Of a stretch of 64,000 nt of DNA, positions 1 through 64,000 are shown piece after piece (within the stretch, counting starts at the first letter, position 1; each line of letters starts with the position of its first letter). A program made the position numbers and the translations under genes. The stretch lies in NCBI GenBank assembly GCA_964573695.1, contig CAZNKB010000003.1:36815-100814 (forward strand). The letters are read 5' to 3'. Source of the stretch: an uncultured Gammaproteobacteria bacterium (GTDB lineage Bacteria; Patescibacteriota; Microgenomatia; UBA10105; UBA927). The notes beneath the pieces were generated by a model. It worked only from the letters and a program-made list of their open reading frames with translations. It searched no databases and was not told the DNA's origin.

Positions 1-3000
1 ACCGGTGATATGTCCGTAGGGGCATGGGTCAAGCGGAGCGCATCAGGCACTGATGTCGATGTAATTGCGGCAGATTGGGGCAACGCTATTGGAGACCAAG
101 AATTCCGCCTGTATTTTGATGCGACGGATTTTCCAACGTTTCAAACAACCGACGGGACATCCACGACGACAAGTGTAAGCCCTACGGCTATAACCGATAC
201 CAACTGGCACCATATCACCGCTCAGTTCAATAATAGCACCGCAAACATACAGTATCTCTATGTTGACGGGAGACTGGTCGACTCCGATACTGCATCATCA
301 ACAGATCAACCCAATAATACAGTGGCGTTTACTATAGGGGCAGACCTGTCCGGGGCAGCAAATACAGCGGCCAACTTTTTCCGCGGCACCATAGACGAAG
401 TCTATTACGACAGAGAAGGTCTTGACCCTTCTTATATCCGGCGCATATATGAATCCGGATACCGCGCGTTACAAAATCACACGTCAAGCCGTATTACCGG
501 TATATCCGGAGCAGATAATTATCAACGACTTCTCGGAAACGCGTCGGGTGGTACCGCTGCAAGCAACAATGCAACAAGTATCGCTATCGACGACACCCGC
601 CGGTTTATCTACGCCGGATTGCATGACGCCACTACCAATACCGGAGGCGTTACCGTTATCGCAGAAGAAGCGGATACTGCTATCGATCTATTTGACAGTA
701 CCGCTAACACCAGCAAAGACGATGACATCGGTACCCAATTTTCGGCAAATGACGTCGTTTCTATCTCGCTTTCCGGCAGTCCGTGTCCCGGATACAACGG
801 CGGATCCACAACCTGTAATAACTCCGCAACGCTAGCAATCGCAGGAACAAACGATTCTGCCACCAGGGTATGGATGGAAACCAGCACAGTGTCTATAGCG
901 GACGCACTAAGTCTTTTGGGCTCTACAAGCCTTACCAAAAATATCGCAAATATTACCAGCGTGCTACAGGTATACGATGTATACAATCGAAACGATGATG
1001 ACGCAACGGGTGGAGAACACCAAGTCCCAGCCCTGAAGGTCGACAGCACCGGCATGTTCACGTATAACTATTTAAATACTCAAACATCATCGGTTGCTAT
1101 GGACATTAACGACAGTACCCATACATCCGGAACTGTCATTGATATTAGTGGCTCTGCAATCAACTCTGGGGAAGGTATAAATCTATCTACAAACGCACTT
1201 ACTACCGGTCGTGGACTCTTAATAACTTCATCGGCTACAGGATGTACTAGTTGTGCACTCGAGCTCATCACCCACTCCGGTAGCAATGCAAACAATACCG
1301 GATATTTACTGCAATTGGCAAACACCGGGACATTAAACGCAAATACGTCATTCTATATCCAACACTATGCTACAGGGACCAATAACCTCGCCATGCGAAT
1401 AGATGACGAGAGCGCTGACACGACTCCGTTTGCCATAGACGGCTTGGGCAATGTCGGTATCGGCGACAGCAGCCCGGATTATACCCTGGAACTCTACGAC
1501 CCAACCAACACACCGGTTATCGTATTGTCTGACGATGATATCGCACAAGGATTTACTACAGATGTCGCTGCCACAGACGCATTCCTCCATATCTCTTCCA
1601 TATCAACAACAGCTGGAGGAGCTCAATTTACAGGCCTATCAAGCGGTGATGCACAAGCTTTTTCCATACGCGGTGGAATCGACAGTTCAACCCCGGCCAA
1701 CACAACCCCAGCGATTAAAATCATCGGGGGTAAACTTAGCGGCACGACATTCGGAGATCTCGATGTAGATTCTACACAAGGTGGCACCAATGCGGAAACG
1801 GTCTTCCAAATTGCCAACAACGATGACACAGCGAGCTTCACCATGCTCGGCAATGGCAACATAGGTATTGGCAACCAGGTGACTCCCCTTGCCAAACTCC
1901 ATGTCATCTCAAACCCGCTCGCAGCCCTTTATACAACCGGCAGGGCCGCAGCCATATTCGACCAATTTGAAAACCAGGATATTATCGCCGCCTCCGCCTC
2001 AGGGGTGACGAAGCTTCGGGTCACCAATACGTCCGACGTCATCGCAGAACGGTTTGTCGACCTGGGTAACACCTCCGGAACGTTTTATATCGACCCGGCA
2101 AATGGCACGACATCCATAGTTGTAGACGGAGCTATCATAAGCGACGGCGCTTTTAGCATCACATCAAATGGCACGAATGGTAATGTGACCATTAGCGCAG
2201 GCACCGGAGACGTCATTCTGGGAACTGCCGACAGCACCGGAGCAGAAGTATGTGTCAGCCTAGACGGCTCGACGTGTACCGGCAAGATCGATGCCGCGAC
2301 GTTTGATCCTCCCTATACGATCAATGACAAAAACTATGCCACCTACGCACCAAGCATGACGGGCATCAAAGAAGAAACAGTAGGAACTATCCAGACATCT
2401 ACGTATGTAGCGGGTATCGGATACAAGACAGAGATTGACTTTACCGATCTTCCCATAGGATCAGACCTCTGGCTGTTCTCACGGACGACGGACCTCAAAA
2501 CCAATGCGGACCAACTCGTCGTGCTGTTGTCTCCGGCCTCATCTGCGCGTGTATGGTACAGTTTTGATCCGGACGCTCTTATTCTCACCATGTATTCTTC
2601 GCGGCCGACCAGTGTTTCGTACCGGCTTACGGCTCCCCGCTTCGACTGGCAGCAATGGGCCAACACGCGCGCAGATGACGATCGGCGAGGTATGACGCTT
2701 AACTATGACAACGCCTGGTTTACCGGCAGCGGATCGGCCGCGGCTCCCGAAGATCCGCTTGCTCATCTTACGATCGAGCCCGTAGACGAAAGCACATTGC
2801 AGTTTAGGATCCGCCATGAAAACGGCGACATCATAGAAGAAGCGACCAGTTTTGCCCGGCTGCTCGTCGCTAATGTGCAAACGGGAGCAATCCGCAGTAT
2901 CAACGGCATATTCGGAAAAGTAGTGATCACCGAGTCTATAACATCCCCGGTAGCGCAAATAGATTCGGTACGTACCAATTCCATTTCACCTATCGCAACG

Positions 3001-4194
3001 GAATCCGGACAAATCACTGTCAATCTAAATCAAACACAATCATTCGGAATCAAAAATACGGATACAAATACCGTAACCACGACGTTTGATGCACTGGGGA
3101 ACGCGACACTCTCCGGCACACTCACGACAGAAAACCTCAACATAAACGGTGACGCGACGGTTGCGGGAGCATTAACCAGCACATCGGTAACCACGGAAGA
3201 TGCCCACCTTGACTCGCTATCGGCGAGGCAGGCATCCGTATCCGGTCAATTATATGCAGACCGCATTGTCACCAACTTCGGCGACCTGGACACCCGGTTC
3301 CAAACCATAGAGCAATCGATCGATTCTATAAGCACACAATCTGCCATAGCCTACACAAACCCAACACCTTCTACGAGTCCGGCTGCCGATTACGGAGGAG
3401 CAATTTCCCTGTCCGGAGGCGATGTCGTCGTCAACACGAATCTCTTTGTATTGGGCGACAGCTTGCTTTCCAGAACCTCAATTACAGGGTCGTTGCTCGT
3501 CGACGGCGTTATTCGCTTCGCAGAAAATGTCATAGAAACCATTTCGGAAACCCTATATATCCAAAAAAACAAACTCGCGTCTGTCGATATCCTCGACGGC
3601 ACGATTATCGCCGACATATGGAACCGGGTATTCGTCCGGGGCACACTGGGTATTTCAGGCAATACAACGATCGGAGGCGTCCTCGGAGCATCAACGCTGT
3701 CTCCGATTACCGGTAGTAACCTGACTATTGATTTGAATCAGTCCATCCCGGATCCTTTCGCATTACAGCAAGCTACCCCCTCATCCGGATTTGCTGACCT
3801 AGTCATCAAAGGCATAAACAACCAAACCGTCGCAACGATAAACGCATCCGGAAGCGCGACGTTTACCGGAACTGTTGCCGCTGATATGCTTGTAGCGAGC
3901 GGATCAGCAACGGTAAGCAAACTCAATATCAGCACGGGTGATGTGGCGGCATCTACGGACTCCGCTATCCCTTCCAGCTCTGTAGGTACTGGCCTATTGC
4001 CCGCAAACTTTACCGAAATCACCGTACTCTCCAATCAGATTGCAGCCGATTCACTGGTATACCTGACCCCGCTATCGAGTACGGGAAACCAAGTGATTTA
4101 TGTGAAGGAAAAACTGCCGGGCGTCGGATTCATCGTGGCAATTGATTCCTCCTTATCTATACCCATAAACTTCAATTGGTGGATTATCAATTAA
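1..4194 (+). CDS. 3' portion (1394 aa, N-terminus off-window) of a giant surface/fibre protein: LamG/concanavalin-A-like domain followed by ~1250 aa Thr/Ser/Asn/Gly-rich low-hydrophobicity region
   Basis: Frame is open to nt 1, so the ORF is truncated at its 5' end. The N-terminal ~140 aa carry LamG-type motifs (NWHHITAQF, LYVDG, FRGTIDEVYY). The same motifs recur in the downstream DUF2341-LamG gene. The remainder is extremely T/S/G/N-rich, with repeated GN(V/I)GIG motifs and few hydrophobic residues. Confidence 0.6.
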   Translation, partial: TGDMSVGAWVKRSASGTDVDVIAADWGNAIGDQEFRLYFDATDFPTFQTTDGTSTTTSVSPTAITDTNWHHITAQFNNSTANIQYLYVDGRLVDSDTASSTDQPNNTVAFTIGADLSGAANTAANFFRGTIDEVYYDREGLDPSYIRRIYESGYRALQNHTSSRITGISGADNYQRLLGNASGGTAASNNATSIAIDDTRRFIYAGLHDATTNTGGVTVIAEEADTAIDLFDSTANTSKDDDIGTQFSANDVVSISLSGSPCPGYNGGSTTCNNSATLAIAGTNDSATRVWMETSTVSIADALSLLGSTSLTKNIANITSVLQVYDVYNRNDDDATGGEHQVPALKVDSTGMFTYNYLNTQTSSVAMDINDSTHTSGTVIDISGSAINSGEGINLSTNALTTGRGLLITSSATGCTSCALELITHSGSNANNTGYLLQLANTGTLNANTSFYIQHYATGTNNLAMRIDDESADTTPFAIDGLGNVGIGDSSPDYTLELYDPTNTPVIVLSDDDIAQGFTTDVAATDAFLHISSISTTAGGAQFTGLSSGDAQAFSIRGGIDSSTPANTTPAIKIIGGKLSGTTFGDLDVDSTQGGTNAETVFQIANNDDTASFTMLGNGNIGIGNQVTPLAKLHVISNPLAALYTTGRAAAIFDQFENQDIIAASASGVTKLRVTNTSDVIAERFVDLGNTSGTFYIDPANGTTSIVVDGAIISDGAFSITSNGTNGNVTISAGTGDVILGTADSTGAEVCVSLDGSTCTGKIDAATFDPPYTINDKNYATYAPSMTGIKEETVGTIQTSTYVAGIGYKTEIDFTDLPIGSDLWLFSRTTDLKTNADQLVVLLSPASSARVWYSFDPDALILTMYSSRPTSVSYRLTAPRFDWQQWANTRADDDRRGMTLNYDNAWFTGSGSAAAPEDPLAHLTIEPVDESTLQFRIRHENGDIIEEATSFARLLVANVQTGAIRSINGIFGKVVITESITSPVAQIDSVRTNSISPIATESGQITVNLNQTQSFGIKNTDTNTVTTTFDALGNATLSGTLTTENLNINGDATVAGALTSTSVTTEDAHLDSLSARQASVSGQLYADRIVTNFGDLDTRFQTIEQSIDSISTQSAIAYTNPTPSTSPAADYGGAISLSGGDVVVNTNLFVLGDSLLSRTSITGSLLVDGVIRFAENVIETISETLYIQKNKLASVDILDGTIIADIWNRVFVRGTLGISGNTTIGGVLGASTLSPITGSNLTIDLNQSIPDPFALQQATPSSGFADLVIKGINNQTVATINASGSATFTGTVAADMLVASGSATVSKLNISTGDVAASTDSAIPSSSVGTGLLPANFTEITVLSNQIAADSLVYLTPLSSTGNQVIYVKEKLPGVGFIVAIDSSLSIPINFNWWIIN

Positions 4195-4366
4195 CTGCGT
4201 AGCCCCGTACCTGCGCCCTTGCGACGCGTGGATGTAAACCACGGGAGCAAGCAAGCTTGGTACTGGGGGTGGATCATTAACTAATATATGTATAGTGATA
4301 TACTTTTTCCCAGTTGACAAAATATAACGGGAATGATGTACTCTAAAAAGAGTTTAGTTCCCTGCC

Positions 4367-4912
4367 ATGAAATCATCGAAGAATCAGGCTACCACAGGGC
4401 AAGTCACATCTGCATTTGTTGCTATTGTCGTTATTATAGGCGCAAGCGTCTTTGTCTGGTTTAGGATGCAGCGCCAGAACATACAGGAAAAAGCAGGTCT
4501 GCCCACGCAAGTAGAAGCACAGCCGACTGCTATCCCCACGCCAACGCCGACTCCCACGAAATTATTCCATGGCAAAGACACCTATATAGTCAGTCGCGGA
4601 TCCCAAGCCAAAGGGCCAAATATTTCAGAAATCACATTTGATCCGTTGGATCCGGCAGTAGGCGCACAACAAATCATTTCCGTAAAAGTCAGTCACAACA
4701 ATCCCGTGACAGACGTCACGGTCAAACTGCGCACCGACACCAAAACCACCACGCTCAAGTTAAACCGCTCAGAGGGCACGGAGTTGGGCGGCACATGGCA
4801 AACCACCTGGACTATTCCGGAAAGTTACCTGTATAACTATGCAGCAACAGTGGTTGCCAGTGCGGGCAAGGAAGAAACATCCATTCCGATCATTATCCGG
4901 GAACGAAAATGA
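4367..4912 (+). CDS. small membrane-anchored hypothetical protein (N-terminal TM helix, PTPTPTPT linker, ~110 aa extracytoplasmic domain)
   Basis: 181-aa ORF. The TM segment is VTSAFVAIVVIIGASVFVWF and is followed by a Pro-Thr linker. Its stop overlaps the start of the next gene by 4 nt. Confidence 0.5.
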   Translation: MKSSKNQATTGQVTSAFVAIVVIIGASVFVWFRMQRQNIQEKAGLPTQVEAQPTAIPTPTPTPTKLFHGKDTYIVSRGSQAKGPNISEITFDPLDPAVGAQQIISVKVSHNNPVTDVTVKLRTDTKTTTLKLNRSEGTELGGTWQTTWTIPESYLYNYAATVVASAGKEETSIPIIIRERK

Positions 4913-5706
4913 AAAAATCGACACAGTCTATAGGATTTACCGTATTATTGCTCTTGAGTTTGAGTGTTGGTGCGCGTGAAGCACAGGCAGCCTGCAATTG
5001 GAGCCCAAGCGCAGGAAGTGTTACCGCCACAACATGCGGTATCGACGGACAATCAGAAGAAGCGTATGATTATTCTTCGGGAACGGATGACTCTACGAAC
5101 GGACTCACGCTTACCATTCCCAACGGAGTCACCGTTACCCTCAACACCGGTTCTGTGGGTACACCCACGACGCTCTATGTCGGGGCTATAAATCTCACTG
5201 GAACAGGATCTCTTGTGGCTTCTGCAAACTACGTGCAGATCAAAAGCGGATTCCGATGCTATGTGACCGATGCTGACGGCGACGGATACAGTCCAACCCC
5301 CAATGTATGTTCTTCAACAAGTGGTGCTGGGAAAATCCGCAAATTCTCATCAGGGTTCCATACGGGAGTTGACTGTGGAGACGGAAATAGCGCCGCTAAT
5401 CCAGGTCAGACTGTTGCCCAGTCAACGACATTTACCAATACCGCCACCGGGTTAAGCGGTGATTGGAATTGTAATGGCGCGGAAACGAAAACATACGCTA
5501 CAGCCACATATACCTGTAGCGCGTGCACCAACGGATCAGGGTATGCGAGTTTCCAAAATACCACAAACGGATTCCAAACGTCCGTACCGGCATGCGGAGT
5601 AGCAGGCACATACTATACGGTAACCAATGCAACGTGTGTAGATCCCGCTGTTGCAAACTGTGCAGCAAGTGCTACTACCTCCAGCGTTACACAAACCTGT
5701 CTGTAA
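4909..5706 (+). CDS. secreted Cys/Gly/Thr-rich hypothetical protein with signal peptide
   Basis: N-terminus MKKSTQSIGFTVLLLLSLSVGAREAQA is a typical Sec signal peptide. The mature part has many Cys and DxDGDG-like motifs. The start overlaps the upstream stop (ATGA). Confidence 0.5.
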   Translation: MKKSTQSIGFTVLLLLSLSVGAREAQAACNWSPSAGSVTATTCGIDGQSEEAYDYSSGTDDSTNGLTLTIPNGVTVTLNTGSVGTPTTLYVGAINLTGTGSLVASANYVQIKSGFRCYVTDADGDGYSPTPNVCSSTSGAGKIRKFSSGFHTGVDCGDGNSAANPGQTVAQSTTFTNTATGLSGDWNCNGAETKTYATATYTCSACTNGSGYASFQNTTNGFQTSVPACGVAGTYYTVTNATCVDPAVANCAASATTSSVTQTCL

Positions 5707-6424
5707 ATCATTGCGAGCGAATCCCCACGGGCGTGTATAACAACTTGGCTACTGTCGTAGATTTCTCATCGGAACGATCCAGTATAATCTCATCGTGGCT
5801 CATAAACTATGCGCTTGTTTATTCATATTAAGCACCTCACCCGTAAATAGCCATACATGGGCGCACACAACCACATGTAGACCCTTTCTATGAATACTAC
5901 CAATCCATATATACACGATAAACAAATCCAGCTCATGGTCACCCCTACGCGGGTAAACGTTTACAAAGGTACATGTGCTTCCCTCCTTCTGTTATCTCAA
6001 GTTTGATGCATGTCACGGACTCTAAATAAACGAACCAAAACCGTTCGGCCATAGAACAAAAATGTGTCATTACAATATGTCTATAGGATATATATTTAGG
6101 TACATATATCCCTGTACACACCATATATCCATTTATCCCGTTCTAGCAGCAAAGTATATACTCATGAAAAATCTTATTAGAACAATCCAAACTCACTCAA
6201 TGACGATCTATTATCCAAAATAGGCCTATAATTAGAATATAAAATACCTATAGTATAGCCTCGATATGCTAATTTTGAGAGTGATAATTTGACACATTTC
6301 TCGTAAGGTTCTGTAATAGTAATAGGCCTATGATTTTTACCGAGCAAACCCATGCAAACTCTAGTCATTTGAGGCTAATAAGCAACCTTCTTTCGCATAG
6401 CTTCCCATTCACATACACACCGTC

Positions 6425-9400
6425 ATGACATTGAGCCCAACTGATAAATTATATACTATAAGCCAAGCTTCAAAACGTCTTGGTGTCTCAATAAGCACAC
6501 TCCGCCGGTGGATAAAATTACACAAAATTGATGTGATTACTGATGCCCAAGGCATCCATGTTTTTAACGAATCCGCACTACAAAAAATCCAAACCATTAC
6601 TCCGGTTGTTTCACCACTATTACCAGATGTCGATGCATTGTCCCCCGCTCAAGCGGCAAAAGCATTGGGAATTTCAACGTGGACATTGCTTCGTTGGGAA
6701 AAAGCCGGATTGATCGTCAGTTCACGTACGCCAGGAGGAGCTCGCCGATTTCAAAAAGACGCAGTAGCTTCCCTACTCAGTAAACGAACCACATATCAGC
6801 GAGTTCCTTCGGAAACACCCCGGGTAAATAGAGTAAACCAGGTAGCCGACAAAAACGTAAGCAGTAACGTGCATCCAATAATAGCTACATCAAAATATAC
6901 TGAAACATATCAAAAAATACCCTCATATTCACAGCCGCCACATCGTAATTCGTTATATTTTATCCTTGTTATTCTTATTTTTTTGCTATGTAGCGGTATT
7001 ATTGGACTCCAAATTGCCGGCATGCAATCGAGCAAACAAACAGTACCGACACAAGCGACAAGCGGTGCCACGACTATAGACCAAAACATCATACAAACGA
7101 TCGTCGCTCAGGTTACAAAAATTATTGAATCCAATAGTTCGACGTCTATATCCGGACGCGACGGTATAGACGGCGCTACGGGTGCAACAGGACCACATGG
7201 CACAAATGGTGCAAACGGTTCAAATGGTACAAACGGCACCAATGGTGAGTTAGGTCCAATCGGTCCGACAGGAAGCACCGGGACGGGTGGAGGCGGCGGA
7301 GACGGACCAAGTGGAGCAACTGGAGCAACAGGATCTGGTGGTGTCGTTGGTCCTACCGGCTCTACTGGTGCGACGGGAGGAATAGGAGCAAGTGGCCCCA
7401 CGGGATCAACGGGGGCGACGGGAGGAAATGGACCCACAGGTGCTACCGGTGGAACGGGTATATCGGGAGCAGGAGGAGATGGACCAACCGGACCGACAGG
7501 TGCAAATGGTCCGACTGGTTCTACTGGTGCTACTGGTGGTGTTGGAGCATCTGGACCAACAGGATCAACAGGCGCAACCGGTAATGTTGGTACCTCAGGG
7601 CCAACCGGCTCAACTGGAGCAACAGGAGGAATTGGTGCAAGTGGTCCGACGGGAAGTACTGGTGCTACTGGTGGTGTTGGAGCATCTGGACCAACAGGTT
7701 CGACTGGGGCGACTGGAACAGCCGGAGCAAATGGTCCGACTGGAAGCACTGGGAGCACGGGATTAAATGGTTCATCAGGCCCAACGGGAAGCACGGGTGC
7801 CACTGGATTTCAAGGGGCATCAGGTCCTACTGGCTCCACCGGAGCAACAGGGGCAGTTGGCTCTTCAGGTCCAACAGGTTCGACTGGGGCAACAGGAGTT
7901 GACGGTCCAACGGGAAGTACTGGTGCCACAGGTGGTGTTGGAGCAAATGGTCCCACCGGAAGTACGGGTGCCACTGGATTTCAAGGGGCATCAGGTCCAA
8001 CAGGATCAACAGGCGCAACCGGTAGCATTGGTTCATCTGGCCCAACAGGAGTTACTGGAGCGACGGGAAGTATCGGTTCTTCTGGTCCAACTGGAAGTAC
8101 GGGTGCAACTGGAGCGACGGGAATACAAGGGTCTTCAGGACCGACAGGTAGTACCGGAGCGACTGGTGGAATTGGAGCAAGTGGTCCGACTGGTTCCACA
8201 GGAGCAACTGGCAGCATTGGAGCTTCTGGTCCTACTGGCTCTACTGGTGCAACTGGGAGTGTAGGTGCATCAGGCCCGACGGGTAGTACCGGTGCCACTG
8301 GTGGAATTGGAGCATCCGGTCCAACAGGAAGCACAGGTTCCACGGGAGCAACAGGCAGCATTGGAGCTTCTGGTCCTACTGGCTCTACTGGTGTAACTGG
8401 AGGCGTTGGAACAAGTGGCCCAACGGGTAGTACGGGAGCCACTGGAGGCATCGGGGCATCCGGTCCAACAGGAAGCACAGGTTCCACGGGAGCAACAGGA
8501 GGTATTGGCGCCTCTGGTCCGACGGGGGCTACAGGAGCCACTGGTGGAATTGGAGCAAGTGGTCCGACTGGTTCCACAGGGGCGACAGGTGGAATAGGTA
8601 TTTCTGGCCCAACCGGATCCACAGGGGCTACTGGTGGAATTGGTGCATCTGGACCGACGGGATCTACTGGAACAACAGGTGCCCAAGGTCCCACCGGCGC
8701 CACAGGAAGCACTGGTAGTATCGGGGCATCTGGCCCAACCGGATCCACTGGAGCAACCGGGAGTGCTGGCGTGTCTGGCCCAACCGGATCCACAGGGGCT
8801 ACTGGTGGAATTGGTGCATCTGGACCTACTGGTAGCACCGGAGCAACTGGTGGAATTGGAGCAAGTGGTCCGACTGGTTCGACAGGAGCAACAGGATTTG
8901 CAGGCCCTACCGGCTCAACGGGAACAACCGGTGTTCAAGGTCCGACGGGCCCTGTGGGACCAGGAGGAGAAACTCTCTTAAATTACACCGGCAGCGGTGA
9001 AACTGCATTTTTATACAACAACACAACGTACACATATGATTTCGCGACGCAAGACTTAATCTTAGGATACAGTGGGGTCGATGGTGCTGATATCACGACA
9101 CAAGACACGAACGAAAACCTAACCATTGATCCAAATGGAACTGGAACGATATATTTTCATGGCACTGCAGTACAGTTTGATAGCGATGGATCAATCACAC
9201 AAACAGCGACAGATACGACAACGGTTGCCTATTCATTACTTGCAAACAGCTTATCTTCAGGAACAGGCCTTTCGTTGACATCCACATCTACAAGCTTTTC
9301 TACAGGAAAACTTGCAAACATCGACTGGTCGCCAGGAAGTGCTACAACTGCAACTGGCGATCTTGTTCGAATCAACATCGGACCAAATGGAACCGTGGGC

Positions 9401-11263
9401 AATCTATTCAATGTCACTGACAATGCGTCAACACTTTTTAGTGTATCCGAAACACAAATCACCTCTGCCCTCCCCCACCAATTCACGGCAGCTGGGGACG
9501 TGGCAGTCGCTTACGACCTGATATTCACCAATCAAACGTCAAGTGGCATCAAATCATATGGCCCACTCACCATAGAATCCGGCGAATCATTTGAATCAAA
9601 TAACCTTATCCTCAAATCCTACAATAGCGGTAATCTGGTATTAGATATTGCCTCAGCGATTATCGATATAAACACCTCAAAATCACTCACGTTTACCAAT
9701 GCAAACAGCCCATTTGGAAGCGCTCTAGTCGCTGGCGCATTCATCGACACCAATTCTCGATTGACAGAAGAATTCAACATGGACACACAAAATTCAGCAA
9801 TCACTGCAGATAGCGCAGCTATTGGAGATGATGCATCCTGGTATTTCGATACTACAGACGTTTCATCAACATACTCAACTCCAACAGATACGGTAAACGG
9901 CATATCAAGACTTACCTTTGGCACCACCACAGGAGTTGGAGGTCTTATCGGTTTTGGCGGAGATACCGCCGCAAATGACTTAAATAGCATATTCCTGAAA
10001 GCAAACTTGCCGATCGTTGAAATGAAACTTCGCACAAATATAAACAACACAACAAACGACATCGTTTGGGGTATTACCGATCAGGCCACTGCACCAACGG
10101 TCAACGATACGCTTCCGGCAAACGGCATATTCTTCTGGCACAACAATACGACGACTTGGACAGGCTATGTTCGAAGCGGATCTGCAAATGTGGGCACGGC
10201 TACATGCACCGGTGGAGCGGTCAGCACGACACAATTTGCGTTGGGCCGTATTGAGGTGCTGAGTGCCACGTCAGTGCGGTTCCTCATGGACTATGATGTG
10301 TCAGATGGTGTTAATTTTATAGACTGCGGAACCGTTTCCGGAGCCAATCCTACCGCTGCTCTTGGTGCGACTGTCTATAACGTGCACACCGAAACGACCG
10401 GCTCACGAACCGTCGATGTCGATTTCTTCCGTGTATGGCAAGACGATGCAGTGGTACTAAGCCAAGATATCCTGCAGCAAGATATCGCCATAGAAGCAGG
10501 CCAAAAAATAGACGTCCGCGGAGAAGTTCACTTCACCGATGACCCCAATAATCCAGGGTTTTACCGCTTGATGGACAAAAACGGACTGCACATCAATGCT
10601 GTCTATATCGAAGATATACAAAGCAAGAGTCTTTCAGAGAAATTCAAAAACATTGATGCCGCCATCGCGTCGCAAAGTGGCAGTCTCGCTGTATCAGGCA
10701 CAGCCACGACATTCATTGATGGTATCCGGGAATTTTTATCAGAAATTCGGTTCAGCAATCTTGTACAATTTGTTGCTGATGTGGTGTTTCACGCAAACGT
10801 CGGCATAGGAGGAAAACTCACAGTAAACAAAGAGGCCACATTCAGTGGCCAACTCACATTCCCGGATAATATGGCCGGAAGCGCGGTAATCTCCAAATAC
10901 ACCCAATCGGTTGACGTGGTTTTTGATCACCCATTTAACACAACGCCAGTGGTCACTATTTCGCAGGTAATCACGAATGCCACGGATAGCGCATTTTTAT
11001 CCGAAGGATTTAATGCAGGAGTATCCAACATTACACCCAACGGATTTACCATATCCTTAGATACACTTGCCATACGGAATTATACATACAACTGGATTGC
11101 CGTATCTGTCAGCAATACACACCAAACAGTGTCGAGTTCCCCGCTTATGGATATTCTCGGTGTTGAGGATCAGCTGAGTGCAACGCCGTCAGGATCAACT
11201 GAATCAACAAGCTCTGGTATTCCAAACGAAAGCACACCCTCCGGGTGGTTAGATGCACAATAA
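6425..11263 (+). CDS. 1612-aa collagen-like triple-helix-repeat protein: two N-terminal MerR/excisionase-type HTH domains, one TM helix, ~600 aa G-X-Y repeats, C-terminal H-type-lectin-like domain
   Basis: HTH 1 is [22 protein letters not shown] and HTH 2 is [26 protein letters not shown]. The TM helix is [23 protein letters not shown]. About 200 uninterrupted [16 protein letters not shown] triplets follow. The C-terminal segment [20 protein letters not shown]...GFTISLDT...YNWIAV resembles the H-type lectin fold. Confidence 0.7.
7150..8965. repeat. ~1.8 kb of near-identical 9/18/27-nt tandem repeats encoding the collagen-like G-X-Y region
   Basis: Visible periodic DNA ggtccgactgg(a/t)agcac(t/g)gg(t/a)gc(a/t)ac(t/a)gg... 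Antisense ORFs with PVGP repeats are artefacts of this repeat. Confidence 0.85.
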
Positions 11264-11265
11264 CT

Positions 11266-14200
11266 ATGATAAAACGACGCAGTACAAAGATATGGAAAAA
11301 ATCGCTCGCAATCCTTCTTTGCGCGCTCATACTCGTTGTCGGCATTCGACTCATATGGTTTAGACCGGAACAAATTGAGGCCGCCTGGTACAACGATACC
11401 TGGGGATTTCGGGTAAAACTCACGATCGATCATACGAAAGTTGCTGCAGACCAGACAGATTTTCCTGTCTACGTGGATCTGTCAAAACTACCTGCAATCT
11501 TTCATGCTCATGTCAATCAGACCGATGGACGAGATATTCGCGTTACCACAGCCAATGGATCGACTGAACTACCTCGCGAAGTGGTCTTTTATGATGCAAC
11601 GTCAAACAAAGGCGAATTACATTTTAAATACACAGGAACACTTTCATCATCAACAGACACAAGCGTTTATATCTATTTTGGAAATGCAGGTGCAAGCGAC
11701 TATGCAGCTAGCGACACCTATGGGAAAAATAATGTGTGGGATAGTAGTTTTTCCGGTATACACCATCTCCAAAATAACAGCTTTGCCGATTCTACCTCAG
11801 GGGCACATAACGGCACCAACAATGGCACAACCAACACATCGGGTAAGGCAGGAGATGGACGACTCATTGATGCGAACGGTGAATATTTTTCGGTGCCACT
11901 ATCGGGATATATACATACATCAGTTGGTACGGTAGATTGGTGGTACAAAAATACTGTCTCCTCTGCAAACTTTTTAAGTTTTTGGGGCTCTAATGAGGGA
12001 GACAATCAATTTCAATTTCAACGTAGTACGCTAGACACTAGTCTAGATTTTATTGTCAATTCTAGTGGTGCAAACTGGACCTCTCTAGCAAAAAATGTTT
12101 TTGATGGTTCCTGGCATCATATAGCCGTTGTGTACGATACCACAAATAACACACAGGACTTGTATATTGATAGCGTTGCGCAAACACAAAATATAGAGAA
12201 TCACACAGATATCGATATTTCCACCTACGCCCTCCTTATAGGTGAGAATGGTGCAGGGGGAGGAAACAACGCCAGAGGGGTCATCGATGAATTTAGGGTA
12301 TCAAATAATCTTAAACGGAGCAGCACATGGATCACGACCGAATACAATAATCAAAGTAGTCCCACCACGTTTTTTACCACAGGGGCAACAGAACAGAGAA
12401 AGTCAGCAGTTCTCAATCTGGCCTTTGACGAAGGGTACGGAACAACCGTCAATGATTCTTCATCCAATGGATATACTGGCACCCTCAGTGGCGCTACAAC
12501 GCCTTCCTGGCAATCTGAAAGTCAATGTATTTCCGGCAAATGCCTCTATTATCAAGGCTCCACTGCCTATACAAGCATTGGAACATCGGTGCCAAACGTT
12601 CAGTCTGTTTCGTTTTGGGTAAAGCCGAAGACAAACGCAGAAACACTCGTGGATTTTGACGGTGGCACACATTATATTTCTGCGTCAGCTGGCACCATTA
12701 CCGCCACCGGCTTTTCATCCTCTACTATTTACGTAAATGGAAAATCAGGAAATACATTAACTGCTAACGCATGGCAGCACATAGAAGTCACGACCGCCAC
12801 AGCGTTTACCGCCTCAGCGATAACCATTGGCAAACAATCCACCAATTATCTTAATGGGTTTATTGATGAATTTACGCTGTATGATTATGCCCGATCTTCG
12901 TCTCAAGTAAAACTAGATTTTACATCCAGATCTTCTCGGTCCGGCGTGGGTGCCCGTTTCGGTCCCGATACGGGAAACACGCTTTCCAACGGACTCGTGG
13001 GGTACTGGAAAATGGATGAAGCCGCATGGGGTACGCCAAATTGCTCAACGGACGTTACCATGGATTCATCTGGCAATGGAGCAAACGGCGACGCATGTCC
13101 TACTTCAACTGGACCAGTCGGGGGAAATGTGGGCAAATTCGGAAAAGCAGTAGCCTTTGATGGAAGTGACGACTATATCCCTATCAACGGGTCTACTGTA
13201 TATGCAACAATGAATTCTCCATTTAGTGCAAGCGCATGGGTTAATTTAACTGACTTTAGCACATCAAATTATCCAGTTGTTATCGCTTTGCGAAGCGATG
13301 ATACCGACCCATGGTTTATTATTTTGTCCAATCAAACTAACTTCTTAGGAGTCAGTATTGGAAATGATAACTCATTCGCAGGGATAAAAACTGACACTCC
13401 GACGGCGAGTTTAACCGGCGCGTGGCATCATATAGCTGTTTCATATAATGGTCAAGGCTCGGGAGCCATGACCAACTTCAAAATATATCTTGATGGACAA
13501 CTACAAACAAACATCGCGTCTGGAACCTATGCGAGTCACTCACAAACCACGTCCATTGGGTATAACGGCGGAGGAAATCGTTGGTACGGATCTATCGATG
13601 AGGTACGCGTGTACAACAGAGCCCTCTCCACATCAGACGTGAATCAGTTATACAATTGGGCTCCAGGACCAATCGGATATTGGAAAATGGACGAAAACAC
13701 GGGAACAACGATTTACGACACGAGCGGAAACGGATATAACGGCACATTTCAGGATAGCCTAACAAAAGCAGATTGGAAAAATGGAAAATACGGCTCTGCC
13801 GTCTCATTTGTAGGCGCAAACAAATCTATTTTGGCTCTACATAGTACCGGATTTGATTTTGGAACATCTACAAAGTTTACCGTGGGAACATGGGTTAAAG
13901 TAACGGCCGATACCGGATCTCAACAATCATTAATTAATCCAACTGGCGTTGTATCAGCAGGCTTTGAATTATACACGGGAAGTGACGGTAAACTTCGTGC
14001 AGCTATCGGAAGCGGCACATATTGTTCCATACGGAATACTGGCGTGACCCTTGAAGACAACAATTGGCATTATGTCGAAGCAGTATTTAACAGGGGGTCC
14101 GGTTGCACAACAGCAAGCACACAAATATATATTGACGGCAAGCTAGAACCAACTTCAGTTGCGGACAGTAGCGGCGGTGCCGACGCAAACATAGACATGG

Positions 14201-16464
14201 GTGGAATCAAATTCACGTCATCGTCCACGAACGACTCTGTTGTTTTGGACAATGTTATTATATATAACTACGCCCGTACGCCGGGTCAAATTATAGAAGA
14301 TATGAACGCCGGGCATCCGGCTCCCGGCTCCCCCATTGGCTCCTACGTCGCATATTGGAAGTTTGACGAGGGAGCGCTGAATACCTGCTCTGGAGGAACC
14401 AATGACTTTTGCGATTCGAGCGTAAACGCCAATGATCTGGCTGCTCCACCTACTACGACCATACTAACGAACGCCGGAAAATTTGGCAAAGCGTTTAATG
14501 CAAGTGGAGCAGTTTTGGCAACAAGAGCAGATGACAGTGACTTCGATTTTGCCGCGGCTGACGATCTATCCATGAGCATGTGGCTATACGCCAGTGCCGC
14601 CGATAAACCGACTTCCGGCAATGTCCAATATGTCTATACCAAAGGGGGTATTGTCGCTGCCGGGACAGTTGGCTATATTCTCTATACAAACTCTAGTGGT
14701 AATGTTTCCTTTGCCATACGCTCAACCTCAGGCAACTGGGTGGCAACTCCTCCTGCTGAACCCACATCCGACGATAAAGTTACCTCTACTACTGATTTGT
14801 ACGACAGTACATGGCACCATATCGTCGTGACAAAAACGGGAACCTCGCGAATTGATCTTTTTGTAGACGGAAAACTGAACGCGTCCGATACGAGTCTGAC
14901 CGCAACAGGGACGCTAGAGAACGCTGTCACTAGTAGGTTTGCAGATAGAAACGAGACCAACGACGGAGATGAATTTGTCGGAAAAATAGATGAAATGAAA
15001 ATATACCGCTTGGCACTGAATACCGATCAGGTCAAGGTGGAATACAATCATGGCTTCCAAAACCAATTAGGCGCTCTTTCCACCGACGCTTCAAATAATC
15101 CCTCCAATTCCGCCACCGACGAATATTGTCCTCCGGGCCAAGGATCTGATTGCACTGCGCCAGTCGGGCACTGGAAATTAGATGAAAACACTGGCACATC
15201 AACAGTGTACGATTCAAGTGGAAATGGAAGAGACGGCACAATGACAAACATAAGTGAAGATGATTGGGCTACAGGAAAACTCGGGTCAGGTATTAATTTT
15301 GATAACGCAAATGATTATGTCAATATTGCCGACAATGATGCGTTTTCCGCAAATACGACCAATCAACTTACCGTCGAAGCCTGGGTATATCTTGACGCGC
15401 TCGGTATTACCCAAGAAATCGTCAATAAAGGAGCTGCTTCTAACTACGAATGGGCAATCCGGATAAATACTGACGGCAACACACTTGCATACTTATATCA
15501 ATCGGGTGGAGGTACATACATGGTTACACCATTTGCTTTGGCGGCTGCGACCAATACATGGTATCACCTTGCGTTGGTTGCAGATGTAAGCATCCCCTCT
15601 TTAAAATTATTTATTAACGGAAAATTTGCGGCGGAGGATACGACTGCTTCGGGATCGTATACCAACGGCACTGCCGCGGTACGGATTGGTGATCGGGTAG
15701 ACGGTATTACAGATGTGGATGGTACCGTAGATGATGTGCGAATATACAACTACGCCCGCACCCCTGCTCAAATTGCCTGGGACTACAACCGCGGCGGACC
15801 GGTTGGATGGTGGAAATTGGATGAAAACACGGGAACTGCTGCCAATGATTCCATGGGCAATAGTACAGCTGGAACGCTCACCAACACGCCTACGTGGGCA
15901 ACCGGAAAATTGAATCAGGCGATATCATTTGCAGGTAGCAACCAACATGTGTTGATTGGAGATGATCCTGATTTTGATTTTGCCGATGATGAAAACATGA
16001 CCCTCACGGCTTGGTTTAAACACACAACTGCATCCACGCAGGAGGTTATTTTGTCAAAATACGCCGCAGCCGGATATAAAATTATCATGGAATCCGACGG
16101 GGATATAACATGTGGATTAGACTATGACGCTACGTGGACACCAACAGATTCGGTAACTTCAACACTCGCTACCTACGATGATGATAATTGGCACCATATT
16201 GCCTGTATAAAAACTGGTGCAACCAGTTTAGAACTATATATTGACGGTATATTGATAACAACGGATTCATCAATTACAGCGACGAACACACTAACAAATG
16301 CGGATCCAATATATTTAGGAATTGACGCCGATGGCACATCAAATGATTTTACTGGAACAGTAGATGACGTCAGAATCTACAGATATCCACTCACCCCTCA
16401 ACAAATCAAAACCGTTATGGGAGAAAGTGCGGTTCGATTCGGCCCGTTAACTGGGTCGCCGTAA
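11266..16464 (+). CDS. ~1730-aa giant surface protein: N-terminal TM anchor, DUF2341-like domain, then 5-6 LamG/concanavalin-A-like lectin repeats
   Basis: The ATG at 11266 lies immediately after the upstream stop, and a GTG at 11245 is an alternative start. The TM is LAILLCALILVVGIRLIWF. The DUF2341-like segment is WGFRVKLTIDH...DFPVYVDL...DIRV...YIYFGN. Repeated modules carry (Y/W)WK(M/L)DE...G...D.SGNG..G and WHHIA...LYIDG...IDE(F/V)R(V/I)YN motifs. Confidence 0.7.
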   Translation: MIKRRSTKIWKKSLAILLCALILVVGIRLIWFRPEQIEAAWYNDTWGFRVKLTIDHTKVAADQTDFPVYVDLSKLPAIFHAHVNQTDGRDIRVTTANGSTELPREVVFYDATSNKGELHFKYTGTLSSSTDTSVYIYFGNAGASDYAASDTYGKNNVWDSSFSGIHHLQNNSFADSTSGAHNGTNNGTTNTSGKAGDGRLIDANGEYFSVPLSGYIHTSVGTVDWWYKNTVSSANFLSFWGSNEGDNQFQFQRSTLDTSLDFIVNSSGANWTSLAKNVFDGSWHHIAVVYDTTNNTQDLYIDSVAQTQNIENHTDIDISTYALLIGENGAGGGNNARGVIDEFRVSNNLKRSSTWITTEYNNQSSPTTFFTTGATEQRKSAVLNLAFDEGYGTTVNDSSSNGYTGTLSGATTPSWQSESQCISGKCLYYQGSTAYTSIGTSVPNVQSVSFWVKPKTNAETLVDFDGGTHYISASAGTITATGFSSSTIYVNGKSGNTLTANAWQHIEVTTATAFTASAITIGKQSTNYLNGFIDEFTLYDYARSSSQVKLDFTSRSSRSGVGARFGPDTGNTLSNGLVGYWKMDEAAWGTPNCSTDVTMDSSGNGANGDACPTSTGPVGGNVGKFGKAVAFDGSDDYIPINGSTVYATMNSPFSASAWVNLTDFSTSNYPVVIALRSDDTDPWFIILSNQTNFLGVSIGNDNSFAGIKTDTPTASLTGAWHHIAVSYNGQGSGAMTNFKIYLDGQLQTNIASGTYASHSQTTSIGYNGGGNRWYGSIDEVRVYNRALSTSDVNQLYNWAPGPIGYWKMDENTGTTIYDTSGNGYNGTFQDSLTKADWKNGKYGSAVSFVGANKSILALHSTGFDFGTSTKFTVGTWVKVTADTGSQQSLINPTGVVSAGFELYTGSDGKLRAAIGSGTYCSIRNTGVTLEDNNWHYVEAVFNRGSGCTTASTQIYIDGKLEPTSVADSSGGADANIDMGGIKFTSSSTNDSVVLDNVIIYNYARTPGQIIEDMNAGHPAPGSPIGSYVAYWKFDEGALNTCSGGTNDFCDSSVNANDLAAPPTTTILTNAGKFGKAFNASGAVLATRADDSDFDFAAADDLSMSMWLYASAADKPTSGNVQYVYTKGGIVAAGTVGYILYTNSSGNVSFAIRSTSGNWVATPPAEPTSDDKVTSTTDLYDSTWHHIVVTKTGTSRIDLFVDGKLNASDTSLTATGTLENAVTSRFADRNETNDGDEFVGKIDEMKIYRLALNTDQVKVEYNHGFQNQLGALSTDASNNPSNSATDEYCPPGQGSDCTAPVGHWKLDENTGTSTVYDSSGNGRDGTMTNISEDDWATGKLGSGINFDNANDYVNIADNDAFSANTTNQLTVEAWVYLDALGITQEIVNKGAASNYEWAIRINTDGNTLAYLYQSGGGTYMVTPFALAAATNTWYHLALVADVSIPSLKLFINGKFAAEDTTASGSYTNGTAAVRIGDRVDGITDVDGTVDDVRIYNYARTPAQIAWDYNRGGPVGWWKLDENTGTAANDSMGNSTAGTLTNTPTWATGKLNQAISFAGSNQHVLIGDDPDFDFADDENMTLTAWFKHTTASTQEVILSKYAAAGYKIIMESDGDITCGLDYDATWTPTDSVTSTLATYDDDNWHHIACIKTGATSLELYIDGILITTDSSITATNTLTNADPIYLGIDADGTSNDFTGTVDDVRIYRYPLTPQQIKTVMGESAVRFGPLTGSP

Positions 16465-16522
16465 CAATATGGCTAGACATCAACCCAAACATTGAGTATA
16501 GTAGTCCGATAGAAACGGGTAT

Positions 16523-17017
16523 ATGAAACACATAATGAAAATCGTCGCGATAATAATACTCCTCCTTATCAGCGTGGCAGGAGCGGGTGCATCATACTAT
16601 TGGTACAACCGATATCAAACCGTGGTGACCAACCCACAGGCAGGATCCACCGAAGAAATACAAACAATCGTCAAAAAACTCTCCGCGTTCATGGACTTAC
16701 CCAATGAAACTCCCTCTATAGTGACTGTTACAGACCGGGAAAAGCTCCAAAACCAGGAATTTTTCAAAAAAGCAGCTAACGGCGACAAAATTATTATCTA
16801 TGAAGCATCCCGACGGGTCATCCTCTACAGACCTTCAACAAACCGAGTGATTGACGTGGCTCCGCTTGTATTTAATGATGCGACACAAAATTCCCAACAG
16901 CTCATGCCGCAAACCAACCCCACTCCCCTCGTTGAGGCGGACTTACCTTCCACAGGTTCGGCTGATGGAATCACAACGCCAACTGGGGAATATAATAAAT
17001 TTATGCCTACACCTTAG
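16523..17017 (+). CDS. small membrane-anchored hypothetical protein
   Basis: 164-aa ORF with an N-terminal TM (IVAIIILLLISVAGAGASYYWY) and a hydrophilic C-terminal region. Confidence 0.45.
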   Translation: MKHIMKIVAIIILLLISVAGAGASYYWYNRYQTVVTNPQAGSTEEIQTIVKKLSAFMDLPNETPSIVTVTDREKLQNQEFFKKAANGDKIIIYEASRRVILYRPSTNRVIDVAPLVFNDATQNSQQLMPQTNPTPLVEADLPSTGSADGITTPTGEYNKFMPTP

Positions 17018-17044
17018 GAAGGTCTTTGGGTTGCGCCAAACTAG

Positions 17045-17566
17045 CTACTCCGAACACACAGCATAATCCGTGCCGGATAATCCGCTGCACTTCGTACCAC
17101 ATCGCGACCAAGACGCACCGATTTCGCTATCAGATGCGTTTTCAAGAGACGCCTTGAGGCAAAAATCATCCCCTGCGTTTACCTGATAATAAAACATACT
17201 ACTCCCTAATTCTCCGGGGAATTTGGTCATGTACACGGTGTCGCAGCCGGTCGCTCCCGCGGCAAATGCCACCGAACACGTAGCGGGGCAAAGCGTCGAC
17301 GCATTGGATCCGCACCCTGCGATGTAATTAAGTTTACCGACGCCCCCGTTTGCGGCGTCAGGATAGACCTTATAATCATTGTAATACAACTGTAAGGCTG
17401 TCTTAAGTTGATTCAATTCTCCCTTTCGTCTCGCATCACGCGCTCTGCTTCTGGCTCCCAAAAAATTTGGTAACGCCAATCCGATGATAGTGGCAATCAC
17501 CGCAATACTCACAAGCAATTCTATTAACGTAAATGCATCAATATGTTTTTTAGTATTATTTTTCAT
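17045..17566 (-). CDS. type IV pilin/pseudopilin-like protein (class III signal, N-methylation motif)
   Basis: From an internal Met the leader is MKNNTKKHIDA|FTLIELLVSIAVIATIIGLALP (prepilin cleavage / FTLIE motif), followed by ...LQLYYND... Confidence 0.65.
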   Translation of the reverse strand: MKNNTKKHIDAFTLIELLVSIAVIATIIGLALPNFLGARSRARDARRKGELNQLKTALQLYYNDYKVYPDAANGGVGKLNYIAGCGSNASTLCPATCSVAFAAGATGCDTVYMTKFPGELGSSMFYYQVNAGDDFCLKASLENASDSEIGASWSRCGTKCSGLSGTDYAVCSE

Positions 17567-17589
17567 ATATTTATATATATAAGTATATA

Positions 17590-18108
17590 TTAAGGACTCG
17601 CATCTCCGCTTGCTATACCGTAGGTACATTCAATGGTACTATCGGTGCTGCAATTGGTGCCGGTATATCCATTCTGATCCACGCCGTCACCGGCATCGTT
17701 TGTATTTTCTAATTTCGCGTATATTTTAAAATTTGTACCGCTGGTCGATACATAATAATATGTTTGCGTACTTATAGGATCCGAGGGAAGAAGCACCATG
17801 TAGAGTGTACTATACTGATCGCGAAAGGCGCCACCCCAGGAACATGCCTGCGCATCAAGCGCTCCGCATCCCATCATGACACCTGCGGAACCGACCGGGT
17901 ACTGCCCCTTGTCATTATAATAGGCCTCAAGCGCCGTCACCAGACTCCGTAAATCGTTTTTCCGCCGGTTGTCACGGCCTCTTCGCGAACTGGACGCATA
18001 TGAACCAGTCGCGATAGCGACCAAAATACTCATAATCACCATGACGATCAGGAGCTCCATAAGCGTGAAACCTGATTGCTTATTTTTTGACTGCCAAAGA
18101 CGTTTCAT
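17590..18108 (-). CDS. type IV pilin-like protein
   Basis: Leader MKRLWQSKNKQSG|FTLMELLIVMVIMSILVAIATG, followed by ...LEAYYND... Confidence 0.65.
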   Translation of the reverse strand: MKRLWQSKNKQSGFTLMELLIVMVIMSILVAIATGSYASSSRRGRDNRRKNDLRSLVTALEAYYNDKGQYPVGSAGVMMGCGALDAQACSWGGAFRDQYSTLYMVLLPSDPISTQTYYYVSTSGTNFKIYAKLENTNDAGDGVDQNGYTGTNCSTDSTIECTYGIASGDASP

Positions 18109-18125
18109 AATACAAAACCAAAAAC

Positions 18126-18824
18126 TCACTGTGTACACCAATTGCTCGCATCGCCGCATAATCCCAGACAATCGTTTTCTGCCCATGATCTGGGACAACC
18201 AAATGCCGCAGGATCACCGACATTATTACACGTTCCGGGGGCGACAACCTGACCGCCTGAAATAGTGCCAGGTCGACATGCATACGGGCCAGAATACGCC
18301 GGAGTCGGTGTGAGTGTCGGCGTTGGAGTAAGATCAGGGTTAAATCCCGGAGCGGTAACCGTCGTACCGGTAGCCAAGCAATAGTTCCAAAATGCACCCC
18401 AGCCGCATCCAACTTGGGCATCACAACCCAACGTCGTGATATCCGGATCCGACCAATCCTGCAACTTGGCGCAAACCCGATTTCCTATACACAAATTGGT
18501 GTCACTGTCCGGCTGGTACTTATAGGCTTCGTTTGTCGTCGGATCACACGGAATCTTATCGATATACGGAGCTAATCCCGGCCCGTTACAGTTATTAAGA
18601 ATATCCATGGCAGGATAACACCCGTTGTCGTTGTAATATTCTTCATATGCGCGGCGAATATTTGCTATGTCAGCCTTCCGCTGGGCGTCCTGCGCCCGGT
18701 AAATATTCCGTTTCCAGCTTATAAGGAGAAAAATGACAGCAAGTATCGCGATGATCACTACGACGATAAGTAATTCGGCAAGCGTCCAACCGGCTTGAGA
18801 AGATCGTTTGTTGAGAAAACCCAT
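18126..18824 (-). CDS. type IV pilin-like protein with larger Cys-containing C-terminal domain
   Basis: Leader MGFLNKRSSQAG|WTLAELLIVVVIIAILAVIFLL, followed by ...YEEYYNDNGCYP and a C-terminal part with about 10 Cys. The alternative start at 18851 gives a 21-aa leader. Confidence 0.6.
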   Translation of the reverse strand: MGFLNKRSSQAGWTLAELLIVVVIIAILAVIFLLISWKRNIYRAQDAQRKADIANIRRAYEEYYNDNGCYPAMDILNNCNGPGLAPYIDKIPCDPTTNEAYKYQPDSDTNLCIGNRVCAKLQDWSDPDITTLGCDAQVGCGWGAFWNYCLATGTTVTAPGFNPDLTPTPTLTPTPAYSGPYACRPGTISGGQVVAPGTCNNVGDPAAFGCPRSWAENDCLGLCGDASNWCTQ

Positions 18825-18897
18825 GCGGCCTCGGGCAAATAAGCGCTTCATAAGGACAATGCTTATTATAGTATGGCAAAATATTCCCCACAACACA

Positions 18898-20910
18898 ATG
18901 CGACGAAAACCTTATGCTACACTACAGTCACCTATAGCACCCATGAACTGGCTCCTTTTCACTGCAGTTATTTTCAGCTTTTTCTTTCATCAGGAAAGCG
19001 ACGCAGCGGTCTTCATATGGAGTTCTTTTCTCCTGCTTCTTATGATGATTCGGCGAATACACCACATATCCGGATCATCACCCGTTTCCATAACATGGAT
19101 ATGGGTATTTGGGGCTCTTATCCTTACTACTATCACATCGAGGAGTATCGGCGCCTCGCTCATGGCATATATCCGCTACACCCTGGGATTTCTTGTATAT
19201 ATTTATGCGTCACAGTTTGCGCCAACGCATCTGTCGCGTGTCACGAGATGGGCATACCGGTTTTTCAACGCGATCATTCTTCTGTTTCTTTTGTTCCTCG
19301 GCCTCAACGTGTCTATGCCGCAATTCAATATTCTTCCGTTGTATAACGGAATCACCGCCGTTAACGGCCACCACCCGATTGCATACCTTATCGTATTGGG
19401 ATTCCCACTCGTGTATGAAATACACCGGCGTACTCATTCCAAAAAATCCCTTATGTATGTCCTATGTGCGGTCATAGCGCTTGCGTTGAGCGCCTCGCGG
19501 GGAGCAATGCTCCTTATATCCCTTTGGTTGATCGCTGCCGCAGTATCCGATCGTGATTGGAAAAAATACACGCTGCCGGTAGGATTTTTTCTGATTCCGA
19601 TATGTGTCGCACTCTTTGGCATAAGCTGGATATCCGGGTTTTCGTATGAGCAAAAGCTCTCTCTCGCCGGCCGACACCCGGTACTATCGGCATATATCAA
19701 AGAACGTCCTCGAGATGATCTGCGCAGAGAATTTCTCTATCAGGCGATACAAGGAGTAAAGCACTCCCCGATCCTGGGGAATGGCCCGGGAACGTTCGCG
19801 CTCGTTTCCCGGGCGTTTGAACGGCGTCCCGGAGTCTATAGCGCTCACGCACATTCGTATCCGATGCAGCTTTTGTCGGATCAGGGAATCCTCGGAAGCA
19901 TTCCGGTATTTGTCCTCATGGGATTGATCTTTTTTTACTCGCTTACACGTATAAGACATCACAAGGACGCCCATATACGCGCCCTGTCATGGGGAATACT
20001 TTTGTCTCTCATCTACAGTATATTTGAAGGAAACCTAAGTAGCATTGGCATATGGATGCTCTGGTGGGCCACAGTGGGATTTATAACGACAGACAAACCA
20101 AAGGAAAATCGCATCCCGAGAATTAGTTTTGTCCGCGCACAATACATATTCCTTATTATCTTTGTACTAAGTGCCATGCTTTCAACGCTTTTTGTATATA
20201 CCGGCAACATCGGTATGGCTACCCGTGTGGCACCTTACCGCAAAGACCTGGCACTACGTCTGCTTTCGCAGCATTTATCACCGCGGGATATTTCGATTCT
20301 TCGCTTTTTTTACCAGCGCGATCCCGATGTGACATTTGCGCTTGCCACACTCGCAGTAGCACCGCTTGATAATTACTTCAAAGCGACCCGGCTCGATCCA
20401 TATAACTACCGCTACTGGCAGCAGGCCGTATGGAGTTTTTCACAGGAGAAAAATTCAGACGCCCAAATACGCATACTCTGTGATCTCATACAACTTACCC
20501 AACCTTCTCGCCCGTGCCGTATTACACAATCACAAACATTACTCCCCTATCTTACAAGTCCTGACTTCGCAATTCCGGTAAGCTACCTCCATGGCACAGA
20601 CGGGCTTGCAAAGTTCTATTATTATCTCGGACTGACGCTCTTTCGTCAGACGCATGACGCAGAAACTGCAATATATTTTTGGACTCTGGCCCGGGATAAC
20701 GGACAGAATTGGGGATATTATCATCTGGAACTCGCCAGTGCCTACTATTATTGGAAAAACGACCCTTCCGGGGCACAACGCGTATTAGACGACTGCCAAC
20801 AACAATCCCTTGCAAAGCACGGGTGCTCTGCCATGGCACAAACGCCGGATCAGTTATATGTTCCCGGCGTATATGCTAGTGACATAACACTCATCCCTGC
20901 CATACAATAA
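18898..20910 (+). CDS. O-antigen ligase (Wzy_C) family polytopic membrane protein with C-terminal TPR-like region; candidate pilin/protein O-oligosaccharyltransferase
   Basis: About 10 TM helices and the Wzy_C signature ALALSASRGAMLLISLWLI. It is divergent from the pilin trio. The start is ambiguous (18898 or 18943). Confidence 0.6.
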   Translation: MRRKPYATLQSPIAPMNWLLFTAVIFSFFFHQESDAAVFIWSSFLLLLMMIRRIHHISGSSPVSITWIWVFGALILTTITSRSIGASLMAYIRYTLGFLVYIYASQFAPTHLSRVTRWAYRFFNAIILLFLLFLGLNVSMPQFNILPLYNGITAVNGHHPIAYLIVLGFPLVYEIHRRTHSKKSLMYVLCAVIALALSASRGAMLLISLWLIAAAVSDRDWKKYTLPVGFFLIPICVALFGISWISGFSYEQKLSLAGRHPVLSAYIKERPRDDLRREFLYQAIQGVKHSPILGNGPGTFALVSRAFERRPGVYSAHAHSYPMQLLSDQGILGSIPVFVLMGLIFFYSLTRIRHHKDAHIRALSWGILLSLIYSIFEGNLSSIGIWMLWWATVGFITTDKPKENRIPRISFVRAQYIFLIIFVLSAMLSTLFVYTGNIGMATRVAPYRKDLALRLLSQHLSPRDISILRFFYQRDPDVTFALATLAVAPLDNYFKATRLDPYNYRYWQQAVWSFSQEKNSDAQIRILCDLIQLTQPSRPCRITQSQTLLPYLTSPDFAIPVSYLHGTDGLAKFYYYLGLTLFRQTHDAETAIYFWTLARDNGQNWGYYHLELASAYYYWKNDPSGAQRVLDDCQQQSLAKHGCSAMAQTPDQLYVPGVYASDITLIPAIQ

Positions 20911-20914
20911 CCAC

Positions 20915-21796
20915 ATGAAAATATCGCCCCCTACTCTCTCGATTGTTACCCTGACTCGAAACCGGGCGAATCTTCTCTCGCTTAACCTCCAATCACTTAT
21001 CGGCCAACTATCCCAAAAAGACGAAATCATCATCATCGATAACGGCTCGACGGACAATACGGCATCGATACTTCGCACCTATGCCAAAAAACTACCGCTG
21101 CGAATCTACAAAATGTCCCGCGGAAAATATCCGCACCTCTACAACGCCGGGATCAGGCACGCGACAAAAGATATTATCGTATTTCTGGACGATGACTGTG
21201 TCGCCAGCCCCAACTATATCGAACGTATACGCCGCGCGCACGCAAAACGACCAAACGCTGCCATACAAGGCATGACGCACAGCATTCCGAAGGGCAACAT
21301 TTTCGCAGAAATCATGGGCGACCATTACAAGCACTTCATTAGCACCAATATGCTGGATCGTAGTCATCTTCGAATACTGGACAACAAAAACGCTTCCATA
21401 CCCAAAAAACTCATGATCTCCGTCGATGGATTTTGCGAGGACTTGGACTGCGGATCGGAAGATATCGAATTCGGCATCCGGCTCCGCTCGGGCGGGATAA
21501 ATATATTATTCGACCCGACGATAGTCGCCTACCACCATGAACGCACCACATACACCGACTTCGTCGCACAACACCTTCGGTTTGCCAAATGTGAAGGGCA
21601 TCTCGATAGATTACTTCCGCCTCATGAACGCATGGGGCTCGTCCGGTTTCCCAAGCTGAAACGACAGATTATGAGTGCCCTGGCTCGTGAATGGTCCTAT
21701 GTGCGATCAGCCAAGATAAAAGAGGCGCTGCTGTTGCCTTTCCTGTATCTGGTACTTGCATGTATCCGTATCTACGGGTACGCCAGCGGATTATGA
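20915..21796 (+). CDS. glycosyltransferase family 2
   Basis: TLSIVTLTRNR...IIIIDNGSTDNT...IIVFLDDDCV (GT-A DxD fold). Confidence 0.7.
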   Translation: MKISPPTLSIVTLTRNRANLLSLNLQSLIGQLSQKDEIIIIDNGSTDNTASILRTYAKKLPLRIYKMSRGKYPHLYNAGIRHATKDIIVFLDDDCVASPNYIERIRRAHAKRPNAAIQGMTHSIPKGNIFAEIMGDHYKHFISTNMLDRSHLRILDNKNASIPKKLMISVDGFCEDLDCGSEDIEFGIRLRSGGINILFDPTIVAYHHERTTYTDFVAQHLRFAKCEGHLDRLLPPHERMGLVRFPKLKRQIMSALAREWSYVRSAKIKEALLLPFLYLVLACIRIYGYASGL

Positions 21797-22668
21797 AAAG
21801 AAGACCCACACTCTCTATTATTACGGTGACGAAAAATCGGGCAGCACTTCTTAATCAAGCACTTGCCTCATTGGTCGGCCAATGTAAACGCGGCGATGAA
21901 ATCATCGTTGTCGACGCTTCAACCGATGAGACACCGGACATAGTGGCTTCGTATTCCAAAAAATTACCCCTGGTCTATATCCGGTTTCTCAAATCCGGAT
22001 ATCCGACCTTCTATAACAAAGGGGCAAAACAGGCAAAAGGTGACATCCTGGTTTTTTTTGATGACGACTGCCGCGCAACGCCCCGGTTTCTCGAACGAAT
22101 CCGTCGGGCACACGAGACCCACCCTGATTCGATCATTCAGGGGTTTTCCCGAAGCGAACCCAAAGGCAATCTCTATGTCGACATCATGGGCGACCATTAT
22201 GCAAATTGGTTGGAAGCGATGTCCTTGAAAGACAACACCCTCAAAGTCTTCGACAGCAAAAATGCGTCCATTCCCCGAGCCCTTTTTTGGAAATATGGCG
22301 GCTTATCACACACTATGCAACTGGGAAGCGAGGATATCGAATTGGGACTCAGATTACGACGCCACGGCATCAATATTTATCTTGACCGATCGATCGTCGT
22401 ATCACATCGCGAACGCACGACGCTCTGGGAATTCCTTGTGCAGCATCGTCGCTTCGCCGCCAGTGAAGGCCACCTGGACCGCGTCCTTCCGCGTTCTGAA
22501 CGTCTGGGTGTCATACCGTACAAAAAACTCATGCTGCATATCCGCAGCTTTCTCCGAAGAGAACGTCACGCCATTTCCCGGGGCAACATAAAAGATGCTG
22601 TCTTTCTTCTGTTTCTTTACGCCACTCTTGCATGGATCCGGGTTTGGGGGTACGCTTGGCACCGATGA
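21793..22668 (+). CDS. glycosyltransferase family 2 (paralogue of the preceding gene)
   Basis: TLSIITVTKNR...IIVVDASTDET...ILVFFDDDCRA. The start codon overlaps the upstream stop (ATGA at 21793). Confidence 0.7.
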   Translation: MKRRPTLSIITVTKNRAALLNQALASLVGQCKRGDEIIVVDASTDETPDIVASYSKKLPLVYIRFLKSGYPTFYNKGAKQAKGDILVFFDDDCRATPRFLERIRRAHETHPDSIIQGFSRSEPKGNLYVDIMGDHYANWLEAMSLKDNTLKVFDSKNASIPRALFWKYGGLSHTMQLGSEDIELGLRLRRHGINIYLDRSIVVSHRERTTLWEFLVQHRRFAASEGHLDRVLPRSERLGVIPYKKLMLHIRSFLRRERHAISRGNIKDAVFLLFLYATLAWIRVWGYAWHR

Positions 22669-23120
22669 GACCGGTCATTGGTATTATCACATCAAAGGGA
22701 GGACATCTTTATCAGATGTACCGGCTAAAAGACTGGTGGAGCCGCTATGACCGGTTCTGGGTGACGTTTCCGGGACAGGATTCCCAGTCGCTCCTTTCCC
22801 ATGAACGCGTATATCTTGGGTATTATCCCGAAACCCGAAATCTCATCAACGCATTCCGCCACATACGATTAGCGTGGCGTATCTTATTGCGCGAACGACC
22901 GACACTACTCATCAGCTGCGGGGCGGGAATCGCTCCCCCATTTTTTCTCGTCGCTAAGTTACTCCGTATACCGACAGTCTTTATAGAAGTCTTTGACCTG
23001 GTGAAGCACCCGAGTCTCACCGGCAAACTCGTGGAGCCTTTTGTAAATTACTTCCTCATCCAGCACCCGACGCAACGCAAATTCTATAAACACGCGCTCT
23101 ATAAAGGAGCGATTTTATGA
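22665..23120 (+). CDS. Alg14-like oligosaccharide-biosynthesis protein (membrane/acceptor-binding half of a split GT28-type transferase)
   Basis: The segment IGIITSKGGHLYQMYRL resembles the GSGGHTxEM motif. Size is ~150 aa. There is an ATGA overlap with the upstream gene. Confidence 0.6.
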   Translation: MRPVIGIITSKGGHLYQMYRLKDWWSRYDRFWVTFPGQDSQSLLSHERVYLGYYPETRNLINAFRHIRLAWRILLRERPTLLISCGAGIAPPFFLVAKLLRIPTVFIEVFDLVKHPSLTGKLVEPFVNYFLIQHPTQRKFYKHALYKGAIL

Positions 23121-23608
23121 TACTGATTTCCGTAGGCTCCACGCTGTTCCCGTTTCAGCGAATGACGACGCTGGTCGAGCATCTGGCACACGTGAGACCA
23201 AGAAACGAACGCATCATCTTTCAGTACGGCCATACCCAACCGCATTTTTTGGACCGTCACGTCGAGCCATACGCGTTTATCCCGCATGCGAGACTCATGC
23301 GGTACATGGTCAACGCACGGATTATCATCTGTCATGGCGGCCCGGGCACGATTTATCAGGCGCTGTCATTCGGTAAAATTCCCTGGGTCCTGCCACGCCA
23401 AAAGCGCTTCGGGGAACATCTCAACAATCATCAGGTAGATTTTGCCAAATTCATGGCCAGACATAAACTCATTCATATTATTACCCCAAAAACATCGATA
23501 ACGCGCATATGCATGACGGACAAATCGATTCCACCCATACGCAAAACCAACCGACAGTTGTCTGTATTTCTTGACTCGTTGCTTGGGGAAAACTCTGATA
23601 AACAGTGA
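23117..23608 (+). CDS. Alg13-like / Glyco_tran_28_C catalytic subunit
   Basis: MILISVGST...ARIIICHGGPGTIYQALSFGKIPWVLPR...HQVDFAKFM. It overlaps the Alg14-like gene by ATGA, and an AAGGAG RBS sits 8 nt upstream. Confidence 0.6.
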   Translation: MILISVGSTLFPFQRMTTLVEHLAHVRPRNERIIFQYGHTQPHFLDRHVEPYAFIPHARLMRYMVNARIIICHGGPGTIYQALSFGKIPWVLPRQKRFGEHLNNHQVDFAKFMARHKLIHIITPKTSITRICMTDKSIPPIRKTNRQLSVFLDSLLGENSDKQ

Positions 23609-23641
23609 GGGCCTAACTTATACTATAATTGAAGCTATCTT

Positions 23642-24658
23642 ATGCCGGGAAAAGACACATCTTCCATGCCAACCAGCGCGTTTATCGCGGTCACCATGCT
23701 TTGTAATTCACGGTGCATTCACTGTGACATCTGGAAAAACAAAGGCCTGGATTTTTTGCCCGTCGATATCTACCGCAAACTTCCTAAGACCCTGGAAATG
23801 GTCGACCTGACCGGAGGCGAGCCGTTTCTTCGGAGTGACATGCCGGAAATTGTAGCGGCGGTTCGCCAAACTTGTCCAAAAGCAAGAATTCTCATTACGA
23901 CAAACGGATTTCTTCCCGCCAAAATAAAAAAATACATCGCCGCAATTGTAAAACATGACCCGAACATCGCCTTCCGTCTCTCGCTCGACGGCTGGGGGTC
24001 TACCCACGAAAAAGTACGTGGCATTCCCGATGCGTTTGAAAAAGTCATGGAAACGATCACGATTCTCAAATCGGCGGGAGTTAACGATATCGGCCTCACT
24101 TTTACCCTCATGAAGATAAACCAGCACGAACTGAAAACCGTTTATGATTATTGCCGGAAAGAAAAATTATCGTTTTCACTAAACGTTGTTCACGATTCAC
24201 CCATTTACTTCGGCACCGGAAAAACATCCCTGCAGCCCAAACCCAAAGAGGTAAAGAAAGACTTTGAATATCTCTTTTCTCAGCAAATGAAAAGCATCAA
24301 CCCGAAAGACTGGGGCAAAGCATGGTTCAACCGCTATTCGTATGAATACATGCTGCATCACAAACGCCCTCTCCCCTGCGGAGCAGGAGAAAACTTCTTC
24401 TATATGGATCCGTTTGCAAATGTTTTTATGTGCCAGATAAAGAATTGGCCTATTGGTAACTTACGAAAACAATCTTTTGAACAAATTTGGTATTCTAACC
24501 CAAAACAAAAATTTCTGGGTCCAGCCCACGCCTGCAACGACTGCTGGATCGTGTGTACGGCAAAAGACGCGATCAAAAAAAATAAACTCCGGGTAGCCGG
24601 CGACATTGTCGGTCTTATGTCCACCGGTAAACCATTATTTACCCCGATCAGTTCATGA
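23642..24658 (+). CDS. radical SAM enzyme with C-terminal SPASM/twitch-like Cys cluster
   Basis: CNSRCIHC (CX3CX2C) lies near the N-terminus. C-terminal Cys residues occur in CGAGENF...FMCQ...AHACNDCWIVC. Confidence 0.65.
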   Translation: MPGKDTSSMPTSAFIAVTMLCNSRCIHCDIWKNKGLDFLPVDIYRKLPKTLEMVDLTGGEPFLRSDMPEIVAAVRQTCPKARILITTNGFLPAKIKKYIAAIVKHDPNIAFRLSLDGWGSTHEKVRGIPDAFEKVMETITILKSAGVNDIGLTFTLMKINQHELKTVYDYCRKEKLSFSLNVVHDSPIYFGTGKTSLQPKPKEVKKDFEYLFSQQMKSINPKDWGKAWFNRYSYEYMLHHKRPLPCGAGENFFYMDPFANVFMCQIKNWPIGNLRKQSFEQIWYSNPKQKFLGPAHACNDCWIVCTAKDAIKKNKLRVAGDIVGLMSTGKPLFTPISS

Positions 24659-25560
24659 AAAACAATCCGCTATCCATAAGCGTCGTGATTCTCACGAATG
24701 ACCGTCCTCATCTTTTGAAAAAGGCGCTCATGTCGATCAAACGGCAGACTACCAAACCCATAGAAGTCGTGACGGTTGACGATTCTTCTGTTCTTCACAA
24801 AGAAACCGTTGCCGTGATCAAGGCCTATACCAATGCGCTTCCCATTATCAAGCGTAATACCGAGCATTCGATATCGTACGGCAGGTCTATCGGCATGAAA
24901 TCATCTCACGGAGATATTATTGTCTATCTGGACGATGATTGCGAGGCAAAACGCACGTATCTTACGAAATTCCGTAACCATTTCCACGAAGACCCGAGCC
25001 TTACGGCCGTGATCGGCCGGATCATAAACGGCCTTCCTGACAACGTGTACGCCTCCACACAGTACGCATATTATGACCGAGGACTCCGACGCTTTTTCCC
25101 GACTCTCAACCACGTAGCACCTCTTACATGGGGAAGAATTTTGGACTGTGAGGTTATGGGTATCCGAAGGGCAACACTCAAAGCATTCGGGTTTCCGGAT
25201 CGAAACAGGCTATACCGAAACGATGACGTCGAGTTGGGCCTGCGACTTACCAAAGCCGGAGAACACGTTATCTTTGACCCGTCCATACAAGCAACCGCGT
25301 ATCCGAGGACATCACTTATCCCGCTGTGGATCGCGGCATTTTGGAATGGATACTCAGACGCCTGCACCGCAGATCTTTATCACGTCAATCTTCGTGCGGC
25401 TCCGTACCCGTCATTTTTTCTAACCTGGTTTATCGGTGAAATACGGTCAAAAAAAAGTTATTCCTGGTTTAAAAAGCTTTATTACGCATTACTCTTGCTT
25501 TCCTTCCCTACCGTATCGAGAATCGGTAAGTTATGGTATCACGTACGGAAAATTTCATGA
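24655..25560 (+). CDS. glycosyltransferase family 2
   Basis: ISVVILTNDRP...VVTVDDSS...IIVYLDDDCEA. ATGA overlap with the radical SAM gene. Confidence 0.65.
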   Translation: MKNNPLSISVVILTNDRPHLLKKALMSIKRQTTKPIEVVTVDDSSVLHKETVAVIKAYTNALPIIKRNTEHSISYGRSIGMKSSHGDIIVYLDDDCEAKRTYLTKFRNHFHEDPSLTAVIGRIINGLPDNVYASTQYAYYDRGLRRFFPTLNHVAPLTWGRILDCEVMGIRRATLKAFGFPDRNRLYRNDDVELGLRLTKAGEHVIFDPSIQATAYPRTSLIPLWIAAFWNGYSDACTADLYHVNLRAAPYPSFFLTWFIGEIRSKKSYSWFKKLYYALLLLSFPTVSRIGKLWYHVRKIS

Positions 25561-26666
25561 AAATCGCAATCATAAACGACACGCTTGACGAATTCGGCGG
25601 CGCCGAACGTGTAGCGCTCACCATGCTCCGGATGTTTCCCGATGCAGATTTCTTCACGTCATTTGCGAACAAAAAGATCGTACAAAATTTCTTTACCAGA
25701 TTAACGCCGCACATCCACACCCCATGGCAAATACTCTCATTTGTCGCCACACATCGTTCTCTTATGCAGCTGATCTCACCGTTTCTGTGGGGACACTGGG
25801 ACCTATCCCGATATGATTTGGTACTGTCAAACCCAAGCAACCTCATGTGTAATATGGTCTCAGTCAAACGCGGAGCACATATCCAATATATTCACACGAT
25901 ACCCAAAAACCTTTTTGGACTACTCCCGAAAACCCCGCTGCAACGACTTATCGGGTACGACGCATCGATCGCACCAAAATATCGCATGGCGATTTCTAAC
26001 ACGCCACACATTCTGACCAGTTCACGGCATATGCAGCAGACGATCAATCGTCTTTTCGGCATCACGGCTCACGTTTTACCCCCTCCGGTACATATTCCAA
26101 TCAATAAACCGATACGGAAAAAGCCGGAATTTTATCTGTGTGTATCCCGGCTTGACCGGGATAAGCATTTGGAGCTTGCGATACTGGCCTGCACGAAACT
26201 CGGGGTACCGCTACGCATCGTTGGGGTTACCAATGAACCGAGCTATGAAACGTATCTGCATAGCATTGCCGGCCCAACAATACAATTCATGGGTTACCGT
26301 TCCGACGAGGAAGTAAACTCGCTATATAAATCATCGTACGCGTTCCTGTTTCCCTCAAAACAAGAGGACTTCGGCATTGCTCCGCTCGAGGCGTTAGCAC
26401 ATGGTGTGCCGGTTATCGCCTTCTATGGTGGCGGACCCAAAGAAACGCTTAGAGAAGGAATAACCGGCACGTTTTTTCACAATCACACGGATACGAGTCT
26501 TTCCGAAGCGATCCGCCGCATAGAACGGAGGACATTTGATCCTGTTCTGCTTTATACGCATGCCAAAAAATATAGCGAGGCGGTATTCCAGAAACGGCTT
26601 CTTACCTATATACGCGAGGTCATGAGGCAAAAATCCGCTATTTCCCGACCGAGACAATCTCGGTGA
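25557..26666 (+). CDS. glycosyltransferase family 4 (GT-B, group 1)
   Basis: MKIAIINDTLDEFGGAERV...FLFPSKQEDFGIAPLEALAHGVPVIAF (EX7E motif). ATGA overlap with the upstream GT2. Confidence 0.7.
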   Translation: MKIAIINDTLDEFGGAERVALTMLRMFPDADFFTSFANKKIVQNFFTRLTPHIHTPWQILSFVATHRSLMQLISPFLWGHWDLSRYDLVLSNPSNLMCNMVSVKRGAHIQYIHTIPKNLFGLLPKTPLQRLIGYDASIAPKYRMAISNTPHILTSSRHMQQTINRLFGITAHVLPPPVHIPINKPIRKKPEFYLCVSRLDRDKHLELAILACTKLGVPLRIVGVTNEPSYETYLHSIAGPTIQFMGYRSDEEVNSLYKSSYAFLFPSKQEDFGIAPLEALAHGVPVIAFYGGGPKETLREGITGTFFHNHTDTSLSEAIRRIERRTFDPVLLYTHAKKYSEAVFQKRLLTYIREVMRQKSAISRPRQSR

Positions 26667-27507
26667 CACGGGGCTCGATATCTATCTTACCCAGGAATAA
26701 CGGAATGGGAAGATTTACTTTTATGGGAATTGAGTCGAGATAATACATCTGATTATCCACGATTTGCGTTGCTATCCGAAGCGTCAAAAATACATCCACC
26801 TTTCTCGGATGCTGTCGTTCATAAATATTGCCGTACTGATCAACAGTTGTAACGGATGCCGGACGTACCGTCTTTTCAAGCACCTCGGCAAGCAACACTC
26901 CGTCCGAATCCATAGCTTTGTCCCCTACGGAAATCGCATCTGCACTATAGCGGTCGACCCCGGTCGTCTCGTTAAACGGCTCATACAAAAATGGCCCTTC
27001 TAGTTTTAATTGCGCTTTTAGGGTTACGTATGTCGGGGGCTTCATATCCTGTGAGGGAACCATGACCAAAATTCCGTTTATGACCGTCGATTGGATCGTC
27101 AAACGCAACCAATCGCTCGATTGCAATACCATGCCTTCATATCGATATTGGTTTTTGCGTTTATTGTAGGAAGTGCGCAGGCGAAGCGTCACGAAAACGG
27201 TTTTTTTGTTCACATACGCAGACTCCACCCGTGGCTGATCAAACGAGGTTACTTTCACAACCTCTGCAGTCGTTCGTCCAAAGAGATCCGTTTCCTTCAT
27301 GCCCACCTTCACGGTGTTTGCACGTACGCCGCGCGGCGAACCGCCGTCCAGCCAAATCAGGTCTTTGTCTGCCAGTCGAAGGGTCACCAATACGTCAGTA
27401 GATTTGGGAGAAATAAAAATATAAATAAGGGCCGCGACGACCAACAACACTGAGATACCGAAGTACTCTATAAATCCGACTTTCCGCAACAAGGAACCGA
27501 TCTTCAT
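26638..27507 (-). CDS. hypothetical membrane-anchored protein (N-terminal TM, beta-rich extracytoplasmic domain)
   Basis: From an internal Met (MKIGSLLRKVGFIEYFGISVLLVVAALIYIF). Its start overlaps the stop of the upstream Wzy-like gene by 4 nt. Confidence 0.45.
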   Translation of the reverse strand: MKIGSLLRKVGFIEYFGISVLLVVAALIYIFISPKSTDVLVTLRLADKDLIWLDGGSPRGVRANTVKVGMKETDLFGRTTAEVVKVTSFDQPRVESAYVNKKTVFVTLRLRTSYNKRKNQYRYEGMVLQSSDWLRLTIQSTVINGILVMVPSQDMKPPTYVTLKAQLKLEGPFLYEPFNETTGVDRYSADAISVGDKAMDSDGVLLAEVLEKTVRPASVTTVDQYGNIYERQHPRKVDVFLTLRIATQIVDNQMYYLDSIPIKVNLPIPLFLGKIDIEPRVTEIVSVGK

Positions 27508-28985
27508 ACAGTGTCCGACAAGTATATCATAGTAAGTGACGTTAATAACGAGATATCGGGAAGAATCGGCTGCATAAATCCGTTCACAACCGAAGCGCAA
27601 TATGCGCATAGCAACGATACGCCAAATATTCTGGAAATCCGCGTTTTAGCGAGGCGAACGCGTATGATCACCCACGTAAATAGCGAAACCACGAGAAGGT
27701 AATACGGAAGTGCGCCGACGATACCCACTTCGATAAGTAACCGCAAAAATCCGTTGTGCACGGGCTCAGGGAAATAAAGCACCACGGATCGATTCGGCGC
27801 ATCAATATTCCAACTTCCATACCACTCGGAACGCAAATATTGTATATACACATCCATCTCAAGGCCTACACCGAAGTACAAATTCGGAGTGATGTCTTTG
27901 GTATATTCCTTAAGAAGCATCATGCGGGTTTCTAAACTCCCGTACTTCCCGCCGGAATACAACGTACTGATCAAACGCGGCAACATAATGACGCCCAGTC
28001 CTAAAATCGCCAGTGAGATCACGACGCGTTGTGTTTTTTTCAACGTGACGGCAAGAGATAATGGAGTATTCCATACAAATTTCATGACGGCATAAAACAC
28101 GGCAAACGCGACGGCAGCGCTTAACCATGCAGACCTGCTCATCGTCAATACCAATACGACGATACCGGCAAAAAAACTTGTAAACAGCAACACATCTTTC
28201 TTGCCAAATCGGTAAAACGCGGCGGGTAACGCGATAAACAGAGGGATAAGCAAGCCATGCGCGAGCGCGTTTGCATGCATATACGTTCCGGCATATCGGA
28301 GTATCCCACCGGCATCACGAGACAGATCGACCACAACGTAATTGACCAACGGTTCAATCACAAGACCTATGGATCCTCCCCGGAACACCTGACCCAATAC
28401 AATACCTAATTCAAAAAATAAACCACCACCGAGTATCACGAGCGCTGATACCATAGAAAACGAAGAAAACGTAGAAAAAAAATAATAAAGTATGAGCGGC
28501 CGTATCGTAAAAAGACTATGTAAAATAGATATGTCTGGTCTGACCGATCCAGCTAACGTTGAGAGAATCGTCGCCGCTGGATATGCAAATAGCAATAACT
28601 CTATGATTCGGTTTCGACGAACGGGCGTTTTACCCCTCACAGATTCCGCCACCAAAATAACCGCCATAAGAGCCACCACCATATCCCCAATCGACACGAT
28701 AACGTCGGCAGAAATGCCAAACGTTCGCCCGGTGATTCCGAGTTGCTGTGCAGAGATAAGATCGATGACAAACAGCTTACCGACGATAAGTGGCACGAGG
28801 GTAAGATATAGCGCCATGAATGCATGACGGAAATTATGAAACAGTCGCCAAAGTACAAAAAAATACAGACTGCAGAGAATAAACAGGACTATTTTGTGGG
28901 GAACCATGAGCGTCGCCCCATAAAATATAAGCGTTGAAAAAAGAAGTGTCCGATGCGGGAGTTTCATTTCAACCGATTCTATCAT
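27504..28985 (-). CDS. O-antigen ligase/polymerase-like (Wzy_C family) polytopic membrane protein
   Basis: Multi-TM protein with the VLVLTMSRSAWLSAAVAF signature. Start uncertain (28985, 28967 or 29171). Confidence 0.55.
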   Translation of the reverse strand: MIESVEMKLPHRTLLFSTLIFYGATLMVPHKIVLFILCSLYFFVLWRLFHNFRHAFMALYLTLVPLIVGKLFVIDLISAQQLGITGRTFGISADVIVSIGDMVVALMAVILVAESVRGKTPVRRNRIIELLLFAYPAATILSTLAGSVRPDISILHSLFTIRPLILYYFFSTFSSFSMVSALVILGGGLFFELGIVLGQVFRGGSIGLVIEPLVNYVVVDLSRDAGGILRYAGTYMHANALAHGLLIPLFIALPAAFYRFGKKDVLLFTSFFAGIVVLVLTMSRSAWLSAAVAFAVFYAVMKFVWNTPLSLAVTLKKTQRVVISLAILGLGVIMLPRLISTLYSGGKYGSLETRMMLLKEYTKDITPNLYFGVGLEMDVYIQYLRSEWYGSWNIDAPNRSVVLYFPEPVHNGFLRLLIEVGIVGALPYYLLVVSLFTWVIIRVRLAKTRISRIFGVSLLCAYCASVVNGFMQPILPDISLLTSLTMIYLSDTV

Positions 28986-29007
28986 AGAATGGGCCGGAGT
29001 CTTTTTT

Positions 29008-30000
29008 ATGCCAACACAACGAAAAATCCGGCAAACCCTCGGCATTATAGGGCTCGGATACTGGGGTGAAAAAATACTACGTGCGAGCATCTCACTTGGG
29101 CTACCGGTATTGGTTTGCGATACCGATCCGAAACGCGTACGCGCCATACAAAAGCTGTATCCCGGTGTCACTGTAGTACCTCACGCCGATATGTTGTTTA
29201 CAAATCCGGCAATTGACGTTTGCATCATAGCCACTCCTCCGCTTTCCCACTATGCGCTCGCAAAAAAGGCGCTTGACCACCGCAAACATGTCCTCGTCGA
29301 AAAACCGATGACATTAGACTCCAAGGAAGCCAAATCGCTCGTCGCACTCGCGCGTAGGAACAATCTGATTCTCATGGTAGATCATGTCTATTTGTTCTCC
29401 CCTATTGTCCACCAGGCAAAAAATCTCCTCGGGAGAGGTAACATCGGTCGCGTGCGAAGAATACATAGCATCCGCCACGTGGGACGCATACACCCCGGAA
29501 GCTCCGTGTTATGGGATTTGGCACCCCATGATATCGCACTATCTTCCTATCTTCTCAATGCATTTGTGCGTACAACACGTGCGCTTGCCGGCATGAACCT
29601 TCAAAATGGCGTACCCGGTGACGTCTTCTACGTGCTCACGTATGGATTAGACACACAAGTTATTTGTCATGTAAGTTGGAGCGCTCCGGTCAAAAAACGG
29701 TCTATGGAAATCATCGGCACCAAAGGCTCGATATTCTTGTCTTGGGAAAATGGTGAGGAATCTATCACCGCGTACAAATCCGACGCGTCAAAAAATACCA
29801 ACAGGATTAGTTTTGCCAAACGCTGCACTCCTCATAGAGAGCCGCTTCAGGCGCTTCTTATGCATATGCTCCGCGTCACAAAAAACCAAGAAAACGCTCT
29901 GATAAGCGGCGACCATGGCCTCAAGGTAACCCGTGTTATAGAAGCAATTCATCTGTCCCTCAAAAAAAACGGCACAGTAATCCGCCTGACAAACTCATAA
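29008..30000 (+). CDS. Gfo/Idh/MocA-family NAD(P)-dependent oxidoreductase (WbpB-like sugar dehydrogenase candidate)
   Basis: GIIGLGYWG Rossmann motif and HVLVEKPMTL (EKP motif). Confidence 0.7.
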   Translation: MPTQRKIRQTLGIIGLGYWGEKILRASISLGLPVLVCDTDPKRVRAIQKLYPGVTVVPHADMLFTNPAIDVCIIATPPLSHYALAKKALDHRKHVLVEKPMTLDSKEAKSLVALARRNNLILMVDHVYLFSPIVHQAKNLLGRGNIGRVRRIHSIRHVGRIHPGSSVLWDLAPHDIALSSYLLNAFVRTTRALAGMNLQNGVPGDVFYVLTYGLDTQVICHVSWSAPVKKRSMEIIGTKGSIFLSWENGEESITAYKSDASKNTNRISFAKRCTPHREPLQALLMHMLRVTKNQENALISGDHGLKVTRVIEAIHLSLKKNGTVIRLTNS

Positions 30001-30013
30001 CGATTCAAGTCTA

Positions 30014-30604
30014 CTAAGGAATGAGGTAATTTCCGATTACCCCGAGAGGATCATCGAAGAAATACAATAACCATTGCTGAAGCTTCCTGTTAGGGTACAA
30101 AAATGTCACTTTCTTTTGATAGATGCGGCCAAATAACGTGCGAATGGGGATTTCTTTTGGCTCATCGAGCTCGACACTTCCGGTATTTTTAAGGAGGCGC
30201 ACGGTAATAATTCTTCCTACATTATTTTCAACTTCGTCTAGCGAAATGGGAATCACCATCCGGGGATAATACCCCTCCACAAGGTACCCAGACGCCCCAA
30301 CAAGCAACAACCCCACATCCGTCTCAAGATACACCATGACAAAACCCGGATCTTTCAGACGAACGGATGCCAACTGTATAATCGAACTTCGCACCTGTGG
30401 AAATATGACAACGCGATTATACGGTGCTACCGCGATAATTAGCGCCATAATAAGACTTAAAATCATTCCTGACACGATAGCCCAAAGGATCGAACGACTC
30501 CACAAAAACACGGGTGTGGGTACAGTTTTTGCCTTCACTTGTGTGTCACCCTGGGTGAGTTGTGTCGTTTGCGGTATACTGGCTATAGAAGGCTTTGGCT
30601 CCAT
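30014..30604 (-). CDS. hypothetical membrane protein
   Basis: From internal Met MEPKPS. The TM is ILWAIVSGMILSLIMALIIAVAP. No recognisable domain. Confidence 0.4.
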   Translation of the reverse strand: MEPKPSIASIPQTTQLTQGDTQVKAKTVPTPVFLWSRSILWAIVSGMILSLIMALIIAVAPYNRVVIFPQVRSSIIQLASVRLKDPGFVMVYLETDVGLLLVGASGYLVEGYYPRMVIPISLDEVENNVGRIITVRLLKNTGSVELDEPKEIPIRTLFGRIYQKKVTFLYPNRKLQQWLLYFFDDPLGVIGNYLIP

Positions 30605-30639
30605 ACATCCATTGTAACCAAAGCCAACTAGAAACAACA

Positions 30640-31461
30640 ATGGAACCGATGTCCATACCGATAGCAGAAGCACATACTTCACCTGCCGATGCCCTGACCG
30701 CATCACAGTCACAGAGCAATCCGATTCCACCGACGGCAACCGGGAATGCTTTTTTACAAATCAAAGATATTCCCCGAGTCATCATATGCTGCATCCTTTG
30801 TGCAGTAGTATCTCAAATCGGTTCAAGATACCTCCTATCCATAGCTCGCGATATTCCATATGCGTTTGGGTTTACACGCGAATATATTCTCTATGAAGGG
30901 ATACGCTACACTCCGCATTTATTTCTTCAACGCATCAACGAACAACAAGAGGGCTTCCGCAAAACAATGGTATATTTGGATTCACGGGATTATGTCAGAT
31001 CGTTACCTACAACTCTTCCGTACATTACCCCCATAACTCATATTTACGTCAATAACAATCCCATTGGAAAACTTCCCGAAAATATTTCTGATATGACCCA
31101 ACTTCGATCCTTATATGTTCTCAATGGAAATCTCAAAGTATTACCAGAAACGATCGGTAATCTTACTCAATTAGAAGAAATCATGCTCGCAGGAAATCAC
31201 ATAAAGCGCATACCGGATAGTATTGGTAATCTGACCAACCTCACCGCACTCAATCTCTCATATAACGACATCGAGTCAATTCCCACAAGCATTGCGAATA
31301 TGGAGCATCTTCAAGTTCTCGATCTGACGGGAAACCAGCTAAAAGAATTTCCCCGCGTCCTCCCTCCAAATCTTGTGCTTTTGTTAATTGGCGGCAATCA
31401 TATTTCACCCAGAGTACTGCAAAAAACAGTTGTTCCGGTGCTACAAGACATCATCTTCTGA
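30640..31461 (+). CDS. membrane-anchored leucine-rich-repeat (LRR) protein
   Basis: TM is VIICCILCAVVSQIG. About 8 LRRs follow: LxxLxxLxLxxNxLxxLPxxIGNLTxL (IGNLTQLEEIMLAGNHIKRIPDSIGNLTNLTALNLSYNDIESIP...). Confidence 0.6.
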   Translation: MEPMSIPIAEAHTSPADALTASQSQSNPIPPTATGNAFLQIKDIPRVIICCILCAVVSQIGSRYLLSIARDIPYAFGFTREYILYEGIRYTPHLFLQRINEQQEGFRKTMVYLDSRDYVRSLPTTLPYITPITHIYVNNNPIGKLPENISDMTQLRSLYVLNGNLKVLPETIGNLTQLEEIMLAGNHIKRIPDSIGNLTNLTALNLSYNDIESIPTSIANMEHLQVLDLTGNQLKEFPRVLPPNLVLLLIGGNHISPRVLQKTVVPVLQDIIF

Positions 31462-31558
31462 GCACTTCGCTTTCCCGTAGTCAAACGGCAATGGTGACAT
31501 TCTATAGACGCTGTCTGATTTCTATCATAGAATAGGCACGGCAAATCTAAATTCTCGT

Positions 31559-32659
31559 ATGATACCGCTCAATAATCTCTCTCTTCATCATCGCAGCTTG
31601 TCTCATCAGTTCATCGCATCTCTTAAGCGAGTCATGAAACATGGTACGTATATTTTGGGTCCGGAAGTTATAGCATTCGAATCGGCCTTTGCCCGATATA
31701 CCAACACGAAATACGCTATCGGTGTGTCAAACGGCACAGATGCTCTTACGGTATCCCTCAAAGCGGTCCATATCGGCCCGGGAGACGAAGTGATCATTCC
31801 GGCGTTTACGTTTGTGAGCACTGCGTTTGCCGTGCTTCAAACCGGAGCACGACCTGTCCTTGTAGACATAGAACCAACCACATATACCATAGACACCCTC
31901 CAAATGGCCCGGGCGATAACTCGCAAAACAAAAGCAATAATTCCCGTACACCTATATGGCATGCCTTGCGATATGGACATGATCGGACGCCTCGCCAAAA
32001 AGTATAGACTCACCGTCATTGAAGACGCGGCTCAAGCACACGGGAGTTTCTATAAGAAGCGTCCGGCTGGTTCTATTGGGGATATGGGGTGCTTCTCGTT
32101 TTACCCATCCAAAAATTTAGGAGCCTTGGGAGATGCGGGGGCCATAACGACAAACTCATCTCGTCTCGCCTCCCGGATCCGAACCATAATAAATTTGGGC
32201 ACTACAAAAAAATACATACACGTAGATATCGGGGTGAATAATCGGCTTGATAGCTTGCAGGCTGCTTTTCTTTCAAGTGAGCTCCCGATGCTAAATTCAT
32301 GGAACGCGAGACGCCGAAACATAGCGGCGCGCTATACTTCCCTACTTAAGGAGTTGCCGATCGAATTACCGAAAACGCAAAAGGAGCGCATCACCAACAT
32401 GCATTTGTATGTCATCCGCACTAAACAGCGTGCGGCATTACGCCGACACTTGCTTGCCCGAGGCATACAAACAGGTATCCACTACCCTAAGGCGCTCCAT
32501 GAACAACGAGCGCTCCACATGCTTGGGTACACCAAAGGGGCATTTCCGGTAAGCGAGACCGCCGCAAAAGAAGTACTGAGTTTGCCCATGTATCCCAAGC
32601 TCACCGATCGGCAAATCATAACAGTAACCTCGGCAGTTCGGTCATTTTTTCGCCAATGA
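31559..32659 (+). CDS. DegT/DnrJ/EryC1/StrS-family PLP-dependent sugar aminotransferase
   Basis: ...GVSNGTDAL...DEVIIPAFTFVSTA...IEDAAQAHGS...FSFYPSKNLGALGDAG. Confidence 0.75.
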   Translation: MIPLNNLSLHHRSLSHQFIASLKRVMKHGTYILGPEVIAFESAFARYTNTKYAIGVSNGTDALTVSLKAVHIGPGDEVIIPAFTFVSTAFAVLQTGARPVLVDIEPTTYTIDTLQMARAITRKTKAIIPVHLYGMPCDMDMIGRLAKKYRLTVIEDAAQAHGSFYKKRPAGSIGDMGCFSFYPSKNLGALGDAGAITTNSSRLASRIRTIINLGTTKKYIHVDIGVNNRLDSLQAAFLSSELPMLNSWNARRRNIAARYTSLLKELPIELPKTQKERITNMHLYVIRTKQRAALRRHLLARGIQTGIHYPKALHEQRALHMLGYTKGAFPVSETAAKEVLSLPMYPKLTDRQIITVTSAVRSFFRQ

Positions 32660-35418
32660 AACGCTACCTTATTTTCATTCCTTTTCACAATCCATGGGAC
32701 TGGCATACGGATTACGCAAATCAAACCGCTACACTGTTGTCTCTACACCACAGTGTGATCTGTTTCCTGTGGGGTGATACAGTTTCCCTTCGCGAAATTT
32801 TCTCGGGAAGAAAACAGTACCGTCCGATAACCCGTCGTGGACGCACGATTTTGTATCAGCCGATTTACCTCATTCCGGGAAAGCGCGTGCTTGCGGTACA
32901 GTTTATAAACTTGTTTTTCAATCTCTTGATTGCATATATTTTATGTTCAATAACCGCAATTTATCACAAAAAACAGCTCCTTTTCTGGTTTTTCGGGATC
33001 TACGACCCGACTTTTATTCTCCTGCCAATATTTTTCCGGCACACTCCTACGCTGTACGACTGCGTCGATACCCCGTGGCATCCGAAACCGGAGATGGCTT
33101 CTCGGCTCCAGCAAGCAGAAGCGGACATATTGGATCGCGCTTGGATTGTCGCGACCAACTCGCATACGCTTCGCAGTAGACTCCAAAAGACGAGAAAAGA
33201 CATCCACATGGTTCCTCTTGGATTCCGGTCGGAAATGTTTGAACGCCCCCAAAAACATCCGCTCCCTTTTTCCCGAAAACGTCCGATCATTTGCTATACC
33301 GGAGCAATTGATTACCGCCTGGATTTCCCCCTGTTATATCGCCTTATAAGGGCTAACAAAAACTGGCAGTTTGCACTCATCGGCCCTGTGTTCTATGACC
33401 ATATGGTGGCAAAATCCCGTCGTCTCATGGACACCGTATTGACCCTTCCGAACGTATATCACAACACTGTCAGGCCAAACGCAGTGCCGGATATCATAGC
33501 CCAAAGCGACATAACTATCATTCCCTATCGGAATGATTTCGCTTTTAACCGCTATGCTTTCCCCATGAAAATCATGGAATATTTATATGCCAAAAAGAGA
33601 ACTATCACAAGCCAAATCAATGAACTTCGCGGGTACAACCCCCTTGTGGTTATGGCGCAAACCACACGCGAATGGACGACATCAATTCGATATGCCCTGG
33701 CACACCCGCTCGACCAAACTCAAAAACGGAGGGCGCGTCTTACCGCCTCGTCGCACACCTGGAAGAAAAAAATTGACGCCCTCAATCACATACTGGAAAA
33801 TACTCCGGACGACACTACCGGACAGCGCCGATCAGACAAAACTACGGCATTCTGGCTTATTCTTTCCTGCATCCTATTGATCTCATTCGCACTTCGCTTC
33901 TACCGCCTTCCCGAAACCATATGGTTTTTTAATGACCAGGGGCTTGATATGGTGAGCATCTTGCAAATGGAAAAACATGGGATATTGCCTCTCGTCGGAC
34001 CTTTTTTGGATATTCCCGAGGTATATACGCCACCTACGTACTATCTGATCACATGGGCGATGTATCAAGTCACGCACACCGTCATCGGCGTCGTCTATGG
34101 TTATGCACTTCTTAATCTATTTACCATAGTCGTTCTTACAAAAGTAGCGCTCGATAGCATGGGGCGGCGCGCAGCAATTTTTGTGGGAATCCTTCTTGCC
34201 GTATCCGACACTATGATTGATCAGAGTAGGACATTTTGGCAACCCTATCCTATTCAGATATTTCTAGCACTTAGCATCTTGGGATTATGGCAGGCACACA
34301 AAACCAAACGCCTGGTATTTGTATGGCTCGCATCACTCTGTTTTCTTGTGGCCTGCTCTATCTATCCTTCCCCGATCCTGTTATTACCGTTTGTGGCTTA
34401 CCGAATATTTCTCTGGTATCGATTTACCGGACGCAAACGAGTCGCCACATCAGTCTTCCTTGCGATGTTTACGCTTGGAGCGACAGCCGCGCTCGTCTAT
34501 TTGCCTCAAATTGTATTTGAATTTACCCGTGGATTTCCAACAATTATGTCACTATTCTCGACACACACGGAAAAACTCATCCTCAATCCCATGACAAGCT
34601 TGGCACAAAACATTTCCCTGCTTTTCACGGATTTTTTTGCCATACAGCATCTACCCGACCCGTTCAAACCCATAATGATCATAAGCATCGCGGCGCTTTA
34701 TCTTTTCCTCGTTTACAAAACACGCTCCTGGGGAGGAGATAAGCCTCCGTTTTTTGAGCTTTGGCCGCTTGCGCTGGGTTTTTTGTGGTTTCTCTTCTAT
34801 CCGTATGAAGCGCATGCCCACCGTACGGTAGCATATTTGCCTTTTGGCTTTTTGTTGACAGCGGATCTATTGGCCCGAGCATGGAATACGAATCGTGGAA
34901 CGAAATCTCTTGCGGCCGCATTGTTGTTCGGGTATATCATACTCAATCTTTATGGCGCGAAAGGATATTGGATAGGGACCGTTCCCGACCAGAGGAAACA
35001 AACCAAAGACGTCGCGCGCTTTATCGAATCGGATATCGTCACGCGCAATATACCACGGGACACGGTAGGAATTTTCTATAAAGCTGCCAACGACCCGACA
35101 AATGGAAATTACGGCATATACCGTATTTTATTTTGGTTACTGCAACGTGAGGCAATTTCATTTCCCCTTAACCAAGGGGACATACAAATCCCGCATGATT
35201 ATTCTACCCCCATACTCAAACCCTATATGTACATCGTCTGTTGGGGGTTTTCTCTAACAGATTCATTACACGACACGTGTATAAAACCCGTCATCAAATC
35301 CGCACCATATCGCTTTCTTATGGAGCGAAGACTACATGATATGACTATTATGGTGCTGACAAACGAGTCAACGGGCTCTGCCGCTTCCTTCTTTCCTGGC
35401 AACGACCAAAACCGATGA
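32656..35418 (+). CDS. fusion protein: N-terminal GT-B (GT4-like) glycosyltransferase domain plus C-terminal GT-C (ArnT/PMT-like) polytopic membrane domain
   Basis: aa ~200-400 read ICYTGAIDYRLDFPLL...FPMKIMEYLYAKKRTI (GT-B C-domain). aa ~420-900 hold more than 10 TM helices with an early loop FYRLPETIWFFNDQGLD. ATGA overlap with the upstream aminotransferase. Confidence 0.6.
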   Translation: MKRYLIFIPFHNPWDWHTDYANQTATLLSLHHSVICFLWGDTVSLREIFSGRKQYRPITRRGRTILYQPIYLIPGKRVLAVQFINLFFNLLIAYILCSITAIYHKKQLLFWFFGIYDPTFILLPIFFRHTPTLYDCVDTPWHPKPEMASRLQQAEADILDRAWIVATNSHTLRSRLQKTRKDIHMVPLGFRSEMFERPQKHPLPFSRKRPIICYTGAIDYRLDFPLLYRLIRANKNWQFALIGPVFYDHMVAKSRRLMDTVLTLPNVYHNTVRPNAVPDIIAQSDITIIPYRNDFAFNRYAFPMKIMEYLYAKKRTITSQINELRGYNPLVVMAQTTREWTTSIRYALAHPLDQTQKRRARLTASSHTWKKKIDALNHILENTPDDTTGQRRSDKTTAFWLILSCILLISFALRFYRLPETIWFFNDQGLDMVSILQMEKHGILPLVGPFLDIPEVYTPPTYYLITWAMYQVTHTVIGVVYGYALLNLFTIVVLTKVALDSMGRRAAIFVGILLAVSDTMIDQSRTFWQPYPIQIFLALSILGLWQAHKTKRLVFVWLASLCFLVACSIYPSPILLLPFVAYRIFLWYRFTGRKRVATSVFLAMFTLGATAALVYLPQIVFEFTRGFPTIMSLFSTHTEKLILNPMTSLAQNISLLFTDFFAIQHLPDPFKPIMIISIAALYLFLVYKTRSWGGDKPPFFELWPLALGFLWFLFYPYEAHAHRTVAYLPFGFLLTADLLARAWNTNRGTKSLAAALLFGYIILNLYGAKGYWIGTVPDQRKQTKDVARFIESDIVTRNIPRDTVGIFYKAANDPTNGNYGIYRILFWLLQREAISFPLNQGDIQIPHDYSTPILKPYMYIVCWGFSLTDSLHDTCIKPVIKSAPYRFLMERRLHDMTIMVLTNESTGSAASFFPGNDQNR

Positions 35419-36117
35419 TCCGTAGGGATACGATACGAAGGGTAATATCCACGATTCTATCCTATGGAGAAAGATGCACATTTCATTTATCTTGGTGGGT
35501 ACAGCCGAAACGTCCGATGCGCACCCTTTCACATTGAAAAAACGGTCAACCAGGCGCTTCATGGCAAACCAGGGAAACAAAAAAAAGAACATATAAGAGA
35601 TTTTCCGGATGCCAAATCCCGCCTGAGCGACACGCGACCCCAAAAGCGCGCTTGTATAGCGTATCCTGCCGTGTACCGCACGGTCGTGCGGACCAGCCAA
35701 CCACGGCATAGCGCAGTCGGTCACGATAAGCAGTCCGCCCGGCTTAAGAATCCGGTTTGCCTCAGCTAACGCCTTGCGATCGTCTATCCCCCGGTGATAA
35801 AGCACGTCAAATAAACAAACCATATCCATACTTCTCGTAGCCAGCTTTGTCCGCTCCGCATTATCTGCCCGCAACGATATGCCGCGCTTTTTGGCCAACT
35901 TGCGTGCTTTGTGATGCGGCTCAATACCAATCACCGTTCCGTACCGCTTGAGAAGCGAAAACATCCCTCCGGTTCCCGCGCCGATATCTGCAATGGTGAG
36001 GCGCTTTACACCTATCCCGATGTGCCGAAACATGGACTCCAAAAATAAGCGGCGTGAGACAAACCACCAGTGAGTTTTCTCGACATCATACATCACCTGA
36101 TATTCATGCTCTTCCAT
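35368..36117 (-). CDS. class I SAM-dependent methyltransferase
   Basis: IADIGAGTGGMFSLL motif I; ...ILKPGGLLIV. Confidence 0.65.
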   Translation of the reverse strand: MEEHEYQVMYDVEKTHWWFVSRRLFLESMFRHIGIGVKRLTIADIGAGTGGMFSLLKRYGTVIGIEPHHKARKLAKKRGISLRADNAERTKLATRSMDMVCLFDVLYHRGIDDRKALAEANRILKPGGLLIVTDCAMPWLAGPHDRAVHGRIRYTSALLGSRVAQAGFGIRKISYMFFFLFPWFAMKRLVDRFFNVKGCASDVSAVPTKINEMCIFLHRIESWILPFVSYPYGSSVLVVARKEGSGRAR

Positions 36118-37105
36118 GGATAAGACGGCCAGCGAGTGCGCCTGCGAAAATGAAACAATATAACGTAAGCCCGGTGAAAAAGCTTTTTGCGGCAAAAACC
36201 CCGCCCTTTTCCTGATACACAAAGACGAGAAACTTTCGGATCAGGAAAAAGTGGATGACTATGATCACCCCAAGCGCCACCAACGCGTATCCTACGCTAC
36301 CTAAATGACTTAGATAACTCAGGGATGTTGCGATCACAGCTCCCACCACTCCTACCCCGCTCAGAGTCGTCAGAGCCTCTTGCATGGTGGTTGCCACAGG
36401 ATCAAATCGTTTACGCCTGGCATATAGCTTGGTCCAGTAATACGCACGGAGAAAATATTTTTTGGCAATCGGCCAAAATCCTTCAAATTCATGCCGGACT
36501 CTCACCTGAGGTGCAAAAATAATCGCATACCGCCTTGCTATCCGATATGTCAGCTCGATATCTTCGACTAACGGCGCGGGATAGTTTTCGTCAAAGCCTC
36601 CCAGCCTCTCAAACACGGCTTTTTTTATCGCGGCGATCCTGGTCGAAAAGAGAAAGTAGTACCCGCTCTTATCACGCTCATTTATCCAATAACTCCAATC
36701 CCGAAGCGCTTTGAAGTTGGGGAAAAAATCTTTCGAGCGTTGATGCTTTACCCAAACGCCTGTCAGCGCGACGATATCCGGGTCGTCCGAAAATACATTC
36801 GCTATTTCCGATAGAGTATCAGGAAATACCTCAACGTCTCCGTCCAAAAATACGACAAATTCCCCTTTCGCCGCAGCTACCCCCCTGTTTCGAGCCACCG
36901 CAGGTCCTTTGTTATGTGGTAAGCGGACGATATTTGCGGTTTTCTTTCGCATCACGCGAAACGGCAATGGCTGTTTGGATCCGTCGTCAACGACGATAAT
37001 TTCATATGGCGGAGCGTTCTTGCTTTTGGCAAGAGTGAATAGAAGTCGTTCTAGTTTATCCGGAGCGTTAAAATAGGGAATAATAACCGACAAATATGGC
37101 TTCAT
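36104..37105 (-). CDS. glycosyltransferase family 2 with C-terminal TM helices
   Basis: LSVIIPYFNAPD...IIVVDDGS...FVVFLDGDVE, with 2-3 C-terminal TM segments. Confidence 0.65.
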   Translation of the reverse strand: MKPYLSVIIPYFNAPDKLERLLFTLAKSKNAPPYEIIVVDDGSKQPLPFRVMRKKTANIVRLPHNKGPAVARNRGVAAAKGEFVVFLDGDVEVFPDTLSEIANVFSDDPDIVALTGVWVKHQRSKDFFPNFKALRDWSYWINERDKSGYYFLFSTRIAAIKKAVFERLGGFDENYPAPLVEDIELTYRIARRYAIIFAPQVRVRHEFEGFWPIAKKYFLRAYYWTKLYARRKRFDPVATTMQEALTTLSGVGVVGAVIATSLSYLSHLGSVGYALVALGVIIVIHFFLIRKFLVFVYQEKGGVFAAKSFFTGLTLYCFIFAGALAGRLIHGRA

Positions 37106-37222
37106 AATGTCTTCCTGTCATCCCGGGATCGCTTCGACTCAGCGAGGCGAGCCTAATCCGGGACCAATCAGATTTTCTCAAACATCGGGTTCCTACCCGT
37201 GGGCCGGAGCGACAACCTACTG

Positions 37223-38362
37223 TTACAGAGCCTTCAACACCTTCCGGGCAGTAGATATTACATAATCCAGCTCTCTTCCTGTCATCCCGGCATAGATTGG
37301 CATACGCACCAGCGTTGCCGCTACATCTTCTGTCACGGGCAATCTGATATGTCCTCCCGATAGACGCTTTCCCATGGGAGAAGCGTGAAGCGGCATATAA
37401 TGCGTAGAGACTTCGATATGTTTGGCGCGCATTGCTTTTACAAAGGCCTCCCGCATGCGTGTGTCGGCAAATTTAAGCGCATAAATGTGCCAATTCGGCT
37501 GCGTCATCCCCTCCGGTGCCATGGGAATCTGTATTTTCCCGGCAAATGACTGCAATGCCTTACTATATTCTGATGCAATGTGACTTCTATCTTTATTTAT
37601 TTTATCAATTTGACCTAGTTGTATATTTACCAATGCGGCAAGTATATCGGAAAGCATAAAACTACTTCCCTCCCCTACCCAACTATATGCTGATACTTTA
37701 CCGGCCAAAAACGCCATCCTATCGGTGCCTATAGAACGGAATATTTCCATAGCATTTGCCAGCTTTTTGGAATTCGTGAGAATACTTCCTCCCTCACCGG
37801 CCGCGACGTTTTTTGTCCCATGAAAACTAAGCGCTCCGGCTACCCCAAAGGTACCCAAGGCTTTTCCTTTATATAAAGCGCCTATACAGTGCGCCGCATC
37901 CTCAACTACCCATATCCCTGCTTTTTTTGCGACCCGCATGAGCTCCTCAAAATACCGGCCGGCAAACCCTGCGTAATGTACTGTGATAATACCGACAGTC
38001 CGTTTGGTAATCCGACGCATAACATCGCGTGGATCAAGGCTATAGTGTAGAGGGTCAATGTCAGCAAATACCGGAGTTGCACCTCTGACCATGGCGGCCG
38101 TAGCAGTGGAGGCAAGTGTAAAGCTGGGTACGATGATTTCATCACCCTTTTTTGCTCCCAGACAGGCAACTGCTGCTTCCATGGCGTGTGTGCAACTCGT
38201 GACCGGAATTGCGTATGTGGCTTTCGTAAGCTGTATCAGTTTTTTGCGCATCAGCACTGACTCCGGCCCGTCTGCAGTACCCACACCGGTACGCATAGCA
38301 TGGATTACGCCTGCTTCTGCTTTCACCCCCCAAAACGGTTTATGGAGCGGAATTTTCATCAA
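37223..38362 (-). CDS. DegT/DnrJ/EryC1-family PLP-dependent sugar aminotransferase (second copy)
   Basis: ...VEDAAHCIGALYKGK...SFHGTKNVAAGEGG (PLP-Lys motif). Confidence 0.75.
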   Translation of the reverse strand: MMKIPLHKPFWGVKAEAGVIHAMRTGVGTADGPESVLMRKKLIQLTKATYAIPVTSCTHAMEAAVACLGAKKGDEIIVPSFTLASTATAAMVRGATPVFADIDPLHYSLDPRDVMRRITKRTVGIITVHYAGFAGRYFEELMRVAKKAGIWVVEDAAHCIGALYKGKALGTFGVAGALSFHGTKNVAAGEGGSILTNSKKLANAMEIFRSIGTDRMAFLAGKVSAYSWVGEGSSFMLSDILAALVNIQLGQIDKINKDRSHIASEYSKALQSFAGKIQIPMAPEGMTQPNWHIYALKFADTRMREAFVKAMRAKHIEVSTHYMPLHASPMGKRLSGGHIRLPVTEDVAATLVRMPIYAGMTGRELDYVISTARKVLKAL

Positions 38363-38425
38363 AACCGATCATACTTGAAGCCATACGGGTTTGACAAGAC
38401 CTGCCGGAGACGGCTACAACTAAAT

Positions 38426-38881
38426 CACATGAGCGAAATGGGTAATAGGCTCAAACCAAGGGCCACACACCAACAGAAATATGTCGTGTATAAACCAATA
38501 GACGTTCCCATTACCGTCAGTATGGACACACCCGGTAATACGGTGCGCGAACTCATGAAATGGCCCAAAAACAAAAAGGTGTTGGCAGTACGGGTACCGA
38601 ACACATTTTCGGAATACGAAACACACTACCTCACAAACAGCAAAACAGCAGCAAGCCACGGTCAGGAGGCCAGAAAAGCCACAATAGAAGCGCTTAGTAC
38701 CGAGCATCACAAGTCCGCACGGGAAATACTGCGTGCCCTGGCCAGAGGCGAAGTATTGTCACTTAACTATTTCACAAGCTTGCCTTACCTCACCACGCCG
38801 CGAGGCGCTCTTCGTGAACCTGTATTTTTGACCCCGAAACAAGCCAAGCTGAAGAAAAAAAATACCGCTAAATCCGTTTAA
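38426..38881 (+). CDS. hypothetical basic protein (weakly supported)
   Basis: Only plausible ORF in the 500-nt gap between minus-strand genes. It is convergent with the acetyltransferase and overlaps it by 14 nt. No recognisable domain. Confidence 0.3.
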   Translation, partial: HMSEMGNRLKPRATHQQKYVVYKPIDVPITVSMDTPGNTVRELMKWPKNKKVLAVRVPNTFSEYETHYLTNSKTAASHGQEARKATIEALSTEHHKSAREILRALARGEVLSLNYFTSLPYLTTPRGALREPVFLTPKQAKLKKKNTAKSV

Positions 38882-39401
38882 TGAGTTTTGCCGGCACACC
38901 CGCTACCATAACGCTGTCGGGCACGGATTTCGTAACGACGGCGCCTGCACCGACCACGCTTTTTTTGCCTATCGTAACTCCGGGCAATATAATCGCTCCC
39001 GTACCCACATAAGCCGCCGGCTTCACGACGACACTCGCTTCACGAGTCGGATAGATGCGCTGCAACGGATGATCGTCGTAACCCACATTTATATGTGTGA
39101 CGACCGTTACCCTGCCGGAGAGCGTCACCTCATCGGCAAGCTCAATGCCGCCGCGAACGTCCAAACTGACTTCATCGCCCAAAAAACATTTGTCGCCGAT
39201 TGTCAGCCTGCGGAAACCGTAATGATGCAGATTGGTAAACTGCACATTCATTATCACCGTGTCTTTTCCTATCGTTGCTCCCGCCAGCCGCAGGAGAACC
39301 ACCCGTACGGGCGGCAACGACATATGAATAATCCAGGCATAAAAGCCATACCACACATAGCGGATCGCTTTCGACACCCCTATGGATTGCAGCGCCTTCA
39401 T
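38868..39401 (-). CDS. hexapeptide-repeat (LbH) sugar N/O-acetyltransferase
   Basis: Repeats IGDKCFLGDEVSL...IELADEVTLSGRVTVV...VGTGAIILPGVTIGKKSVVGAGAVV. Confidence 0.7.
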   Translation of the reverse strand: MKALQSIGVSKAIRYVWYGFYAWIIHMSLPPVRVVLLRLAGATIGKDTVIMNVQFTNLHHYGFRRLTIGDKCFLGDEVSLDVRGGIELADEVTLSGRVTVVTHINVGYDDHPLQRIYPTREASVVVKPAAYVGTGAIILPGVTIGKKSVVGAGAVVTKSVPDSVMVAGVPAKLIKRI

Positions 39402-40117
39402 AGATGTAATCGCTTCCGAAACTTCAACAACTGTACCACATAGTCTAGCGTATCCCGGAATATATTTACCGACGAGACTTTATCGAATCTGCGCAAAAAC
39501 AAGACCGGAACTTCGGTAATCCTCAAACCCGCGCGGCGCGCATATACCATGACCTCGGTATCCCAAAACCATCCGGCATACTGCGTTTTTGAGATAACCG
39601 GCAAAATCTTTTTCCTGTGGAAAAACTTATAACCGGTTTCCGTATCCATACCTCCCGTTCCGATAAGCATGTCAGAAAGCCATTGATACCCCCGACTCAG
39701 CACCTCACGAAGGACCGCTCTCGGACTTGTCCGATAAAAACGCTTTCCGATCACGACATCGGATTTTTTGTTGAGGATCATCGTCACAAGCAGCGGAATA
39801 TACACCGGGGATACTTCGCAATCGATATCGATATACCCCACAACGGTAGCGCGTGCCTCACGCATACCGTCCATGACGGTTTGACCACGGCCTCTGTTGG
39901 TAGCGTGATACAAGGCCCGCATTGATGGATTGTTGCGACAAACGGATGCAATTAATCGAGGGGTGATATCCCGGCTGGCGTCGTCAACGAAAATTATCTC
40001 ATAGGAAAGCCTGCTCGCATCAAGCACTTCAACGATTCGCTCGACACTTTCCATGAATAAACCGGACTCGTTGAAACACGGCAATATAAGGGAAAGATCC
40101 AGGGATAATTGCTTCAT
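39398..40117 (-). CDS. GT2 polyprenol-phosphate glycosyltransferase (DPM1/ArnC/GtrB-like)
   Basis: LSLILPCFNE...EIIFVDDASRD...VVGYIDIDCE. About 240 aa and soluble. ATGA overlap with the acetyltransferase. Confidence 0.7.
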   Translation of the reverse strand: MKQLSLDLSLILPCFNESGLFMESVERIVEVLDASRLSYEIIFVDDASRDITPRLIASVCRNNPSMRALYHATNRGRGQTVMDGMREARATVVGYIDIDCEVSPVYIPLLVTMILNKKSDVVIGKRFYRTSPRAVLREVLSRGYQWLSDMLIGTGGMDTETGYKFFHRKKILPVISKTQYAGWFWDTEVMVYARRAGLRITEVPVLFLRRFDKVSSVNIFRDTLDYVVQLLKFRKRLHL

Positions 40118-40163
40118 TGCCGCTCATCATATCAGGCGCAAATGTAAAGATGCAACACACGCA

Positions 40164-41693
40164 TCAGTCGATACGGACAAGCAAGCTATTATCAGCCGAT
40201 TCCGATCGGTAATGCGCGCGGATGTAGGCCTGATTGGCGGCGGACAAAGTCGATACGCGCCCCAACCGCCCCTGATATATATATCGTGTGTGCGTCCGTT
40301 CCAAGGTGCTGGGCAAATCAGGCAACGGGCGTGACAAGTACGGTTCCCATTGTCCGAACGGAACGCAGCAAACATAATACGGATCGGCAAAATAGATCGT
40401 TGATCCGACCAGATCCAAAACATACGCACCTTTGGGAATCATCGCTATAGCCCTGTTGAGAATACGGACATCCTCATCATTGGTAAGCATGAGTTTAGGC
40501 ATATTGATCTGGCCGTTTACGCTCCATATGCCGATGCACAAGGCCGCAAAACCTAAGGTAAATACGAACCGTCCTTCCTGCCTCTGACTCAAATAATTCC
40601 ATGCAACCAACACGACATCCGCTGCATAAAACGCTACAAACACCGCAATAGGAATCAGATATTGGGCGTGACGCAGCGGGTAGCCATAGAGAAACGATAG
40701 GATGTAGGAGAGACATGTCCCCGCAATAAGCATCTCCTGCCATACGCCTTTTTTGCCGTGTGCAACAAACGGGCTGACAAACCGAATGCTTCCGGCCATA
40801 AGCCCTATAAACCAACATATATGATTTGCAACGAGCCCGACGGACCATCCGGGCAGACCGTAATAAACGGTATTCGGATAAAAAAATAAATCAGCCTGCA
40901 TACCGAATACTTCTCCTATTCGGTTTACTTCAAACGGAAGCTTGGTTAGGGAATAAACGACCGTATCAACGACCGTCCAGTCTCGGAAGACAAAAGCGAC
41001 CCAGAACACAAACATCCCGAAAGATATCACCCCTCCGGCGACAAAGCTTATGAATGCTCGATTTCTGTCCCGGATACTTTCTTCACCCAAAAACATCCAC
41101 GCAAAAAGAACCACGCTGGAAACGACGACCTGCGGCAGCGTCTTTTGTAACACCAGAAGCGACGCGCCGTACAATAACCCCGAAAGGATGAACATCCAGT
41201 ATCGGCGAGGCAGACGGATCGCGTCAATCTCACAGATGAGACCGAGCAATGCAAGAAGCACGGCCAGCGTGTCCGGCCGTATCTCCATGAGCTTGTCTTG
41301 CGGCAACGGGAGAAAAACAAACAACGCTGCAGCCAGTACCGCCACCCAAGACTTCCGCACCTGCCAAAACAAATACGACATAGCCCCCGCCGTCATGACA
41401 TATAGGACAAATGCGACGGTGCGCCCTACAAAAAGTACCACCTGTCCTTCAACAAACGCATACATCGGGGCCAACACATAAAGAAACCCGGGAGGCGCAT
41501 AAAGGAGAAAATCCCGATAAGGAAGATGTCCGGAAAATACATTATGTGCCCAATGAAGATAAGCGAGCTCATCCGCATCGAAGTACCGCACAAGTGAACT
41601 ATGCCAGCGCGACCATAAAAGGAGCAAAAGCAGGCAGAAGGAAAAAAGTCCCAAAATTTTCGCAAGTGGCACTCGAAATTGTGTTAGTCGCAT
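40164..41693 (-). CDS. GT-C-fold polytopic membrane glycosyltransferase (ArnT/PMT-like)
   Basis: More than 10 TM helices. The first loop FDADELAYLHWAHNVFSGHLPYRDF carries the DE motif typical of GT-C enzymes. Start uncertain (41693, 41759 or 41819). Confidence 0.55.
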   Translation of the reverse strand: MRLTQFRVPLAKILGLFSFCLLLLLLWSRWHSSLVRYFDADELAYLHWAHNVFSGHLPYRDFLLYAPPGFLYVLAPMYAFVEGQVVLFVGRTVAFVLYVMTAGAMSYLFWQVRKSWVAVLAAALFVFLPLPQDKLMEIRPDTLAVLLALLGLICEIDAIRLPRRYWMFILSGLLYGASLLVLQKTLPQVVVSSVVLFAWMFLGEESIRDRNRAFISFVAGGVISFGMFVFWVAFVFRDWTVVDTVVYSLTKLPFEVNRIGEVFGMQADLFFYPNTVYYGLPGWSVGLVANHICWFIGLMAGSIRFVSPFVAHGKKGVWQEMLIAGTCLSYILSFLYGYPLRHAQYLIPIAVFVAFYAADVVLVAWNYLSQRQEGRFVFTLGFAALCIGIWSVNGQINMPKLMLTNDEDVRILNRAIAMIPKGAYVLDLVGSTIYFADPYYVCCVPFGQWEPYLSRPLPDLPSTLERTHTRYIYQGRLGRVSTLSAANQAYIRAHYRSESADNSLLVRID

Positions 41694-41718
41694 GGGATAA
41701 TGACACCATTGTGACACA

Positions 41719-43329
41719 ATGAAAAAAATATCTCGAGATACGAGTGCTACTTTTATCATAGGTGCGTTAATCATTACGGCGAATTCATGGCACGTGATAA
41801 CCGAATGGCTTATCAACAAACCAAACGAAGTATTTACGGCCGTATCGCATTACTTCATAGATTATTTTTTCTATATATCTCACATTGTCCAGGGAGCAAA
41901 TGGCGCGTGGCTATACACAAGGCACATGTTCACCAACGAGCCGCTGACTCCCACTTGGATTTATTGGCTTTACACGATTTTAGGTAAATTCAGCAGCATA
42001 GGAGTCAATCCCTTTACTGTGTACAACATAAGTATTGTCGCCTTTTCTGCCCTGACACTTATCCTCTGGTGGAAGATGCTCAGGGTAATACTCCCAGATA
42101 AACCCCTCACACGACTCGTTGCATTCTTGTTTATCACGACGGCGTCGAATTTCCCCGGATTGGGAGACTTCTGGTTTTCCCCTACTCCGGCGCTCAATCG
42201 TCTGGGCGGAGTTCCGCACCAAATTTTCCAAACAATCGTCCTTCTTTTGACAATGTATTTATTCTCGTTGACCATGCACCCAAAGCAACTCCTGGTGGGC
42301 CGCAAACGAACAGTCATGCTTGGTTCCCTCACGCTTGTGTCCTTTATATCGGCAACCGTAAGTCCTATACAAATGCTTCTTGTCGTCGCTGCTACTGCTT
42401 TGTTGCTCATCATAACGGGAAAAGGGAAAATGGAGGCTCTTCACCTCATATCGTTTAGCGTTCTCGCCGCCCCGGCGCTGGCAGGGGCATATCTTACTAA
42501 TGGAGAATTTGCCCGCCAACAAATCCTTGTAATTGCAAAATCCTGGGAAAACAGTCAGCACATTTCTGTCACGCTTTGGCAATTTATACTAGCGGTCGGC
42601 CCTATTTCTATCTGCATCCCTTTTGGGATAAAACCGTTCGCACAAAAAACGCCGCCCCTACGCATGCTCCTCGGGATATTTTCATTGCTTTCCCTCATAC
42701 TTTTTTTCTCCCCCGTTCCCCGCTTATTAGGAACTGCTTCGGTGCGTTGGCTTTCCCCCGCTTCTTACGGGGCGCTCCCGATTCTTGCAGCGTTGGGATT
42801 TGAAGAAATCGTCCGACTCACAAAACGGTCTGTACTGCGGCAAATTCCGTCGCCAAGTGTATTTTCCCTTCTCCTCGTCATCTATCTCCTCGTTACGATT
42901 CCCTCTCTAATCAACCAAATACACGCGCGCGTGTCTCCTCTTAGAAACGATCGGGTCATTGCATCGCTTAACCATATTCCCTTTGCCATGAGGGACGCGT
43001 TCGTGGTCATTAAGAAAGACAGTCGCGACGGTGTTATCATGACGGATCCGGTACTTACCTACGATACGGTTATCCCGATATTTACCGGCAAACGAACGCT
43101 TACCGGGCAACCGGTTCACACGCTTTATCCCCAGGTGAAAGAACATCTACGCACGCGTTTTTTTTCCGGAACCATGTCGGAGCTTGAGGCCAAACAATTT
43201 ATCACGGACCATGATATTGACTACATTCTCGCTTCTTCGGGCGCATCGCGCTCGCTCCCCACTTATGCATTTATGAGCGAAATATTTCACAACGAAGCTG
43301 CCTCCGTCTATGTCACATACAAAAAGTAG
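41719..43329 (+). CDS. polytopic membrane protein, uncharacterised GT-C-like family (paralogue 1 of 3 in this window)
   Basis: Shares HxxDYxFYxSxIxxGxxGxW...FTxE...GGVPHQ motifs with the ORFs at 51686-53344 and 56259-57854. Confidence 0.55.
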   Translation: MKKISRDTSATFIIGALIITANSWHVITEWLINKPNEVFTAVSHYFIDYFFYISHIVQGANGAWLYTRHMFTNEPLTPTWIYWLYTILGKFSSIGVNPFTVYNISIVAFSALTLILWWKMLRVILPDKPLTRLVAFLFITTASNFPGLGDFWFSPTPALNRLGGVPHQIFQTIVLLLTMYLFSLTMHPKQLLVGRKRTVMLGSLTLVSFISATVSPIQMLLVVAATALLLIITGKGKMEALHLISFSVLAAPALAGAYLTNGEFARQQILVIAKSWENSQHISVTLWQFILAVGPISICIPFGIKPFAQKTPPLRMLLGIFSLLSLILFFSPVPRLLGTASVRWLSPASYGALPILAALGFEEIVRLTKRSVLRQIPSPSVFSLLLVIYLLVTIPSLINQIHARVSPLRNDRVIASLNHIPFAMRDAFVVIKKDSRDGVIMTDPVLTYDTVIPIFTGKRTLTGQPVHTLYPQVKEHLRTRFFSGTMSELEAKQFITDHDIDYILASSGASRSLPTYAFMSEIFHNEAASVYVTYKK

Positions 43330-45025
43330 CCTGAAAAAAATCCTGTCGTGGTGCCACACGCACGCAGGACTCATCACCACCGTAGCATTTCTTTTACTGC
43401 ATCTGTCTATCATGGACAGATACGGATATACGTGGGATTTTCATTTCCACTTCTTCGGAGGCGGCAAATTGTTGGGAATAGAGCCGAACGTACTGGAACC
43501 GCGTAACTTACCCTTTGTCGAGCCGGATCCGAGAAACGCCTGGACGCTTCCGTATGGGGCGCTCATGAGCATCCCCCCCGTCGCCTCATACCTTGTCCTG
43601 TACAAAACGCTGCACCTGCTCCCTGCCGATGCCGCATACCATCTGCCGATTATTTTTTGGGGCATAGCCGGTGTAGCCATTCTGTATGCGTTTGTTAAAG
43701 AAGCGGCCAATGCGCGCACGGCGTTATTTGCAGCATTCATATTGGCACTTACGCCGCGATATTTTGGGGACATGCATAATAATATGAAGGACATCCCTTC
43801 TGCAGTTGTATTCGCGCTTAATATATGGCTCTTGTGGCGGTTCGTCCGTCATAAACGACTGACGGATCTTCTCTTGGCTATAGCCGCCTTTGCCATAGCG
43901 TTCAACGTGAAGGTCAACAGCGTCTTTATTCCTGCCGTCTTTGCCTGCTGGCTTATTTTTTTGCGTTTTACCAATTACCGATTACGGAGTGCTAACTACC
44001 TATCGTATTTTCTCCTCGCTCCCCTTGCCGCATTTCTTCTCTGGTGGGTATTCTGGCCCGATCCTATCGGACAACTGAAACACGCGTTTCTCACATTTGG
44101 CATAGGAACGAATAATATAGAAGTCCTCTTGAACGGATCCTGGTACTGCTCCGGATCTACCGTACCGTGGTATTACCCGTATTGGTATCTAGCTATAACT
44201 ATGCCGCTATCTGTTTTGATATTCTTTTTGGTAGGTGTTAGCGCGCCAATTTTTCCGGCAGTGCAACAATTCTTGACCGTTTACACATCACCGCTCAGGG
44301 GAAAAACATATCACATAACTCATGACGTTTCCGTGAGGCATCAACGGCAAACTCTTCTGCTCCTCTGGCTCTTCATCCCGCTTACCCGTTATCTCGTGCC
44401 TTCTATCGGAGTCATTGATGGAATTCGGCATTTTGAAGAAGCGCTCTTCCCCCTCGCCGCCCTCGCGGCTCTCGGCGTGGACAAGATATTTAGCTTCGCA
44501 AGGCGTCCCCTTGCGAAGCTAATTTTTCTATGTTTCGTTTTTGGGTCTTTGTTCTCCATAAATTGGTCTTACCACCCTTACCAAATCGCTTACTTTAACG
44601 AACTTGTGGGCGGAGCCGCGGGCGCCGTCGGCAAATATGATCTCGATTACTGGGGTACGAGCCAGAAGGAGGCGGTTCTTTGGGTCAACGCTCATGCGCC
44701 GAAAAACTCTACCGTTCACATCGCCATGGCAGCTGCTGTAGCCGGCCAATATCTGCGTCCGGATCTTCTCGCGACTCTCAATACGCGGGGATACGACGAT
44801 TCGGACTTTGTCGTCATCTTAAATAGGCAATCATTCTTCTATCGTTTCTTCTACGTCTACGAATATCTTCTCGCCCACCGGCCAACATACACGGTGCGCG
44901 CGGCGGGAGCGCCTCTCACCTGGGTATACGACAACCGATCCGCAAACACGACACCACGTCAATCACCTTGGTGGCAAGATGAAGATCCATGTATCATAAA
45001 ATATTGGCGGGGAGAACGTCCGTAA
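43310..45025 (+). CDS. GT-C-fold polytopic membrane protein (PMT_2/ArnT-like)
   Basis: About 12 TM helices with a large hydrophilic C-terminal domain. Loop TPRYFGDMHNNMKDIP. Confidence 0.5.
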   Translation: MSHTKSSLKKILSWCHTHAGLITTVAFLLLHLSIMDRYGYTWDFHFHFFGGGKLLGIEPNVLEPRNLPFVEPDPRNAWTLPYGALMSIPPVASYLVLYKTLHLLPADAAYHLPIIFWGIAGVAILYAFVKEAANARTALFAAFILALTPRYFGDMHNNMKDIPSAVVFALNIWLLWRFVRHKRLTDLLLAIAAFAIAFNVKVNSVFIPAVFACWLIFLRFTNYRLRSANYLSYFLLAPLAAFLLWWVFWPDPIGQLKHAFLTFGIGTNNIEVLLNGSWYCSGSTVPWYYPYWYLAITMPLSVLIFFLVGVSAPIFPAVQQFLTVYTSPLRGKTYHITHDVSVRHQRQTLLLLWLFIPLTRYLVPSIGVIDGIRHFEEALFPLAALAALGVDKIFSFARRPLAKLIFLCFVFGSLFSINWSYHPYQIAYFNELVGGAAGAVGKYDLDYWGTSQKEAVLWVNAHAPKNSTVHIAMAAAVAGQYLRPDLLATLNTRGYDDSDFVVILNRQSFFYRFFYVYEYLLAHRPTYTVRAAGAPLTWVYDNRSANTTPRQSPWWQDEDPCIIKYWRGERP

Positions 45026-45035
45026 CTGTCAGATT

Positions 45036-46724
45036 ATGAAACAGCATATATACCTGCCGATTATTGTCTTTGCGCTTCTTGTGCTCGCTCCGCTCCTTAC
45101 TCCTCTGACTCAGCACGGCACGCTGCACCAATTCGATACGATACTCCATTTGGAACGGATCGTGGCGTTTTATCAGGCGCTTTTGGATCACAGTATTCCT
45201 CCTTCGTGGTCCACATATTTATCGTATGGATTCGGGTCCCCTGTGCTTATCTACAACTGGTCTTTCCCCTATTATGTTGCCTCCCTGTTCCTTTCTCTTC
45301 ATGTCACCCTTGTGGATACGTACAAATGGATGACGGCAATAACTTACGTACTCGCATTTGTCTGGATGTTTCTATTTGTCGCCACTTTTACCAAATCCCG
45401 CGCCAGCGCGCTCGTTGCAGCAGCCTGGTACGTGTGGGCACCATACCAGTTCAACATCAACCAGCTGCGGGGCGCTATCGGGGAAGAATTTGCCACCGCG
45501 TTTTGGCCGGGTATATTTTGGGCGACGGTGACACTGTTTCATAAACGCTATACGCTCGGCTTTTTCACCGGCACCTTACTGTGGTCTGTGACACTTTGGT
45601 CCCACCCGCCGATGTTTGCCATGATTGTTCCGCTGTGGTTGCTATTTATGATACTCCACCTGATTGAAACACGGAATATCCGCGCGGCAATCGTATCGCT
45701 TAGCACGCTTTTGGCCGGCATGGGGATAGTCGCGTATTCCTGGATTCCGATTCTTTTTGAACGTGAATGGCTCTATTATGGCGTACACGAGGCAATATAT
45801 CCGGACAACTTTGTCCGTTGGTCGCAACTGCTTTCTCAGCCTAATTTCTATGAATTCAACCTTGAGCTTGGCCCCACACGGTACTTCGTCTTTTATTCCA
45901 TAGGGTGGGTATTCCTGGTAGTTGGAATTCTTACGGCATACGCACTCGTTGTCCACAGCCGGAAATTGACCCGCACGCATATCTTTGCGCTCCTGTTTCT
46001 TGGTATGGGAATATTCGGGGTTTTTCTCCTTCGCCCGGCATCTACCTGGTTATGGGCATATCTGCCGTTACTTGCTCCCACTATGGTATTCCCTCAGCGG
46101 TTTTTGGGACTCGTTATGTTTTGCGGGAGTGTCCTGGGCGGATTGTATATATCCCGTCTCAATAAGCGGCACGTCTGGACCGGAGCCATACTGTCTATTG
46201 CCGGGATTATGTTTCTCAATTATCCGTATCTTACGCTGAATAAAAATCGCGAAACGGACATAGCCAAACTCAATAATCCCGTACTGACGACGACAGACGT
46301 ATGGGGAGAATTCAGTCCGAAATGGATACCGGCCGATTTCCAACAGCGTGGCCCAACCCTCGCCAAACGTCCCCTTCTCACTATAACGCCGGAACAACCC
46401 AAGGAACCCGTATGCACCCAGACATCGATATCCCTCACCTGTACCGTTGATACCCAAGACGCCGCAACTGTAGGAATACGTCAGTTCTATTTCCCGGGCT
46501 GGCAGGCTACAGCGGACGGAACCGACTACCCCGTTACAAAAGATGCAGACGGCACCATGCGTCTTGATCTTACCAAGCCTACCCATACTATTCGGTTAGT
46601 CTTTGGTAAGACTCCGGTACGGAAATTTTCCCTGATTCTGTCCGCCGTATGTACGGGACTGTATCTATTTTTTGGTGCAAAAGCTGTTTATACTCGTATG
46701 AGAAGGAAACACACACACTTATGA
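45036..46724 (+). CDS. polytopic membrane protein, GT-C-like (DUF2298/COG5617-like features)
   Basis: HLERIVAFYQAL...PPSWSTYLSYGFGSPVLIYNWSFPYYV motif, then more than 10 TM helices and a C-terminal soluble domain. Confidence 0.5.
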   Translation: MKQHIYLPIIVFALLVLAPLLTPLTQHGTLHQFDTILHLERIVAFYQALLDHSIPPSWSTYLSYGFGSPVLIYNWSFPYYVASLFLSLHVTLVDTYKWMTAITYVLAFVWMFLFVATFTKSRASALVAAAWYVWAPYQFNINQLRGAIGEEFATAFWPGIFWATVTLFHKRYTLGFFTGTLLWSVTLWSHPPMFAMIVPLWLLFMILHLIETRNIRAAIVSLSTLLAGMGIVAYSWIPILFEREWLYYGVHEAIYPDNFVRWSQLLSQPNFYEFNLELGPTRYFVFYSIGWVFLVVGILTAYALVVHSRKLTRTHIFALLFLGMGIFGVFLLRPASTWLWAYLPLLAPTMVFPQRFLGLVMFCGSVLGGLYISRLNKRHVWTGAILSIAGIMFLNYPYLTLNKNRETDIAKLNNPVLTTTDVWGEFSPKWIPADFQQRGPTLAKRPLLTITPEQPKEPVCTQTSISLTCTVDTQDAATVGIRQFYFPGWQATADGTDYPVTKDADGTMRLDLTKPTHTIRLVFGKTPVRKFSLILSAVCTGLYLFFGAKAVYTRMRRKHTHL

Positions 46725-47824
46725 AACGGGATATCGCGTGGATCATAAACATATTTCTTCTGGCTTCCCTTCTGTTATACGGATATTATTGCCTGTTTAC
46801 GCCCCATGGCATGAGTTACGTCTACAAAAACTGGGACGGGCCCGGCTACCTGATTGTCGCCAAAACTCTTTATGATACTTCGCTCATCGAGCGAATAAAT
46901 CCGTTCCCGTTTTTGGCTCCGACACACTATGCCTTTCAGTTCCCCGGATACCCGCTCGTCATCCGGCTCTTTTCGTTTATGGGTTGGAATGAATCGATGA
47001 TATTCTCCAGCCAACTCTTTGCCCTCCTGTATTCTGTAGCACTCTACGTACTTATCAGGGAAGTCAATCCAAAGGCCAATGCCTTCGTTGTCGCTATCCT
47101 TTCTATCTTCTTTACGCCGAGGTGGTTTATCGTGTCGCACGTGGGCAGTACAGAGCCTCAGATGATGTTTTTTATTACCCTTTTTATGATTTTATTCCAC
47201 AGGAAAAAATATTTCTGGGCGGGCCTTTCTATGGGACTTGCGCAACTGACCAAACCCCAGGGAATTGTCTTTTTTGCCGGCATCGGACTGTATTACCTGT
47301 ATTCCGTGTTCGTTACACGGAAAATAAGCATCATGCGCGGCCTCAAAGAAAGCGCCCCGTTTCTATGCATTCCCATTGCGCTGGCCGCTATATTTGCAAC
47401 ATATTATTTCCGGTTCGGGAACTTCTGGATATTTCTCCAAAATGGCGCCTTCCCCACCATGCAGTTACCCCCGCTTAAAGTCCTTACAGCAACAAGCATC
47501 ATGGGTTTTCCCCTGGGATTCTGGACCGGGTGGCTTGAATTTGTCGTGTATAACTACATACTGTATCTGGGAGGGATTGTACTTTTGTTTGAAAAGAAGC
47601 TGTATTTTTTTGGGTTCGTCGCACTCATCTATTTCTTTCCGGTGTTGACGTTTGTACAGGCCGATATGGCACGGTTTATCCTCCCGATCTTGCCGTTTGT
47701 ACTCCTCGGATACTCCGACATCCTGTCTCAAAAATCCGTCTATCGTACGCTCATACTTTCTCTACCCATGGTGTTCATTTTTGCCGTGGGGTATATCAAT
47801 TACAATCTGGCACCACTTCCATAA
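46721..47824 (+). CDS. polytopic membrane protein, putative GT-C-like mannosyltransferase
   Basis: From MKRDIAW (ATGA overlap with the upstream gene). Loop WDGPGYLIVAKTLYD; about 10 TM helices. Confidence 0.5.
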   Translation: MKRDIAWIINIFLLASLLLYGYYCLFTPHGMSYVYKNWDGPGYLIVAKTLYDTSLIERINPFPFLAPTHYAFQFPGYPLVIRLFSFMGWNESMIFSSQLFALLYSVALYVLIREVNPKANAFVVAILSIFFTPRWFIVSHVGSTEPQMMFFITLFMILFHRKKYFWAGLSMGLAQLTKPQGIVFFAGIGLYYLYSVFVTRKISIMRGLKESAPFLCIPIALAAIFATYYFRFGNFWIFLQNGAFPTMQLPPLKVLTATSIMGFPLGFWTGWLEFVVYNYILYLGGIVLLFEKKLYFFGFVALIYFFPVLTFVQADMARFILPILPFVLLGYSDILSQKSVYRTLILSLPMVFIFAVGYINYNLAPLP

Positions 47825-47893
47825 CGATACATGGCAAGAGTGGCGCTTGCCATTTTTCTCTCGCAAAGCGTATTATGTGGAAAAGCAATATCT

Positions 47894-48307
47894 ATGTCAC
47901 GCGGAATCGAACCTATTTTGCATCACAAAAAAGAAATCGCGTGCGTCTATCGTAAAACGATCAAAGCATCGGGAATTCGTTTTCTTACCCAGCCTCAAAA
48001 CGCATTTCAAATTGGCTTGCACGACCGTAAACTCCCCGTATCGCTCCCTGCACATATCCATAATTGTCCGACACCCTTATCCATACCGGAAATTCAGGAG
48101 GTACTATTTGTTATCAAAGGAAAAATTCGCATTACCATGCTCACGAAAAATAACGAGGTAATCGCCAAAAAACTCTTATCATCCGGGGATGCGGTGTTAC
48201 TAAAAACTCAGGCACATAAAGTCGAATTCCTGGGAAATGCCCGGGTTTTTGAAATCAAACAAGGACCCTACCCCGGAGATGCAAATGCCAAACATTACCT
48301 AACATAA
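47894..48307 (+). CDS. cupin-domain protein (FdtA/WxcM-like sugar isomerase candidate)
   Basis: PAHIHNCPTP...EVLFVIKGKIRI...GDAVLL cupin motifs; ~137 aa. Confidence 0.5.
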   Translation: MSRGIEPILHHKKEIACVYRKTIKASGIRFLTQPQNAFQIGLHDRKLPVSLPAHIHNCPTPLSIPEIQEVLFVIKGKIRITMLTKNNEVIAKKLLSSGDAVLLKTQAHKVEFLGNARVFEIKQGPYPGDANAKHYLT

Positions 48308-48330
48308 TAACCTAAATCCCATGTAGCTTC

Positions 48331-49089
48331 ATGAACCGCCCAACAACAAGCATCATACTTCCCACATATAACGAAGCAGGACATATCACCGCTCTCCTGG
48401 AAGAAATCGTGCGCTACGCCCCTCCCGAAACGGAAATAATCGTTATTGACGATAACTCACCCGATAATACCGGAGCGTTGGCTAGACATTACATCGACAC
48501 CCACCACAAAATGCGGCGTATGCGCGTCATCACCCGCCTGAATAATCGCGGGCTGACCAATAGCCTCATTGAGGGGATAACACGCGCTCATGGTGACATC
48601 ATTCTTTGGATGGACTGTGACTTTTCTCATCCGCCATTCATCATACCCAAACTGATCCGCGCTATCGATCAGGGCGCGGATATGGCGATAGGATCACGAA
48701 ACCACAAAACACCGTCAACTGGCTCCAAAAATACCCAACCACAGGCCCAAACGGTATTTTCACGCATACTCAACATGGTACTTTCCGTCGTATTCGGCTC
48801 TGGCATTACCGATTACACAACGGGCTTTGTCGCGGCAAAAAAAACAGTTCTTCAGAAAATTCCTCTCCGCGGCAATTACGGAGAATATTGCGTGGATTTA
48901 TTGATACGGGCTTTTGGCGCCGGGTACCGTATTGTAGAAATTCCTTTTTTCAGCCCGCAGAGAAAATCCGGAAGCTCCAAAACAGCACCCGACGTATTCA
49001 CATTCCTCCGTCATGGGTCGGGATACGTAAGCACCTTTATCCGGTTACTATGGACACAAAAACTATTCCGCAAAAAAATAGAGATATGA
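48331..49089 (+). CDS. GT2 polyprenol-phosphate glycosyltransferase (DPM1/ArnC-like), second copy
   Basis: TSIILPTYNE...IIVIDDNSPDNT...ILWMDCDFSH. Confidence 0.7.
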   Translation: MNRPTTSIILPTYNEAGHITALLEEIVRYAPPETEIIVIDDNSPDNTGALARHYIDTHHKMRRMRVITRLNNRGLTNSLIEGITRAHGDIILWMDCDFSHPPFIIPKLIRAIDQGADMAIGSRNHKTPSTGSKNTQPQAQTVFSRILNMVLSVVFGSGITDYTTGFVAAKKTVLQKIPLRGNYGEYCVDLLIRAFGAGYRIVEIPFFSPQRKSGSSKTAPDVFTFLRHGSGYVSTFIRLLWTQKLFRKKIEI

Positions 49090-49682
49090 ATACGGCACTA
49101 CATATCCGTCCCATGCGGCTATCGGATATACCCGAAGCGAGCCAACTTCACCTACGTACATTACCCGGAGTGGTCGCCAATATCGGCATCCCGTACCTTA
49201 CGGCTCTCTATACCCGCCTCTTTCAACTACCAGCCTTCCATATTGCGCTCGTGGCCGAGGAGCAATCACACATCGCAGGAGTCATCACGGCAACGACCAA
49301 TCTCTACAAAACCCAAGATGCTCTATCCTGGATATTCGTGCAGCCTGCCGTCCTAGCAGCTCTATGCGTGGCAGTACTCAAACGCCGGGTAACGATATCC
49401 GACCTTCTCAAGCGGTTCATCAAGGAGAGGCATTTCCGCGCCCGATTTAAAGCCCCGTATCCTACTATTCTCACCTTTTTTGTCGGCCTGCCGTATCAGC
49501 ACAAAGGCATAGGGAAACAGCTTCTTGTCAGTCTGAATCGACAGCTTCCCCGCAACATACCCCTTTATGTCGACACCGAAAAAACAAACGTTCACGCACA
49601 GGACTGGTACAGCTCCCATGGATTTGAAAAAATTGCGGATGTCGACGCAAATGTCGTTTATCGTCAACAGATCTTACACTGA
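49086..49682 (+). CDS. GNAT-family N-acetyltransferase
   Basis: From internal Met MNTALHIRPMRLSD (ATGA overlap at 49086). Acetyl-CoA motif VGLPYQHKGIGKQLL. Confidence 0.6.
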   Translation: MNTALHIRPMRLSDIPEASQLHLRTLPGVVANIGIPYLTALYTRLFQLPAFHIALVAEEQSHIAGVITATTNLYKTQDALSWIFVQPAVLAALCVAVLKRRVTISDLLKRFIKERHFRARFKAPYPTILTFFVGLPYQHKGIGKQLLVSLNRQLPRNIPLYVDTEKTNVHAQDWYSSHGFEKIADVDANVVYRQQILH

Positions 49683-51695
49683 CGTAGATTTGGGTTTTTT
49701 ACGAATCCAATAGAATAACGCCATGGCGGTCAAACCGCTTATTCCCGCTCCGATATAGAAAATCGTCGGGCGATACTCCTGGATAACGGTGTGTTTTCCC
49801 TTCGATACAATAAGTGTTCGAAAAGTAGAATTCTCACTGCTATAACTTGATTTTTTACCGTCAATATATACAGTCCAACCGGGATAGAGCACCTCGGAAC
49901 TCATGAGGGTGGTGTCACACGTCGCTTCTACGGATAATTCGATGCGGTTGGGAGAATATGAGGAGATACCGACAGCCCCGCACGCAGGCGACATGAGGTA
50001 AAATCGAGAAAACACTGTCGTATTTTCATAGAGACGATAATCGGGATTATCGCTTTGCCCTATAAGACGATAACGGACGGAGTCGGCAAACGGATCATAT
50101 TGGGAGGGAACCATTATGTATTTGATGTTGAGTGCGTCTATCGTGTCCGCCTGCTGGGGTGTAAGATAGGGAACCTGAACGTCATGTTCAAGCACTAGCG
50201 TACTCCCCTGTTTTCCCAACGCATGGGAAATATACTCATAATACGACCGCAACATGGACGTGTCGTATCCGGTCGCAGAAAATATGCCATAACTCATGAC
50301 ACTATCAAAATCCATGGCGTCACGGCTATCTAGCCACACTCCGAAATTCTGAAGCACCCGATATGGCTCGCGATCTTGTGTCAGTCGTGTCACAAGCTTC
50401 TCATCATGACGCCGGGCTGGAACGGGACCAAGTTCGATAAAGTGCTTCCCGAACAGGAAAAGTTCGATGACAAGTATGCCGGCGACGCCAAGCGGGAGCA
50501 GACGAAACTTTCCTGCTCCCCGAAATATGACGTCCATACCTATCCCGACTAGTCCGGACAGAGCGAATGCCACAAGGACAAGATGCCGGGGAGGAATCCG
50601 AAGATAGTGATACATCGGCACGATGCGCCACAATATATACTGCAGGTCAACCGGCGCGTTGGGGCCAAGTGAAACCCATAGCCCGAAAAGGGCGATACAA
50701 AAAAATCCGCATCCGTAAAAAAACACTCCGCTCTTATGTGCGTCCTTTCGAATGAACGTTATCAAGAAAACTACTCCTACGAGCGCCAATGTGACACCCG
50801 TAATGCCCAAAAAAACGCTATGCTCTATAAAATTGGGGGGCAACCCCCGATACGTACGCTGATCACCGAAAAAAAACGGCTGAAGAAATCCTATGAAGCT
50901 TTCCAAACCCCAGGAACCGTATGAAACCCACGAGTACGGCAAACGGAAAGTCCGTATACTCTGCCGAAAAAATTCCTGTACAGGCACCAGGTGGATCGCT
51001 GCAAGGAAAATACCTATGCATCCTGCAAGGATTACCCGGATGAGCGGAAACGCAGTCTTCGTCATAACCGTACGAATAAGCGCAAATACAAAAACAGCAA
51101 TGAGCGTCATAAATGCCATAGTCTGATACCCGGCTAATAATTGAAACGCAAAAACCACTGAAGCAAGAGCTATGGTTTTTTTCCGCTGTCCCGCTTCAGG
51201 CGAAAGCTGCAGGATATCGGAAAATGCAAGTACGACCCAGGGCATCCAGCTTGCCGAAGCGATGACATCCACATGTCCGGCCCATGTCCTCGCCATAAAA
51301 AATCCGCTCAACCCGAAACTCACACCGGAAACCCACATGGAAAGCGTGTGTTTGGTGAAACGCCTTGAAAGGGCGTACATCCCTAGACACGCCCAAAAAA
51401 TATGAATAACGATGTGCCATGCGTACGCCACGGGAAGCGGCATCACGATAAACAACCACGTAGCCGGATACCACATATTGACCATAGGATCCGCCATGAA
51501 CGGCTGGCCGGAGAACAGATACGTATTCCACCAGGGAATGATACCCTTGTGAAAGAACGTATTAAAAAATTCACGGAAAAAGTAGTACTGACGGCCAATA
51601 TCATCGCCGAAAATCATGTATCCTTCGGGGGGTATCAGCACGCCCCCAAAGATAATGACAAGCAACAAAAAATAACTGACCGCTGCTATCGCCAT
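49674..51695 (-). CDS. YfhO-family polytopic membrane protein (GT-C-like glycosyltransferase)
   Basis: The N-terminal DDIGRQYYFFREFF...GIIPWWNTYLFSGQPFMADPMVNMWYP segment is characteristic of YfhO. About 12 TM helices and a C-terminal soluble domain. Confidence 0.6.
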   Translation of the reverse strand: MAIAAVSYFLLLVIIFGGVLIPPEGYMIFGDDIGRQYYFFREFFNTFFHKGIIPWWNTYLFSGQPFMADPMVNMWYPATWLFIVMPLPVAYAWHIVIHIFWACLGMYALSRRFTKHTLSMWVSGVSFGLSGFFMARTWAGHVDVIASASWMPWVVLAFSDILQLSPEAGQRKKTIALASVVFAFQLLAGYQTMAFMTLIAVFVFALIRTVMTKTAFPLIRVILAGCIGIFLAAIHLVPVQEFFRQSIRTFRLPYSWVSYGSWGLESFIGFLQPFFFGDQRTYRGLPPNFIEHSVFLGITGVTLALVGVVFLITFIRKDAHKSGVFFYGCGFFCIALFGLWVSLGPNAPVDLQYILWRIVPMYHYLRIPPRHLVLVAFALSGLVGIGMDVIFRGAGKFRLLPLGVAGILVIELFLFGKHFIELGPVPARRHDEKLVTRLTQDREPYRVLQNFGVWLDSRDAMDFDSVMSYGIFSATGYDTSMLRSYYEYISHALGKQGSTLVLEHDVQVPYLTPQQADTIDALNIKYIMVPSQYDPFADSVRYRLIGQSDNPDYRLYENTTVFSRFYLMSPACGAVGISSYSPNRIELSVEATCDTTLMSSEVLYPGWTVYIDGKKSSYSSENSTFRTLIVSKGKHTVIQEYRPTIFYIGAGISGLTAMALFYWIRKKPKSTSV

Positions 51696-53344
51696 GGTGG
51701 TAAAGCGTAGATTGTCACCTGATTATTTCTGTAGACCTCTGTGATATATGGATATGCCGCCCGCAGATCTCTAAGTCCCCCGTCCTCACGCTCTTGCGGC
51801 CCGAAAAATATGTATCGAACAGGTATGCTTTGCATCCACTTCTTCGCTTCATCCGGATGCATCGATCCGGAAAAAAACGCTTTGACTTTTTCCTTTTTCA
51901 TCTCAAAGGCGACGGTGTTGTCATGTCCTGCGTAGACGAAATTTCCGGTAAGTGCCGGAATATAATTGCCCGCGGTCGTTTCCGAAAGAATGACACCCTG
52001 TCCATTGGTTTGATCCCGGATAAATCCCATGGCAGCTACGAAATCCTTCAAAGGGTACATCACGAAACTTCCGGTGGGAACCAGCGGCAGCGTGGCACGA
52101 ATCTTATGATCTACGAAGTCTCGCTGCCATAAGTAAGAAGAATACATATGAAACAGTCCTGTTGTGAGAAGAAGCAACGACACAAATACCGCAAGAAACC
52201 GAAGTGGCCGTGCTATGTATAGCTTGAGCATGACGTAAGCGCTGAGCACTCCAAGCGGCACGTGCGGTATCATTTCGGAAAACCGTAGCGGGCTTTGTTG
52301 GGGTACAAACGCAAATATTCCCAGAAGAGCTATCCATGCAAAAACCCAGGATACCGCAGGAAACAATGCCGACTCATGACCCGCAAGCGCCATAATTGTC
52401 CCGATCATCCCGAGAGGCAACATCGGACCGAGAGCGCGCACATACTCTGCGTAATCAAACGGAAGCGGTCGGATAATATCGACCTCTGCCAACCGTTTCC
52501 ATGGGTATATACCGGTCATGAGCGCAAGATACACAAGAGAGGCGGCGCTCAGCATCACAACAAGAGCATAAGGCATGAGATAGGCGCGAAAACGCGTGCC
52601 GCTCATAATTGCATGAATACCCATAACCGCATAAACAAACAATAATCCCGGTGGAAATATCATTCCGAGAACAAAAGCGAAACCTCCCAATATAAGGGTA
52701 CGCATGCCAGATTTCATGGCAGAAGGGGCGGTAAGCGAAATGATTAGAAATATCATCAATACCTGTCCGGCAAGCAAATGCGGAATAAACGTAATCCGCT
52801 GCAAGCTATCCATAACAGACCACCACGCCATAAACCCTCCAAAACGCCATGCACCCAAAACCTCAACAGGTTTCGGCCAGCTACTTGCGGACACTGCAAA
52901 CAAAAACGCCAAAAGGGATGCGCCGAATACATACCGGCTACGGATGTGCTCAAAAGACTTTTGCGAAAACGCCACGATCGCCCACAGCAGTGCTACAGCA
53001 AGCACAATGCGCGCTACGTGATAGATATCCCCCGCGCGGTAGGTGGGCACCCGGACAAACCGCCCAGCTTGCCCCATAAGCAAATACAGCTCGTGGATAA
53101 ACGAACCGTTATGAGATTCCGAGGTATATTTTTCTACAACCGCCCACCTTCCTTCGAGCCCTTCCCTGATGCGGGAAAGGTAAAAATTATAATCTGTCGG
53201 GAAATTGTGCACGAGCTCAAACTGACGGTCAGGACGGAGAAAACGGGCGTGTGACAGTTCATAAAACGTCGGCGCCAGGGAAAACAAAACAAACGCGGCG
53301 ACAAGCAGCGGGAAAATAATCTTTTTTCGTGCCATAATCCCCAT
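51686..53344 (-). CDS. polytopic membrane protein, paralogue 2 of the uncharacterised GT-C-like family
   Basis: VHNFPTDYNFYLSRIREGLEGRWAVVEKYTSESH motif shared with 41719-43329 and 56259-57854. Confidence 0.5.
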   Translation of the reverse strand: MGIMARKKIIFPLLVAAFVLFSLAPTFYELSHARFLRPDRQFELVHNFPTDYNFYLSRIREGLEGRWAVVEKYTSESHNGSFIHELYLLMGQAGRFVRVPTYRAGDIYHVARIVLAVALLWAIVAFSQKSFEHIRSRYVFGASLLAFLFAVSASSWPKPVEVLGAWRFGGFMAWWSVMDSLQRITFIPHLLAGQVLMIFLIISLTAPSAMKSGMRTLILGGFAFVLGMIFPPGLLFVYAVMGIHAIMSGTRFRAYLMPYALVVMLSAASLVYLALMTGIYPWKRLAEVDIIRPLPFDYAEYVRALGPMLPLGMIGTIMALAGHESALFPAVSWVFAWIALLGIFAFVPQQSPLRFSEMIPHVPLGVLSAYVMLKLYIARPLRFLAVFVSLLLLTTGLFHMYSSYLWQRDFVDHKIRATLPLVPTGSFVMYPLKDFVAAMGFIRDQTNGQGVILSETTAGNYIPALTGNFVYAGHDNTVAFEMKKEKVKAFFSGSMHPDEAKKWMQSIPVRYIFFGPQEREDGGLRDLRAAYPYITEVYRNNQVTIYALPPWR

Positions 53345-53361
53345 TCTAACCTAAACCCGGG

Positions 53362-53391
53362 TTGACTTTACACCCTGCACATTGGGATAAT
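53362..53391 (+). promoter_or_regulatory. sigma70-like promoter (TTGACT-18-GATAAT) only 7 nt upstream of the ATG of the RmlC-like gene; implies a leaderless or near-leaderless transcript
   Basis: TTGACT at 53362-53367, GATAAT at 53386-53391, ATG at 53399. Confidence 0.35.
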
Positions 53392-53398
53392 TGATCTC

Positions 53399-53953
53399 AT
53401 GAGTGATGCGCTTACCGATTCGTCGATTGATGCGAAGCAACGGGACAAAGTATACGAACAGGATTATTCCCCCAAACCGACGATTACCGGAGTCCGGATT
53501 CTCAAAATCCGGAATTTCGTGGGAGAAAACGGTGACTTTTCTGAACTCCTGCGTATGACGGAATCCGGGGAAGCAGAATCCATGCCGGATTTTCGTGTCA
53601 GGCAAATAAACAGAAGCAAACAATACAACAAAGCGATAAAGGCCTGGCACCTTCACTATAATCAGGATGAAATCTGGTATGTCCCCCCGGATGAGCACTT
53701 GCTACTGGGCCTCTGGGACGTACGGGATAGTAGCGACACCAAAGGAGTGACCCAAAAAATTCCGCTTGGCGGCGGCAACTCTATCGCAGTCTATATCCCT
53801 CGGGGGGTTGCTCATGGGGCGGCGAATTTCTCCGGCAAAAAAGCAAATGTGTATTACTTCGTAAACAATCAGTTCAATCAGGAACATCCAGATGAGCACC
53901 GTTTACCGTGGGATGCGGCCGGGAAAGAATTTTGGGAAGCCCCGAAAGAATGA
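53399..53953 (+). CDS. RmlC-like cupin (dTDP-sugar 3,5-epimerase / isomerase family)
   Basis: ...RQINRSKQYNKAIKAWHLHYNQDEIWYVPPDEHLLLGLWDVR...IAVYIPRGVAHGAANFS resembles RmlC core motifs. Confidence 0.55.
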   Translation: MSDALTDSSIDAKQRDKVYEQDYSPKPTITGVRILKIRNFVGENGDFSELLRMTESGEAESMPDFRVRQINRSKQYNKAIKAWHLHYNQDEIWYVPPDEHLLLGLWDVRDSSDTKGVTQKIPLGGGNSIAVYIPRGVAHGAANFSGKKANVYYFVNNQFNQEHPDEHRLPWDAAGKEFWEAPKE

Positions 53954-53964
53954 CAGCGCTACCC

Positions 53965-54738
53965 CTACTTCTCTTGTAACATCAAGGGAATAAGTCCTGC
54001 GATTCCTTCTGCCCGAAGAATACCCGTAATAGCCGATTTCCCGTTGGAATTATGCTTGCCCCAATCACTCTCTGCCAAAAAAACATTTCCCTCGCGTACT
54101 CCTGCTTCTAACGCAGGCACCGTGTCTGCGATGAGACTATCCCCTCCGGTCATGACATCTCGGGGCTGTAGGCCTAACCCGCGCGCCGCCGCCACCCAAT
54201 CCCTCGCTTCCTTATGCTTTTGAGCAACCGGCACCACATGGACATGTGACATATACCGCAATAATCCGGTGAAAAACAATTTATCTCCCGTCCATGGGCC
54301 GAGCGCATGCGAATTAATGGCGACAGGTGCCACTTCATGAAGAATGGCCACAGTCCGCAAAGCCCGGGGCACAGGACTTGGAATTGTCTTATATATGGCA
54401 AGTAATGTCGGGGTAAACCGCTTGAGTATCGGGCGCATCCGCCTCCCTAGCGTATTTCCGAGTGAATGAACGATTCTCTCCCACCGTCTCGGATCCACTC
54501 CCATATCCAGATGTATTTGTTTATTGGCGTCATGGACGGCTCCTCTCATAAACGCAAAGGGAATATCCGGTTCCAGCGAGACGACCTGTCGCGAAAAGAC
54601 ATCCATTTGTCGGCCGAATGCATCTCTATTTGTATCGAGCAGAAAATCATCGAGATCAAATACGACTCCACGAATATTTTTCCTTCGGAAATACTCGCGT
54701 ACCTGGGGGACAACACTACCGGTTCGTTCTCGCGGCAT
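53965..54738 (-). CDS. HAD-superfamily hydrolase (phosphatase)
   Basis: From MPRERTGS. Motif I is VVFDLDDFLLDT (DxDxT). Confidence 0.6.
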   Translation of the reverse strand: MPRERTGSVVPQVREYFRRKNIRGVVFDLDDFLLDTNRDAFGRQMDVFSRQVVSLEPDIPFAFMRGAVHDANKQIHLDMGVDPRRWERIVHSLGNTLGRRMRPILKRFTPTLLAIYKTIPSPVPRALRTVAILHEVAPVAINSHALGPWTGDKLFFTGLLRYMSHVHVVPVAQKHKEARDWVAAARGLGLQPRDVMTGGDSLIADTVPALEAGVREGNVFLAESDWGKHNSNGKSAITGILRAEGIAGLIPLMLQEK

Positions 54739-54763
54739 AATCGACGCATTGTAGCAATACATT

Positions 54764-55522
54764 CTATGTATGCGCAATGAGAGTGTCTATCACCGTATGT
54801 ATGCCGCTTGCTTCTATTACGCCCTCCGGCATGTCACCACGCTGATACGGTTCCCATGGACTGGGCAGATGTACCAAATGCACGACTCCCGCTTCCCGGG
54901 CTGCCCTCATATCACCTTGTATACTATCGCCGATGACCAGCACCTCTTGCGGCTGGACGCCGAGGGTGGCAATGGCTTTTTGCCAATGACCGGAATTCTT
55001 GTTTCCCCACTCATCCGCTATTTCCACATGATCAAACATTTCGCCAAGCCCCGTTTCACGAAGCTTGAGTTCTGTATACTCCCGGTTTGCATGGGTAACA
55101 AGTCCTAGTCTCGCAGTACTCTGGCGGAAAAACTGGAGCGTTTCCAGCGCTTTGGGAAAAAGCCCGGGAGACTGCTCATAAATAGAAAGAAGAATGCCGA
55201 GCCCTTCACGGTAGGTTTCTGGCGGCAAACGATATTTGGCACATACAAGCGTTACTAACCCTCCCCAGCGCTCGTTACTCACGGAGTGAGTACCAAAGAC
55301 GGTCATATCTGCTTCGTCGACTGCCCTATCAAGTTCTTCGGGTGATACATCGGGAACACTTGCATGAAGAAATGCTTTAAATTCGCTAATTTTCCCGCTA
55401 TACAACGCATGGGAATCGAGCAAGGTATCGTCCAAATCAAACAATACGGCTTTAATACCTCGCGAACCCAGCCATTCTTTAAGGATGATATTCTGTTCAG
55501 TTACACGTCGTTCTTTCATCAT
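54764..55522 (-). CDS. HAD-superfamily hydrolase, tandem paralogue
   Basis: From MMKERRV. Motif I is VLFDLDDTLLDS and motif IV is VIGDSIQGD. Its 5' leader is homologous to that of the neighbouring HAD gene. Confidence 0.6.
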   Translation of the reverse strand: MMKERRVTEQNIILKEWLGSRGIKAVLFDLDDTLLDSHALYSGKISEFKAFLHASVPDVSPEELDRAVDEADMTVFGTHSVSNERWGGLVTLVCAKYRLPPETYREGLGILLSIYEQSPGLFPKALETLQFFRQSTARLGLVTHANREYTELKLRETGLGEMFDHVEIADEWGNKNSGHWQKAIATLGVQPQEVLVIGDSIQGDMRAAREAGVVHLVHLPSPWEPYQRGDMPEGVIEASGIHTVIDTLIAHT

Positions 55523-55605
55523 ATCCGGCGCATTGTAACAATATATATGTATTTCATCAAACACACAGCCTGGAATATCTTTGTGTAATTCTCTATACTC
55601 GCGCT

Positions 55606-56271
55606 ATGGAAGACTCCAAAGAATCCAACATAGTACTCCCTGCAATTATCATAAGCATCGTGCTTTTTGCCGGTGTCTATTTTGCGTTTCAATCGTCCAA
55701 GTCGCATCAAGGTACAATCGTGCTTCCGGGAGGAATCACCTATCTGGGTCCCACACCGACAGAAAAGCAAACCACGGAAACACCGGCAACAGAGGGTGGC
55801 AATCCTATCCCCGTTTCCAAAGATACGCCCTGGAGTCAACGCCGCGGAGTTACTTTTCCTTACACATTCTCGTACCCGGAGACACTTTCCCTGGGAACGT
55901 TTCCCGATGACCCGTACGACTCGCTCACTCTTTTTTATCCGGGAACGGACGCCAACGCAAATATTTTTTTCCGTGTGGATGACCTTACCAAACTCAACAA
56001 AAAACAATACCTGGGAAAAACCGAGGAATATGCTAAAAACTGGTGGAAAGAATACAATTGGAAAGGTGTCGAATCCGTTACTGCGTTTACCAATAGCAAG
56101 GGGCTCAAAGGGCATAGGGCGAAATACCTAAACGACCAAAACAATACCCCGTACGATCATGTATTTTTTGAGATTCCGGCCTCGGACAATCTCGTCATTT
56201 GGCTCAGCGGAAAACTCTTCAGCCGCGAAGTTTTCGACCGCATGGCTGATTCAGTCTCGTGGAACCCGTAA
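55606..56271 (+). CDS. membrane-anchored hypothetical protein
   Basis: N-terminal TM VLPAIIISIVLFAGVYFAF followed by a soluble domain. Confidence 0.45.
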   Translation: MEDSKESNIVLPAIIISIVLFAGVYFAFQSSKSHQGTIVLPGGITYLGPTPTEKQTTETPATEGGNPIPVSKDTPWSQRRGVTFPYTFSYPETLSLGTFPDDPYDSLTLFYPGTDANANIFFRVDDLTKLNKKQYLGKTEEYAKNWWKEYNWKGVESVTAFTNSKGLKGHRAKYLNDQNNTPYDHVFFEIPASDNLVIWLSGKLFSREVFDRMADSVSWNP

Positions 56272-57854
56272 AGAAAATCATGATAGACGCCGTAATCGTT
56301 AGCATCATTGTCCTTGCCACGGCAGAAAACTACCTCCCGTTTATCATCGGACTTATGCAAACCCCCGATCAGTATGTATTTTTGGGAACGGTGCATCACC
56401 CCGCCGACTATTTCTACTATCTTTCCCAATTTGCCCAGGGGTCATACCGCTTTATAACAACGGTCAATCTTTTCTCAGGGGAACAAGCTACTCCGACCTT
56501 TGTCGGCTGGAGCAACGTGTTGATAGGACGCTTTTTTCATATATTCGGCCTTTCCCCGTTTGTTGCGTATCACGTGAGTGTTCTCCTGTTAACTGCACTG
56601 CTTTTTATTGCCGGCTACCAGCTGTTTTCCACTATGATGCCCAAACGTCCGGCGACACTTGCCCTTTTTCTGTTTGCCCTGTTCCACGCATTTCCGGTAC
56701 TGCGTGACGGCTTACCGTCCTATGGGGATTACTGGAACAACTTTGCCGTCCCTAGAGTCCGATTCGGCGGCGTGCCGCACCAGCTTCTGCTTACTGCGGC
56801 TTCCTTTTTCATGGTTTATTGTTTCAATATCTGGATACAACGTAAACATCACACATGGAACATACTCGCCGGCCTCGGAATATCCAGTCTTATTCTGGCA
56901 AGTCTACAACCCATCTTATGGGTGCTTATCGTGGGTGTAGTTGGACTTTCCGTATGCATCCACACGGTGATAACCACAAAACAGGTCACCTTTGTGCTGC
57001 GCGCCGTGCCCCCGGTCCGTATGTGGCTTACTATCCTCATCAGCGGGGCACTGCCCCTTCTTTACCTCAACCGGCTGTTTTCTGCTCTTCCGTTCTCCCA
57101 GCTTAGAGCGTGGGAGGCTCATGCACAAACGTCCCTCACTCCCGAACATATACTCACTGCTACCGGGCCCGTATTACTGATTGCGCTCTTTTCGCTGCCT
57201 CATTTCATAACACGGCCGTCATTTGTAGCGCTTTTTACCGCGTTGTTTTCCGTTGTCTCCTTCAGTCTCTTTCTCTCCCCGCTCCCGCAGTACCTGGCCA
57301 TAAGCCACGTCCGCTTCATGTCGGCGCTGACCGTGCTTTGTATTTCCAGCATTGCTGCAAAGGGAATAATGTCGCTTTGGCAATCCCGGAACCGCGTGGC
57401 ACGCACTGCAGGAATACTCATTTTTGCAGGCACAGCAGCCCTCCTGATTCCGAATCATTTCAAGACGCTGGAGCTATCAACCCGATTTGATCCAAATAAC
57501 GCCTATTACTACCTCACTAACACTGACTATGCATTTTTGAAAGAAGCGGGTTTAATCGGCACACTTGAGGACACATTCCTCGTCGCCTGGCCGTATAACA
57601 GTATGTTTCCGGCAATTACCGGCAGGCGATCGTACAACGGACACCCGCTCATTACCGTCAACTCACCGGAGAAGGATCGGCTCGCCGCCGCCATTCTCAA
57701 CGGCTCCATGAGTGCGGAAGCAACCCATACGTTTTTTCTGGAAAACCACATTACCTACCTCATCGTACCTGCGGACAACACCTATATTGCAAATCTGCTG
57801 TATCTTACCCGAAAACTAGCTTCAAATAGCCTTGTTTTGTATACAGTACGGTAA
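56259..57854 (+). CDS. polytopic membrane protein, paralogue 3 of the uncharacterised GT-C-like family
   Basis: VHHPADYFYYLSQFAQGSYRF...FSGEQATPTF and PRVRFGGVPHQLLL motifs. GTG start at 56259 or ATG at 56280. Confidence 0.55.
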   Translation: MEPVKKIMIDAVIVSIIVLATAENYLPFIIGLMQTPDQYVFLGTVHHPADYFYYLSQFAQGSYRFITTVNLFSGEQATPTFVGWSNVLIGRFFHIFGLSPFVAYHVSVLLLTALLFIAGYQLFSTMMPKRPATLALFLFALFHAFPVLRDGLPSYGDYWNNFAVPRVRFGGVPHQLLLTAASFFMVYCFNIWIQRKHHTWNILAGLGISSLILASLQPILWVLIVGVVGLSVCIHTVITTKQVTFVLRAVPPVRMWLTILISGALPLLYLNRLFSALPFSQLRAWEAHAQTSLTPEHILTATGPVLLIALFSLPHFITRPSFVALFTALFSVVSFSLFLSPLPQYLAISHVRFMSALTVLCISSIAAKGIMSLWQSRNRVARTAGILIFAGTAALLIPNHFKTLELSTRFDPNNAYYYLTNTDYAFLKEAGLIGTLEDTFLVAWPYNSMFPAITGRRSYNGHPLITVNSPEKDRLAAAILNGSMSAEATHTFFLENHITYLIVPADNTYIANLLYLTRKLASNSLVLYTVR

Positions 57855-57888
57855 TGGACGGTTTCCTACTTGATTTTAGTCCTATAGT

Positions 57889-58701
57889 ATGGTATCTTTA
57901 TCTATTGAAATGACTACTGCCGAATTTCGTCCGGTTGGTGAGATCTTAAACCCCCACGCTCCGAACTTTAGCGAGCTTCACTACCACGTCAGAATCGATG
58001 CGATGACCCCGGAAGACAAACTCTACTGGCTTTCCGATCAAATCCTCAAAGAAGAACACCGCCTGTTGCGCGAACCATACAACATGCCCCAGATCCGCCC
58101 CGAGGCAAAAATCATGTTCCTGACTGGCGGGCCCAAATCAGACGTGACCGAAGCGCGGGATTTCGAGGGGAACTTGATCCACACGCGTCACCTTGATCAT
58201 CCGCGCCCCATGTTTGCCGAAATTCCCGAGGCACTTAGCTCGATTTCCCACTGGTTTGACCTGACAATCCAAAGCAAGGAAAATAATACGGTACCCCCTT
58301 CTCCTGTCGCAGCACTCTCAGAGGTATCTGACGTCGTCTATAACGTCTCCCATCTCCTTACCCTCGATGAATATTTCTGGGAGGAATACAACGAGTACTT
58401 AAAACGCATCGCAGAATCCTTGGGATACAACCTGGATCAGCTCCTCACGATTGCGGTTTATAAATACAACTTTCGCCTGGGTCAGGGCAAATCACAAAAA
58501 AATATCGGCATCGAAAACGACCTGATCGCAAAAGTACTTTCCAAAACCGGTGCTGACGGCAAACCGCTTTTCCCTACTCCCACCGAAGCGCAGTTCCAAA
58601 AAACCTTCCACACGCTTGCCGAAGTGCAAACGCTCCTCAATACCCGCCTGGAACAGCTGCGGCAGGATTATGAGTGGAAACGAAACCCGGTCACCGGATA
58701 G
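57889..58701 (+). CDS. hypothetical cytoplasmic protein
   Basis: 270 aa with no TM. Acidic and helical C-terminal half. No domain recognised with confidence. Confidence 0.45.
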   Translation: MVSLSIEMTTAEFRPVGEILNPHAPNFSELHYHVRIDAMTPEDKLYWLSDQILKEEHRLLREPYNMPQIRPEAKIMFLTGGPKSDVTEARDFEGNLIHTRHLDHPRPMFAEIPEALSSISHWFDLTIQSKENNTVPPSPVAALSEVSDVVYNVSHLLTLDEYFWEEYNEYLKRIAESLGYNLDQLLTIAVYKYNFRLGQGKSQKNIGIENDLIAKVLSKTGADGKPLFPTPTEAQFQKTFHTLAEVQTLLNTRLEQLRQDYEWKRNPVTG

Positions 58702-58751
58702 GCACTGTTTGTGCAATTTCACAAATCAGCAAATTCCCGTATGATAAAAGG

Positions 58752-60602
58752 GTGCGAAAAAATGCCCTTCTCTTGTCTCTTATAGCCATTGGCGTAATGT
58801 TACGCCTTACGCTTATCCCTAACCCGGGTTTTGAAGCGGATATATCATTCTGGAAATCCTGGGGGCTGGCAGCCGTCGATAAAGGAGCGGTCGAAGGGAT
58901 CAAAGTCACGAATAACAATTATCCGACGCCCTTCGTTTACACACTGGGCATCATGGTGGGGATATATAAATTGTTTGCCGATCCTCATAATTTCAACGAA
59001 TACTGGAGCAATACCAATCTCCTGTTTCTTGCGATAAGTAAGCTCCTGCCAATACTGGCTGATCTGGGTATTGCCCTGCTCATATTATATATAGGCAAAA
59101 GCACAACTTCCGCGAGCCGTAAGATAGGATTTCCCGCTGTCTCACTTTCGTTCTTTGGCCTTTCGTTTTACGAACTGCTTGCTACTACTTACCTTCTTTC
59201 ACCCGTTTCCCTCATAGACGGCGCATGGTGGGGCCAAGTCGACAGCGTGGGCGTATGCATATTCCTTTCCGCTCTGGTGTTGGTACTCAAAAAACAACCG
59301 TTCTGGGCAGGTCTTGTCTTCATGCTCGCGATGATGACCAAACTCCAGAATATGATCTACGGCCCCGTGTTATTTCTCTTCGTTTGGCAGATCGCCGGAT
59401 TACCAGGACTCATTCGCGCGGTAGCGGGAGCATTCGTCGGATTTGTGGGCCTCAATGCGGAATTCCTGGCATCTCATAACGCCGACCGGGTATTTGCTTC
59501 GCTGACAGAAAATTATGACTATTTCCCCTGGATGAGTCTTATGGCATATAACCTATGGTGGATTGTCACGGGAGCCAAAGGGCTCATGACGTCAGACAAA
59601 CTCACGGTACTTGGTATACTCAATGCAAAAACCGTTGGCCTCGTATTATTTAGCGCCACCTATCTCTTCGCCACTCTTAGGCAATTGTGGGAAAAATCCA
59701 AAACTGACGACTCCAGTATGACGAAACTGACCCTCGAAAGCCTGATTCTGGTCAACGCCGCGTTTTTCCTCTTCCAGACGCAGTCACATGACCGGTATGC
59801 ATATCCACTTTCCGTTTTTCTTCTCTTATGGGCGCCGTTTTATATAAGTAATCGGCAAACGGTAAACGGTAAACGGCATGTTGTACTATTTACTATTTAC
59901 TATTTACTATTTACGCTCTTTTACTTCTACAATCTCCATACAGCCCTTGTCGTCAATTATCCGCACAACGGATTGCCGTGGCTCTCCTTACTGACGCAAC
60001 CTGTGTTTACCCTAGGAACCGCGTATATGCTGCTTGGATTGTTTGGTGTATTCGTTTATTCACTTCTCTTGACGTCCAAAAAATCACGCGTGCTGTTATC
60101 TATAATCATAGGGCTCGTGTTAGCAGGCCTCCTGGGACTCAACGCCCCGCTACTCACCCGTAAACCGGTCAGCCTGACAACATTTGTGCCTTTTATCAGC
60201 GAGCAGGCATATGGTACTCGTCAGACAAATAGATCCGTCCAAAGTTCATTCGGCGACGCTTACAAATGGACCAGGCTTTCCGTGCAGTATCTGTTTTATG
60301 ATAAGGGCATCGGCACGCACGCACGGAGCAAGCATGTATTTGATATCAATAACAAATTCAAACGATTTACCGTAGATTTCGGCATAGACACCGAGGCAGG
60401 TGCCAAAGGAACTGCTATCTTTGAAATTTGGGGGGACGACCGTCTTTTGTATCGATCAGATATCATGGGCCGATATGATCTGCCAAAACACGCCGACGTG
60501 AATATTGCGGGAGTAAAACATCTATCCCTCATAACGACAGACGCGGGTGACGGCAACTATGACGACCATACGGACTGGCTCAATCCGCGTTTGTTCCCAT
60601 AA
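58752..60602 (+). CDS. GT-C-like polytopic membrane protein fused to a C-terminal NPCBM (glycan-binding) domain
   Basis: About 12 TM helices with an early loop GFEADISFWKSWG. The C-terminal segment KRFTVDFGIDTEAGAKGTAIFEIWGDDRLLYRS...IAGVKHLSLITTDAGDGNYDDHTDWLNPRLF matches the NPCBM fold signature. Start uncertain (GTG 58752, or 58674 overlapping the upstream gene). Confidence 0.6.
   Translation: MRKNALLLSLIAIGVMLRLTLIPNPGFEADISFWKSWGLAAVDKGAVEGIKVTNNNYPTPFVYTLGIMVGIYKLFADPHNFNEYWSNTNLLFLAISKLLPILADLGIALLILYIGKSTTSASRKIGFPAVSLSFFGLSFYELLATTYLLSPVSLIDGAWWGQVDSVGVCIFLSALVLVLKKQPFWAGLVFMLAMMTKLQNMIYGPVLFLFVWQIAGLPGLIRAVAGAFVGFVGLNAEFLASHNADRVFASLTENYDYFPWMSLMAYNLWWIVTGAKGLMTSDKLTVLGILNAKTVGLVLFSATYLFATLRQLWEKSKTDDSSMTKLTLESLILVNAAFFLFQTQSHDRYAYPLSVFLLLWAPFYISNRQTVNGKRHVVLFTIYYLLFTLFYFYNLHTALVVNYPHNGLPWLSLLTQPVFTLGTAYMLLGLFGVFVYSLLLTSKKSRVLLSIIIGLVLAGLLGLNAPLLTRKPVSLTTFVPFISEQAYGTRQTNRSVQSSFGDAYKWTRLSVQYLFYDKGIGTHARSKHVFDINNKFKRFTVDFGIDTEAGAKGTAIFEIWGDDRLLYRSDIMGRYDLPKHADVNIAGVKHLSLITTDAGDGNYDDHTDWLNPRLFP
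59853..59915. repeat. two adjacent heptanucleotide tandem repeats, (cggyaaa)x3.5 and (tactatt)x4, inside the GT-C::NPCBM coding sequence
   Basis: cggcaaa cggtaaa cggtaaa cggcatg ... tactatt tactatt tactatt tactatt tacg. Confidence 0.85.
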
Positions 60603-60633
60603 ACGCGTCCTGAGTACAGTGGAAGAACCTGTT

Positions 60634-62997
60634 ATGAAGCATATTGAAAAACTTATCGGTATCGGCCTGCTGCTTTTTGCCGTGGTATTCAACCTATGGA
60701 CCTATCGAGCGGAACCGAACGCACTCGTTGATCCGAATGATAATACATTCCAATTCGCTTTGGTTGACAGGACAAACCAGATATTGTCTTTTGCACAACA
60801 AAAGTGCACTGGCATAACCAAGCCATTCTGTGTGTTGTCATATCTTACCGATCACTGGGTTCCTAACTGGGCAGAGGGGTATAACCTGCCTTCCTATTAC
60901 TCGCATATCCCACAGATCGTCATCGTGATAACTTGGAAAATAGCTGCGTTGTTTTCTTCTCACTATTCTCTCTTTACCCATTATCATTATGTAGTTTATT
61001 TCTTGTTGTGCCTGTTTCCTCTTTCCTTGTTTATCGCGCTTCGCATCATCGGCATTTCGTGGGTGACGGCAGGTATAGGCGCTGCATTGGCAACCCACCT
61101 TTCCACAGACGGATTATACGGACTGGACCCCACATCATTTCTTTGGCGCGGGTACGGATTAAGCAGTCAGCTTTTTGCCATGATCTGGCTACCCCTTGCT
61201 GTAGCATATGCCTGGAGATATCTAAGCGGTACTCCGACAAAACAGACACTGCTACTGGCAATCCTCTTCCTTGCGGCAGTCACAAGCGGGCATCTGGGTA
61301 TCGGCATCATCGCATTTATGAGCATCGGCATACTTGCGTTTGGACCGTTGATTCGATCCATACTTACAAAATCCTGGGGCACAAGCTCGACAAACCTCGC
61401 ACTCGCACATACACAAAAACTCCTGCTTGTTTTTGGCGGGGTCGGGCTCCTTCTCGGATATTGGATCCTGCCGATATTGCGGGACGGCAACTATCATAAT
61501 ATTTCCGTTTGGGACGGTATTTGGAAATTCGATTCCTTCGGCTACCGCAACGTGCTGGCGTGGCTATTTAATGGGGCATTATTTGATTTCGGGCGCGCGC
61601 CGATTATGACGGCTCTCATACTACTCGGGGTTTTTGTAGCTGCACAAACCGCATTTTTTGATTTCGCGGTGCTGTTTGTATTCTGGGTGCTTATGTATTT
61701 CGGACGCACGACATGGGGTCCGCTATTTACCCTCATTCCCGGCATGAGCGAATTTCACCTTTCCCGGTTTATCGTCGGTGTTCATATGACAGGATTATTC
61801 CTGATTCCGATGAGCATAGATTGGGTGATATCACGCGCACGCGCGCTGTTTTCGTCTCCCATGCGGCAACCTGCCTCCGTCTGGCTCGGTGTCGCTACAG
61901 CGGTGCTACTCATCGTGAGCGCCTATCCGCAAACCATGCGGTACAGTGCACACAATGATTTCCTGATCGCTCGCGGCAATACGAACTACCAAAGAGATTC
62001 AGAAGATATTGATGCGCTCATTTCACTGCTTCGGACAAAGCTTCAGGAACATCCTGGTCGGGTGTTTGCCGGCAGAGGTGGAAGCTGGGGCAAAAATTTC
62101 CGTATCGCCGAAACCCCGATGTATATGCACCTTTCCACGTACGGGATCCCGGTTATCTTATGGCTGCCGGAAACGTGGTCGCCCAACTCGGACACGGAGC
62201 AGTATTTTTCCGAAAGTAACCCTGCCCACTACTCCCTCTACAATGTGCGGTACGTCGTAACCCAGACAACGCTCACTCCAGAACAAATACAACCCTTCTG
62301 GAGGCTTACAGAAAGCGGAAAGACATGGAAATTATATGAAGTGACGGCTTCTGTCGTCCCAAGCGAAGTCGGAAGATCCGGATATATCACAACCGGAGTG
62401 CGCCCGGCCACCGTAAGCAGTAGTAAGACGGACTATCGATCCCTCATCCGACTTTGGATGCATTCAAAGGCATATAGTCAGGCATTGTTCCCCGAACTTA
62501 CGTTTGATTCTTCGTATCCTAAGAAAACCGGACTTCCCAATTTTCGCATGCTCGATGAGGTGACATACGAGGTGCCGGACGGATCCGTGCACAATCTTTT
62601 CGCCGAAAATCCTCTCTACGTAAGCCCCCTAAGTGATCTAAGTACCTTAGACAAACTAAAAGTTACTTCTCAATCCTCCGACAACGATATGGTGTTTAAT
62701 GCAACCGTCGATGTTCCCAAAAACTGCGTCGAATGCATGGTCATATTGAAACAATCTTTTCACCCGTCATGGCGGGCATCAGTTGATGGCACGCCAATCA
62801 AGCCATTTGCCGTATTTCCGTTCTATACGGCAGTCGACGTACATACCCCAGGAAAACACGAAATCGTATTTTCATACGAACCGTCACTTATGAAAAAAAT
62901 CCTGCTTATCATCGGTATTGTTTCTCTGACATTTTCTGTAGGCATCCTCATCTGGCTAGCCCGTCCCGACAACCTGCGCAGATTCAACCCCGATTAG
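60634..62997 (+). CDS. large polytopic membrane protein with C-terminal extracytoplasmic domain and a final TM anchor (GT-C-like, family not assigned)
   Basis: From MKHIEKLIGIGLLLF (GGAAG RBS 9 nt upstream). More than 12 TM helices, a ~300-aa hydrophilic domain and a C-terminal TM (ILLIIGIVSLTFSVGILIWL). Confidence 0.55.
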   Translation: MKHIEKLIGIGLLLFAVVFNLWTYRAEPNALVDPNDNTFQFALVDRTNQILSFAQQKCTGITKPFCVLSYLTDHWVPNWAEGYNLPSYYSHIPQIVIVITWKIAALFSSHYSLFTHYHYVVYFLLCLFPLSLFIALRIIGISWVTAGIGAALATHLSTDGLYGLDPTSFLWRGYGLSSQLFAMIWLPLAVAYAWRYLSGTPTKQTLLLAILFLAAVTSGHLGIGIIAFMSIGILAFGPLIRSILTKSWGTSSTNLALAHTQKLLLVFGGVGLLLGYWILPILRDGNYHNISVWDGIWKFDSFGYRNVLAWLFNGALFDFGRAPIMTALILLGVFVAAQTAFFDFAVLFVFWVLMYFGRTTWGPLFTLIPGMSEFHLSRFIVGVHMTGLFLIPMSIDWVISRARALFSSPMRQPASVWLGVATAVLLIVSAYPQTMRYSAHNDFLIARGNTNYQRDSEDIDALISLLRTKLQEHPGRVFAGRGGSWGKNFRIAETPMYMHLSTYGIPVILWLPETWSPNSDTEQYFSESNPAHYSLYNVRYVVTQTTLTPEQIQPFWRLTESGKTWKLYEVTASVVPSEVGRSGYITTGVRPATVSSSKTDYRSLIRLWMHSKAYSQALFPELTFDSSYPKKTGLPNFRMLDEVTYEVPDGSVHNLFAENPLYVSPLSDLSTLDKLKVTSQSSDNDMVFNATVDVPKNCVECMVILKQSFHPSWRASVDGTPIKPFAVFPFYTAVDVHTPGKHEIVFSYEPSLMKKILLIIGIVSLTFSVGILIWLARPDNLRRFNPD

Positions 62998-63029
62998 ATC
63001 GGGATCAAGGTTAAGTCTTGAAATCAACG

Positions 63030-63067
63030 TTGACGCTATGTATGAATATTGCTATTATTCATACATA
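63030..63067 (+). promoter_or_regulatory. sigma70-like promoter (TTGACG-17-TATTAT) overlapped by a perfect 12-bp inverted repeat (TATGTATGAATA-7-TATTCATACATA); likely autoregulatory operator of the TA module; leaderless start
   Basis: -35 at 63030-63035 and -10 at 63053-63058. IR arms at 63037-63048 and 63056-63067. Antitoxin ATG at 63067. Confidence 0.45.
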
Positions 63068-63309
63068 TGACTACTATAAATATTTCACTACCCGATAAGC
63101 TGAAAAAACAAGCCGACGCAGTAATATCAGACGGTCACTATGCGTCATTTAGCGACCTCGCGCGGACTGCACTCCGGCAAATTCTTCGCGACCACAAGCT
63201 GGATCGCATGGTGGCAGAAGCAAAAGCAGATTATAAAGCGGGGCGAGGGACACTTCTTCGCAATAAAAAAGATATTGCAAAGTTTATGTCTCAATTCAAA
63301 CCGAAATAA
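63067..63309 (+). CDS. ribbon-helix-helix (ParD/CopG-like) antitoxin
   Basis: MTTINISLPDKLKKQADAVISDGHYASFSDLARTALRQIL is a typical RHH N-terminus. ~80 aa and located immediately upstream of the toxin. Confidence 0.6.
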   Translation: MTTINISLPDKLKKQADAVISDGHYASFSDLARTALRQILRDHKLDRMVAEAKADYKAGRGTLLRNKKDIAKFMSQFKPK

Positions 63310-63312
63310 TGC

Positions 63313-63573
63313 ATGAAAATATTCGCGACTCCGCGATATATCAAGACGCTCAAAAAATTTCTTGGGACGCACCCGGAATATCACGCCATAATTACCCGCC
63401 GGCTTGAACTATTAGAGCAAAGCCCAAATCACCCCACCCTCAGGCTTCATAAACTCGCCAACCGCGAGAACGAGTACTCAATATCCATTGACCATTCTAT
63501 CCGCCTTATTTTCTCCCGAGAAAAAAGCATCTGCTACCTTCTGGAAATCGGATCCCATGATGAAGTGTATTAA
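63313..63573 (+). CDS. RelE/ParE-superfamily toxin (mRNA interferase-like)
   Basis: 86 aa. ...LRLHKLANRENEYSISIDHSIRLIFSREKSICYLLEIGSHDEVY matches the RelE/YoeB/ParE C-terminal pattern. The start lies 3 nt after the antitoxin stop. Confidence 0.65.
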   Translation: MKIFATPRYIKTLKKFLGTHPEYHAIITRRLELLEQSPNHPTLRLHKLANRENEYSISIDHSIRLIFSREKSICYLLEIGSHDEVY

Positions 63574-63623
63574 CCATATGATCCCCTTCTGGCTAGCCAA
63601 TCTCGTTAAGTCTTGAATTTATT

Positions 63624-64000
63624 ATGTTCTATCACAAACGATACGCACACGTTTTTACAGCGGTATTCCTACTAGTGTTGAGCGTACTTCTACCCGGAAA
63701 AAATACAAAAAGAGCCGATATCCTCATCGTCTCCCCTCATCCTGATGACGCGGTGTTATGCTGTGCAGGGCTCATCCAACAGATGCTTGAACAGGGAAAG
63801 CGCGTCCATATCGTAGAACTGACTGACGGAGACGGATATACCGAGGCTGCGGCATTGCTTGCCGATAAACCCGCATCGTTACTCACGCCAAACGATTATC
63901 GGCGCCTGGGGTACGTCCGAAAGCATGAGGATATTCGCGCCATGAGCCTTTTGGGGATACCCCGTCGCCGTATCACATTTTTGGGATACCCGGACGGCTG
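63624..64000 (+). CDS. PIG-L/LmbE-family N-acetylglucosaminyl deacetylase (5' part; continues off-window)
   Basis: ...ILIVSPHPDDAVLCCAGLI...VELTDGDGY (HPDD zinc-binding motif). No stop before the window end. Confidence 0.65.
   Translation, partial: MFYHKRYAHVFTAVFLLVLSVLLPGKNTKRADILIVSPHPDDAVLCCAGLIQQMLEQGKRVHIVELTDGDGYTEAAALLADKPASLLTPNDYRRLGYVRKHEDIRAMSLLGIPRRRITFLGYPDG

Follow-up and report, generated by a model that had tools for sequence, protein, structure and literature searches.

A rare and recent fusion of a GT4-like GT-B glycosyltransferase with a GT-C membrane glycosyltransferase in Gottesmanbacteria

A GT-B (GT4-like) glycosyltransferase domain and a GT-C membrane glycosyltransferase are encoded here by one continuous gene, in which known parts form a new domain arrangement. 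The fusion is rare, recent and derived, its two source genes having been neighbours in a surface-glycan cluster. Taken jointly, the evidence leads us to favour, with fair but not high confidence, a genuine two-domain glycosyltransferase that arose by recent gene fusion and performs two steps on a lipid-linked glycan at the two faces of the membrane. Coordinates of the features are collected in Table 1.

Table 1. Features of the fused gene and its neighbours, numbered from the first base of the window
Feature	Position	Strand	Basis
DegT/DnrJ/EryC1 sugar aminotransferase	31559..32659	+	Pfam 1.3e-115
Whole fused gene, 920 codons plus stop	32656..35418	+	ORF list, translation
GT-B (GT4-like, TuaH-like) domain, aa 1-382, predicted cytoplasmic	32656..33801	+	AF2, Foldseek, NCBIfam
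Hydrophobic helix in the N-terminal Rossmann half, aa 79-103	32890..32964	+	Kyte-Doolittle, model
Candidate donor-binding stretch in the C-terminal Rossmann half (R221, K305, E308)	33316..33579	+	invariance, alignment
Fusion-created linker, aa 383-396 (TPDDTTGQRRSDKT)	33802..33843	+	pLDDT, codon scan, dN/dS
GT-C conserved module, aa 390-624, TM1-TM7	33823..34527	+	models, Foldseek
First extracytoplasmic loop, aa 416-475, helices 426-441 and 461-473	33901..34080	+	DSSP of both models
DQGLD motif, aa 427-431; D427 and D431 candidate catalytic/donor-binding acids	33934..33948	+	invariance
GT-C variable module, aa 625-775: short-helix outer loop, then four TM helices	34528..34980	+	DSSP
C-terminal alpha/beta soluble domain, aa 776-905, predicted extracytoplasmic	34981..35370	+	model
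Small GT2, 239 aa; candidate polyprenyl-phosphate-sugar synthase for the GT-C donor	39398..40117	-	NCBIfam
Second small GT2, 252 aa, same type	48331..49089	+	NCBIfam, tblastn

The window, that is, the whole 64-kb stretch of DNA that was analysed, comes from an uncultivated Gottesmanbacteria (CPR/Patescibacteria) genome. The fused ORF begins with ATG and translates without a stop into 920 aa. The same 920-aa ORF, in a shared gene order, is present in a second, independent assembly (Logan ERR13763444, locus L002), with identities of 84% at the protein level and 86.8% at the DNA level and without indels. An intact frame and an equal-length orthologue support the original prediction of a single polypeptide, and no frameshift or stop separates the halves in either assembly. 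Between these two genes, dN/dS is 0.19 overall, with values of 0.14 for the GT-B part (the lowest in the protein), 0.18 for the linker, 0.24 for the GT-C part and 0.23 for its C-terminal soluble domain. Purifying selection is acting on both halves.

A linker of about 14 residues tethers the GT-B domain to TM1 of the GT-C domain, and model confidence drops along it to a pLDDT of ~66, and below 50 at aa 388-392. At this position stand-alone relatives have a stop codon and 17-35 bp, followed by the downstream gene in another frame. No ATG, GTG or TTG occurs in frame downstream of the GT-B domain and ahead of TM1, so a separate GT-C protein retaining this helix could not be initiated there. That two genes were joined only by a missed stop or frameshift, during sequencing or assembly, is highly improbable. 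Two genes are indeed present in all other relatives, indel errors occur in metagenome-assembled genomes, and the GT-C gene of locus L008 is apparently frameshifted. However, the same uninterrupted 920-codon frame, with a conserved linker devoid of a start codon, is found in both assemblies, which are independent and differ at 13% of nucleotides, and a single base error would not fuse the genes cleanly, because those of unfused relatives lie in different frames.

The fused form is confined to two proteins, that of the window and that of L002, in searches of ~15 billion proteins by word index and, exhaustively, of 1.84 billion cluster representatives. For these two families it forms one 50%-identity cluster among the representatives, in agreement with the expectation that such coupling is uncommon. 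All other homologues found were stand-alone proteins: ~20 correspond to the GT-C half and >40 to the GT-B half. Both families appear confined to CPR bacteria, and the ~20 GT-C sequences are those recovered from the ~15 billion proteins of the word index. In nine of nine related loci with enough flanking sequence, the orthologues of the two halves are encoded separately and share a strand, with spacings of 17 to ~75 bp in L005, L006, L010 and L011 and of 1.4-3.1 kb in L001, L003, L004, L008 and L009. The exact order DegT, GT-B, 17-23 bp, GT-C occurs in two unfused loci, L010 and L011, whose gene order is exactly that of the window. In the window, the DegT stop overlaps the fusion start (ATGA at 32656-32659), making co-translation of the two probable. 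The same order with the same ATGA overlap joins DegT to the GT-B gene in L010, judged from gene coordinates, and in L011 these genes overlap by 35 bases. Both halves rank the relatives broadly alike, with L001 nearest and L006 and L005 farthest. The fusion would thus have arisen in one Gottesmanbacteria sub-lineage through loss of the stop codon and a 17-35 bp spacer between neighbouring same-strand genes.

Domain assignments draw mainly on structure models, because the sequence-only evidence is weak: for either half, the Pfam and NCBIfam scores stay under their curated thresholds. The AlphaFold models (pLDDT 85.5 and 86.3) were built on shallow alignments (26 and 19 sequences). For the N-terminal half, the AF2 model shows the two Rossmann-like halves of alternating beta/alpha elements that define a GT-B fold, with pLDDT mostly 85-97. 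The leading Foldseek matches in the PDB were MshA (2.2e-11), glycogen synthase, GlgM, BshA, PimB' and HepE, with GumK also among the matches; probability is 1.0 to many GT4 structures and the target-normalised TM score reaches 0.70. Pfam signals on this half are below gathering (PF13692, 24.0 vs 27 bits; PF00534, 18.6 vs 26.4), and many stand-alone orthologues do have precomputed PF00534 or PF13692 matches. The family profile also matches the GT4 enzyme Tll1590 (6kih) with an E value of 3.1e-6. The best sequence model is TuaH, a Bacillus subtilis teichuronic acid glycosyltransferase (NF047676; 83.2 bits, E 1.6e-23, aa 81-371). Equivalence to TuaH was rejected, since this score is far under the 550-bit cut-off, and the kinship is at family level only. 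A WecG-like N-terminal part, offered earlier as an alternative, did not hold up: WecG/TagA (GT26) is absent from Pfam and NCBIfam scans at E values up to 1, and none of the 50 best fold matches is a GT26 enzyme, the fold matches being GT4 enzymes.

The retaining GT4 enzymes MshA, BshA and PimB' are the best fold matches, and the C-terminal Rossmann half contains basic and Glu residues that are conserved. R221, K305 and E308 are invariant among 30 family members, as are D135 and D138. In the Tll1590 alignment, E308 coincides with the second of the two EX7E glutamates of GT4 enzymes, and R221 with the basic residue of the GRxxxxKG stretch. Unlike TuaH and other GT4 enzymes, most family members have a Tyr (Tyr300) at the first EX7E Glu, and the half is further set apart by an unusually long hydrophobic helix, a distinctive N-terminal motif and its fusion to a membrane enzyme. 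The helix has a mean Kyte-Doolittle value of 2.16, forms one 25-residue helix in the model and is kept in the stand-alone orthologue of L001 (61% identity over 383 aa); from its hydrophobicity, a role as membrane-interface anchor is possible. The motif, PFHNPWxWHTDY, differs from the usual glycine-rich GT4 loop. This difference, the missing first Glu and the sub-threshold Pfam scores could mean that one half is a non-catalytic passenger, with the GT-B domain serving the GT-C domain as scaffold, regulator or membrane-docking module, or the reverse. We think this improbable, given the invariance of the five GT-B residues across 30 homologues, the lowest dN/dS in the protein for this half, the full-length and conserved stand-alone GT-B orthologues and, on the other side, the invariant D427 and D431 of the GT-C domain.

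The C-terminal half (aa 390-905) is modeled as a GT-C(A) fold with 11 predicted TM helices. Its 35 best PDB fold matches are all GT-C enzymes, led by ArnT (E 4.9e-7, TM 0.56-0.57, ~600 aligned columns), so the fusion of a GT4-like GT-B part with a GT-C membrane transferase stands as first proposed. After ArnT come STT3, ALG12 and ALG9, with ALG12 and ALG9 within the five best; AglB and PglB are also present. ArnT (CAZy GT83; PDB 5f15/5ezm), the undecaprenyl-phosphate-L-Ara4N:lipid A transferase, is likewise a polytopic membrane protein whose first outer loop holds acidic residues and whose C-terminal domain is soluble and lies outside. However, it has 13 TM helices and no cytoplasmic glycosyltransferase domain of its own, identity in the structural alignment is 11%, and the host here is without lipid A. 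The half was therefore not assigned to ArnT proper (GT83), and PDB chains searched by sequence, with the single sequence and with the family profile, gave no match. Pfam PMT_2 (PF13231) is matched at 15.9 vs 26.1 bits, and six of seven family members match it, always sub-threshold (best E 1.8e-5). With hhalign, the half aligned to a bona fide PMT_2 protein encoded in the window (77% probability, E 2e-5).

GT-C(A) enzymes are defined by a conserved module of seven N-terminal TM helices followed by a variable module, and have two helices in the first luminal loop, the first of which carries the catalytic base (PMC13503287). The model shows the same seven-helix module (aa 390-415, 476-502, 504-516, 532-550, 553-569, 572-591 and 596-624), then a variable module, and a two-helix outer loop with candidate acids. 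The DQGLD motif starts the first helix of this loop in the model, and its residues D427, G429 and D431 are unchanged across 19 family members, two of which are remote. Conserved E622, E718, H722 and R723 are likewise placed in outer loops. The C-terminal soluble domain (pLDDT ~85-90) bears a highly conserved motif, NDPxNGxYGIYRILFWL, and the layout of 7+4 TM helices plus an outer C-terminal domain is that of ALG9 and ALG12 (PMC13503287).

Positive-inside loop counts put the N-terminus of the GT-C half inside and its first loop outside; this loop, 60 residues long, contains just 2 Lys/Arg. With 11 TM helices and the N-terminus inside, the C-terminal domain is expected outside. In the modeled topology, the GT-B N-terminal side would thus be cytoplasmic, and the D427/D431 loop and C-terminal domain would face outward. 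The mutual orientation of the domains is uncertain in the model (pTM 0.64 for the whole protein vs 0.86 for the GT-C half alone), which therefore says nothing on a domain interface.

Most likely, the protein catalyses two distinct steps in a single lipid-linked glycan pathway, one on each face of the membrane. At the inner face, the GT-B domain would use a nucleotide sugar to extend a membrane-bound glycan, probably one linked to polyprenyl diphosphate. Another protein would flip the extended intermediate; this flipping step must separate the two reactions, because one active site faces the cytoplasm and the other the outside. At the outer face, the GT-C domain would add a different sugar from a polyprenyl-phosphate-sugar donor, which an ArnC/DPM1-like GT2 encoded in the locus would synthesise. 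Fusion would fix the early and late steps at 1:1 stoichiometry and co-localise them, without direct substrate channelling. Of the two functions originally suggested, addition of two different sugars is the better fit to two steps on two faces; making and immediately using a lipid-linked donor is not favoured, given the GT2 genes and the opposite-face sites.

GT2 enzymes resembling ArnC, AglJ, PpgS and Dol-P-hexose transferase belong to the class that makes polyprenyl-phosphate sugars, and two occur in the window. The 239-aa protein has PgfS, AglJ, ArnC, PpgS and Dol-P-hexose transferase as its best NCBIfam matches, all far under cut-offs, and the 252-aa protein matches Dol-P-hexose transferase (5.6e-20) and ArnC (4e-16). 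A small GT2 of this type adjoins the GT-C gene in many relatives; the 252-aa protein is its nearest match in the window (33%, tblastn), and next to the fusion itself tblastn showed no clear orthologue. These GT2 enzymes, rather than the GT-B domain, are the probable source of the GT-C donor. Further components of a lipid-linked glycan line are encoded in the locus: an Alg14/Alg13-like pair, enzymes of GT2 and GT4 type, two Wzy_C proteins, sugar 3-dehydrogenase, aminotransferase and acetyltransferase functions, and several more GT-C-like proteins. Neither a flippase, GtrA-like ones included, nor a priming phosphoglycosyl transferase was recognised within the window's 64 kb.

The GT-B domain might instead make or complete the lipid-linked donor that the GT-C domain consumes, either by charging polyprenyl phosphate with a sugar, or by adding the last sugar to a polyprenyl-diphosphate glycan that an oligosaccharyltransferase- or ligase-like GT-C domain transfers en bloc after flipping. 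The two orthologues always share a cluster and are often adjacent, the acceptors of many GT4 enzymes are lipid-linked (the GT-B fold matches include GumK and PimB'), the oligosaccharyltransferases STT3, AglB and PglB are among the GT-C matches, and the fusion lineage is without the GT-C-flanking small GT2 of many relatives. This absence is not tied to the fusion, however, because unfused L010 and L011, with the window's gene order, also lack a flanking GT2. Characterised polyprenyl-phosphate-sugar synthases are GT-A/GT2 enzymes, and two genes of this type are kept in the locus. ArnT as best match and the ALG9/ALG12-like layout point to monosaccharide-phosphate donors, though fold alone is not decisive, and with sites on opposite faces 'immediate' use would need a flippase. 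We consider a self-made donor unlikely, if the most plausible of the alternatives. It is doubtful, too, that the fusion records a physical partnership also found between the separate orthologues, the cytoplasmic GT4 enzyme docking on the GT-C domain and the lipid-linked product of the inner-face step passing via or alongside that domain to its outer active site. If true, this would amount to a coupled 'glycosylate, translocate, glycosylate' machine, in which some GT-C enzymes help to move their own lipid-linked substrate across the membrane.

The favoured two-step, two-face reading has counterparts in known pathways. In the relatives, the GT-C gene lies beside DegT and an ArnC-like GT2, recalling the ArnB-ArnC-ArnT triad. 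In eukaryotic LLO assembly, the cytoplasmic GT4 enzymes ALG2 and ALG11 precede the luminal GT-C(A) enzymes ALG3, ALG9 and ALG12, which are fed by the GT2 DPM1, and the Alg14/Alg13-like pair is a further likeness. There, however, all are separate proteins, whereas here the inner- and outer-face enzymes are one chain; no orthology is claimed. Mycobacterial PIM/LM synthesis follows a similar logic, with PimA and PimB', then PimE. Bacterial three-component systems for transmembrane glycosylation pair a GtrB/CsbB-type GT2 and a small flippase with a GT-C enzyme (YfhO, GacL or GtrS), and the locus likewise has the GT2. In these systems the GT-C enzyme acts at the outer face, bears a DxD-like outer-loop motif and receives a lipid-phosphate sugar from the small GT2 (PMC8035078). 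Unlike them, the present protein has a GT-B domain fused to the GT-C domain, and no GtrA-like flippase was recognised.

Because the fusion is recent and very rare, it is a useful functional link rather than a new kind of enzyme, and for the same reasons it is itself probably of small adaptive weight; no new catalytic principle is revealed. Both halves belong to small families without a studied member. The protein also offers a natural single-chain construct for joint expression and imaging of inner- and outer-face glycosyltransferases. As a 'Rosetta stone', it links one particular cytoplasmic GT4 enzyme with one particular outward-facing GT-C enzyme of a single surface-glycan pathway, in not-yet-culturable organisms with very little-studied envelopes.

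The fused gene is a single open reading frame in a mechanical ORF list (window 32656..35418, plus strand), with an ATG start, 920 codons and no internal stops, for a predicted product of 106 kDa. Its ATG and the stop of the DegT-family aminotransferase gene lying upstream share the sequence ATGA (32656-32659). A word-index search of ~15 billion proteins (5.8 billion non-redundant clusters) recovered the identical protein, P0001, from an NCBI genome, as well as a second 920-aa protein, P0002, with 84% identity, from the unrelated Logan assembly ERR13763444. Gene order at the P0002 locus (L002) is that of the window, and the two fused genes show 13% nucleotide difference and no indels. The linker DNA ahead of the first transmembrane (TM) helix contains no in-frame ATG, GTG or TTG. 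Together, the intact ORF, the indel-free P0002 gene, the low dN/dS values (see table) and the lack of an internal start exclude an assembly artefact. The fusion is real, as originally predicted for a single polypeptide, and selection maintains both halves. The last 51 bases of the gene (35368-35418) overlap the 3′ end of a convergent methyltransferase gene (35368-36222, minus strand), an overlap also present in L002. For the residues encoded there (aa 906-920) the model shows disorder, and constraint is weaker (dN/dS 0.47). A promoter and terminator scan around the fused gene gave counts within one to two SD of shuffled controls and no specific site.

Sequence models alone were weak; family alignments were therefore built and structures predicted. 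The full-length model (26-sequence alignment A3) has a mean pLDDT of 85.5 and a pTM of 0.64, with confidence dropping at aa 388-392. The C-terminal half modeled alone (19-sequence alignment A4) reached a pLDDT of 86.3 and a pTM of 0.86.

By sequence, the C-terminal half stays below model thresholds, with a sub-threshold PMT_2 match that recurs in six of seven family members. Searches against PDB chains with the single sequence and a seven-sequence profile returned nothing meaningful, the sole match being VMAT2 (E 0.099). Comparison by hhalign of the GT-C family profile with the bona fide PMT_2 protein of the window (43310-45025) gave 77% probability and an E-value of 2e-5. Foldseek supported the predicted GT-C identity of this half, as all 35 best PDB matches of its AlphaFold model are GT-C enzymes. 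The top match is ArnT (E 4.9e-7, TM 0.56-0.57, ~600 columns), followed by STT3, ALG12, ALG9, AglB, ALG3, Pmt4, PglB, EmbA/B/C, PimE, AftB and PIG-M. Despite this ranking, identification as an ArnT orthologue was rejected. Asp427, Gly429 and Asp431 of a DQGLD motif, located in the model at the start of the first helix of the first outer loop, are invariant in all 19 GT-C family members. Ser517, Arg525, Trp528 and Pro530 are likewise invariant, Glu622 and His722 are nearly so, and Asp522, Glu718 and Arg723 are invariant among the seven closest members.

The N-terminal half matches Pfam Glycos_transf_1 and Glyco_trans_1_4 at aa 202-348, under the gathering scores, and NCBIfam TuaH at aa 81-371 (1.6e-23). 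The TuaH score of 83 bits against a cut-off of 550 led us to reject equivalence to that enzyme. The fused protein had no PDB match by sequence. The top Foldseek matches of the full model in the PDB are the GT4 GT-B enzymes MshA (2.2e-11), archaeal glycogen synthase, GlgM, OtsA, BshA, PimB′ and HepE, with ArnT at rank 49-50. The N-terminal family profile also matches the GT4 enzyme Tll1590 (6kih; 3.1e-6). In this alignment, invariant Glu308 corresponds to the second Glu of the EX7E motif, the first position of which is Tyr300, and invariant Arg221 belongs to the basic stretch that follows strand one of the C-terminal Rossmann half. By its model, the N-terminal half has a GT-B fold and is GT4-like. 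The alternative of a WecG-type enzyme was dropped, as no WecG/TagA signal was found and the fold matches are GT4 GT-B enzymes. A very hydrophobic helix of 25 residues (aa 79-103), also present in the stand-alone orthologues, may act as a membrane-interface anchor.

The layout in the table was derived from hydropathy and positive-inside counts, joined with the DSSP strings of the models. It predicts 11 TM helices between a cytoplasmic N-terminus and an extracytoplasmic C-terminus. This would place the GT-B domain on the cytoplasmic side, where nucleotide sugars exist, and the GT-C active-site loop on the outer side. GT-C(A) enzymes are defined by two modules, one conserved with seven TM helices and one variable; their first luminal loop has two helices, and the catalytic base lies on the first of these (PMC13503287). 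In ALG9 and ALG12 the variable part comprises four TM helices and a luminal C-terminal domain (PMC13503287). The modeled GT-C half matches the GT-C(A) plan in its seven TM helices, variable module and two-helix first outer loop, and fits this structural definition.

Predicted layout of the fused protein, with dN/dS (Nei-Gojobori, window versus P0002 gene), and DegT and small GT2 genes next to the GT-C gene in related loci (L numbers)
Feature	Position	Strand	dN/dS	Remarks
GT-B domain	aa 1-382		0.14	N-terminal domain
Linker	aa 383-396		0.18	
TM1	aa 397-415			RRSDK just before
Outer loop	aa 416-475			two Lys/Arg only; two helices, 426-441 and 461-473
Six further TM helices	up to aa 624			total then seven
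Outer loop with short helices	beyond aa 624			
Four more TM helices	up to aa 775			Lys/Arg-rich inner loops between
Membrane domain			0.24	
Alpha/beta domain	aa 776-905		0.23	C-terminal soluble domain
DegT and small GT2 pair	L001 11565-13399	minus		tail to tail after GT-C gene
DegT and small GT2 pair	L003 11526-13458	minus		tail to tail after GT-C gene
DegT and small GT2 pair	L004 11595-13513	minus		tail to tail after GT-C gene
DegT and small GT2 pair	L009 7543-9482	minus		tail to tail after GT-C gene
DegT and small GT2 entry	L005 11569-12237			after GT-C gene

The arrangement is uncommon, as anticipated. A profile search with the C-terminal family found ~19 true members, all of 518-545 aa save the two fused proteins, and the N-terminal half as query gave 41 homologues of 322-410 aa, all stand-alone, one of them named as from Candidatus Gottesmanbacteria. 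An exhaustive phmmer search with the full-length protein covered 1.84 billion cluster representatives; among the 150 best matches listed, P0002 alone matches both halves, and a protein distantly matching both would have placed near the top of this ranking. Among relatives the same fusion was found in L002 only, all other homologues being stand-alone. The family occurs in three genomes among GTDB species representatives, of Gottesmanbacteria or Patescibacteria type. The names of such relatives point to the same lineage for the window. It was also seen, with 42% identity, in L007 (CAYUZE010000006.1), from a MAG labelled ‘uncultured Gammaproteobacteria bacterium’; all other loci are labelled Gottesmanbacteria or Patescibacteria, or are unlabelled, and the L007 contig is probably mis-binned.

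Both genes are resolved in nine related loci, and in each of these the two share a strand, the orthologue of the N-terminal half being the upstream one. The two genes are 1.4-3.1 kb apart in L001, L003, L004, L008 and L009, separated by a small minus-strand gene and a leucine-rich repeat (LRR) protein gene, and adjacent in L005 (gap 35 bp), L006 (under about 80 bp), L010 (23 bp) and L011 (17 bp). L010 and L011 share the gene order of the window: GFO/IDH/MocA oxidoreductase, LRR protein (called as such in L011, not L010), DegT, GT-B, GT-C and convergent methyltransferase, with GT-B and GT-C as two genes in different reading frames. Both halves rank the relatives broadly alike, with L001 closest and L006 and L005 most distant, and therefore both are vertical orthologues. 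The stand-alone homologues and the separate same-strand orthologues in nine loci indicate that the fusion is derived, probably by stop loss and a small indel between adjacent cistrons. It is younger than the split from the ~50%-identity relatives and older than the 84%-identical pair. A neighbor-joining tree of the GT-C half (no bootstrap) groups the fused pair with the 1.4-3.1 kb-separated lineages, whereas gene order around the fusion agrees with the adjacent-gene clade. In L008 (6001-7505 of JBMOPU010000012.1, a ‘Patescibacteria group bacterium’ MAG) the GT-C orthologue matches as two pieces in different frames, joining near 6780, an apparent frameshift that marks either a pseudogene or a sequencing error. 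L001 carries a tandem duplication, seen nowhere in the window: a 481-aa GT-C-domain paralogue (8485-9930; ~29-31% identical, weak PMT_2) directly upstream of the GT-C orthologue.

The fused gene sits in a ~28-kb glycan-assembly island, syntenic across relatives, which includes two Wzy_C/O-antigen-ligase-like proteins, a radical SAM/SPASM protein, GT2 and GT4 genes, a UDP-GlcNAc-3-dehydrogenase-like oxidoreductase, two DegT aminotransferases, a hexapeptide acetyltransferase and a methyltransferase. Two of the GT2 genes are tandem paralogues with overlapping ORFs (20915-22668, plus strand; 293 and 325 aa in the ORF list), and translation of the second probably begins beyond the ATG listed for it. 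At 22632-23608 (plus strand) lie an Alg14-like gene (PF08660, 5.3e-10) and, by synteny with relatives, an adjacent Glyco_tran_28_C/Alg13-like gene, a pair kept in L002, L004 and L005. This two-gene pair resembles the split MurG/Alg13-Alg14-type GT-B of eukaryotic and archaeal N-glycan assembly. A further six large polytopic membrane proteins (40164-46724 and 49674-53344) comprise the clear PMT_2 protein (2.6e-14), a YfhO-like protein (49674-51695), one weakly PTPS_related and three with no family match, for a small genome an unusually dense group of probable GT-C enzymes. An LRR protein (30595-31461, plus) and a small DUF7282-like membrane protein (30014-30739, minus) are kept beside GT-B/GT-C in most related loci, including L001-L005, L009 and L011.

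A DegT gene and a GT2 of 206-236 aa flank the GT-C gene in many relatives, an arrangement that recalls the ArnB-ArnC-ArnT triad. This GT2 best matches models of polyprenyl-phosphate-sugar synthases: ArnC, AglJ, Dol-P-hexose transferase and PpgS. The pair is absent beside the GT-C gene in the window, L002, L010 and L011; as L010 and L011 are unfused, a link between loss of the flanking small GT2 and the fusion was rejected. The window has GT2 genes of the same type at 39398-40117 and 48331-49089, the latter being the best window match to the relatives’ small GT2, with only 33% identity.

Given the glycan-cluster context and the opposite-face topology, we favour a role in two distinct steps of a single pathway. 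On the inner side, the GT4-like domain would extend a lipid-linked glycan; on the outer side, the GT-C domain would add a sugar taken from a polyprenyl-phosphate donor that a GT2 provides. The earlier suggestion of two different sugars is thus favoured in the form of two pathway steps. Its counterpart, in which the GT-C domain immediately consumes a lipid-linked donor made by the GT-B domain, seems less probable given the candidate GT2 donor genes and the predicted placement of the two active sites on opposite faces. In a possible variant of this scheme, the GT-B domain would finish a diphosphate-linked glycan for later en bloc transfer by the GT-C domain. The favoured two-step reading follows the pattern known from bacterial three-component glycosylation systems (PMC8035078), eukaryotic lipid-linked oligosaccharide assembly and mycobacterial PIM/LM synthesis. 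A search of the unannotated ORFs of the 64-kb window revealed neither a flippase nor a priming transferase. A machine coupling inner-face reaction, translocation and outer-face reaction seems very unlikely.

Laminin_G_3/concanavalin-like lectin domains (six of them in the second protein) and a clostridial-neurotoxin receptor-binding-like domain are present in two giant predicted surface proteins elsewhere in the window (10-4194 and 11245-16464, plus strand). These may be adhesins, and the glycan of the neighbouring cluster might be attached to them. A 1612-aa ORF (6425-11263, plus strand) joins long stretches of collagen triple-helix repeats (1e-61) to two MerR/HTH-type DNA-binding matches at the N-terminus and an H-type lectin domain at the C-terminus, an odd mix for one protein, and its start or gene model may be open to doubt. 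Directly upstream of the glycan cluster, three consecutive small genes (17045-18896, minus strand) appear type IV pilin or pseudopilin-like because of their prokaryotic N-terminal methylation motif.

No account of such a single-chain enzyme emerged from a full-text literature search on GT-B/GT-C or GT4/GT83/GT39 fusions; PMC6151902, considered as a candidate, proved irrelevant. To our knowledge, domain databases list occasional GT-B/GT-C architectures, none of them characterised. The fusion is a rare, recent arrangement of two known enzyme classes and implies no new mechanism. Its main value is the functional link that it provides between two CPR-specific families without a studied member, and the fused protein is a possible single-chain construct for structural work.

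Follow-up and report, generated by a model that had tools for sequence, protein, structure and literature searches.

The window, by which we mean the whole 64,000-nucleotide stretch analysed, holds at 32656-62997 a block of 25 genes, 11 of which encode polytopic membrane proteins (genes are named here by their lower coordinate). Each of the eleven proteins has 7-11 hydrophobic segments, and their genes together occupy 66% of the span (19,983 of 30,342 bp). The packing is operon-like, with 4-bp overlaps at 38868/39398, 45036/46721 and 48331/49086, and a further one between the stop of 31559 and the start of 32656. The bounds of 40164 were refined to 40164-41693 (not -41819), since its orthologues are 509 aa long; the coordinates of 46721 and 60634 were retained as in an earlier note on this DNA. 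The host is a Gottesmanbacteria-like member of the Patescibacteria from groundwater, with a genome of ~1 Mb. The locus is common in public MAGs, where its genes are annotated as hypothetical proteins, and the literature searched contains no paper on it. The polytopic proteins are the following:

32656..35418 (+): 920 aa, fusion of an N-terminal cytoplasmic GT4/TuaH-like domain and a C-terminal polytopic PMT_2-like half (probable GT-C)
40164..41693 (-): GT-C-fold glycosyltransferase of a Pfam-orphan Patescibacteria family
41719..43329 (+): DY family paralogue 1, a GT-C-fold glycosyltransferase without a Pfam model
43310..45025 (+): GT-C of the PMT_2 (ArnT/PMT-like) family
45036..46724 (+): GT-C of the YfhO/PTPS_related superfamily
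46721..47824 (+): 367-aa protein with 10 TM segments, probably a small GT-C
49674..51695 (-): GT-C of the YfhO family
51686..53344 (-): GT-C, DY family paralogue 3
56259..57854 (+): GT-C, DY family paralogue 2
58674..60602 (+): GT-C with a GT87/Gpi18-like membrane domain and a C-terminal extracytoplasmic NPCBM carbohydrate-binding domain
60634..62997 (+): YfhO-like GT-C that carries a large extracytoplasmic domain and is anchored by a C-terminal TM segment

Nine of these are firmly GT-C-type glycosyltransferases and two, the C-terminal half of 32656 and 46721, are probably so; the earlier note's count of at least eleven GT-C-like membrane proteins in 30 kb thus stands, all eleven reading frames being present. 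They fall into at least six mutually unrecognisable families. The density of GT-Cs is exceptional against characterised systems. The M. tuberculosis emb/aft region, on which the comparison is based, has about 5-6 GT-Cs per about 30 kb, and we know of no characterised locus that reaches the density seen here. The literature searched likewise agrees with the earlier statement that no system with so many GT-Cs in one locus has been described.

The evidence for the GT-C assignment varies with the protein. Pfam matches are clear for 43310 (PF13231, 2.6e-14, 54 bits against a cut-off of 26; orthologues in 10 loci, identity 56-67%) and 49674 (PF09586, 1.5e-14, 54 bits against 28.5; orthologues in 18 loci), the latter also having weak NCBIfam matches to PgfM1 and PgfM2. 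Profile-profile alignment by hhalign ties 45036 (98.3%, 461 columns; Pfam PTPS_related, 6.5e-5) and 60634 (98.8%, 535 columns) to the YfhO family, and 29 of 39 homologues of 60634, which has 1336 homologue clusters, match Pfam YfhO. In 58674 the NPCBM domain scores 1.8e-32 (Pfam), while for the membrane domain some orthologues match PF09594 (GT87) and some bear the JGI name 'Gpi18-like mannosyltransferase'. In the DY family, 56259 and 51686 align with 41719 by blastp at 8e-37 (522 residues) and 4e-16, respectively; 51686 has orthologues in 19 loci (identity 55-64%). The N-terminal domain of 32656, which has a 920-aa orthologue in the related locus L027, matches Glyco_trans_1_4 (Pfam, 5e-5) and TuaH (NCBIfam, 1.6e-23); its C-terminal half is a probable GT-C on moderate evidence (hhalign against the PMT_2 family 82.7%, 128 columns; Pfam PMT_2, E=0.016). 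The weakest assignment is 46721, also a probable GT-C. It matches NCBIfam AZOBR_p60025 ('cell surface glycopolymer formation') at 3.8e-10, below cut-off, and among six orthologues one matches PMT_2 (6.3e-7) and one GT87 (0.011); no link was found by hhalign to the families compared, nor to the PDB. An acidic residue directly after TM1 is conserved in every alignable GT-C family of the locus. In the 40164 family R-x-x-D-x-D-E is invariant there, as are E54-A-D56 in 58674 and W-D-G-P-G-Y in 46721. In 41719, D48 and Y52 of the first outer loop are invariant and Y49 nearly so, and 51686 shares the invariant D-Y..Y.S motif with its family.

That the membrane proteins are instead transporters or other non-glycosyltransferase folds is a reading to which single-sequence Pfam searches lend something, six of the eleven having no match, as do PDB sequence-profile searches, which return nothing for four of the families. 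Two GT-C families of the locus (the 40164 and DY families) have no Pfam model, and nearly all of the 231 homologues of 40164 are without a Pfam domain. Against this reading stand the profile-profile and orthologue evidence and the AlphaFold models of 40164 and 41719 (pLDDT 93-95; 92.6 for 40164), whose leading PDB neighbours are GT-Cs. With 40164 the top 37 Foldseek matches are all GT-C, including STT3, AglB, PglB, Pmt4, DPY19, ALG9 and ArnT. Both models match STT3, AglB and PglB best (E 1e-6 to 1e-8), although AftA, ArnT and ALG12 match as well as the oligosaccharyltransferases do, and transporters rank only beneath the GT-Cs (E>0.03, TM-score about 0.1). In the model, the soluble domain at the C-terminus of the DY family superposes on the AglB globular domain. 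For the nine firm proteins the transporter reading is refuted, as is that of a chimeric locus, and overall the proposal is highly improbable.

The remaining genes of the block, with the sugar aminotransferase gene that leads into it, are these:

31559..32659 (+): DegT/DnrJ/EryC1 sugar aminotransferase (PF01041, 1.3e-115)
35368..36222 (-): SAM-dependent methyltransferase (Methyltransf_11, 5.7e-16)
36104..37105 (-): EpsD/MftF-like GT2 with two C-terminal hydrophobic segments (Glycos_transf_2, 2.2e-26)
37223..38362 (-): DegT-family sugar aminotransferase (PF01041, 1.5e-85)
38868..39401 (-): left-handed beta-helix (hexapeptide) acyl/acetyltransferase (Hexapep, 2.4e-9)
39398..40117 (-): soluble GT2 resembling polyprenyl-phosphate-sugar synthases (DPM1/GtrB/ArnC/PpgS type)
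47831..48307 (+): WbuC-like cupin, putative sugar-nucleotide tailoring enzyme (TIGR04366, 1.7e-5)
48331..49089 (+): soluble GT2, dolichyl/polyprenyl-phosphate hexose synthase-like
49086..49682 (+): GNAT acetyltransferase (Acetyltransf_7/10/1; called as 189 aa in L027)
53399..53953 (+): RmlC-like cupin, dTDP-sugar epimerase/isomerase family (PF00908, 1.1e-11)
53965..55564 (-): two HAD-family hydrolases, 53965-54777 and 54764-55564 (Pfam Hydrolase/HAD_2)
55606..56271 (+): membrane-anchored protein with one N-terminal TM segment and an extracytoplasmic domain
57889..58701 (+): soluble protein without assigned function; no other gene of the block is as conserved

Two DPM1/ArnC-type soluble GT2s had been proposed, and PDB and NCBIfam matches agree. 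Pyrococcus Dol-P-Man synthase (PfDPMS, 5mlz) is among the best matches of both: 39398 matches it at 4e-10, GtrB at 2e-8 and ArnC at 3e-6, and 48331 matches it at 9e-29 (residues 6-228) and ArnC at 4e-13. The best NCBIfam models are PgfS, AglJ, ArnC and PpgS for 39398, and Dol-P-hexose transferase, PgfS and ArnC for 48331. No TM segment is predicted in either protein; without the membrane anchors that GtrB, ArnC and PfDPMS have, they should need a partner or amphipathic helices. Both were thought to lie immediately beside GT-C genes, which is true of 39398, but 48331 is separated from the nearest GT-C gene by one gene on each side. A third GT2, 36104, was rejected as a polyprenyl-P-sugar synthase subtype, its best NCBIfam models being EpsD and MftF.

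The intervening genes are of the sugar-nucleotide tailoring type: two to three DegT aminotransferases, left-handed beta-helix and GNAT acetyltransferases, two cupins and a methyltransferase. Several of the genes around the GT-Cs recur in related loci. An orthologue of 31559 occupies the equivalent position in L027; 37223 adjoins the acetyltransferase/GT2/GT-C block in L001, L009 and L011; 38868 is syntenic in at least six loci (identity 57-67%) and 53399 is found in at least ten (80-90%). The 47831 cupin gene is followed by a DegT gene in L024 and L026. The 55606 gene, present in 16 loci, is a conserved partner upstream of 56259, and its product has no match in Pfam/NCBIfam family searches; 57889 (identity 82-91% in 5 loci) has none in Pfam, NCBIfam or the PDB.

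The gene order is repeated across more than 20 independent contigs from Gottesmanbacteria, Woesebacteria and other Patescibacteria, both as an acetyltransferase-GT2-GT-C module and as the whole core block. The core genes 40164, 41719, 43310, 49674, 51686, 56259 and 58674 keep their order at 45-65% identity across these groups. Independent assemblies show the same order (L027, 87% identical; L024, on a 190-kb contig) and GC content is even (0.45-0.52), which together rule out a chimeric assembly. Such conservation across families suggests that the locus serves a core function of the envelope and is not a strain-variable island. It also bears on whether the block is a set of redundant side-chain modules of the Gtr/serotype-conversion type, diversifying one surface glycan for phage evasion or host recognition, and not a sequential assembly line. 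In keeping with that proposal, the sub-block 45036-46721-47831-48331-49086 occurs in no more than a subset of relatives (L013, L023-L027) and is missing between 43310 and 49674 in L001-L012, and the numbers of YfhO and DY paralogues differ among loci (L020 has three tandem YfhO-like genes). However, the preserved core is unlike a hypervariable island, and phage or mobile-element genes are absent inside the block; we regard the proposal as improbable.

The pairing of GT-Cs with polyprenyl-phosphate-sugar synthases points to outer-face glycosylation from lipid-linked monosaccharide donors, and this part of the earlier interpretation holds. The mechanism class, in which a GT2 would load polyprenyl phosphate in the cytoplasm and GT-Cs transfer outside, is supported. 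Cytoplasmic tailoring enzymes would produce N-acetylated amino/deoxy sugar nucleotides, from which the two GT2s would, at the inner face, transfer single sugars to polyprenyl phosphate, in two Arn-like modules, 37223-38868-39398-40164 and 47831-(DegT)-48331-49086 with neighbouring GT-Cs. The lipid-sugars would be flipped by a flippase encoded elsewhere, and the eleven GT-Cs, each specific for its own acceptor and linkage, would transfer them outside. No flippase of the GtrA, Wzx or ArnE/F type and no initiating phosphoglycosyltransferase is found in the window.

Upstream of the block lies a second group of genes:

18808..31461: adjoining glycan cluster outside the span (Pfam), with Wzy_C genes at 18808-20910 (+) and 27504-29171 (-), three GT2s, an Alg14/Alg13-like pair, a radical-SAM/SPASM protein, a GT4, a GFO/IDH/MocA oxidoreductase and an LRR protein

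The two Wzy_C proteins, earlier placed inside the span, are thus encoded upstream of it. With slightly more confidence than doubt, we read the locus as a conserved supercluster for cell-envelope glycosylation in Microgenomates-type Patescibacteria, most likely serving an envelope glycopolymer or lipoglycan, whose assembly or decoration is favoured by analogy. Several features point to a polymer acceptor: the adjoining Wzy_C/GT2/GT4 cluster, the NPCBM domain fused to 58674 with the large extracytoplasmic domains of the YfhO-like proteins, and the use of few donors with many GT-Cs, as in arabinan/mannan pathways (PMC5964476). Extracellular carbohydrate-binding domains on GT-Cs have been linked to polymer acceptors (PMC8035078), and PpgS/Rv3779 provide an amino-sugar precedent (PMC5964476). 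The acceptor could be the polymer of the adjoining Wzy-type cluster, which would then be extended, branched and decorated on the outer side of the membrane, following the logic of mycobacterial arabinogalactan/LAM and of Gram-positive 'multi-component transmembrane glycosylation systems'. Counted against this reading are the weak matches to PgfM1/M2, YfhO-type enzymes that can glycosylate proteins, the presence of pilins and S/T-rich giant proteins on the same contig, the lack of a flippase and initiating phosphoglycosyltransferase in the window, the lack of membrane anchors in the two GT2s, and the two weak GT-C assignments.

Alternatively, the GT-Cs could place polyprenyl-P-sugars on Ser/Thr of pilins and S-layer or giant adhesin-like proteins and then extend the O-glycans outside, in essence the protein O-glycosylation that the earlier note had proposed. 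Comparable systems are DPM1/PMT, mycobacterial Ppm1/Pmt, S. mutans PgfS/PgfM1/PgfM2 and P. aeruginosa TfpW. PgfM1/M2, which are of the YfhO type, glycosylate adhesins, which keeps protein targets in play, and this contig encodes pilins as well as giant proteins with an S/T content of 22-27%. However, pilins and giant proteins lie 14-30 kb from the locus, and the flanks of related loci (up to 10 kb) show no homologue of either. Pfam finds PMT (PF02366)/MIR architecture in no locus protein, nor does any contain the WWDYG oligosaccharyltransferase motif; the fold searches give equally good scores to AftA, ArnT and ALG12, none of which acts on proteins; the NPCBM domain suggests a glycan acceptor; and one GT-C suffices for known protein O-mannosylation, against eleven here. 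We therefore consider protein O-glycosylation as the specific purpose possible but rather unlikely, although surface proteins may be additional substrates of some enzymes.

Among known systems, STT3/AglB/PglB resemble the two modelled proteins in fold, and the DY family also in the AglB globular domain, but the locus proteins have neither the WWDYG motif nor a sequence-level match to them. DPM1+PMT (GT39) and S. mutans Pgf similarly combine a DPM1-like GT2 with PMT_2/YfhO-type GT-Cs, and there is weak NCBIfam similarity to PgfS, PgfM1 and PgfM2. However, the Pgf scores are far under cut-off (28 versus 1400-1500 bits), the PMT N-terminal domain, MIR and PMT_4TMC are missing, and the GT-Cs far exceed the number that protein O-glycosylation systems need. 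In mycobacterial and corynebacterial arabinogalactan and LM/LAM synthesis, the donors (Ppm1, DPA, PpgS) serve PimE, MptA-C, AftA-D, EmbA-C and Rv3779 (PMC5964476, PMC3485146). Two donor synthases with 11 GT-Cs, one of them bearing an NPCBM glycan-binding module, make a pattern shared with builders of polysaccharides or lipoglycans such as the Aft/Emb/Mpt enzymes (PMC5964476) and with systems that decorate cell-wall polymers (PMC8035078). However, the locus proteins have no detectable sequence homology to Emb/Aft/Mpt, and their sugars are probably N-acetylated amino/deoxy hexoses, not Araf or Man. The three-component systems CsbB/GtcA/YfhO, GtrA/B/C, GacI/J/K/L and ArnC/E/F/T (PMC8035078; PMC11127046) follow the same scheme, a cytoplasmic-face GT-A/GT2 making C55-P-monosaccharide and a polytopic GT-C (PMT_2, YfhO or orphan) transferring it outside, with GT2 and GT-C genes adjacent. 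The DegT and acyltransferase genes beside GT2/GT-C mirror ArnB/ArnA/ArnC/ArnT, and GacI/GacJ set a precedent for a soluble GT-A that requires a membrane partner. But those systems have one GT-C per GT2 in scattered pairs, whereas this locus, in a Patescibacterium with a genome of ~1 Mb and without a GtrA/Wzx flippase gene of its own, gathers 11 GT-Cs of at least six families and two donor synthases into one 30-kb block, which would amount to an unusually elaborate and previously undescribed assembly line for surface sugars outside the membrane.

The block (32656-62997) comprises 25 tightly packed genes in about five alternating operon-like runs, as judged from ORF listing and hydropathy, with many overlaps of 4-20 bp between neighbours. 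Eleven of the genes encode polytopic membrane proteins of 367-920 aa, each with 7-11 hydrophobic segments, and these occupy 19,983 of the 30,342 bp. An earlier note had counted at least eleven such genes here, and eleven are confirmed, with start codons now refined by orthologue lengths; the two Wzy_C proteins that it also placed in the span both lie outside, in an upstream cluster.

Genes of the block and its borders, named by window coordinate, with residues invariant in the aligned families
31559, DegT aminotransferase
32656-35418, 920-aa fusion of a cytoplasmic GT4/TuaH-like domain and a polytopic PMT_2-like domain
35368, methyltransferase
37223, DegT aminotransferase
38868, LbH acetyltransferase
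39398, soluble GT2 enzyme, 239 aa
40164, minus strand, polytopic; D39/D41/E42
41719, polytopic, DY family (conserved D-Y in the first outer loop); D48
43310, polytopic; D43
45036, polytopic; F-D at 33-34
46721, polytopic; D39
47831, WbuC-like cupin
48331, soluble GT2 enzyme, 252 aa
49086, GNAT
49674, minus strand, polytopic; D32
51686, minus strand, polytopic, DY family
53399, RmlC-like cupin
56259, polytopic, DY family
58674, polytopic; E54/D56
60634, polytopic; D36
63049-63309, RHH/ParD-like ORF
63313-63573, YafQ/ParE-like ORF

In all-against-all BLASTP, the only paralogues among the eleven are 41719, 56259, and 51686 (23-25% identity; E 8e-37 and 4e-16), and the remaining membrane proteins do not recognize one another. 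The array is thus a set of old, separate families and not a recent tandem amplification. The genes interspersed with them, by family match, encode sugar-nucleotide tailoring enzymes, two HAD hydrolases included. The last two ORFs listed form a type II toxin-antitoxin pair (63049-63573) right behind the last GT-C gene of the block.

Single-sequence Pfam and NCBIfam scans gave no assignment for six of the eleven membrane proteins. Orthologues were gathered from 21 genome loci, three word-indexed protein searches, and one exhaustive HMMER search. The family HMM profiles matched no GT-C among PDB sequences (four families matched nothing and one only NPCBM structures), nor did a further profile from a deep alignment. 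Topology agrees with the GT-C class, whose members are polytopic (8-13 TM helices) with the N-terminus inside: all eleven have 7-11 Kyte-Doolittle segments, their N-termini, read straight off the sequences, are Lys/Arg-rich, and the AlphaFold2 models of 40164 and 41719 each show at least 11 long helices. The acidic residue or modified DxD that GT-Cs carry in their first extracytoplasmic loop is likewise present in the families that could be aligned (all but 32656, which has a single close orthologue): right behind the first TM helix, each has an invariant Asp or Glu, at the position of the GT-C catalytic or metal-binding acid.

The third line of evidence, resemblance to solved GT-C enzymes in three dimensions, is borne out by 40164. 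Its family has 231 members, nearly all "hypothetical" and without a Pfam match (two match PMT_2 and one DUF2142). The 40164 model is of high quality (pLDDT 92.6, pTM 0.92), and its first 37 Foldseek matches in the PDB are all GT-C (STT3, AglB, PglB, Pmt4, DPY19, ALG9/12, ArnT, AftA, Emb); the first transporters come further down the list, at E>0.03 and TM-scores near 0.1. In 43310, Pfam PMT_2 scores 54 bits, above threshold, and 49674 is a YfhO member (PF09586, 53.8 bits against a gathering cut-off of 28.5). Profile-profile comparison with hhalign gave only weak links on shallow alignments; deeper ones placed 45036 and 60634 and left 46721 without a clear link. With these, 45036, whose own Pfam match is to PTPS_related and sub-threshold, is joined to the YfhO family (98.3%, 461 columns), as is 60634 (98.8%, 535 columns); of 39 distant homologues of the latter, 29 also match Pfam YfhO. 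Both are related to YfhO at the superfamily level only. In 58674, a C-terminal NPCBM domain is a strong Pfam match; several of its orthologues match PF09594 (GT87), and several others are annotated by JGI as "Gpi18-like mannosyltransferase". By hhalign, the C-terminal half of 32656 is linked to the PMT_2 family (82.7%, 128 columns), and its Pfam PMT_2 match is sub-threshold (E=0.016). An orthologue of the same length as 32656 is present at 16264-19026 of the Logan contig L027, whereas the 21 genome loci yielded no homologue. For 46721, there is a match to NCBIfam "cell surface glycopolymer formation protein" (3.8e-10, below cut-off), and among its orthologues one matches PMT_2 at 6e-7 and one GT87 at 0.011; a metagenome scan gave only four close loci, not enough to build a sensitive profile. 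Taken together, nine of the eleven are firmly GT-Cs and two, 46721 and the C-terminal half of 32656, are probably so.

The two soluble GT2 enzymes, called DPM1-like in the earlier note, bear that name out in their nearest solved relatives. For 48331, the best match is the Pyrococcus Dol-P-Man synthase PfDPMS (5mlz; 9e-29), over residues 6-228, which make up the whole catalytic domain, and ArnC and GtrB come next; for 39398 the best match is again PfDPMS (4e-10), ahead of GtrB and ArnC (down to 3e-6). The best NCBIfam models (Dol-P-hexose transferase, PgfS, ArnC, AglJ, PpgS) fall below their equivalog cut-offs. By homology, both would belong to the polyprenyl-P-sugar synthase subtype of GT2. 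The C-terminal TM anchors of PfDPMS, GtrB, and ArnC are absent, there being no hydrophobic segment in either protein, and in this they resemble human DPM1 and PpgS, which are anchor-less members of the group. They likewise resemble GacI, which has no membrane anchor of its own and requires GacJ (PMC8035078). The product of 36104 was considered as a third such synthase for its C-terminal TM segments and was left out of the count because its best family matches are EpsD and MftF.

The gene order also recalls a known pathway. The order of the Arn pathway (aminotransferase, acyltransferase, polyprenyl-P-sugar GT2, GT-C) is copied by 37223-38868-39398-40164, and 47831-48331-49086 makes a second such arrangement, with GT-Cs on both flanks. 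The related loci L024 and L026 have a DegT gene between the cupin and the GT2, where the window has none. No flippase of the GtrA, Wzx, or ArnE/F type was found beside the GT-A and GT-C genes in the window, Pfam scans gave no GtrA or Polysacc_synt, and there is no unassigned ORF of at least 60 aa with at least three TM segments except 30014-30739. That ORF (minus strand, 241 aa, three hydrophobic segments, no family match) overlaps the start of an LRR-protein gene (30595-31461). In Gram-positive bacteria, CflA and GtcA are encoded apart from their systems, and by analogy the flippase may be encoded outside the window.

The closest relatives of the locus are in Candidatus Gottesmanbacteria MAGs (52-55% identity for 41719), others being labelled Woesebacteria or Patescibacteria. 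Many independent assemblies share the order 38868-39398-40164-41719-43310-49674-51686-53399-...-55606-56259-57889-58674-60634, and two contigs, L024 (190 kb, from groundwater) and L027 (87% identical), match the window gene for gene, the 920-aa fusion included. Since the order repeats in independent assemblies and GC content is even across the window, the locus is not a chimeric assembly, a possibility that the earlier note had raised against itself. The sub-block 45036-49682, which holds two of the GT-Cs together with the cupin, GT2, and GNAT genes, is an insertion shared by part of the relatives (L013, L023-L027), among which L013, L023, and L024 come from the Hainich groundwater well H41. 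The most conserved gene of the block, 57889-58701, encodes a 270-aa soluble protein that is 82-91% identical across the Gottesmanbacteria loci. The product of gene 55606-56271 crosses the membrane once and has, besides a Thr/Pro-rich linker, an outer domain without family match; its gene is kept in 16 loci immediately 5' of a DY-family GT-C, and the protein could help to bind the acceptor or could itself be a substrate. Neither 57889 nor 55606 matched any PDB, Pfam, or NCBIfam entry.

What do the GT-Cs glycosylate? It is possible that they act on proteins, and there are precedents in the YfhO-type enzymes PgfM1/M2 and in TfpW, which arabinosylates pilins. However, none of the eleven has the features that define PMTs and OSTs. 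Pfam scans (E<=0.1) found no PF02366, MIR, or PMT_4TMC in any protein, and PMT_2 only in 43310, which speaks against GT39. A regex search for W[WYFL]D[YFWH], the WWDYG motif of STT3, AglB, and PglB (GT66), was negative in all eleven, and PDB profile searches matched none of these enzymes. The DY family had been considered as an STT3-like OST on its fold matches; membership was dropped since the motif is missing. The giant Ser/Thr-rich proteins, moreover, are tied to the block by the shared contig alone. Upstream of the block, a Wzy-type glycan cluster with both Wzy_C proteins spans 18.8-31.5 kb; beyond it, in the same direction, come three pilin genes and the genes of three giant proteins of Laminin_G/collagen/lectin type, in which Ser and Thr make up 22-27%. 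The flanks of related loci, 26 in all, were searched for homologues of the giant proteins or pilins, and none was found; at 10 kb or less, these flanks are shorter than the corresponding distance in the window. Of the outer-face protein O-glycosylation system proposed earlier, the GT-C and DPM1-like GT2 classes hold up, and a protein target finds no support in PMT or OST features.

One Wzy_C gene (18808-20910, plus strand) divergently adjoins three type IV pilin-like genes (17045-18896, minus strand). The pilin O-oligosaccharyltransferases PilO, TfpO, and PglL are Wzy_C proteins whose genes lie beside pilin genes, and by this analogy 18808-20910 may be the real pilin-glycosylation candidate of the contig. 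A 1612-aa ORF (6425-11263) has two N-terminal MerR/HTH_17 motifs, collagen triple-helix repeats, and a C-terminal H-type lectin domain, and is either an odd fusion or has a wrongly called start.

The observations concern enzyme classes and conserved gene linkage, and suggest the following scheme. Tailored sugars, which are probably N-acetylated amino or deoxy ones, would be put onto polyprenyl phosphate by the two GT2 enzymes, the lipid-linked sugars would be flipped by a flippase encoded elsewhere, and the GT-Cs would use them as donors on the outside of the membrane. We favour a glycopolymer or lipoglycan as acceptor, because two donor synthases feed eleven GT-Cs, as in the mycobacterial arabinan and mannan pattern (PMC5964476, PMC3485146); because one GT-C bears an NPCBM domain and the YfhO-like enzymes have large outer domains, and such carbohydrate-binding or extracytoplasmic domains go with polymer acceptors (PMC8035078); because a Wzy-type cluster adjoins the block; and because the block is conserved in the manner of a core envelope function. 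More tentatively, and with doubt outweighing confidence, Gottesmanbacteria-type Patescibacteria might make a new complex heteropolysaccharide or lipoglycan almost wholly outside the membrane, by a line of eleven GT-Cs drawing on two polyprenyl-P-amino-sugar donors. Such a line, in an ultra-small symbiotic bacterium, would have evolved independently as the equivalent of the luminal ALG pathway or of mycobacterial arabinogalactan/LAM, with at least two GT-C families unknown outside CPR.

Patescibacteria, whose genomes measure about 1 Mb, are without many biosynthetic pathways. Here about 30 kb, probably some 3% of the genome, is spent on eleven extracytoplasmic glycosyltransferases, and the block is conserved across families; the surface glycan is therefore likely to be central to the biology of the lineage. 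Host attachment, envelope integrity without a normal lipid supply, and phage defence are possible roles. To our knowledge, the chemistry of this envelope has never been characterized, and the locus gives concrete points of entry through its pair of donor synthases, its defined GT-C families, and its lectin-like domain. At least two of the GT-C families are supported by structure and have no Pfam model; two such families, which in these searches occurred only in Patescibacteria, count among the new elements.

The earlier note knew of no such system, and in the literature searched we likewise found no description of a GT-C array in CPR/Patescibacteria. Related mentions are passing ones only: for Peregrinibacteria, several genes resembling Dol-P-Man synthase (PMC4736985), and for a Saccharibacterium, one GT87 (PMC6031116). 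The mechanism class itself is known, as the three- or multi-component transmembrane glycosylation system (PMC8035078, PMC11127046). Unlike the systems so described, the present one has 11 GT-Cs of at least six families within 30 kb in an organism with a genome of about 1 Mb, a donor-to-transferase ratio of 2:11, and a GT4-GT-C fusion.

Follow-up and report, generated by a model that had tools for sequence, protein, structure and literature searches.

Glycosyltransferases seldom carry carbohydrate-binding modules (CBMs), and CBM51 modules are familiar from glycan-degrading enzymes. Among the membrane glycosyltransferases of the GT-C fold, EmbC and AftD are described as carrying extracytoplasmic CBMs that bind the acceptor and influence the amount and the length of the product (PMC3044687, PMC11127046). 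ORF12 of Citrobacter youngae, the founding member of family GT136, serves as the GT-C enzyme in a periplasmic glycosylation system made up of three components (Kelly et al. 2024, PMC11127046). Its polyprenyl-phosphate sugar donor is supplied by a separate enzyme, and its CBM binds the unmodified acceptor polysaccharide and was dispensable under the conditions tested (PMC11127046). PimE, a GT87 enzyme, is a polyprenyl-phosphate-mannose-dependent alpha-1,2-mannosyltransferase with 12 transmembrane (TM) helices and both termini in the cytoplasm; D58 is located at the tip of its JM1 helix, and D160/Q163, K195 and W319/H321/H322 line the periplasmic cavity (PMC12041525). We describe here a gene in which a GT-C membrane core is joined to a CBM51 domain, also named NPCBM. 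It was found in a 64,000-nucleotide stretch of DNA, which is referred to below as the window. The gene and its parts are as follows.

58752..60602 including the stop codon, + strand: whole gene, 616 aa, encoding a GT-C glycosyltransferase with a C-terminal CBM51/NPCBM domain
58752..60074, + strand: GT-C membrane core of 12 TM helices, PimE/ALG6-like (aa 27-467), from the AF2 model, Foldseek and profiles
58821..59018, + strand: first extracytoplasmic loop (aa 50-115), with an amphipathic helix (54-70) and a buried hydrophobic helix (85-99)
59229..59795, + strand: further conserved outward-facing motifs, W186-G-Q188-x-D190, K223-x-Q225, N293/W295 and H372-D-R374-Y375
60090..60146, + strand: extra helix TM13 (aa 473-491; AF2 helix 469-489), with the cytoplasmic loop SKKSR ahead of it
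60201..60599, + strand: NPCBM/CBM51 beta-sandwich domain (aa 510-642), from Pfam and from PDB sequence and fold matches, predicted to be extracytoplasmic

The gene lies in an intact, uninterrupted open reading frame (ORF) of 642 aa at 58674-60602 on the + strand, the longest start of which is the GTG at 58674; all residue numbers given here (D56, K223, H372, aa 510-642 and others) count from that codon. The GTG at 58752, corresponding to V27 of the longest ORF, is the best-supported start, because the N-termini of the orthologues align there and because this start clears the stop codon of the upstream gene at 58701. The NCBI gene call (P0001, 601 aa) begins at M42, in which case TM1 would be lost. 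Proteins of the same architecture are annotated automatically in databases as "NPCBM/NEW2 domain-containing protein" or "Gpi18-like mannosyltransferase".

An earlier note, made from the DNA sequence, had described the protein as a GT-C-like membrane transferase with about 12 TM helices. The GT-C fold of the membrane core was confirmed by the predicted structure and by profile comparison. The AF2 model (pLDDT 82.7, pTM 0.83) was matched by Foldseek, with a probability of 1.00, to ALG6 (6snh; E 7e-5, TMt 0.61), GPI-MT-I (9wno; TMt 0.64), ALG3 (9s6r; TMt 0.64), PimE (9dm5; E 6.6e-3, TMt 0.56), Emb (7bvc; E 1.9e-5) and STT3; the PIG-U structures 7w72, 8imx and 7wld were matched as well. Family profiles matched GPI mannosyltransferase 1 (23gf/23gx; E 2e-11 to 3e-13) and ALG6 (6snh; E 5.6e-10), the latter in an alignment that begins past the first loop. 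The membrane part of the window protein (approximately 470 aa) had no Pfam or NCBIfam match, and only noise (RICTOR_M, DUF6111) appeared at E values up to 10, a range in which Pfam GT87 (PF09594) was not matched either. Among 87 distant relatives collected with phmmer, GT87 was found in 43 and PIG-U in 10, and others matched PMT_2, Alg6_Alg8 or ALG3. Since the window protein fails the GT87 model, its close orthologues pass it marginally (25.8-28.0 bits, where 25 is the cut-off) and other relatives fit Alg6_Alg8 or PMT_2 better, the family adjoins GT87 and is not clearly inside it.

In place of the approximately 12 helices of the earlier note, the AF2 model and the hydropathy profile together gave 13 membrane helices for the whole protein. 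A count of nine, obtained in a crude hydropathy scan, was an undercount and was superseded by the model-guided map. The core maps onto the 12-TM plan of PimE, to which TM13 and an outside C-terminal domain are added. Relatives that lack the fusion (400-490 aa) stop at about residue 462-465 of the query, i.e. after TM12, and the TM helix that links the core to the CBM is conserved. Positive-inside statistics over 41 orthologues assigned approximately 13 Lys and Arg to about 62 residues of the short loops predicted to be cytoplasmic; the short outside loops contain about two in 31 residues, namely the conserved K223 and R374. The combination of a PimE-like 12-TM core, the extra TM13 and these charge statistics supports a predicted location of the CBM outside the cytoplasm, on the same side as the catalytic loops, as the earlier note had proposed.

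The assignment of the C-terminal domain in the earlier note was borne out by the Pfam scan that it had suggested. NPCBM (PF08305) matched aa 510-640 with a score of 112.7 bits (E 1.8e-32), the gathering score being 23.9, and the match spans positions 14-136 of the 137 in the model. Crystal structures of CBM51 modules were retrieved both by sequence (7js4, E 1e-18; 2vmg/2vmh, E 2e-11) and by fold (2vmi/2vmg/7js4, E approximately 1e-8), with Foldseek TM-scores on the target of 0.80-0.81 for 2vmi, 2vmg and 2vmh and 0.72 for 2vng; the pLDDT over this region was mostly 85-96. The motifs KG(I/L)GTH and DAGDG..DH.DW are common to the window domain and the solved CBM51 modules, and in the forms KGIGTH and DAGDGxxDDHxDW they are conserved. 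Pfam, sequence and fold agree in placing the C-terminal portion, of approximately 135 aa, in the NPCBM/CBM51 family. Those members of the family that have been characterised bind carbohydrate, with galactose, blood-group or GlcNAc-type ligands. The domain is as well conserved as the catalytic core (mean pairwise identity, 64% vs 63%). The earlier note had regarded NPCBM domains as normally found on secreted glycoside hydrolases; they are not confined to such enzymes (PMC8195603, PMC12419801).

A search for orthologous fusions, also proposed in the earlier note, recovered the full-length architecture in 120 of the 120 best database matches, which come from independent assemblies and sources. 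The fusion was present in at least 80 species-representative genomes (Gottesmanbacteria/Microgenomates), as counted in a scan with exact peptide patterns that reaches fairly close relatives only. When the best 150 representatives of 50%-identity clusters were considered, a C-terminal NPCBM was seen in 33, and the single named source of the distant NPCBM-bearing representatives was a Microgenomates bacterium. The gene is a conserved gene of Gottesmanbacteria.

The most conserved region of the protein is the first extracytoplasmic loop, with a mean pairwise identity of 77%. Its helix 54-70 opens with the invariant motif NPGFEAD(I/V)SFWKSWG, and D56 (codon 58839-58841; D30 when counted from V27), which sits in the first turn of this helix in the AF2 model, was invariant in alignments of 41, 54, 87 and 103 sequences. 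In family alignments reaching down to 22-25% identity, D56, W186, K223 and N293 were invariant, and Q188, D190, Q225, H372, R374 and Y375 were at least 90% conserved; N293 and W295 are part of the large TM7-TM8 loop. D56, Q188, K223 and H372 keep the order and a similar spacing of D58, Q163, K195 and H321/H322 of PimE, an equivalence of order and spacing and not a residue-level alignment, PimE not having been retrieved by the sequence profile. By this analogy, D56 is a putative catalytic base, and the residues of the further motifs are putative donor-phosphate and sugar-binding residues.

By its gene content, the region around the fusion gene is a large surface-glycan locus. It contains two Wzy_C genes, several GT2 and GT4 genes, two DegT genes, an acetyltransferase, a PMT_2 gene and candidate polyprenyl-phosphate-sugar synthases. 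The neighbours considered below are the following.

60634..62997, + strand: downstream partner, 787 aa, a probable YfhO-family GT-C protein (large beta-rich domain outside the cytoplasm; C-terminal TM anchor)
55606..56271, + strand: upstream membrane-anchored protein, 221 aa, in which the conserved motif VLPGGxTYLGP(T/S)P precedes a Ser/Thr/Pro-rich linker and a C-terminal domain
51686..53344, - strand: divergent polytopic membrane protein, 552 aa, co-conserved in 66 of 80 loci
48331..49089, + strand: small GT2, candidate polyprenyl-phosphate-sugar synthase, 252 aa (Pfam Glycos_transf_2, 109.6 bits)
39398-40117, - strand: small GT2, second candidate polyprenyl-phosphate-sugar synthase

A copy of the YfhO-family partner was detected in 73 loci out of 80. 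Among the 44 loci that span 15 kb or more, 41 have it as the gene directly downstream, and the remaining three (L045, L051 and L069) have it a further 1.4-5 kb downstream. The 787-aa protein of the window itself had no Pfam match; many of its orthologues (46-61% identity) carry PF09586 (YfhO), and one is named YfhO family protein. Its AF2 model (pLDDT 78.2) was matched by Foldseek to AftD, STT3, DPY19, AftA and PglB. Co-conservation of the 221-aa gene was seen in 59 of 80 loci, and across 57 orthologues Ser, Thr and Pro account for a fraction of 0.34 of the 50 aa that follow the TM helix; this protein is possibly an accessory protein or an acceptor. Neither the 221-aa nor the 552-aa protein had a Pfam or NCBIfam match. 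When the family profile of the fusion protein was compared by hhalign with the neighbouring 552-, 531- and 787-aa membrane proteins, no similarity was found (probability 0.2), indicating that these neighbours are not its recent paralogues. The best NCBIfam matches of the GT2 at 48331-49089 were dolichyl-phosphate hexose transferase, PgfS and ArnC, all under their equivalog cut-offs; judged from its sequence, this small GT2 could furnish a lipid-linked donor. A GtrA-type flippase was not found among the scanned subset of window ORFs.

As a whole, we consider it fairly probable that the gene encodes an active GT-C glycosyltransferase of the Gottesmanbacteria envelope, in which CBM51 holds the acceptor and which is paired with the YfhO-family GT-C protein. 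From the outward-facing Lys223 and His372 and the candidate synthases in the locus, we infer that a lipid-phosphate-linked donor is used on the extracytoplasmic face. A small GT2 encoded in the locus would synthesise the donor, a polyprenyl-phosphate-sugar, in the cytoplasm; once the donor had been flipped to the other side of the membrane, the 12-helix core would transfer its sugar there, on the outer face. The base in this reaction would be Asp56, with which the first juxtamembrane helix begins, and the leaving phosphate would be held by Lys223 and His372. TM13, which is absent in the non-fused relatives, would return the chain to the outside, where CBM51/NPCBM would bind a sugar epitope of the acceptor, which may be a surface polysaccharide, a lipoglycan or a protein to which sugars have already been attached. 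By keeping the acceptor at the active site, the CBM could raise its local concentration or the processivity of the enzyme, and the YfhO-family GT-C protein encoded next door would work jointly with it. Judged by analogy, acceptor targeting is the most plausible role of the CBM; the magnitude of any such effect is uncertain, because the CBM of ORF12 was dispensable under the conditions tested.

The same enzyme might instead act in protein O-glycosylation, with Ser/Thr/Pro-rich linkers such as that of the 221-aa protein as the acceptor, an alternative that we regard as rather unlikely. The YfhO-like neighbour would then add the first sugar (Gal or HexNAc), which CBM51 would recognise and the enzyme would extend, in a manner likened to the streptococcal Pgf and GtrB systems. 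The 221-aa gene, present in 59 of 80 loci and encoding a TM anchor followed by such a linker (fraction 0.34), fits this proposal, but the linker is short and its fraction is a raw composition from the orthologues alone. The titles of 2vmg and 7jrl give galactose or GlcNAc as ligands of solved CBM51 modules, and streptococcal GT-C systems are reported to glycosylate disordered regions rich in Ser and Thr (PMC12041528). The small GT2s and a 673-aa YfhO protein of the window do match PgfS and PgfM1/PgfM2, far under the cut-offs, however, with NCBIfam scores of tens of bits where 500-1500 are demanded. In addition, the two Wzy_C genes and the many cytoplasmic glycosyltransferases of the locus are typical of polysaccharide synthesis, which argues against this alternative.

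There is also a small chance that the protein is a processive polymerase or a controller of chain length, the CBM of which grips the growing chain, a mode of action proposed for EmbC, so that the product would be a long homopolymer, a lipomannan-like lipoglycan, and not single side-branch sugars. In the EmbC study (PMC3044687; via PMC11127046), mutants of the EmbC CBM made less arabinan, and shorter arabinan. GT87 is the closest Pfam family of the relatives and mycobacterial lipoglycan GT-C enzymes use polyprenyl-phosphate-mannose (PMC12041525), and conservation of the gene across Gottesmanbacteria fits a core envelope function. However, the sequence carries nothing that distinguishes processive enzymes from those adding a single sugar, PimE itself adds one mannose (PMC12041525), and lipid-anchor synthesis genes were not recognised nearby.

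It seems improbable, though worth stating, that CBM51 reads, instead of a glycan of the bacterium itself, one of the partner (host) cell to which this presumably episymbiotic CPR bacterium attaches, the protein either coupling contact to glycosyl transfer or serving as an adhesin on a GT-C scaffold. A milder version would be that the gene, together with the genes for the YfhO-like, 221-aa and 552-aa proteins, constitutes an undescribed, lineage-defining pathway for an envelope glycoconjugate of Gottesmanbacteria. A non-catalytic GT-C-like scaffold, comparable to PIG-U of the GPI transamidase and acting mainly as a membrane-anchored surface lectin, e.g. in the attachment of a probably episymbiotic bacterium to glycans of its partner cell, is very unlikely. 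PIG-U was indeed among the fold matches (7w72, 8imx, 7wld) and in the Pfam matches of 10 of 87 relatives, and cultivated Patescibacteria are reported to be episymbionts (bioRxiv 10.1101/2024.11.25.624915). Against a scaffold, motifs essential in PimE (Asp, Lys, Gln and His) stay invariant or nearly so, conservation in the protein is highest in the first loop, and the gene lies within a biosynthetic glycan locus, next to a second GT-C gene. Finally, a merging of two genes through an error of assembly, frameshift or gene calling, in favour of which only the disagreement among the 5' gene calls (601 vs 616/642 aa) can be adduced, was ruled out by the single uninterrupted ORF, the conserved, dedicated linking helix and the occurrence of the same architecture in 120/120 best matches and 80 species genomes.

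Our preferred reading, that of an envelope glycosyltransferase with an acceptor-holding CBM, extends the design of a GT-C enzyme plus an acceptor-binding CBM to another lineage of GT-C enzymes, to another family of CBMs and to an uncultivated phylum. It also illustrates that one extra TM helix is a simple structural way to move a C-terminal domain to the outside. The isolated CBM, a soluble domain of approximately 150 aa, could be used as a probe for its ligand, and hence for the acceptor, among CPR surface glycans. No general concept is altered by the finding. The author of the earlier note was not aware of a description of this combination, and our literature search likewise found no published description of a GT-C and CBM51 pairing; the novelty is reduced, however, in that the principle is known from EmbC, AftD and ORF12/GT136 and the architecture has been auto-annotated.

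Compared with the CBM51 modules of Clostridium perfringens GH95, GH98 and ZmpB and of Akkermansia GH110, the window domain belongs to the same family by Pfam, sequence and fold, but it is tethered to the membrane of its producer on a biosynthetic enzyme and not on a hydrolase or peptidase. The Lipocone enzymes (VanZ, Skillet) resemble the window protein in combining a membrane enzyme, a TM segment and an extracellular lectin domain, NPCBM-like domains included (PMC12419801), whereas their catalytic fold is unrelated to GT-C. PimE shares the 12-TM core, a first outer loop with an amphipathic and a buried helix, a large TM7-TM8 loop, short membrane-embedded loops bearing conserved residues, and the similarly spaced Asp/Gln/Lys/His pattern. 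It differs in having neither a thirteenth helix nor a soluble domain, and the window protein probably does not share its acceptor, a phosphatidylinositol mannoside. EmbC/EmbA/EmbB and AftD (GT53 and relatives) combine a polyprenyl-phosphate sugar donor with extracytoplasmic lectin-like CBMs, but they are much larger, exceeding 1000 aa and containing several soluble subdomains, they carry CBMs other than NPCBM/CBM51, and superpositions of Emb on the model of the window protein were poor overall (rmsd about 20 A). ORF12 is closely alike in layout and size, with a GT-C domain of approximately 500 aa and, C-terminal to it on the outer side, a beta-rich CBM of approximately 150 aa (residues 503-652) (PMC11127046). 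It is set apart in belonging to another GT-C family, in a CBM that by its description is Ig-like and is not stated to be NPCBM, and in being a side-branch enzyme of a Gram-negative O-antigen. As in EmbC, AftD and ORF12/GT136, the window protein carries a CBM-type soluble domain on the predicted extracytoplasmic side, and by analogy this CBM may bind the acceptor glycan of its own enzyme. The window protein gives a new form to a design that enzymes of mycobacteria and enterobacteria already display, and is not a new kind of system.

The C-terminal part of the fusion protein encoded at 58752–60602 (+ strand) had been read in the earlier note as an NPCBM glycan-binding module, and this was fully borne out by a Pfam scan, by sequence matches to CBM51 modules and by superposition of the fold. 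Residues 510–640 matched Pfam NPCBM (PF08305) with 112.7 bits (E = 1.8e-32; gathering score, 23.9) over nearly the full model. Sequence searches with the CBM detected the CBM51 modules of C. perfringens ZmpB (7js4, E = 1e-18), C. perfringens GH95 (2vmg/2vmh, E = 2e-11) and Akkermansia GH110 (8pvs), and the AlphaFold2 model superposed on 2vmi, 2vmg and 2vmh with TM-scores of 0.80–0.81 on the target structure. The ORF is uninterrupted from 58674 to 60602 (+ strand) and comprises 642 aa counted from the first GTG; residues are numbered on this ORF, and numbers counted from V27 are lower by 26. Considering that the N-termini of orthologues align a few residues ahead of the first hydrophobic helix, and that a start at GTG 58752 (V27) avoids overlap with the upstream gene, which stops at 58701, this codon is the best-supported start. 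The 601-aa NCBI gene call (P0001) begins at M42, in the 58674–58800 region, and thereby loses the first membrane helix.

The membrane part alone gave no Pfam or NCBIfam match at E values up to 10, and its initial description as GT-C-like was therefore unverified at the outset; it is now upheld by fold, relatives, profile matches and conserved residues. The AlphaFold2 model, built from a 41-orthologue alignment, had a mean pLDDT of 82.7 and a pTM of 0.83, and its Foldseek matches in the PDB, other than those to the CBM, were exclusively GT-C proteins. These included ALG6 (6snh, E = 7e-5), GPI mannosyltransferase I (9wno), ALG3 (9s6r) and PimE (9dm5), with TM-scores on the target structure of 0.61, 0.64, 0.64 and 0.56, respectively, and further EmbA/B/C, PIG-U and STT3. 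A phmmer search with residues 1–505 (E up to 1e-3) yielded 1607 cluster representatives, 87 of which were scanned against Pfam (GT87, 43; PMT_2, 19; Alg6_Alg8, 13; PIG-U, 10; ALG3, 7). Profiles of the relatives, using sequence only, matched the solved structures of GPI mannosyltransferase 1 (E = 2e-11 to 3e-13) and ALG6 (E = 5.6e-10). The protein itself fails the Pfam GT87 model, and its orthologues pass by only about 1–3 bits (25.8–28.0 against a cut-off of 25). On these scores it is best filed as a GT-C protein adjoining GT87 and ALG6/ALG8, otherwise unclassified, rather than as a clean GT87 member.

The estimate of about 12 membrane helices holds for a PimE-like 12-helix core, but helices of the model combined with hydropathy gave 13. 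The PimE-like features are a long first outer loop with an amphipathic helix (54–70) and a buried hydrophobic helix (85–99), a large TM7–TM8 loop, a loop joining TM11 and TM12, and conserved residues located on short membrane-embedded loops. In alignments extending down to 22–25% identity, the invariant or near-invariant residues were D56, W63, K123, D130, W186-G-Q188-x-D190, K223-x-Q225, N293/W295 and H372-x-R374-Y375. In PimE, the first juxtamembrane helix bears the catalytic base, D58, at its tip; K195 and H322 bind phosphate, and Q163, D160, W319 and H321 are functionally important (PMC12041525). The order and spacing of the key residues are closely similar in the two proteins, and those of the target would be equivalent to the PimE catalytic and phosphate residues by position rather than by residue-level alignment.

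PimE has 12 helices with both termini in the cytoplasm. Non-fused relatives (400–490 aa) can be aligned to about residues 462–465, past TM12, and then stop; the fused proteins add after TM12 a loop (SKKSR), a thirteenth helix (473–491), a short linker and the CBM. Across 41 orthologues, the predicted short cytoplasmic loops contain about 13 Lys+Arg per about 62 residues, and the short outside loops about 2 per 31, namely the invariant K223 and R374. From the PimE-like layout, this Lys/Arg bias, the TM12 end of the non-fused relatives and the added helix, the CBM is predicted to lie on the outer side with the catalytic loops and not in the cytoplasm, the placement that, according to the earlier note, would have refuted its reading; the basis is the model and simple Lys/Arg statistics.

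Orthologous fusions were found. The best 120 matches in a large protein collection were all full-length fusions (52–100% identity), with PF08305 present in all save one partial sequence; where the source gave a name, it was either "NPCBM/NEW2 domain-containing protein" (Gottesmanbacteria, Woesebacteria, Patescibacteria) or "Gpi18-like mannosyltransferase". When GTDB species, each represented by a single genome, were scanned, 80 loci were identified, whose informative titles were always Gottesmanbacteria, Woesebacteria, Microgenomates or Patescibacteria. Many of the co-assembly MAGs carrying the gene (loci L002, L005, L007, L009 and others) are titled "uncultured Gammaproteobacteria bacterium", probably a placeholder or mislabel at deposition. 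When the membrane domain was searched against representatives of 50%-identity clusters, 33 of the best 150 had a C-terminal NPCBM. The CBM and the catalytic core are equally conserved (mean pairwise identity, 0.64 and 0.63), and conservation is highest in the first outer loop (0.77).

The region from about 18 to 63 kb of the window is a single large surface-glycan locus. It encodes two Wzy_C proteins, six GT2, GT4, two DegT aminotransferases, a dTDP-sugar isomerase-like protein, hexapeptide and GNAT acetyltransferases, a methyltransferase, a radical-SAM/SPASM enzyme, and further GT-C-type proteins (PMT_2, PTPS_related, YfhO). Membrane proteins around the fusion gene are as follows.

40164–41819, polytopic protein without family match
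41719–43329, polytopic protein without family match
43310–45025, PMT_2 membrane protein
45036–46724, PTPS_related membrane protein
49674–51695, YfhO membrane protein
51686–53344 (− strand), 552-aa polytopic protein without family match, divergently transcribed, co-conserved (66 of 80 loci)
55606–56271 (+ strand), 221-aa membrane-anchored protein, co-conserved (59 of 80 loci)
56259–57854, polytopic protein without family match
60634–62997 (+ strand), YfhO-like neighbour, beginning 31 bases past the stop of the fusion gene

Probable GT-C-type enzymes are unusually densely packed in 40164–46724 and 49674–57854, where at least seven further large polytopic membrane proteins lie. The YfhO-like protein (787–816 aa) was detected in 73 of the 80 loci. 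Of the 44 loci that span 15 kb or more, 41 have its gene directly after the fusion gene; in the remaining three (L045, L051, L069) it is located 1.4–5 kb further downstream. Many of its orthologues match Pfam YfhO, and its AlphaFold2 model (pLDDT, 78.2) matches AftD, STT3, DPY19, AftA and PglB; the model makes it a probable second GT-C enzyme, with a predicted large outer beta-rich domain. The 221-aa protein, in which a strongly conserved VLPGGxTYLGP(T/S)P motif precedes a variable linker rich in Ser/Thr/Pro (fraction, 0.34), could serve the GT-C pair as acceptor or accessory. Candidate enzymes for synthesis of the lipid-linked donor are two small GT2 proteins (252 and 239 aa); their best NCBIfam matches include dolichyl-phosphate hexose transferase, PgfS, ArnC and AglJ, and all matches to polyprenyl-phosphate-sugar synthases fall below the equivalog cut-offs.

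Immediately upstream of the fusion gene, 57889–58701 (+ strand) encodes a soluble 270-aa protein without Pfam match, found in 16 of the 80 loci; it is 88–91% identical in the four closest loci (66–84% in four more), where the fusion protein is only 64–71% identical. Two tandem HAD-family hydrolase paralogues (53965–55564, − strand; 270 and 266 aa), seen in only 3 of the 80 related loci, sit between the genes for the 552-aa and dTDP-sugar-isomerase-like proteins and the 221-aa gene. Two adjacent 86-aa ORFs at 63049–63573 (+ strand) weakly match a ribbon-helix-helix antitoxin and a YafQ/RelE-like toxin and look like a type II toxin–antitoxin pair; the pair also occurs downstream in locus L011. 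Just upstream of the glycan locus, 10–4194 and 11245–16464 (both + strand) encode giant proteins of 1394 and 1739 aa that bear as many as six Laminin_G_3/ConA-like lectin domains and a domain of the clostridial-neurotoxin receptor-binding type; these proteins may be surface lectins or adhesins. The 1612-aa protein at 6425–11263 (+ strand) is an odd mix of DNA-binding-type and fibre/lectin modules: the N-terminal part has two helix-turn-helix domains of the MerR/HTH_17 type, the C-terminus has an H-type lectin domain, and the protein also contains long collagen triple-helix repeats (205 bits).

As a whole, we favour, with some reservation, an active GT-C transferase that would use a polyprenyl-phosphate sugar as donor on the outward-facing side of the membrane. 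D56 would act as base, K223 and H372 would hold the leaving phosphate, and the CBM51, tethered by TM13, would keep the acceptor at the active site by binding a sugar epitope on it. It is rather unlikely that the acceptor is a glycoprotein linker primed by the YfhO-like neighbour, and we give equally little weight to a processive polymerase whose CBM sets chain length, as proposed for EmbC. A non-catalytic, PIG-U-like scaffold carrying a surface lectin is improbable in view of the invariant catalytic-type residues, and an artefactual fusion is effectively refuted. The soluble CBM offers a practical route to identifying an envelope glycan of this uncultivated lineage.

The observation of a GT-C transferase with a C-terminal NPCBM was thus correct, and its reading largely right. 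The belief that the combination was undescribed stands in part: a literature search of partial coverage found no paper on a GT87/ALG6-like core paired with CBM51, but the principle of a GT-C enzyme with an acceptor-binding CBM is not new, given the precedents of EmbC, Citrobacter ORF12 and AftD, which carries CBMs. NPCBM-like modules have also been reported in intracellular defence systems (PMC8195603) and on unrelated membrane enzymes, to which a TM helix links them (PMC12419801). [quoted passage not shown] In Citrobacter ORF12, the GT-C enzyme (about 650 aa) on which GT136 was founded, residues 503–652 form a CBM that binds unmodified O-polysaccharide (PMC11127046). The layout of the fusion protein, a GT-C enzyme with a C-terminal CBM, is almost identical to that of ORF12; particular to the fusion protein are the combination of CBM51 with a GT87/ALG6-like core, the extra helix TM13, a YfhO-like GT-C gene as fixed partner and, as far as sampled, the restriction to Microgenomates.
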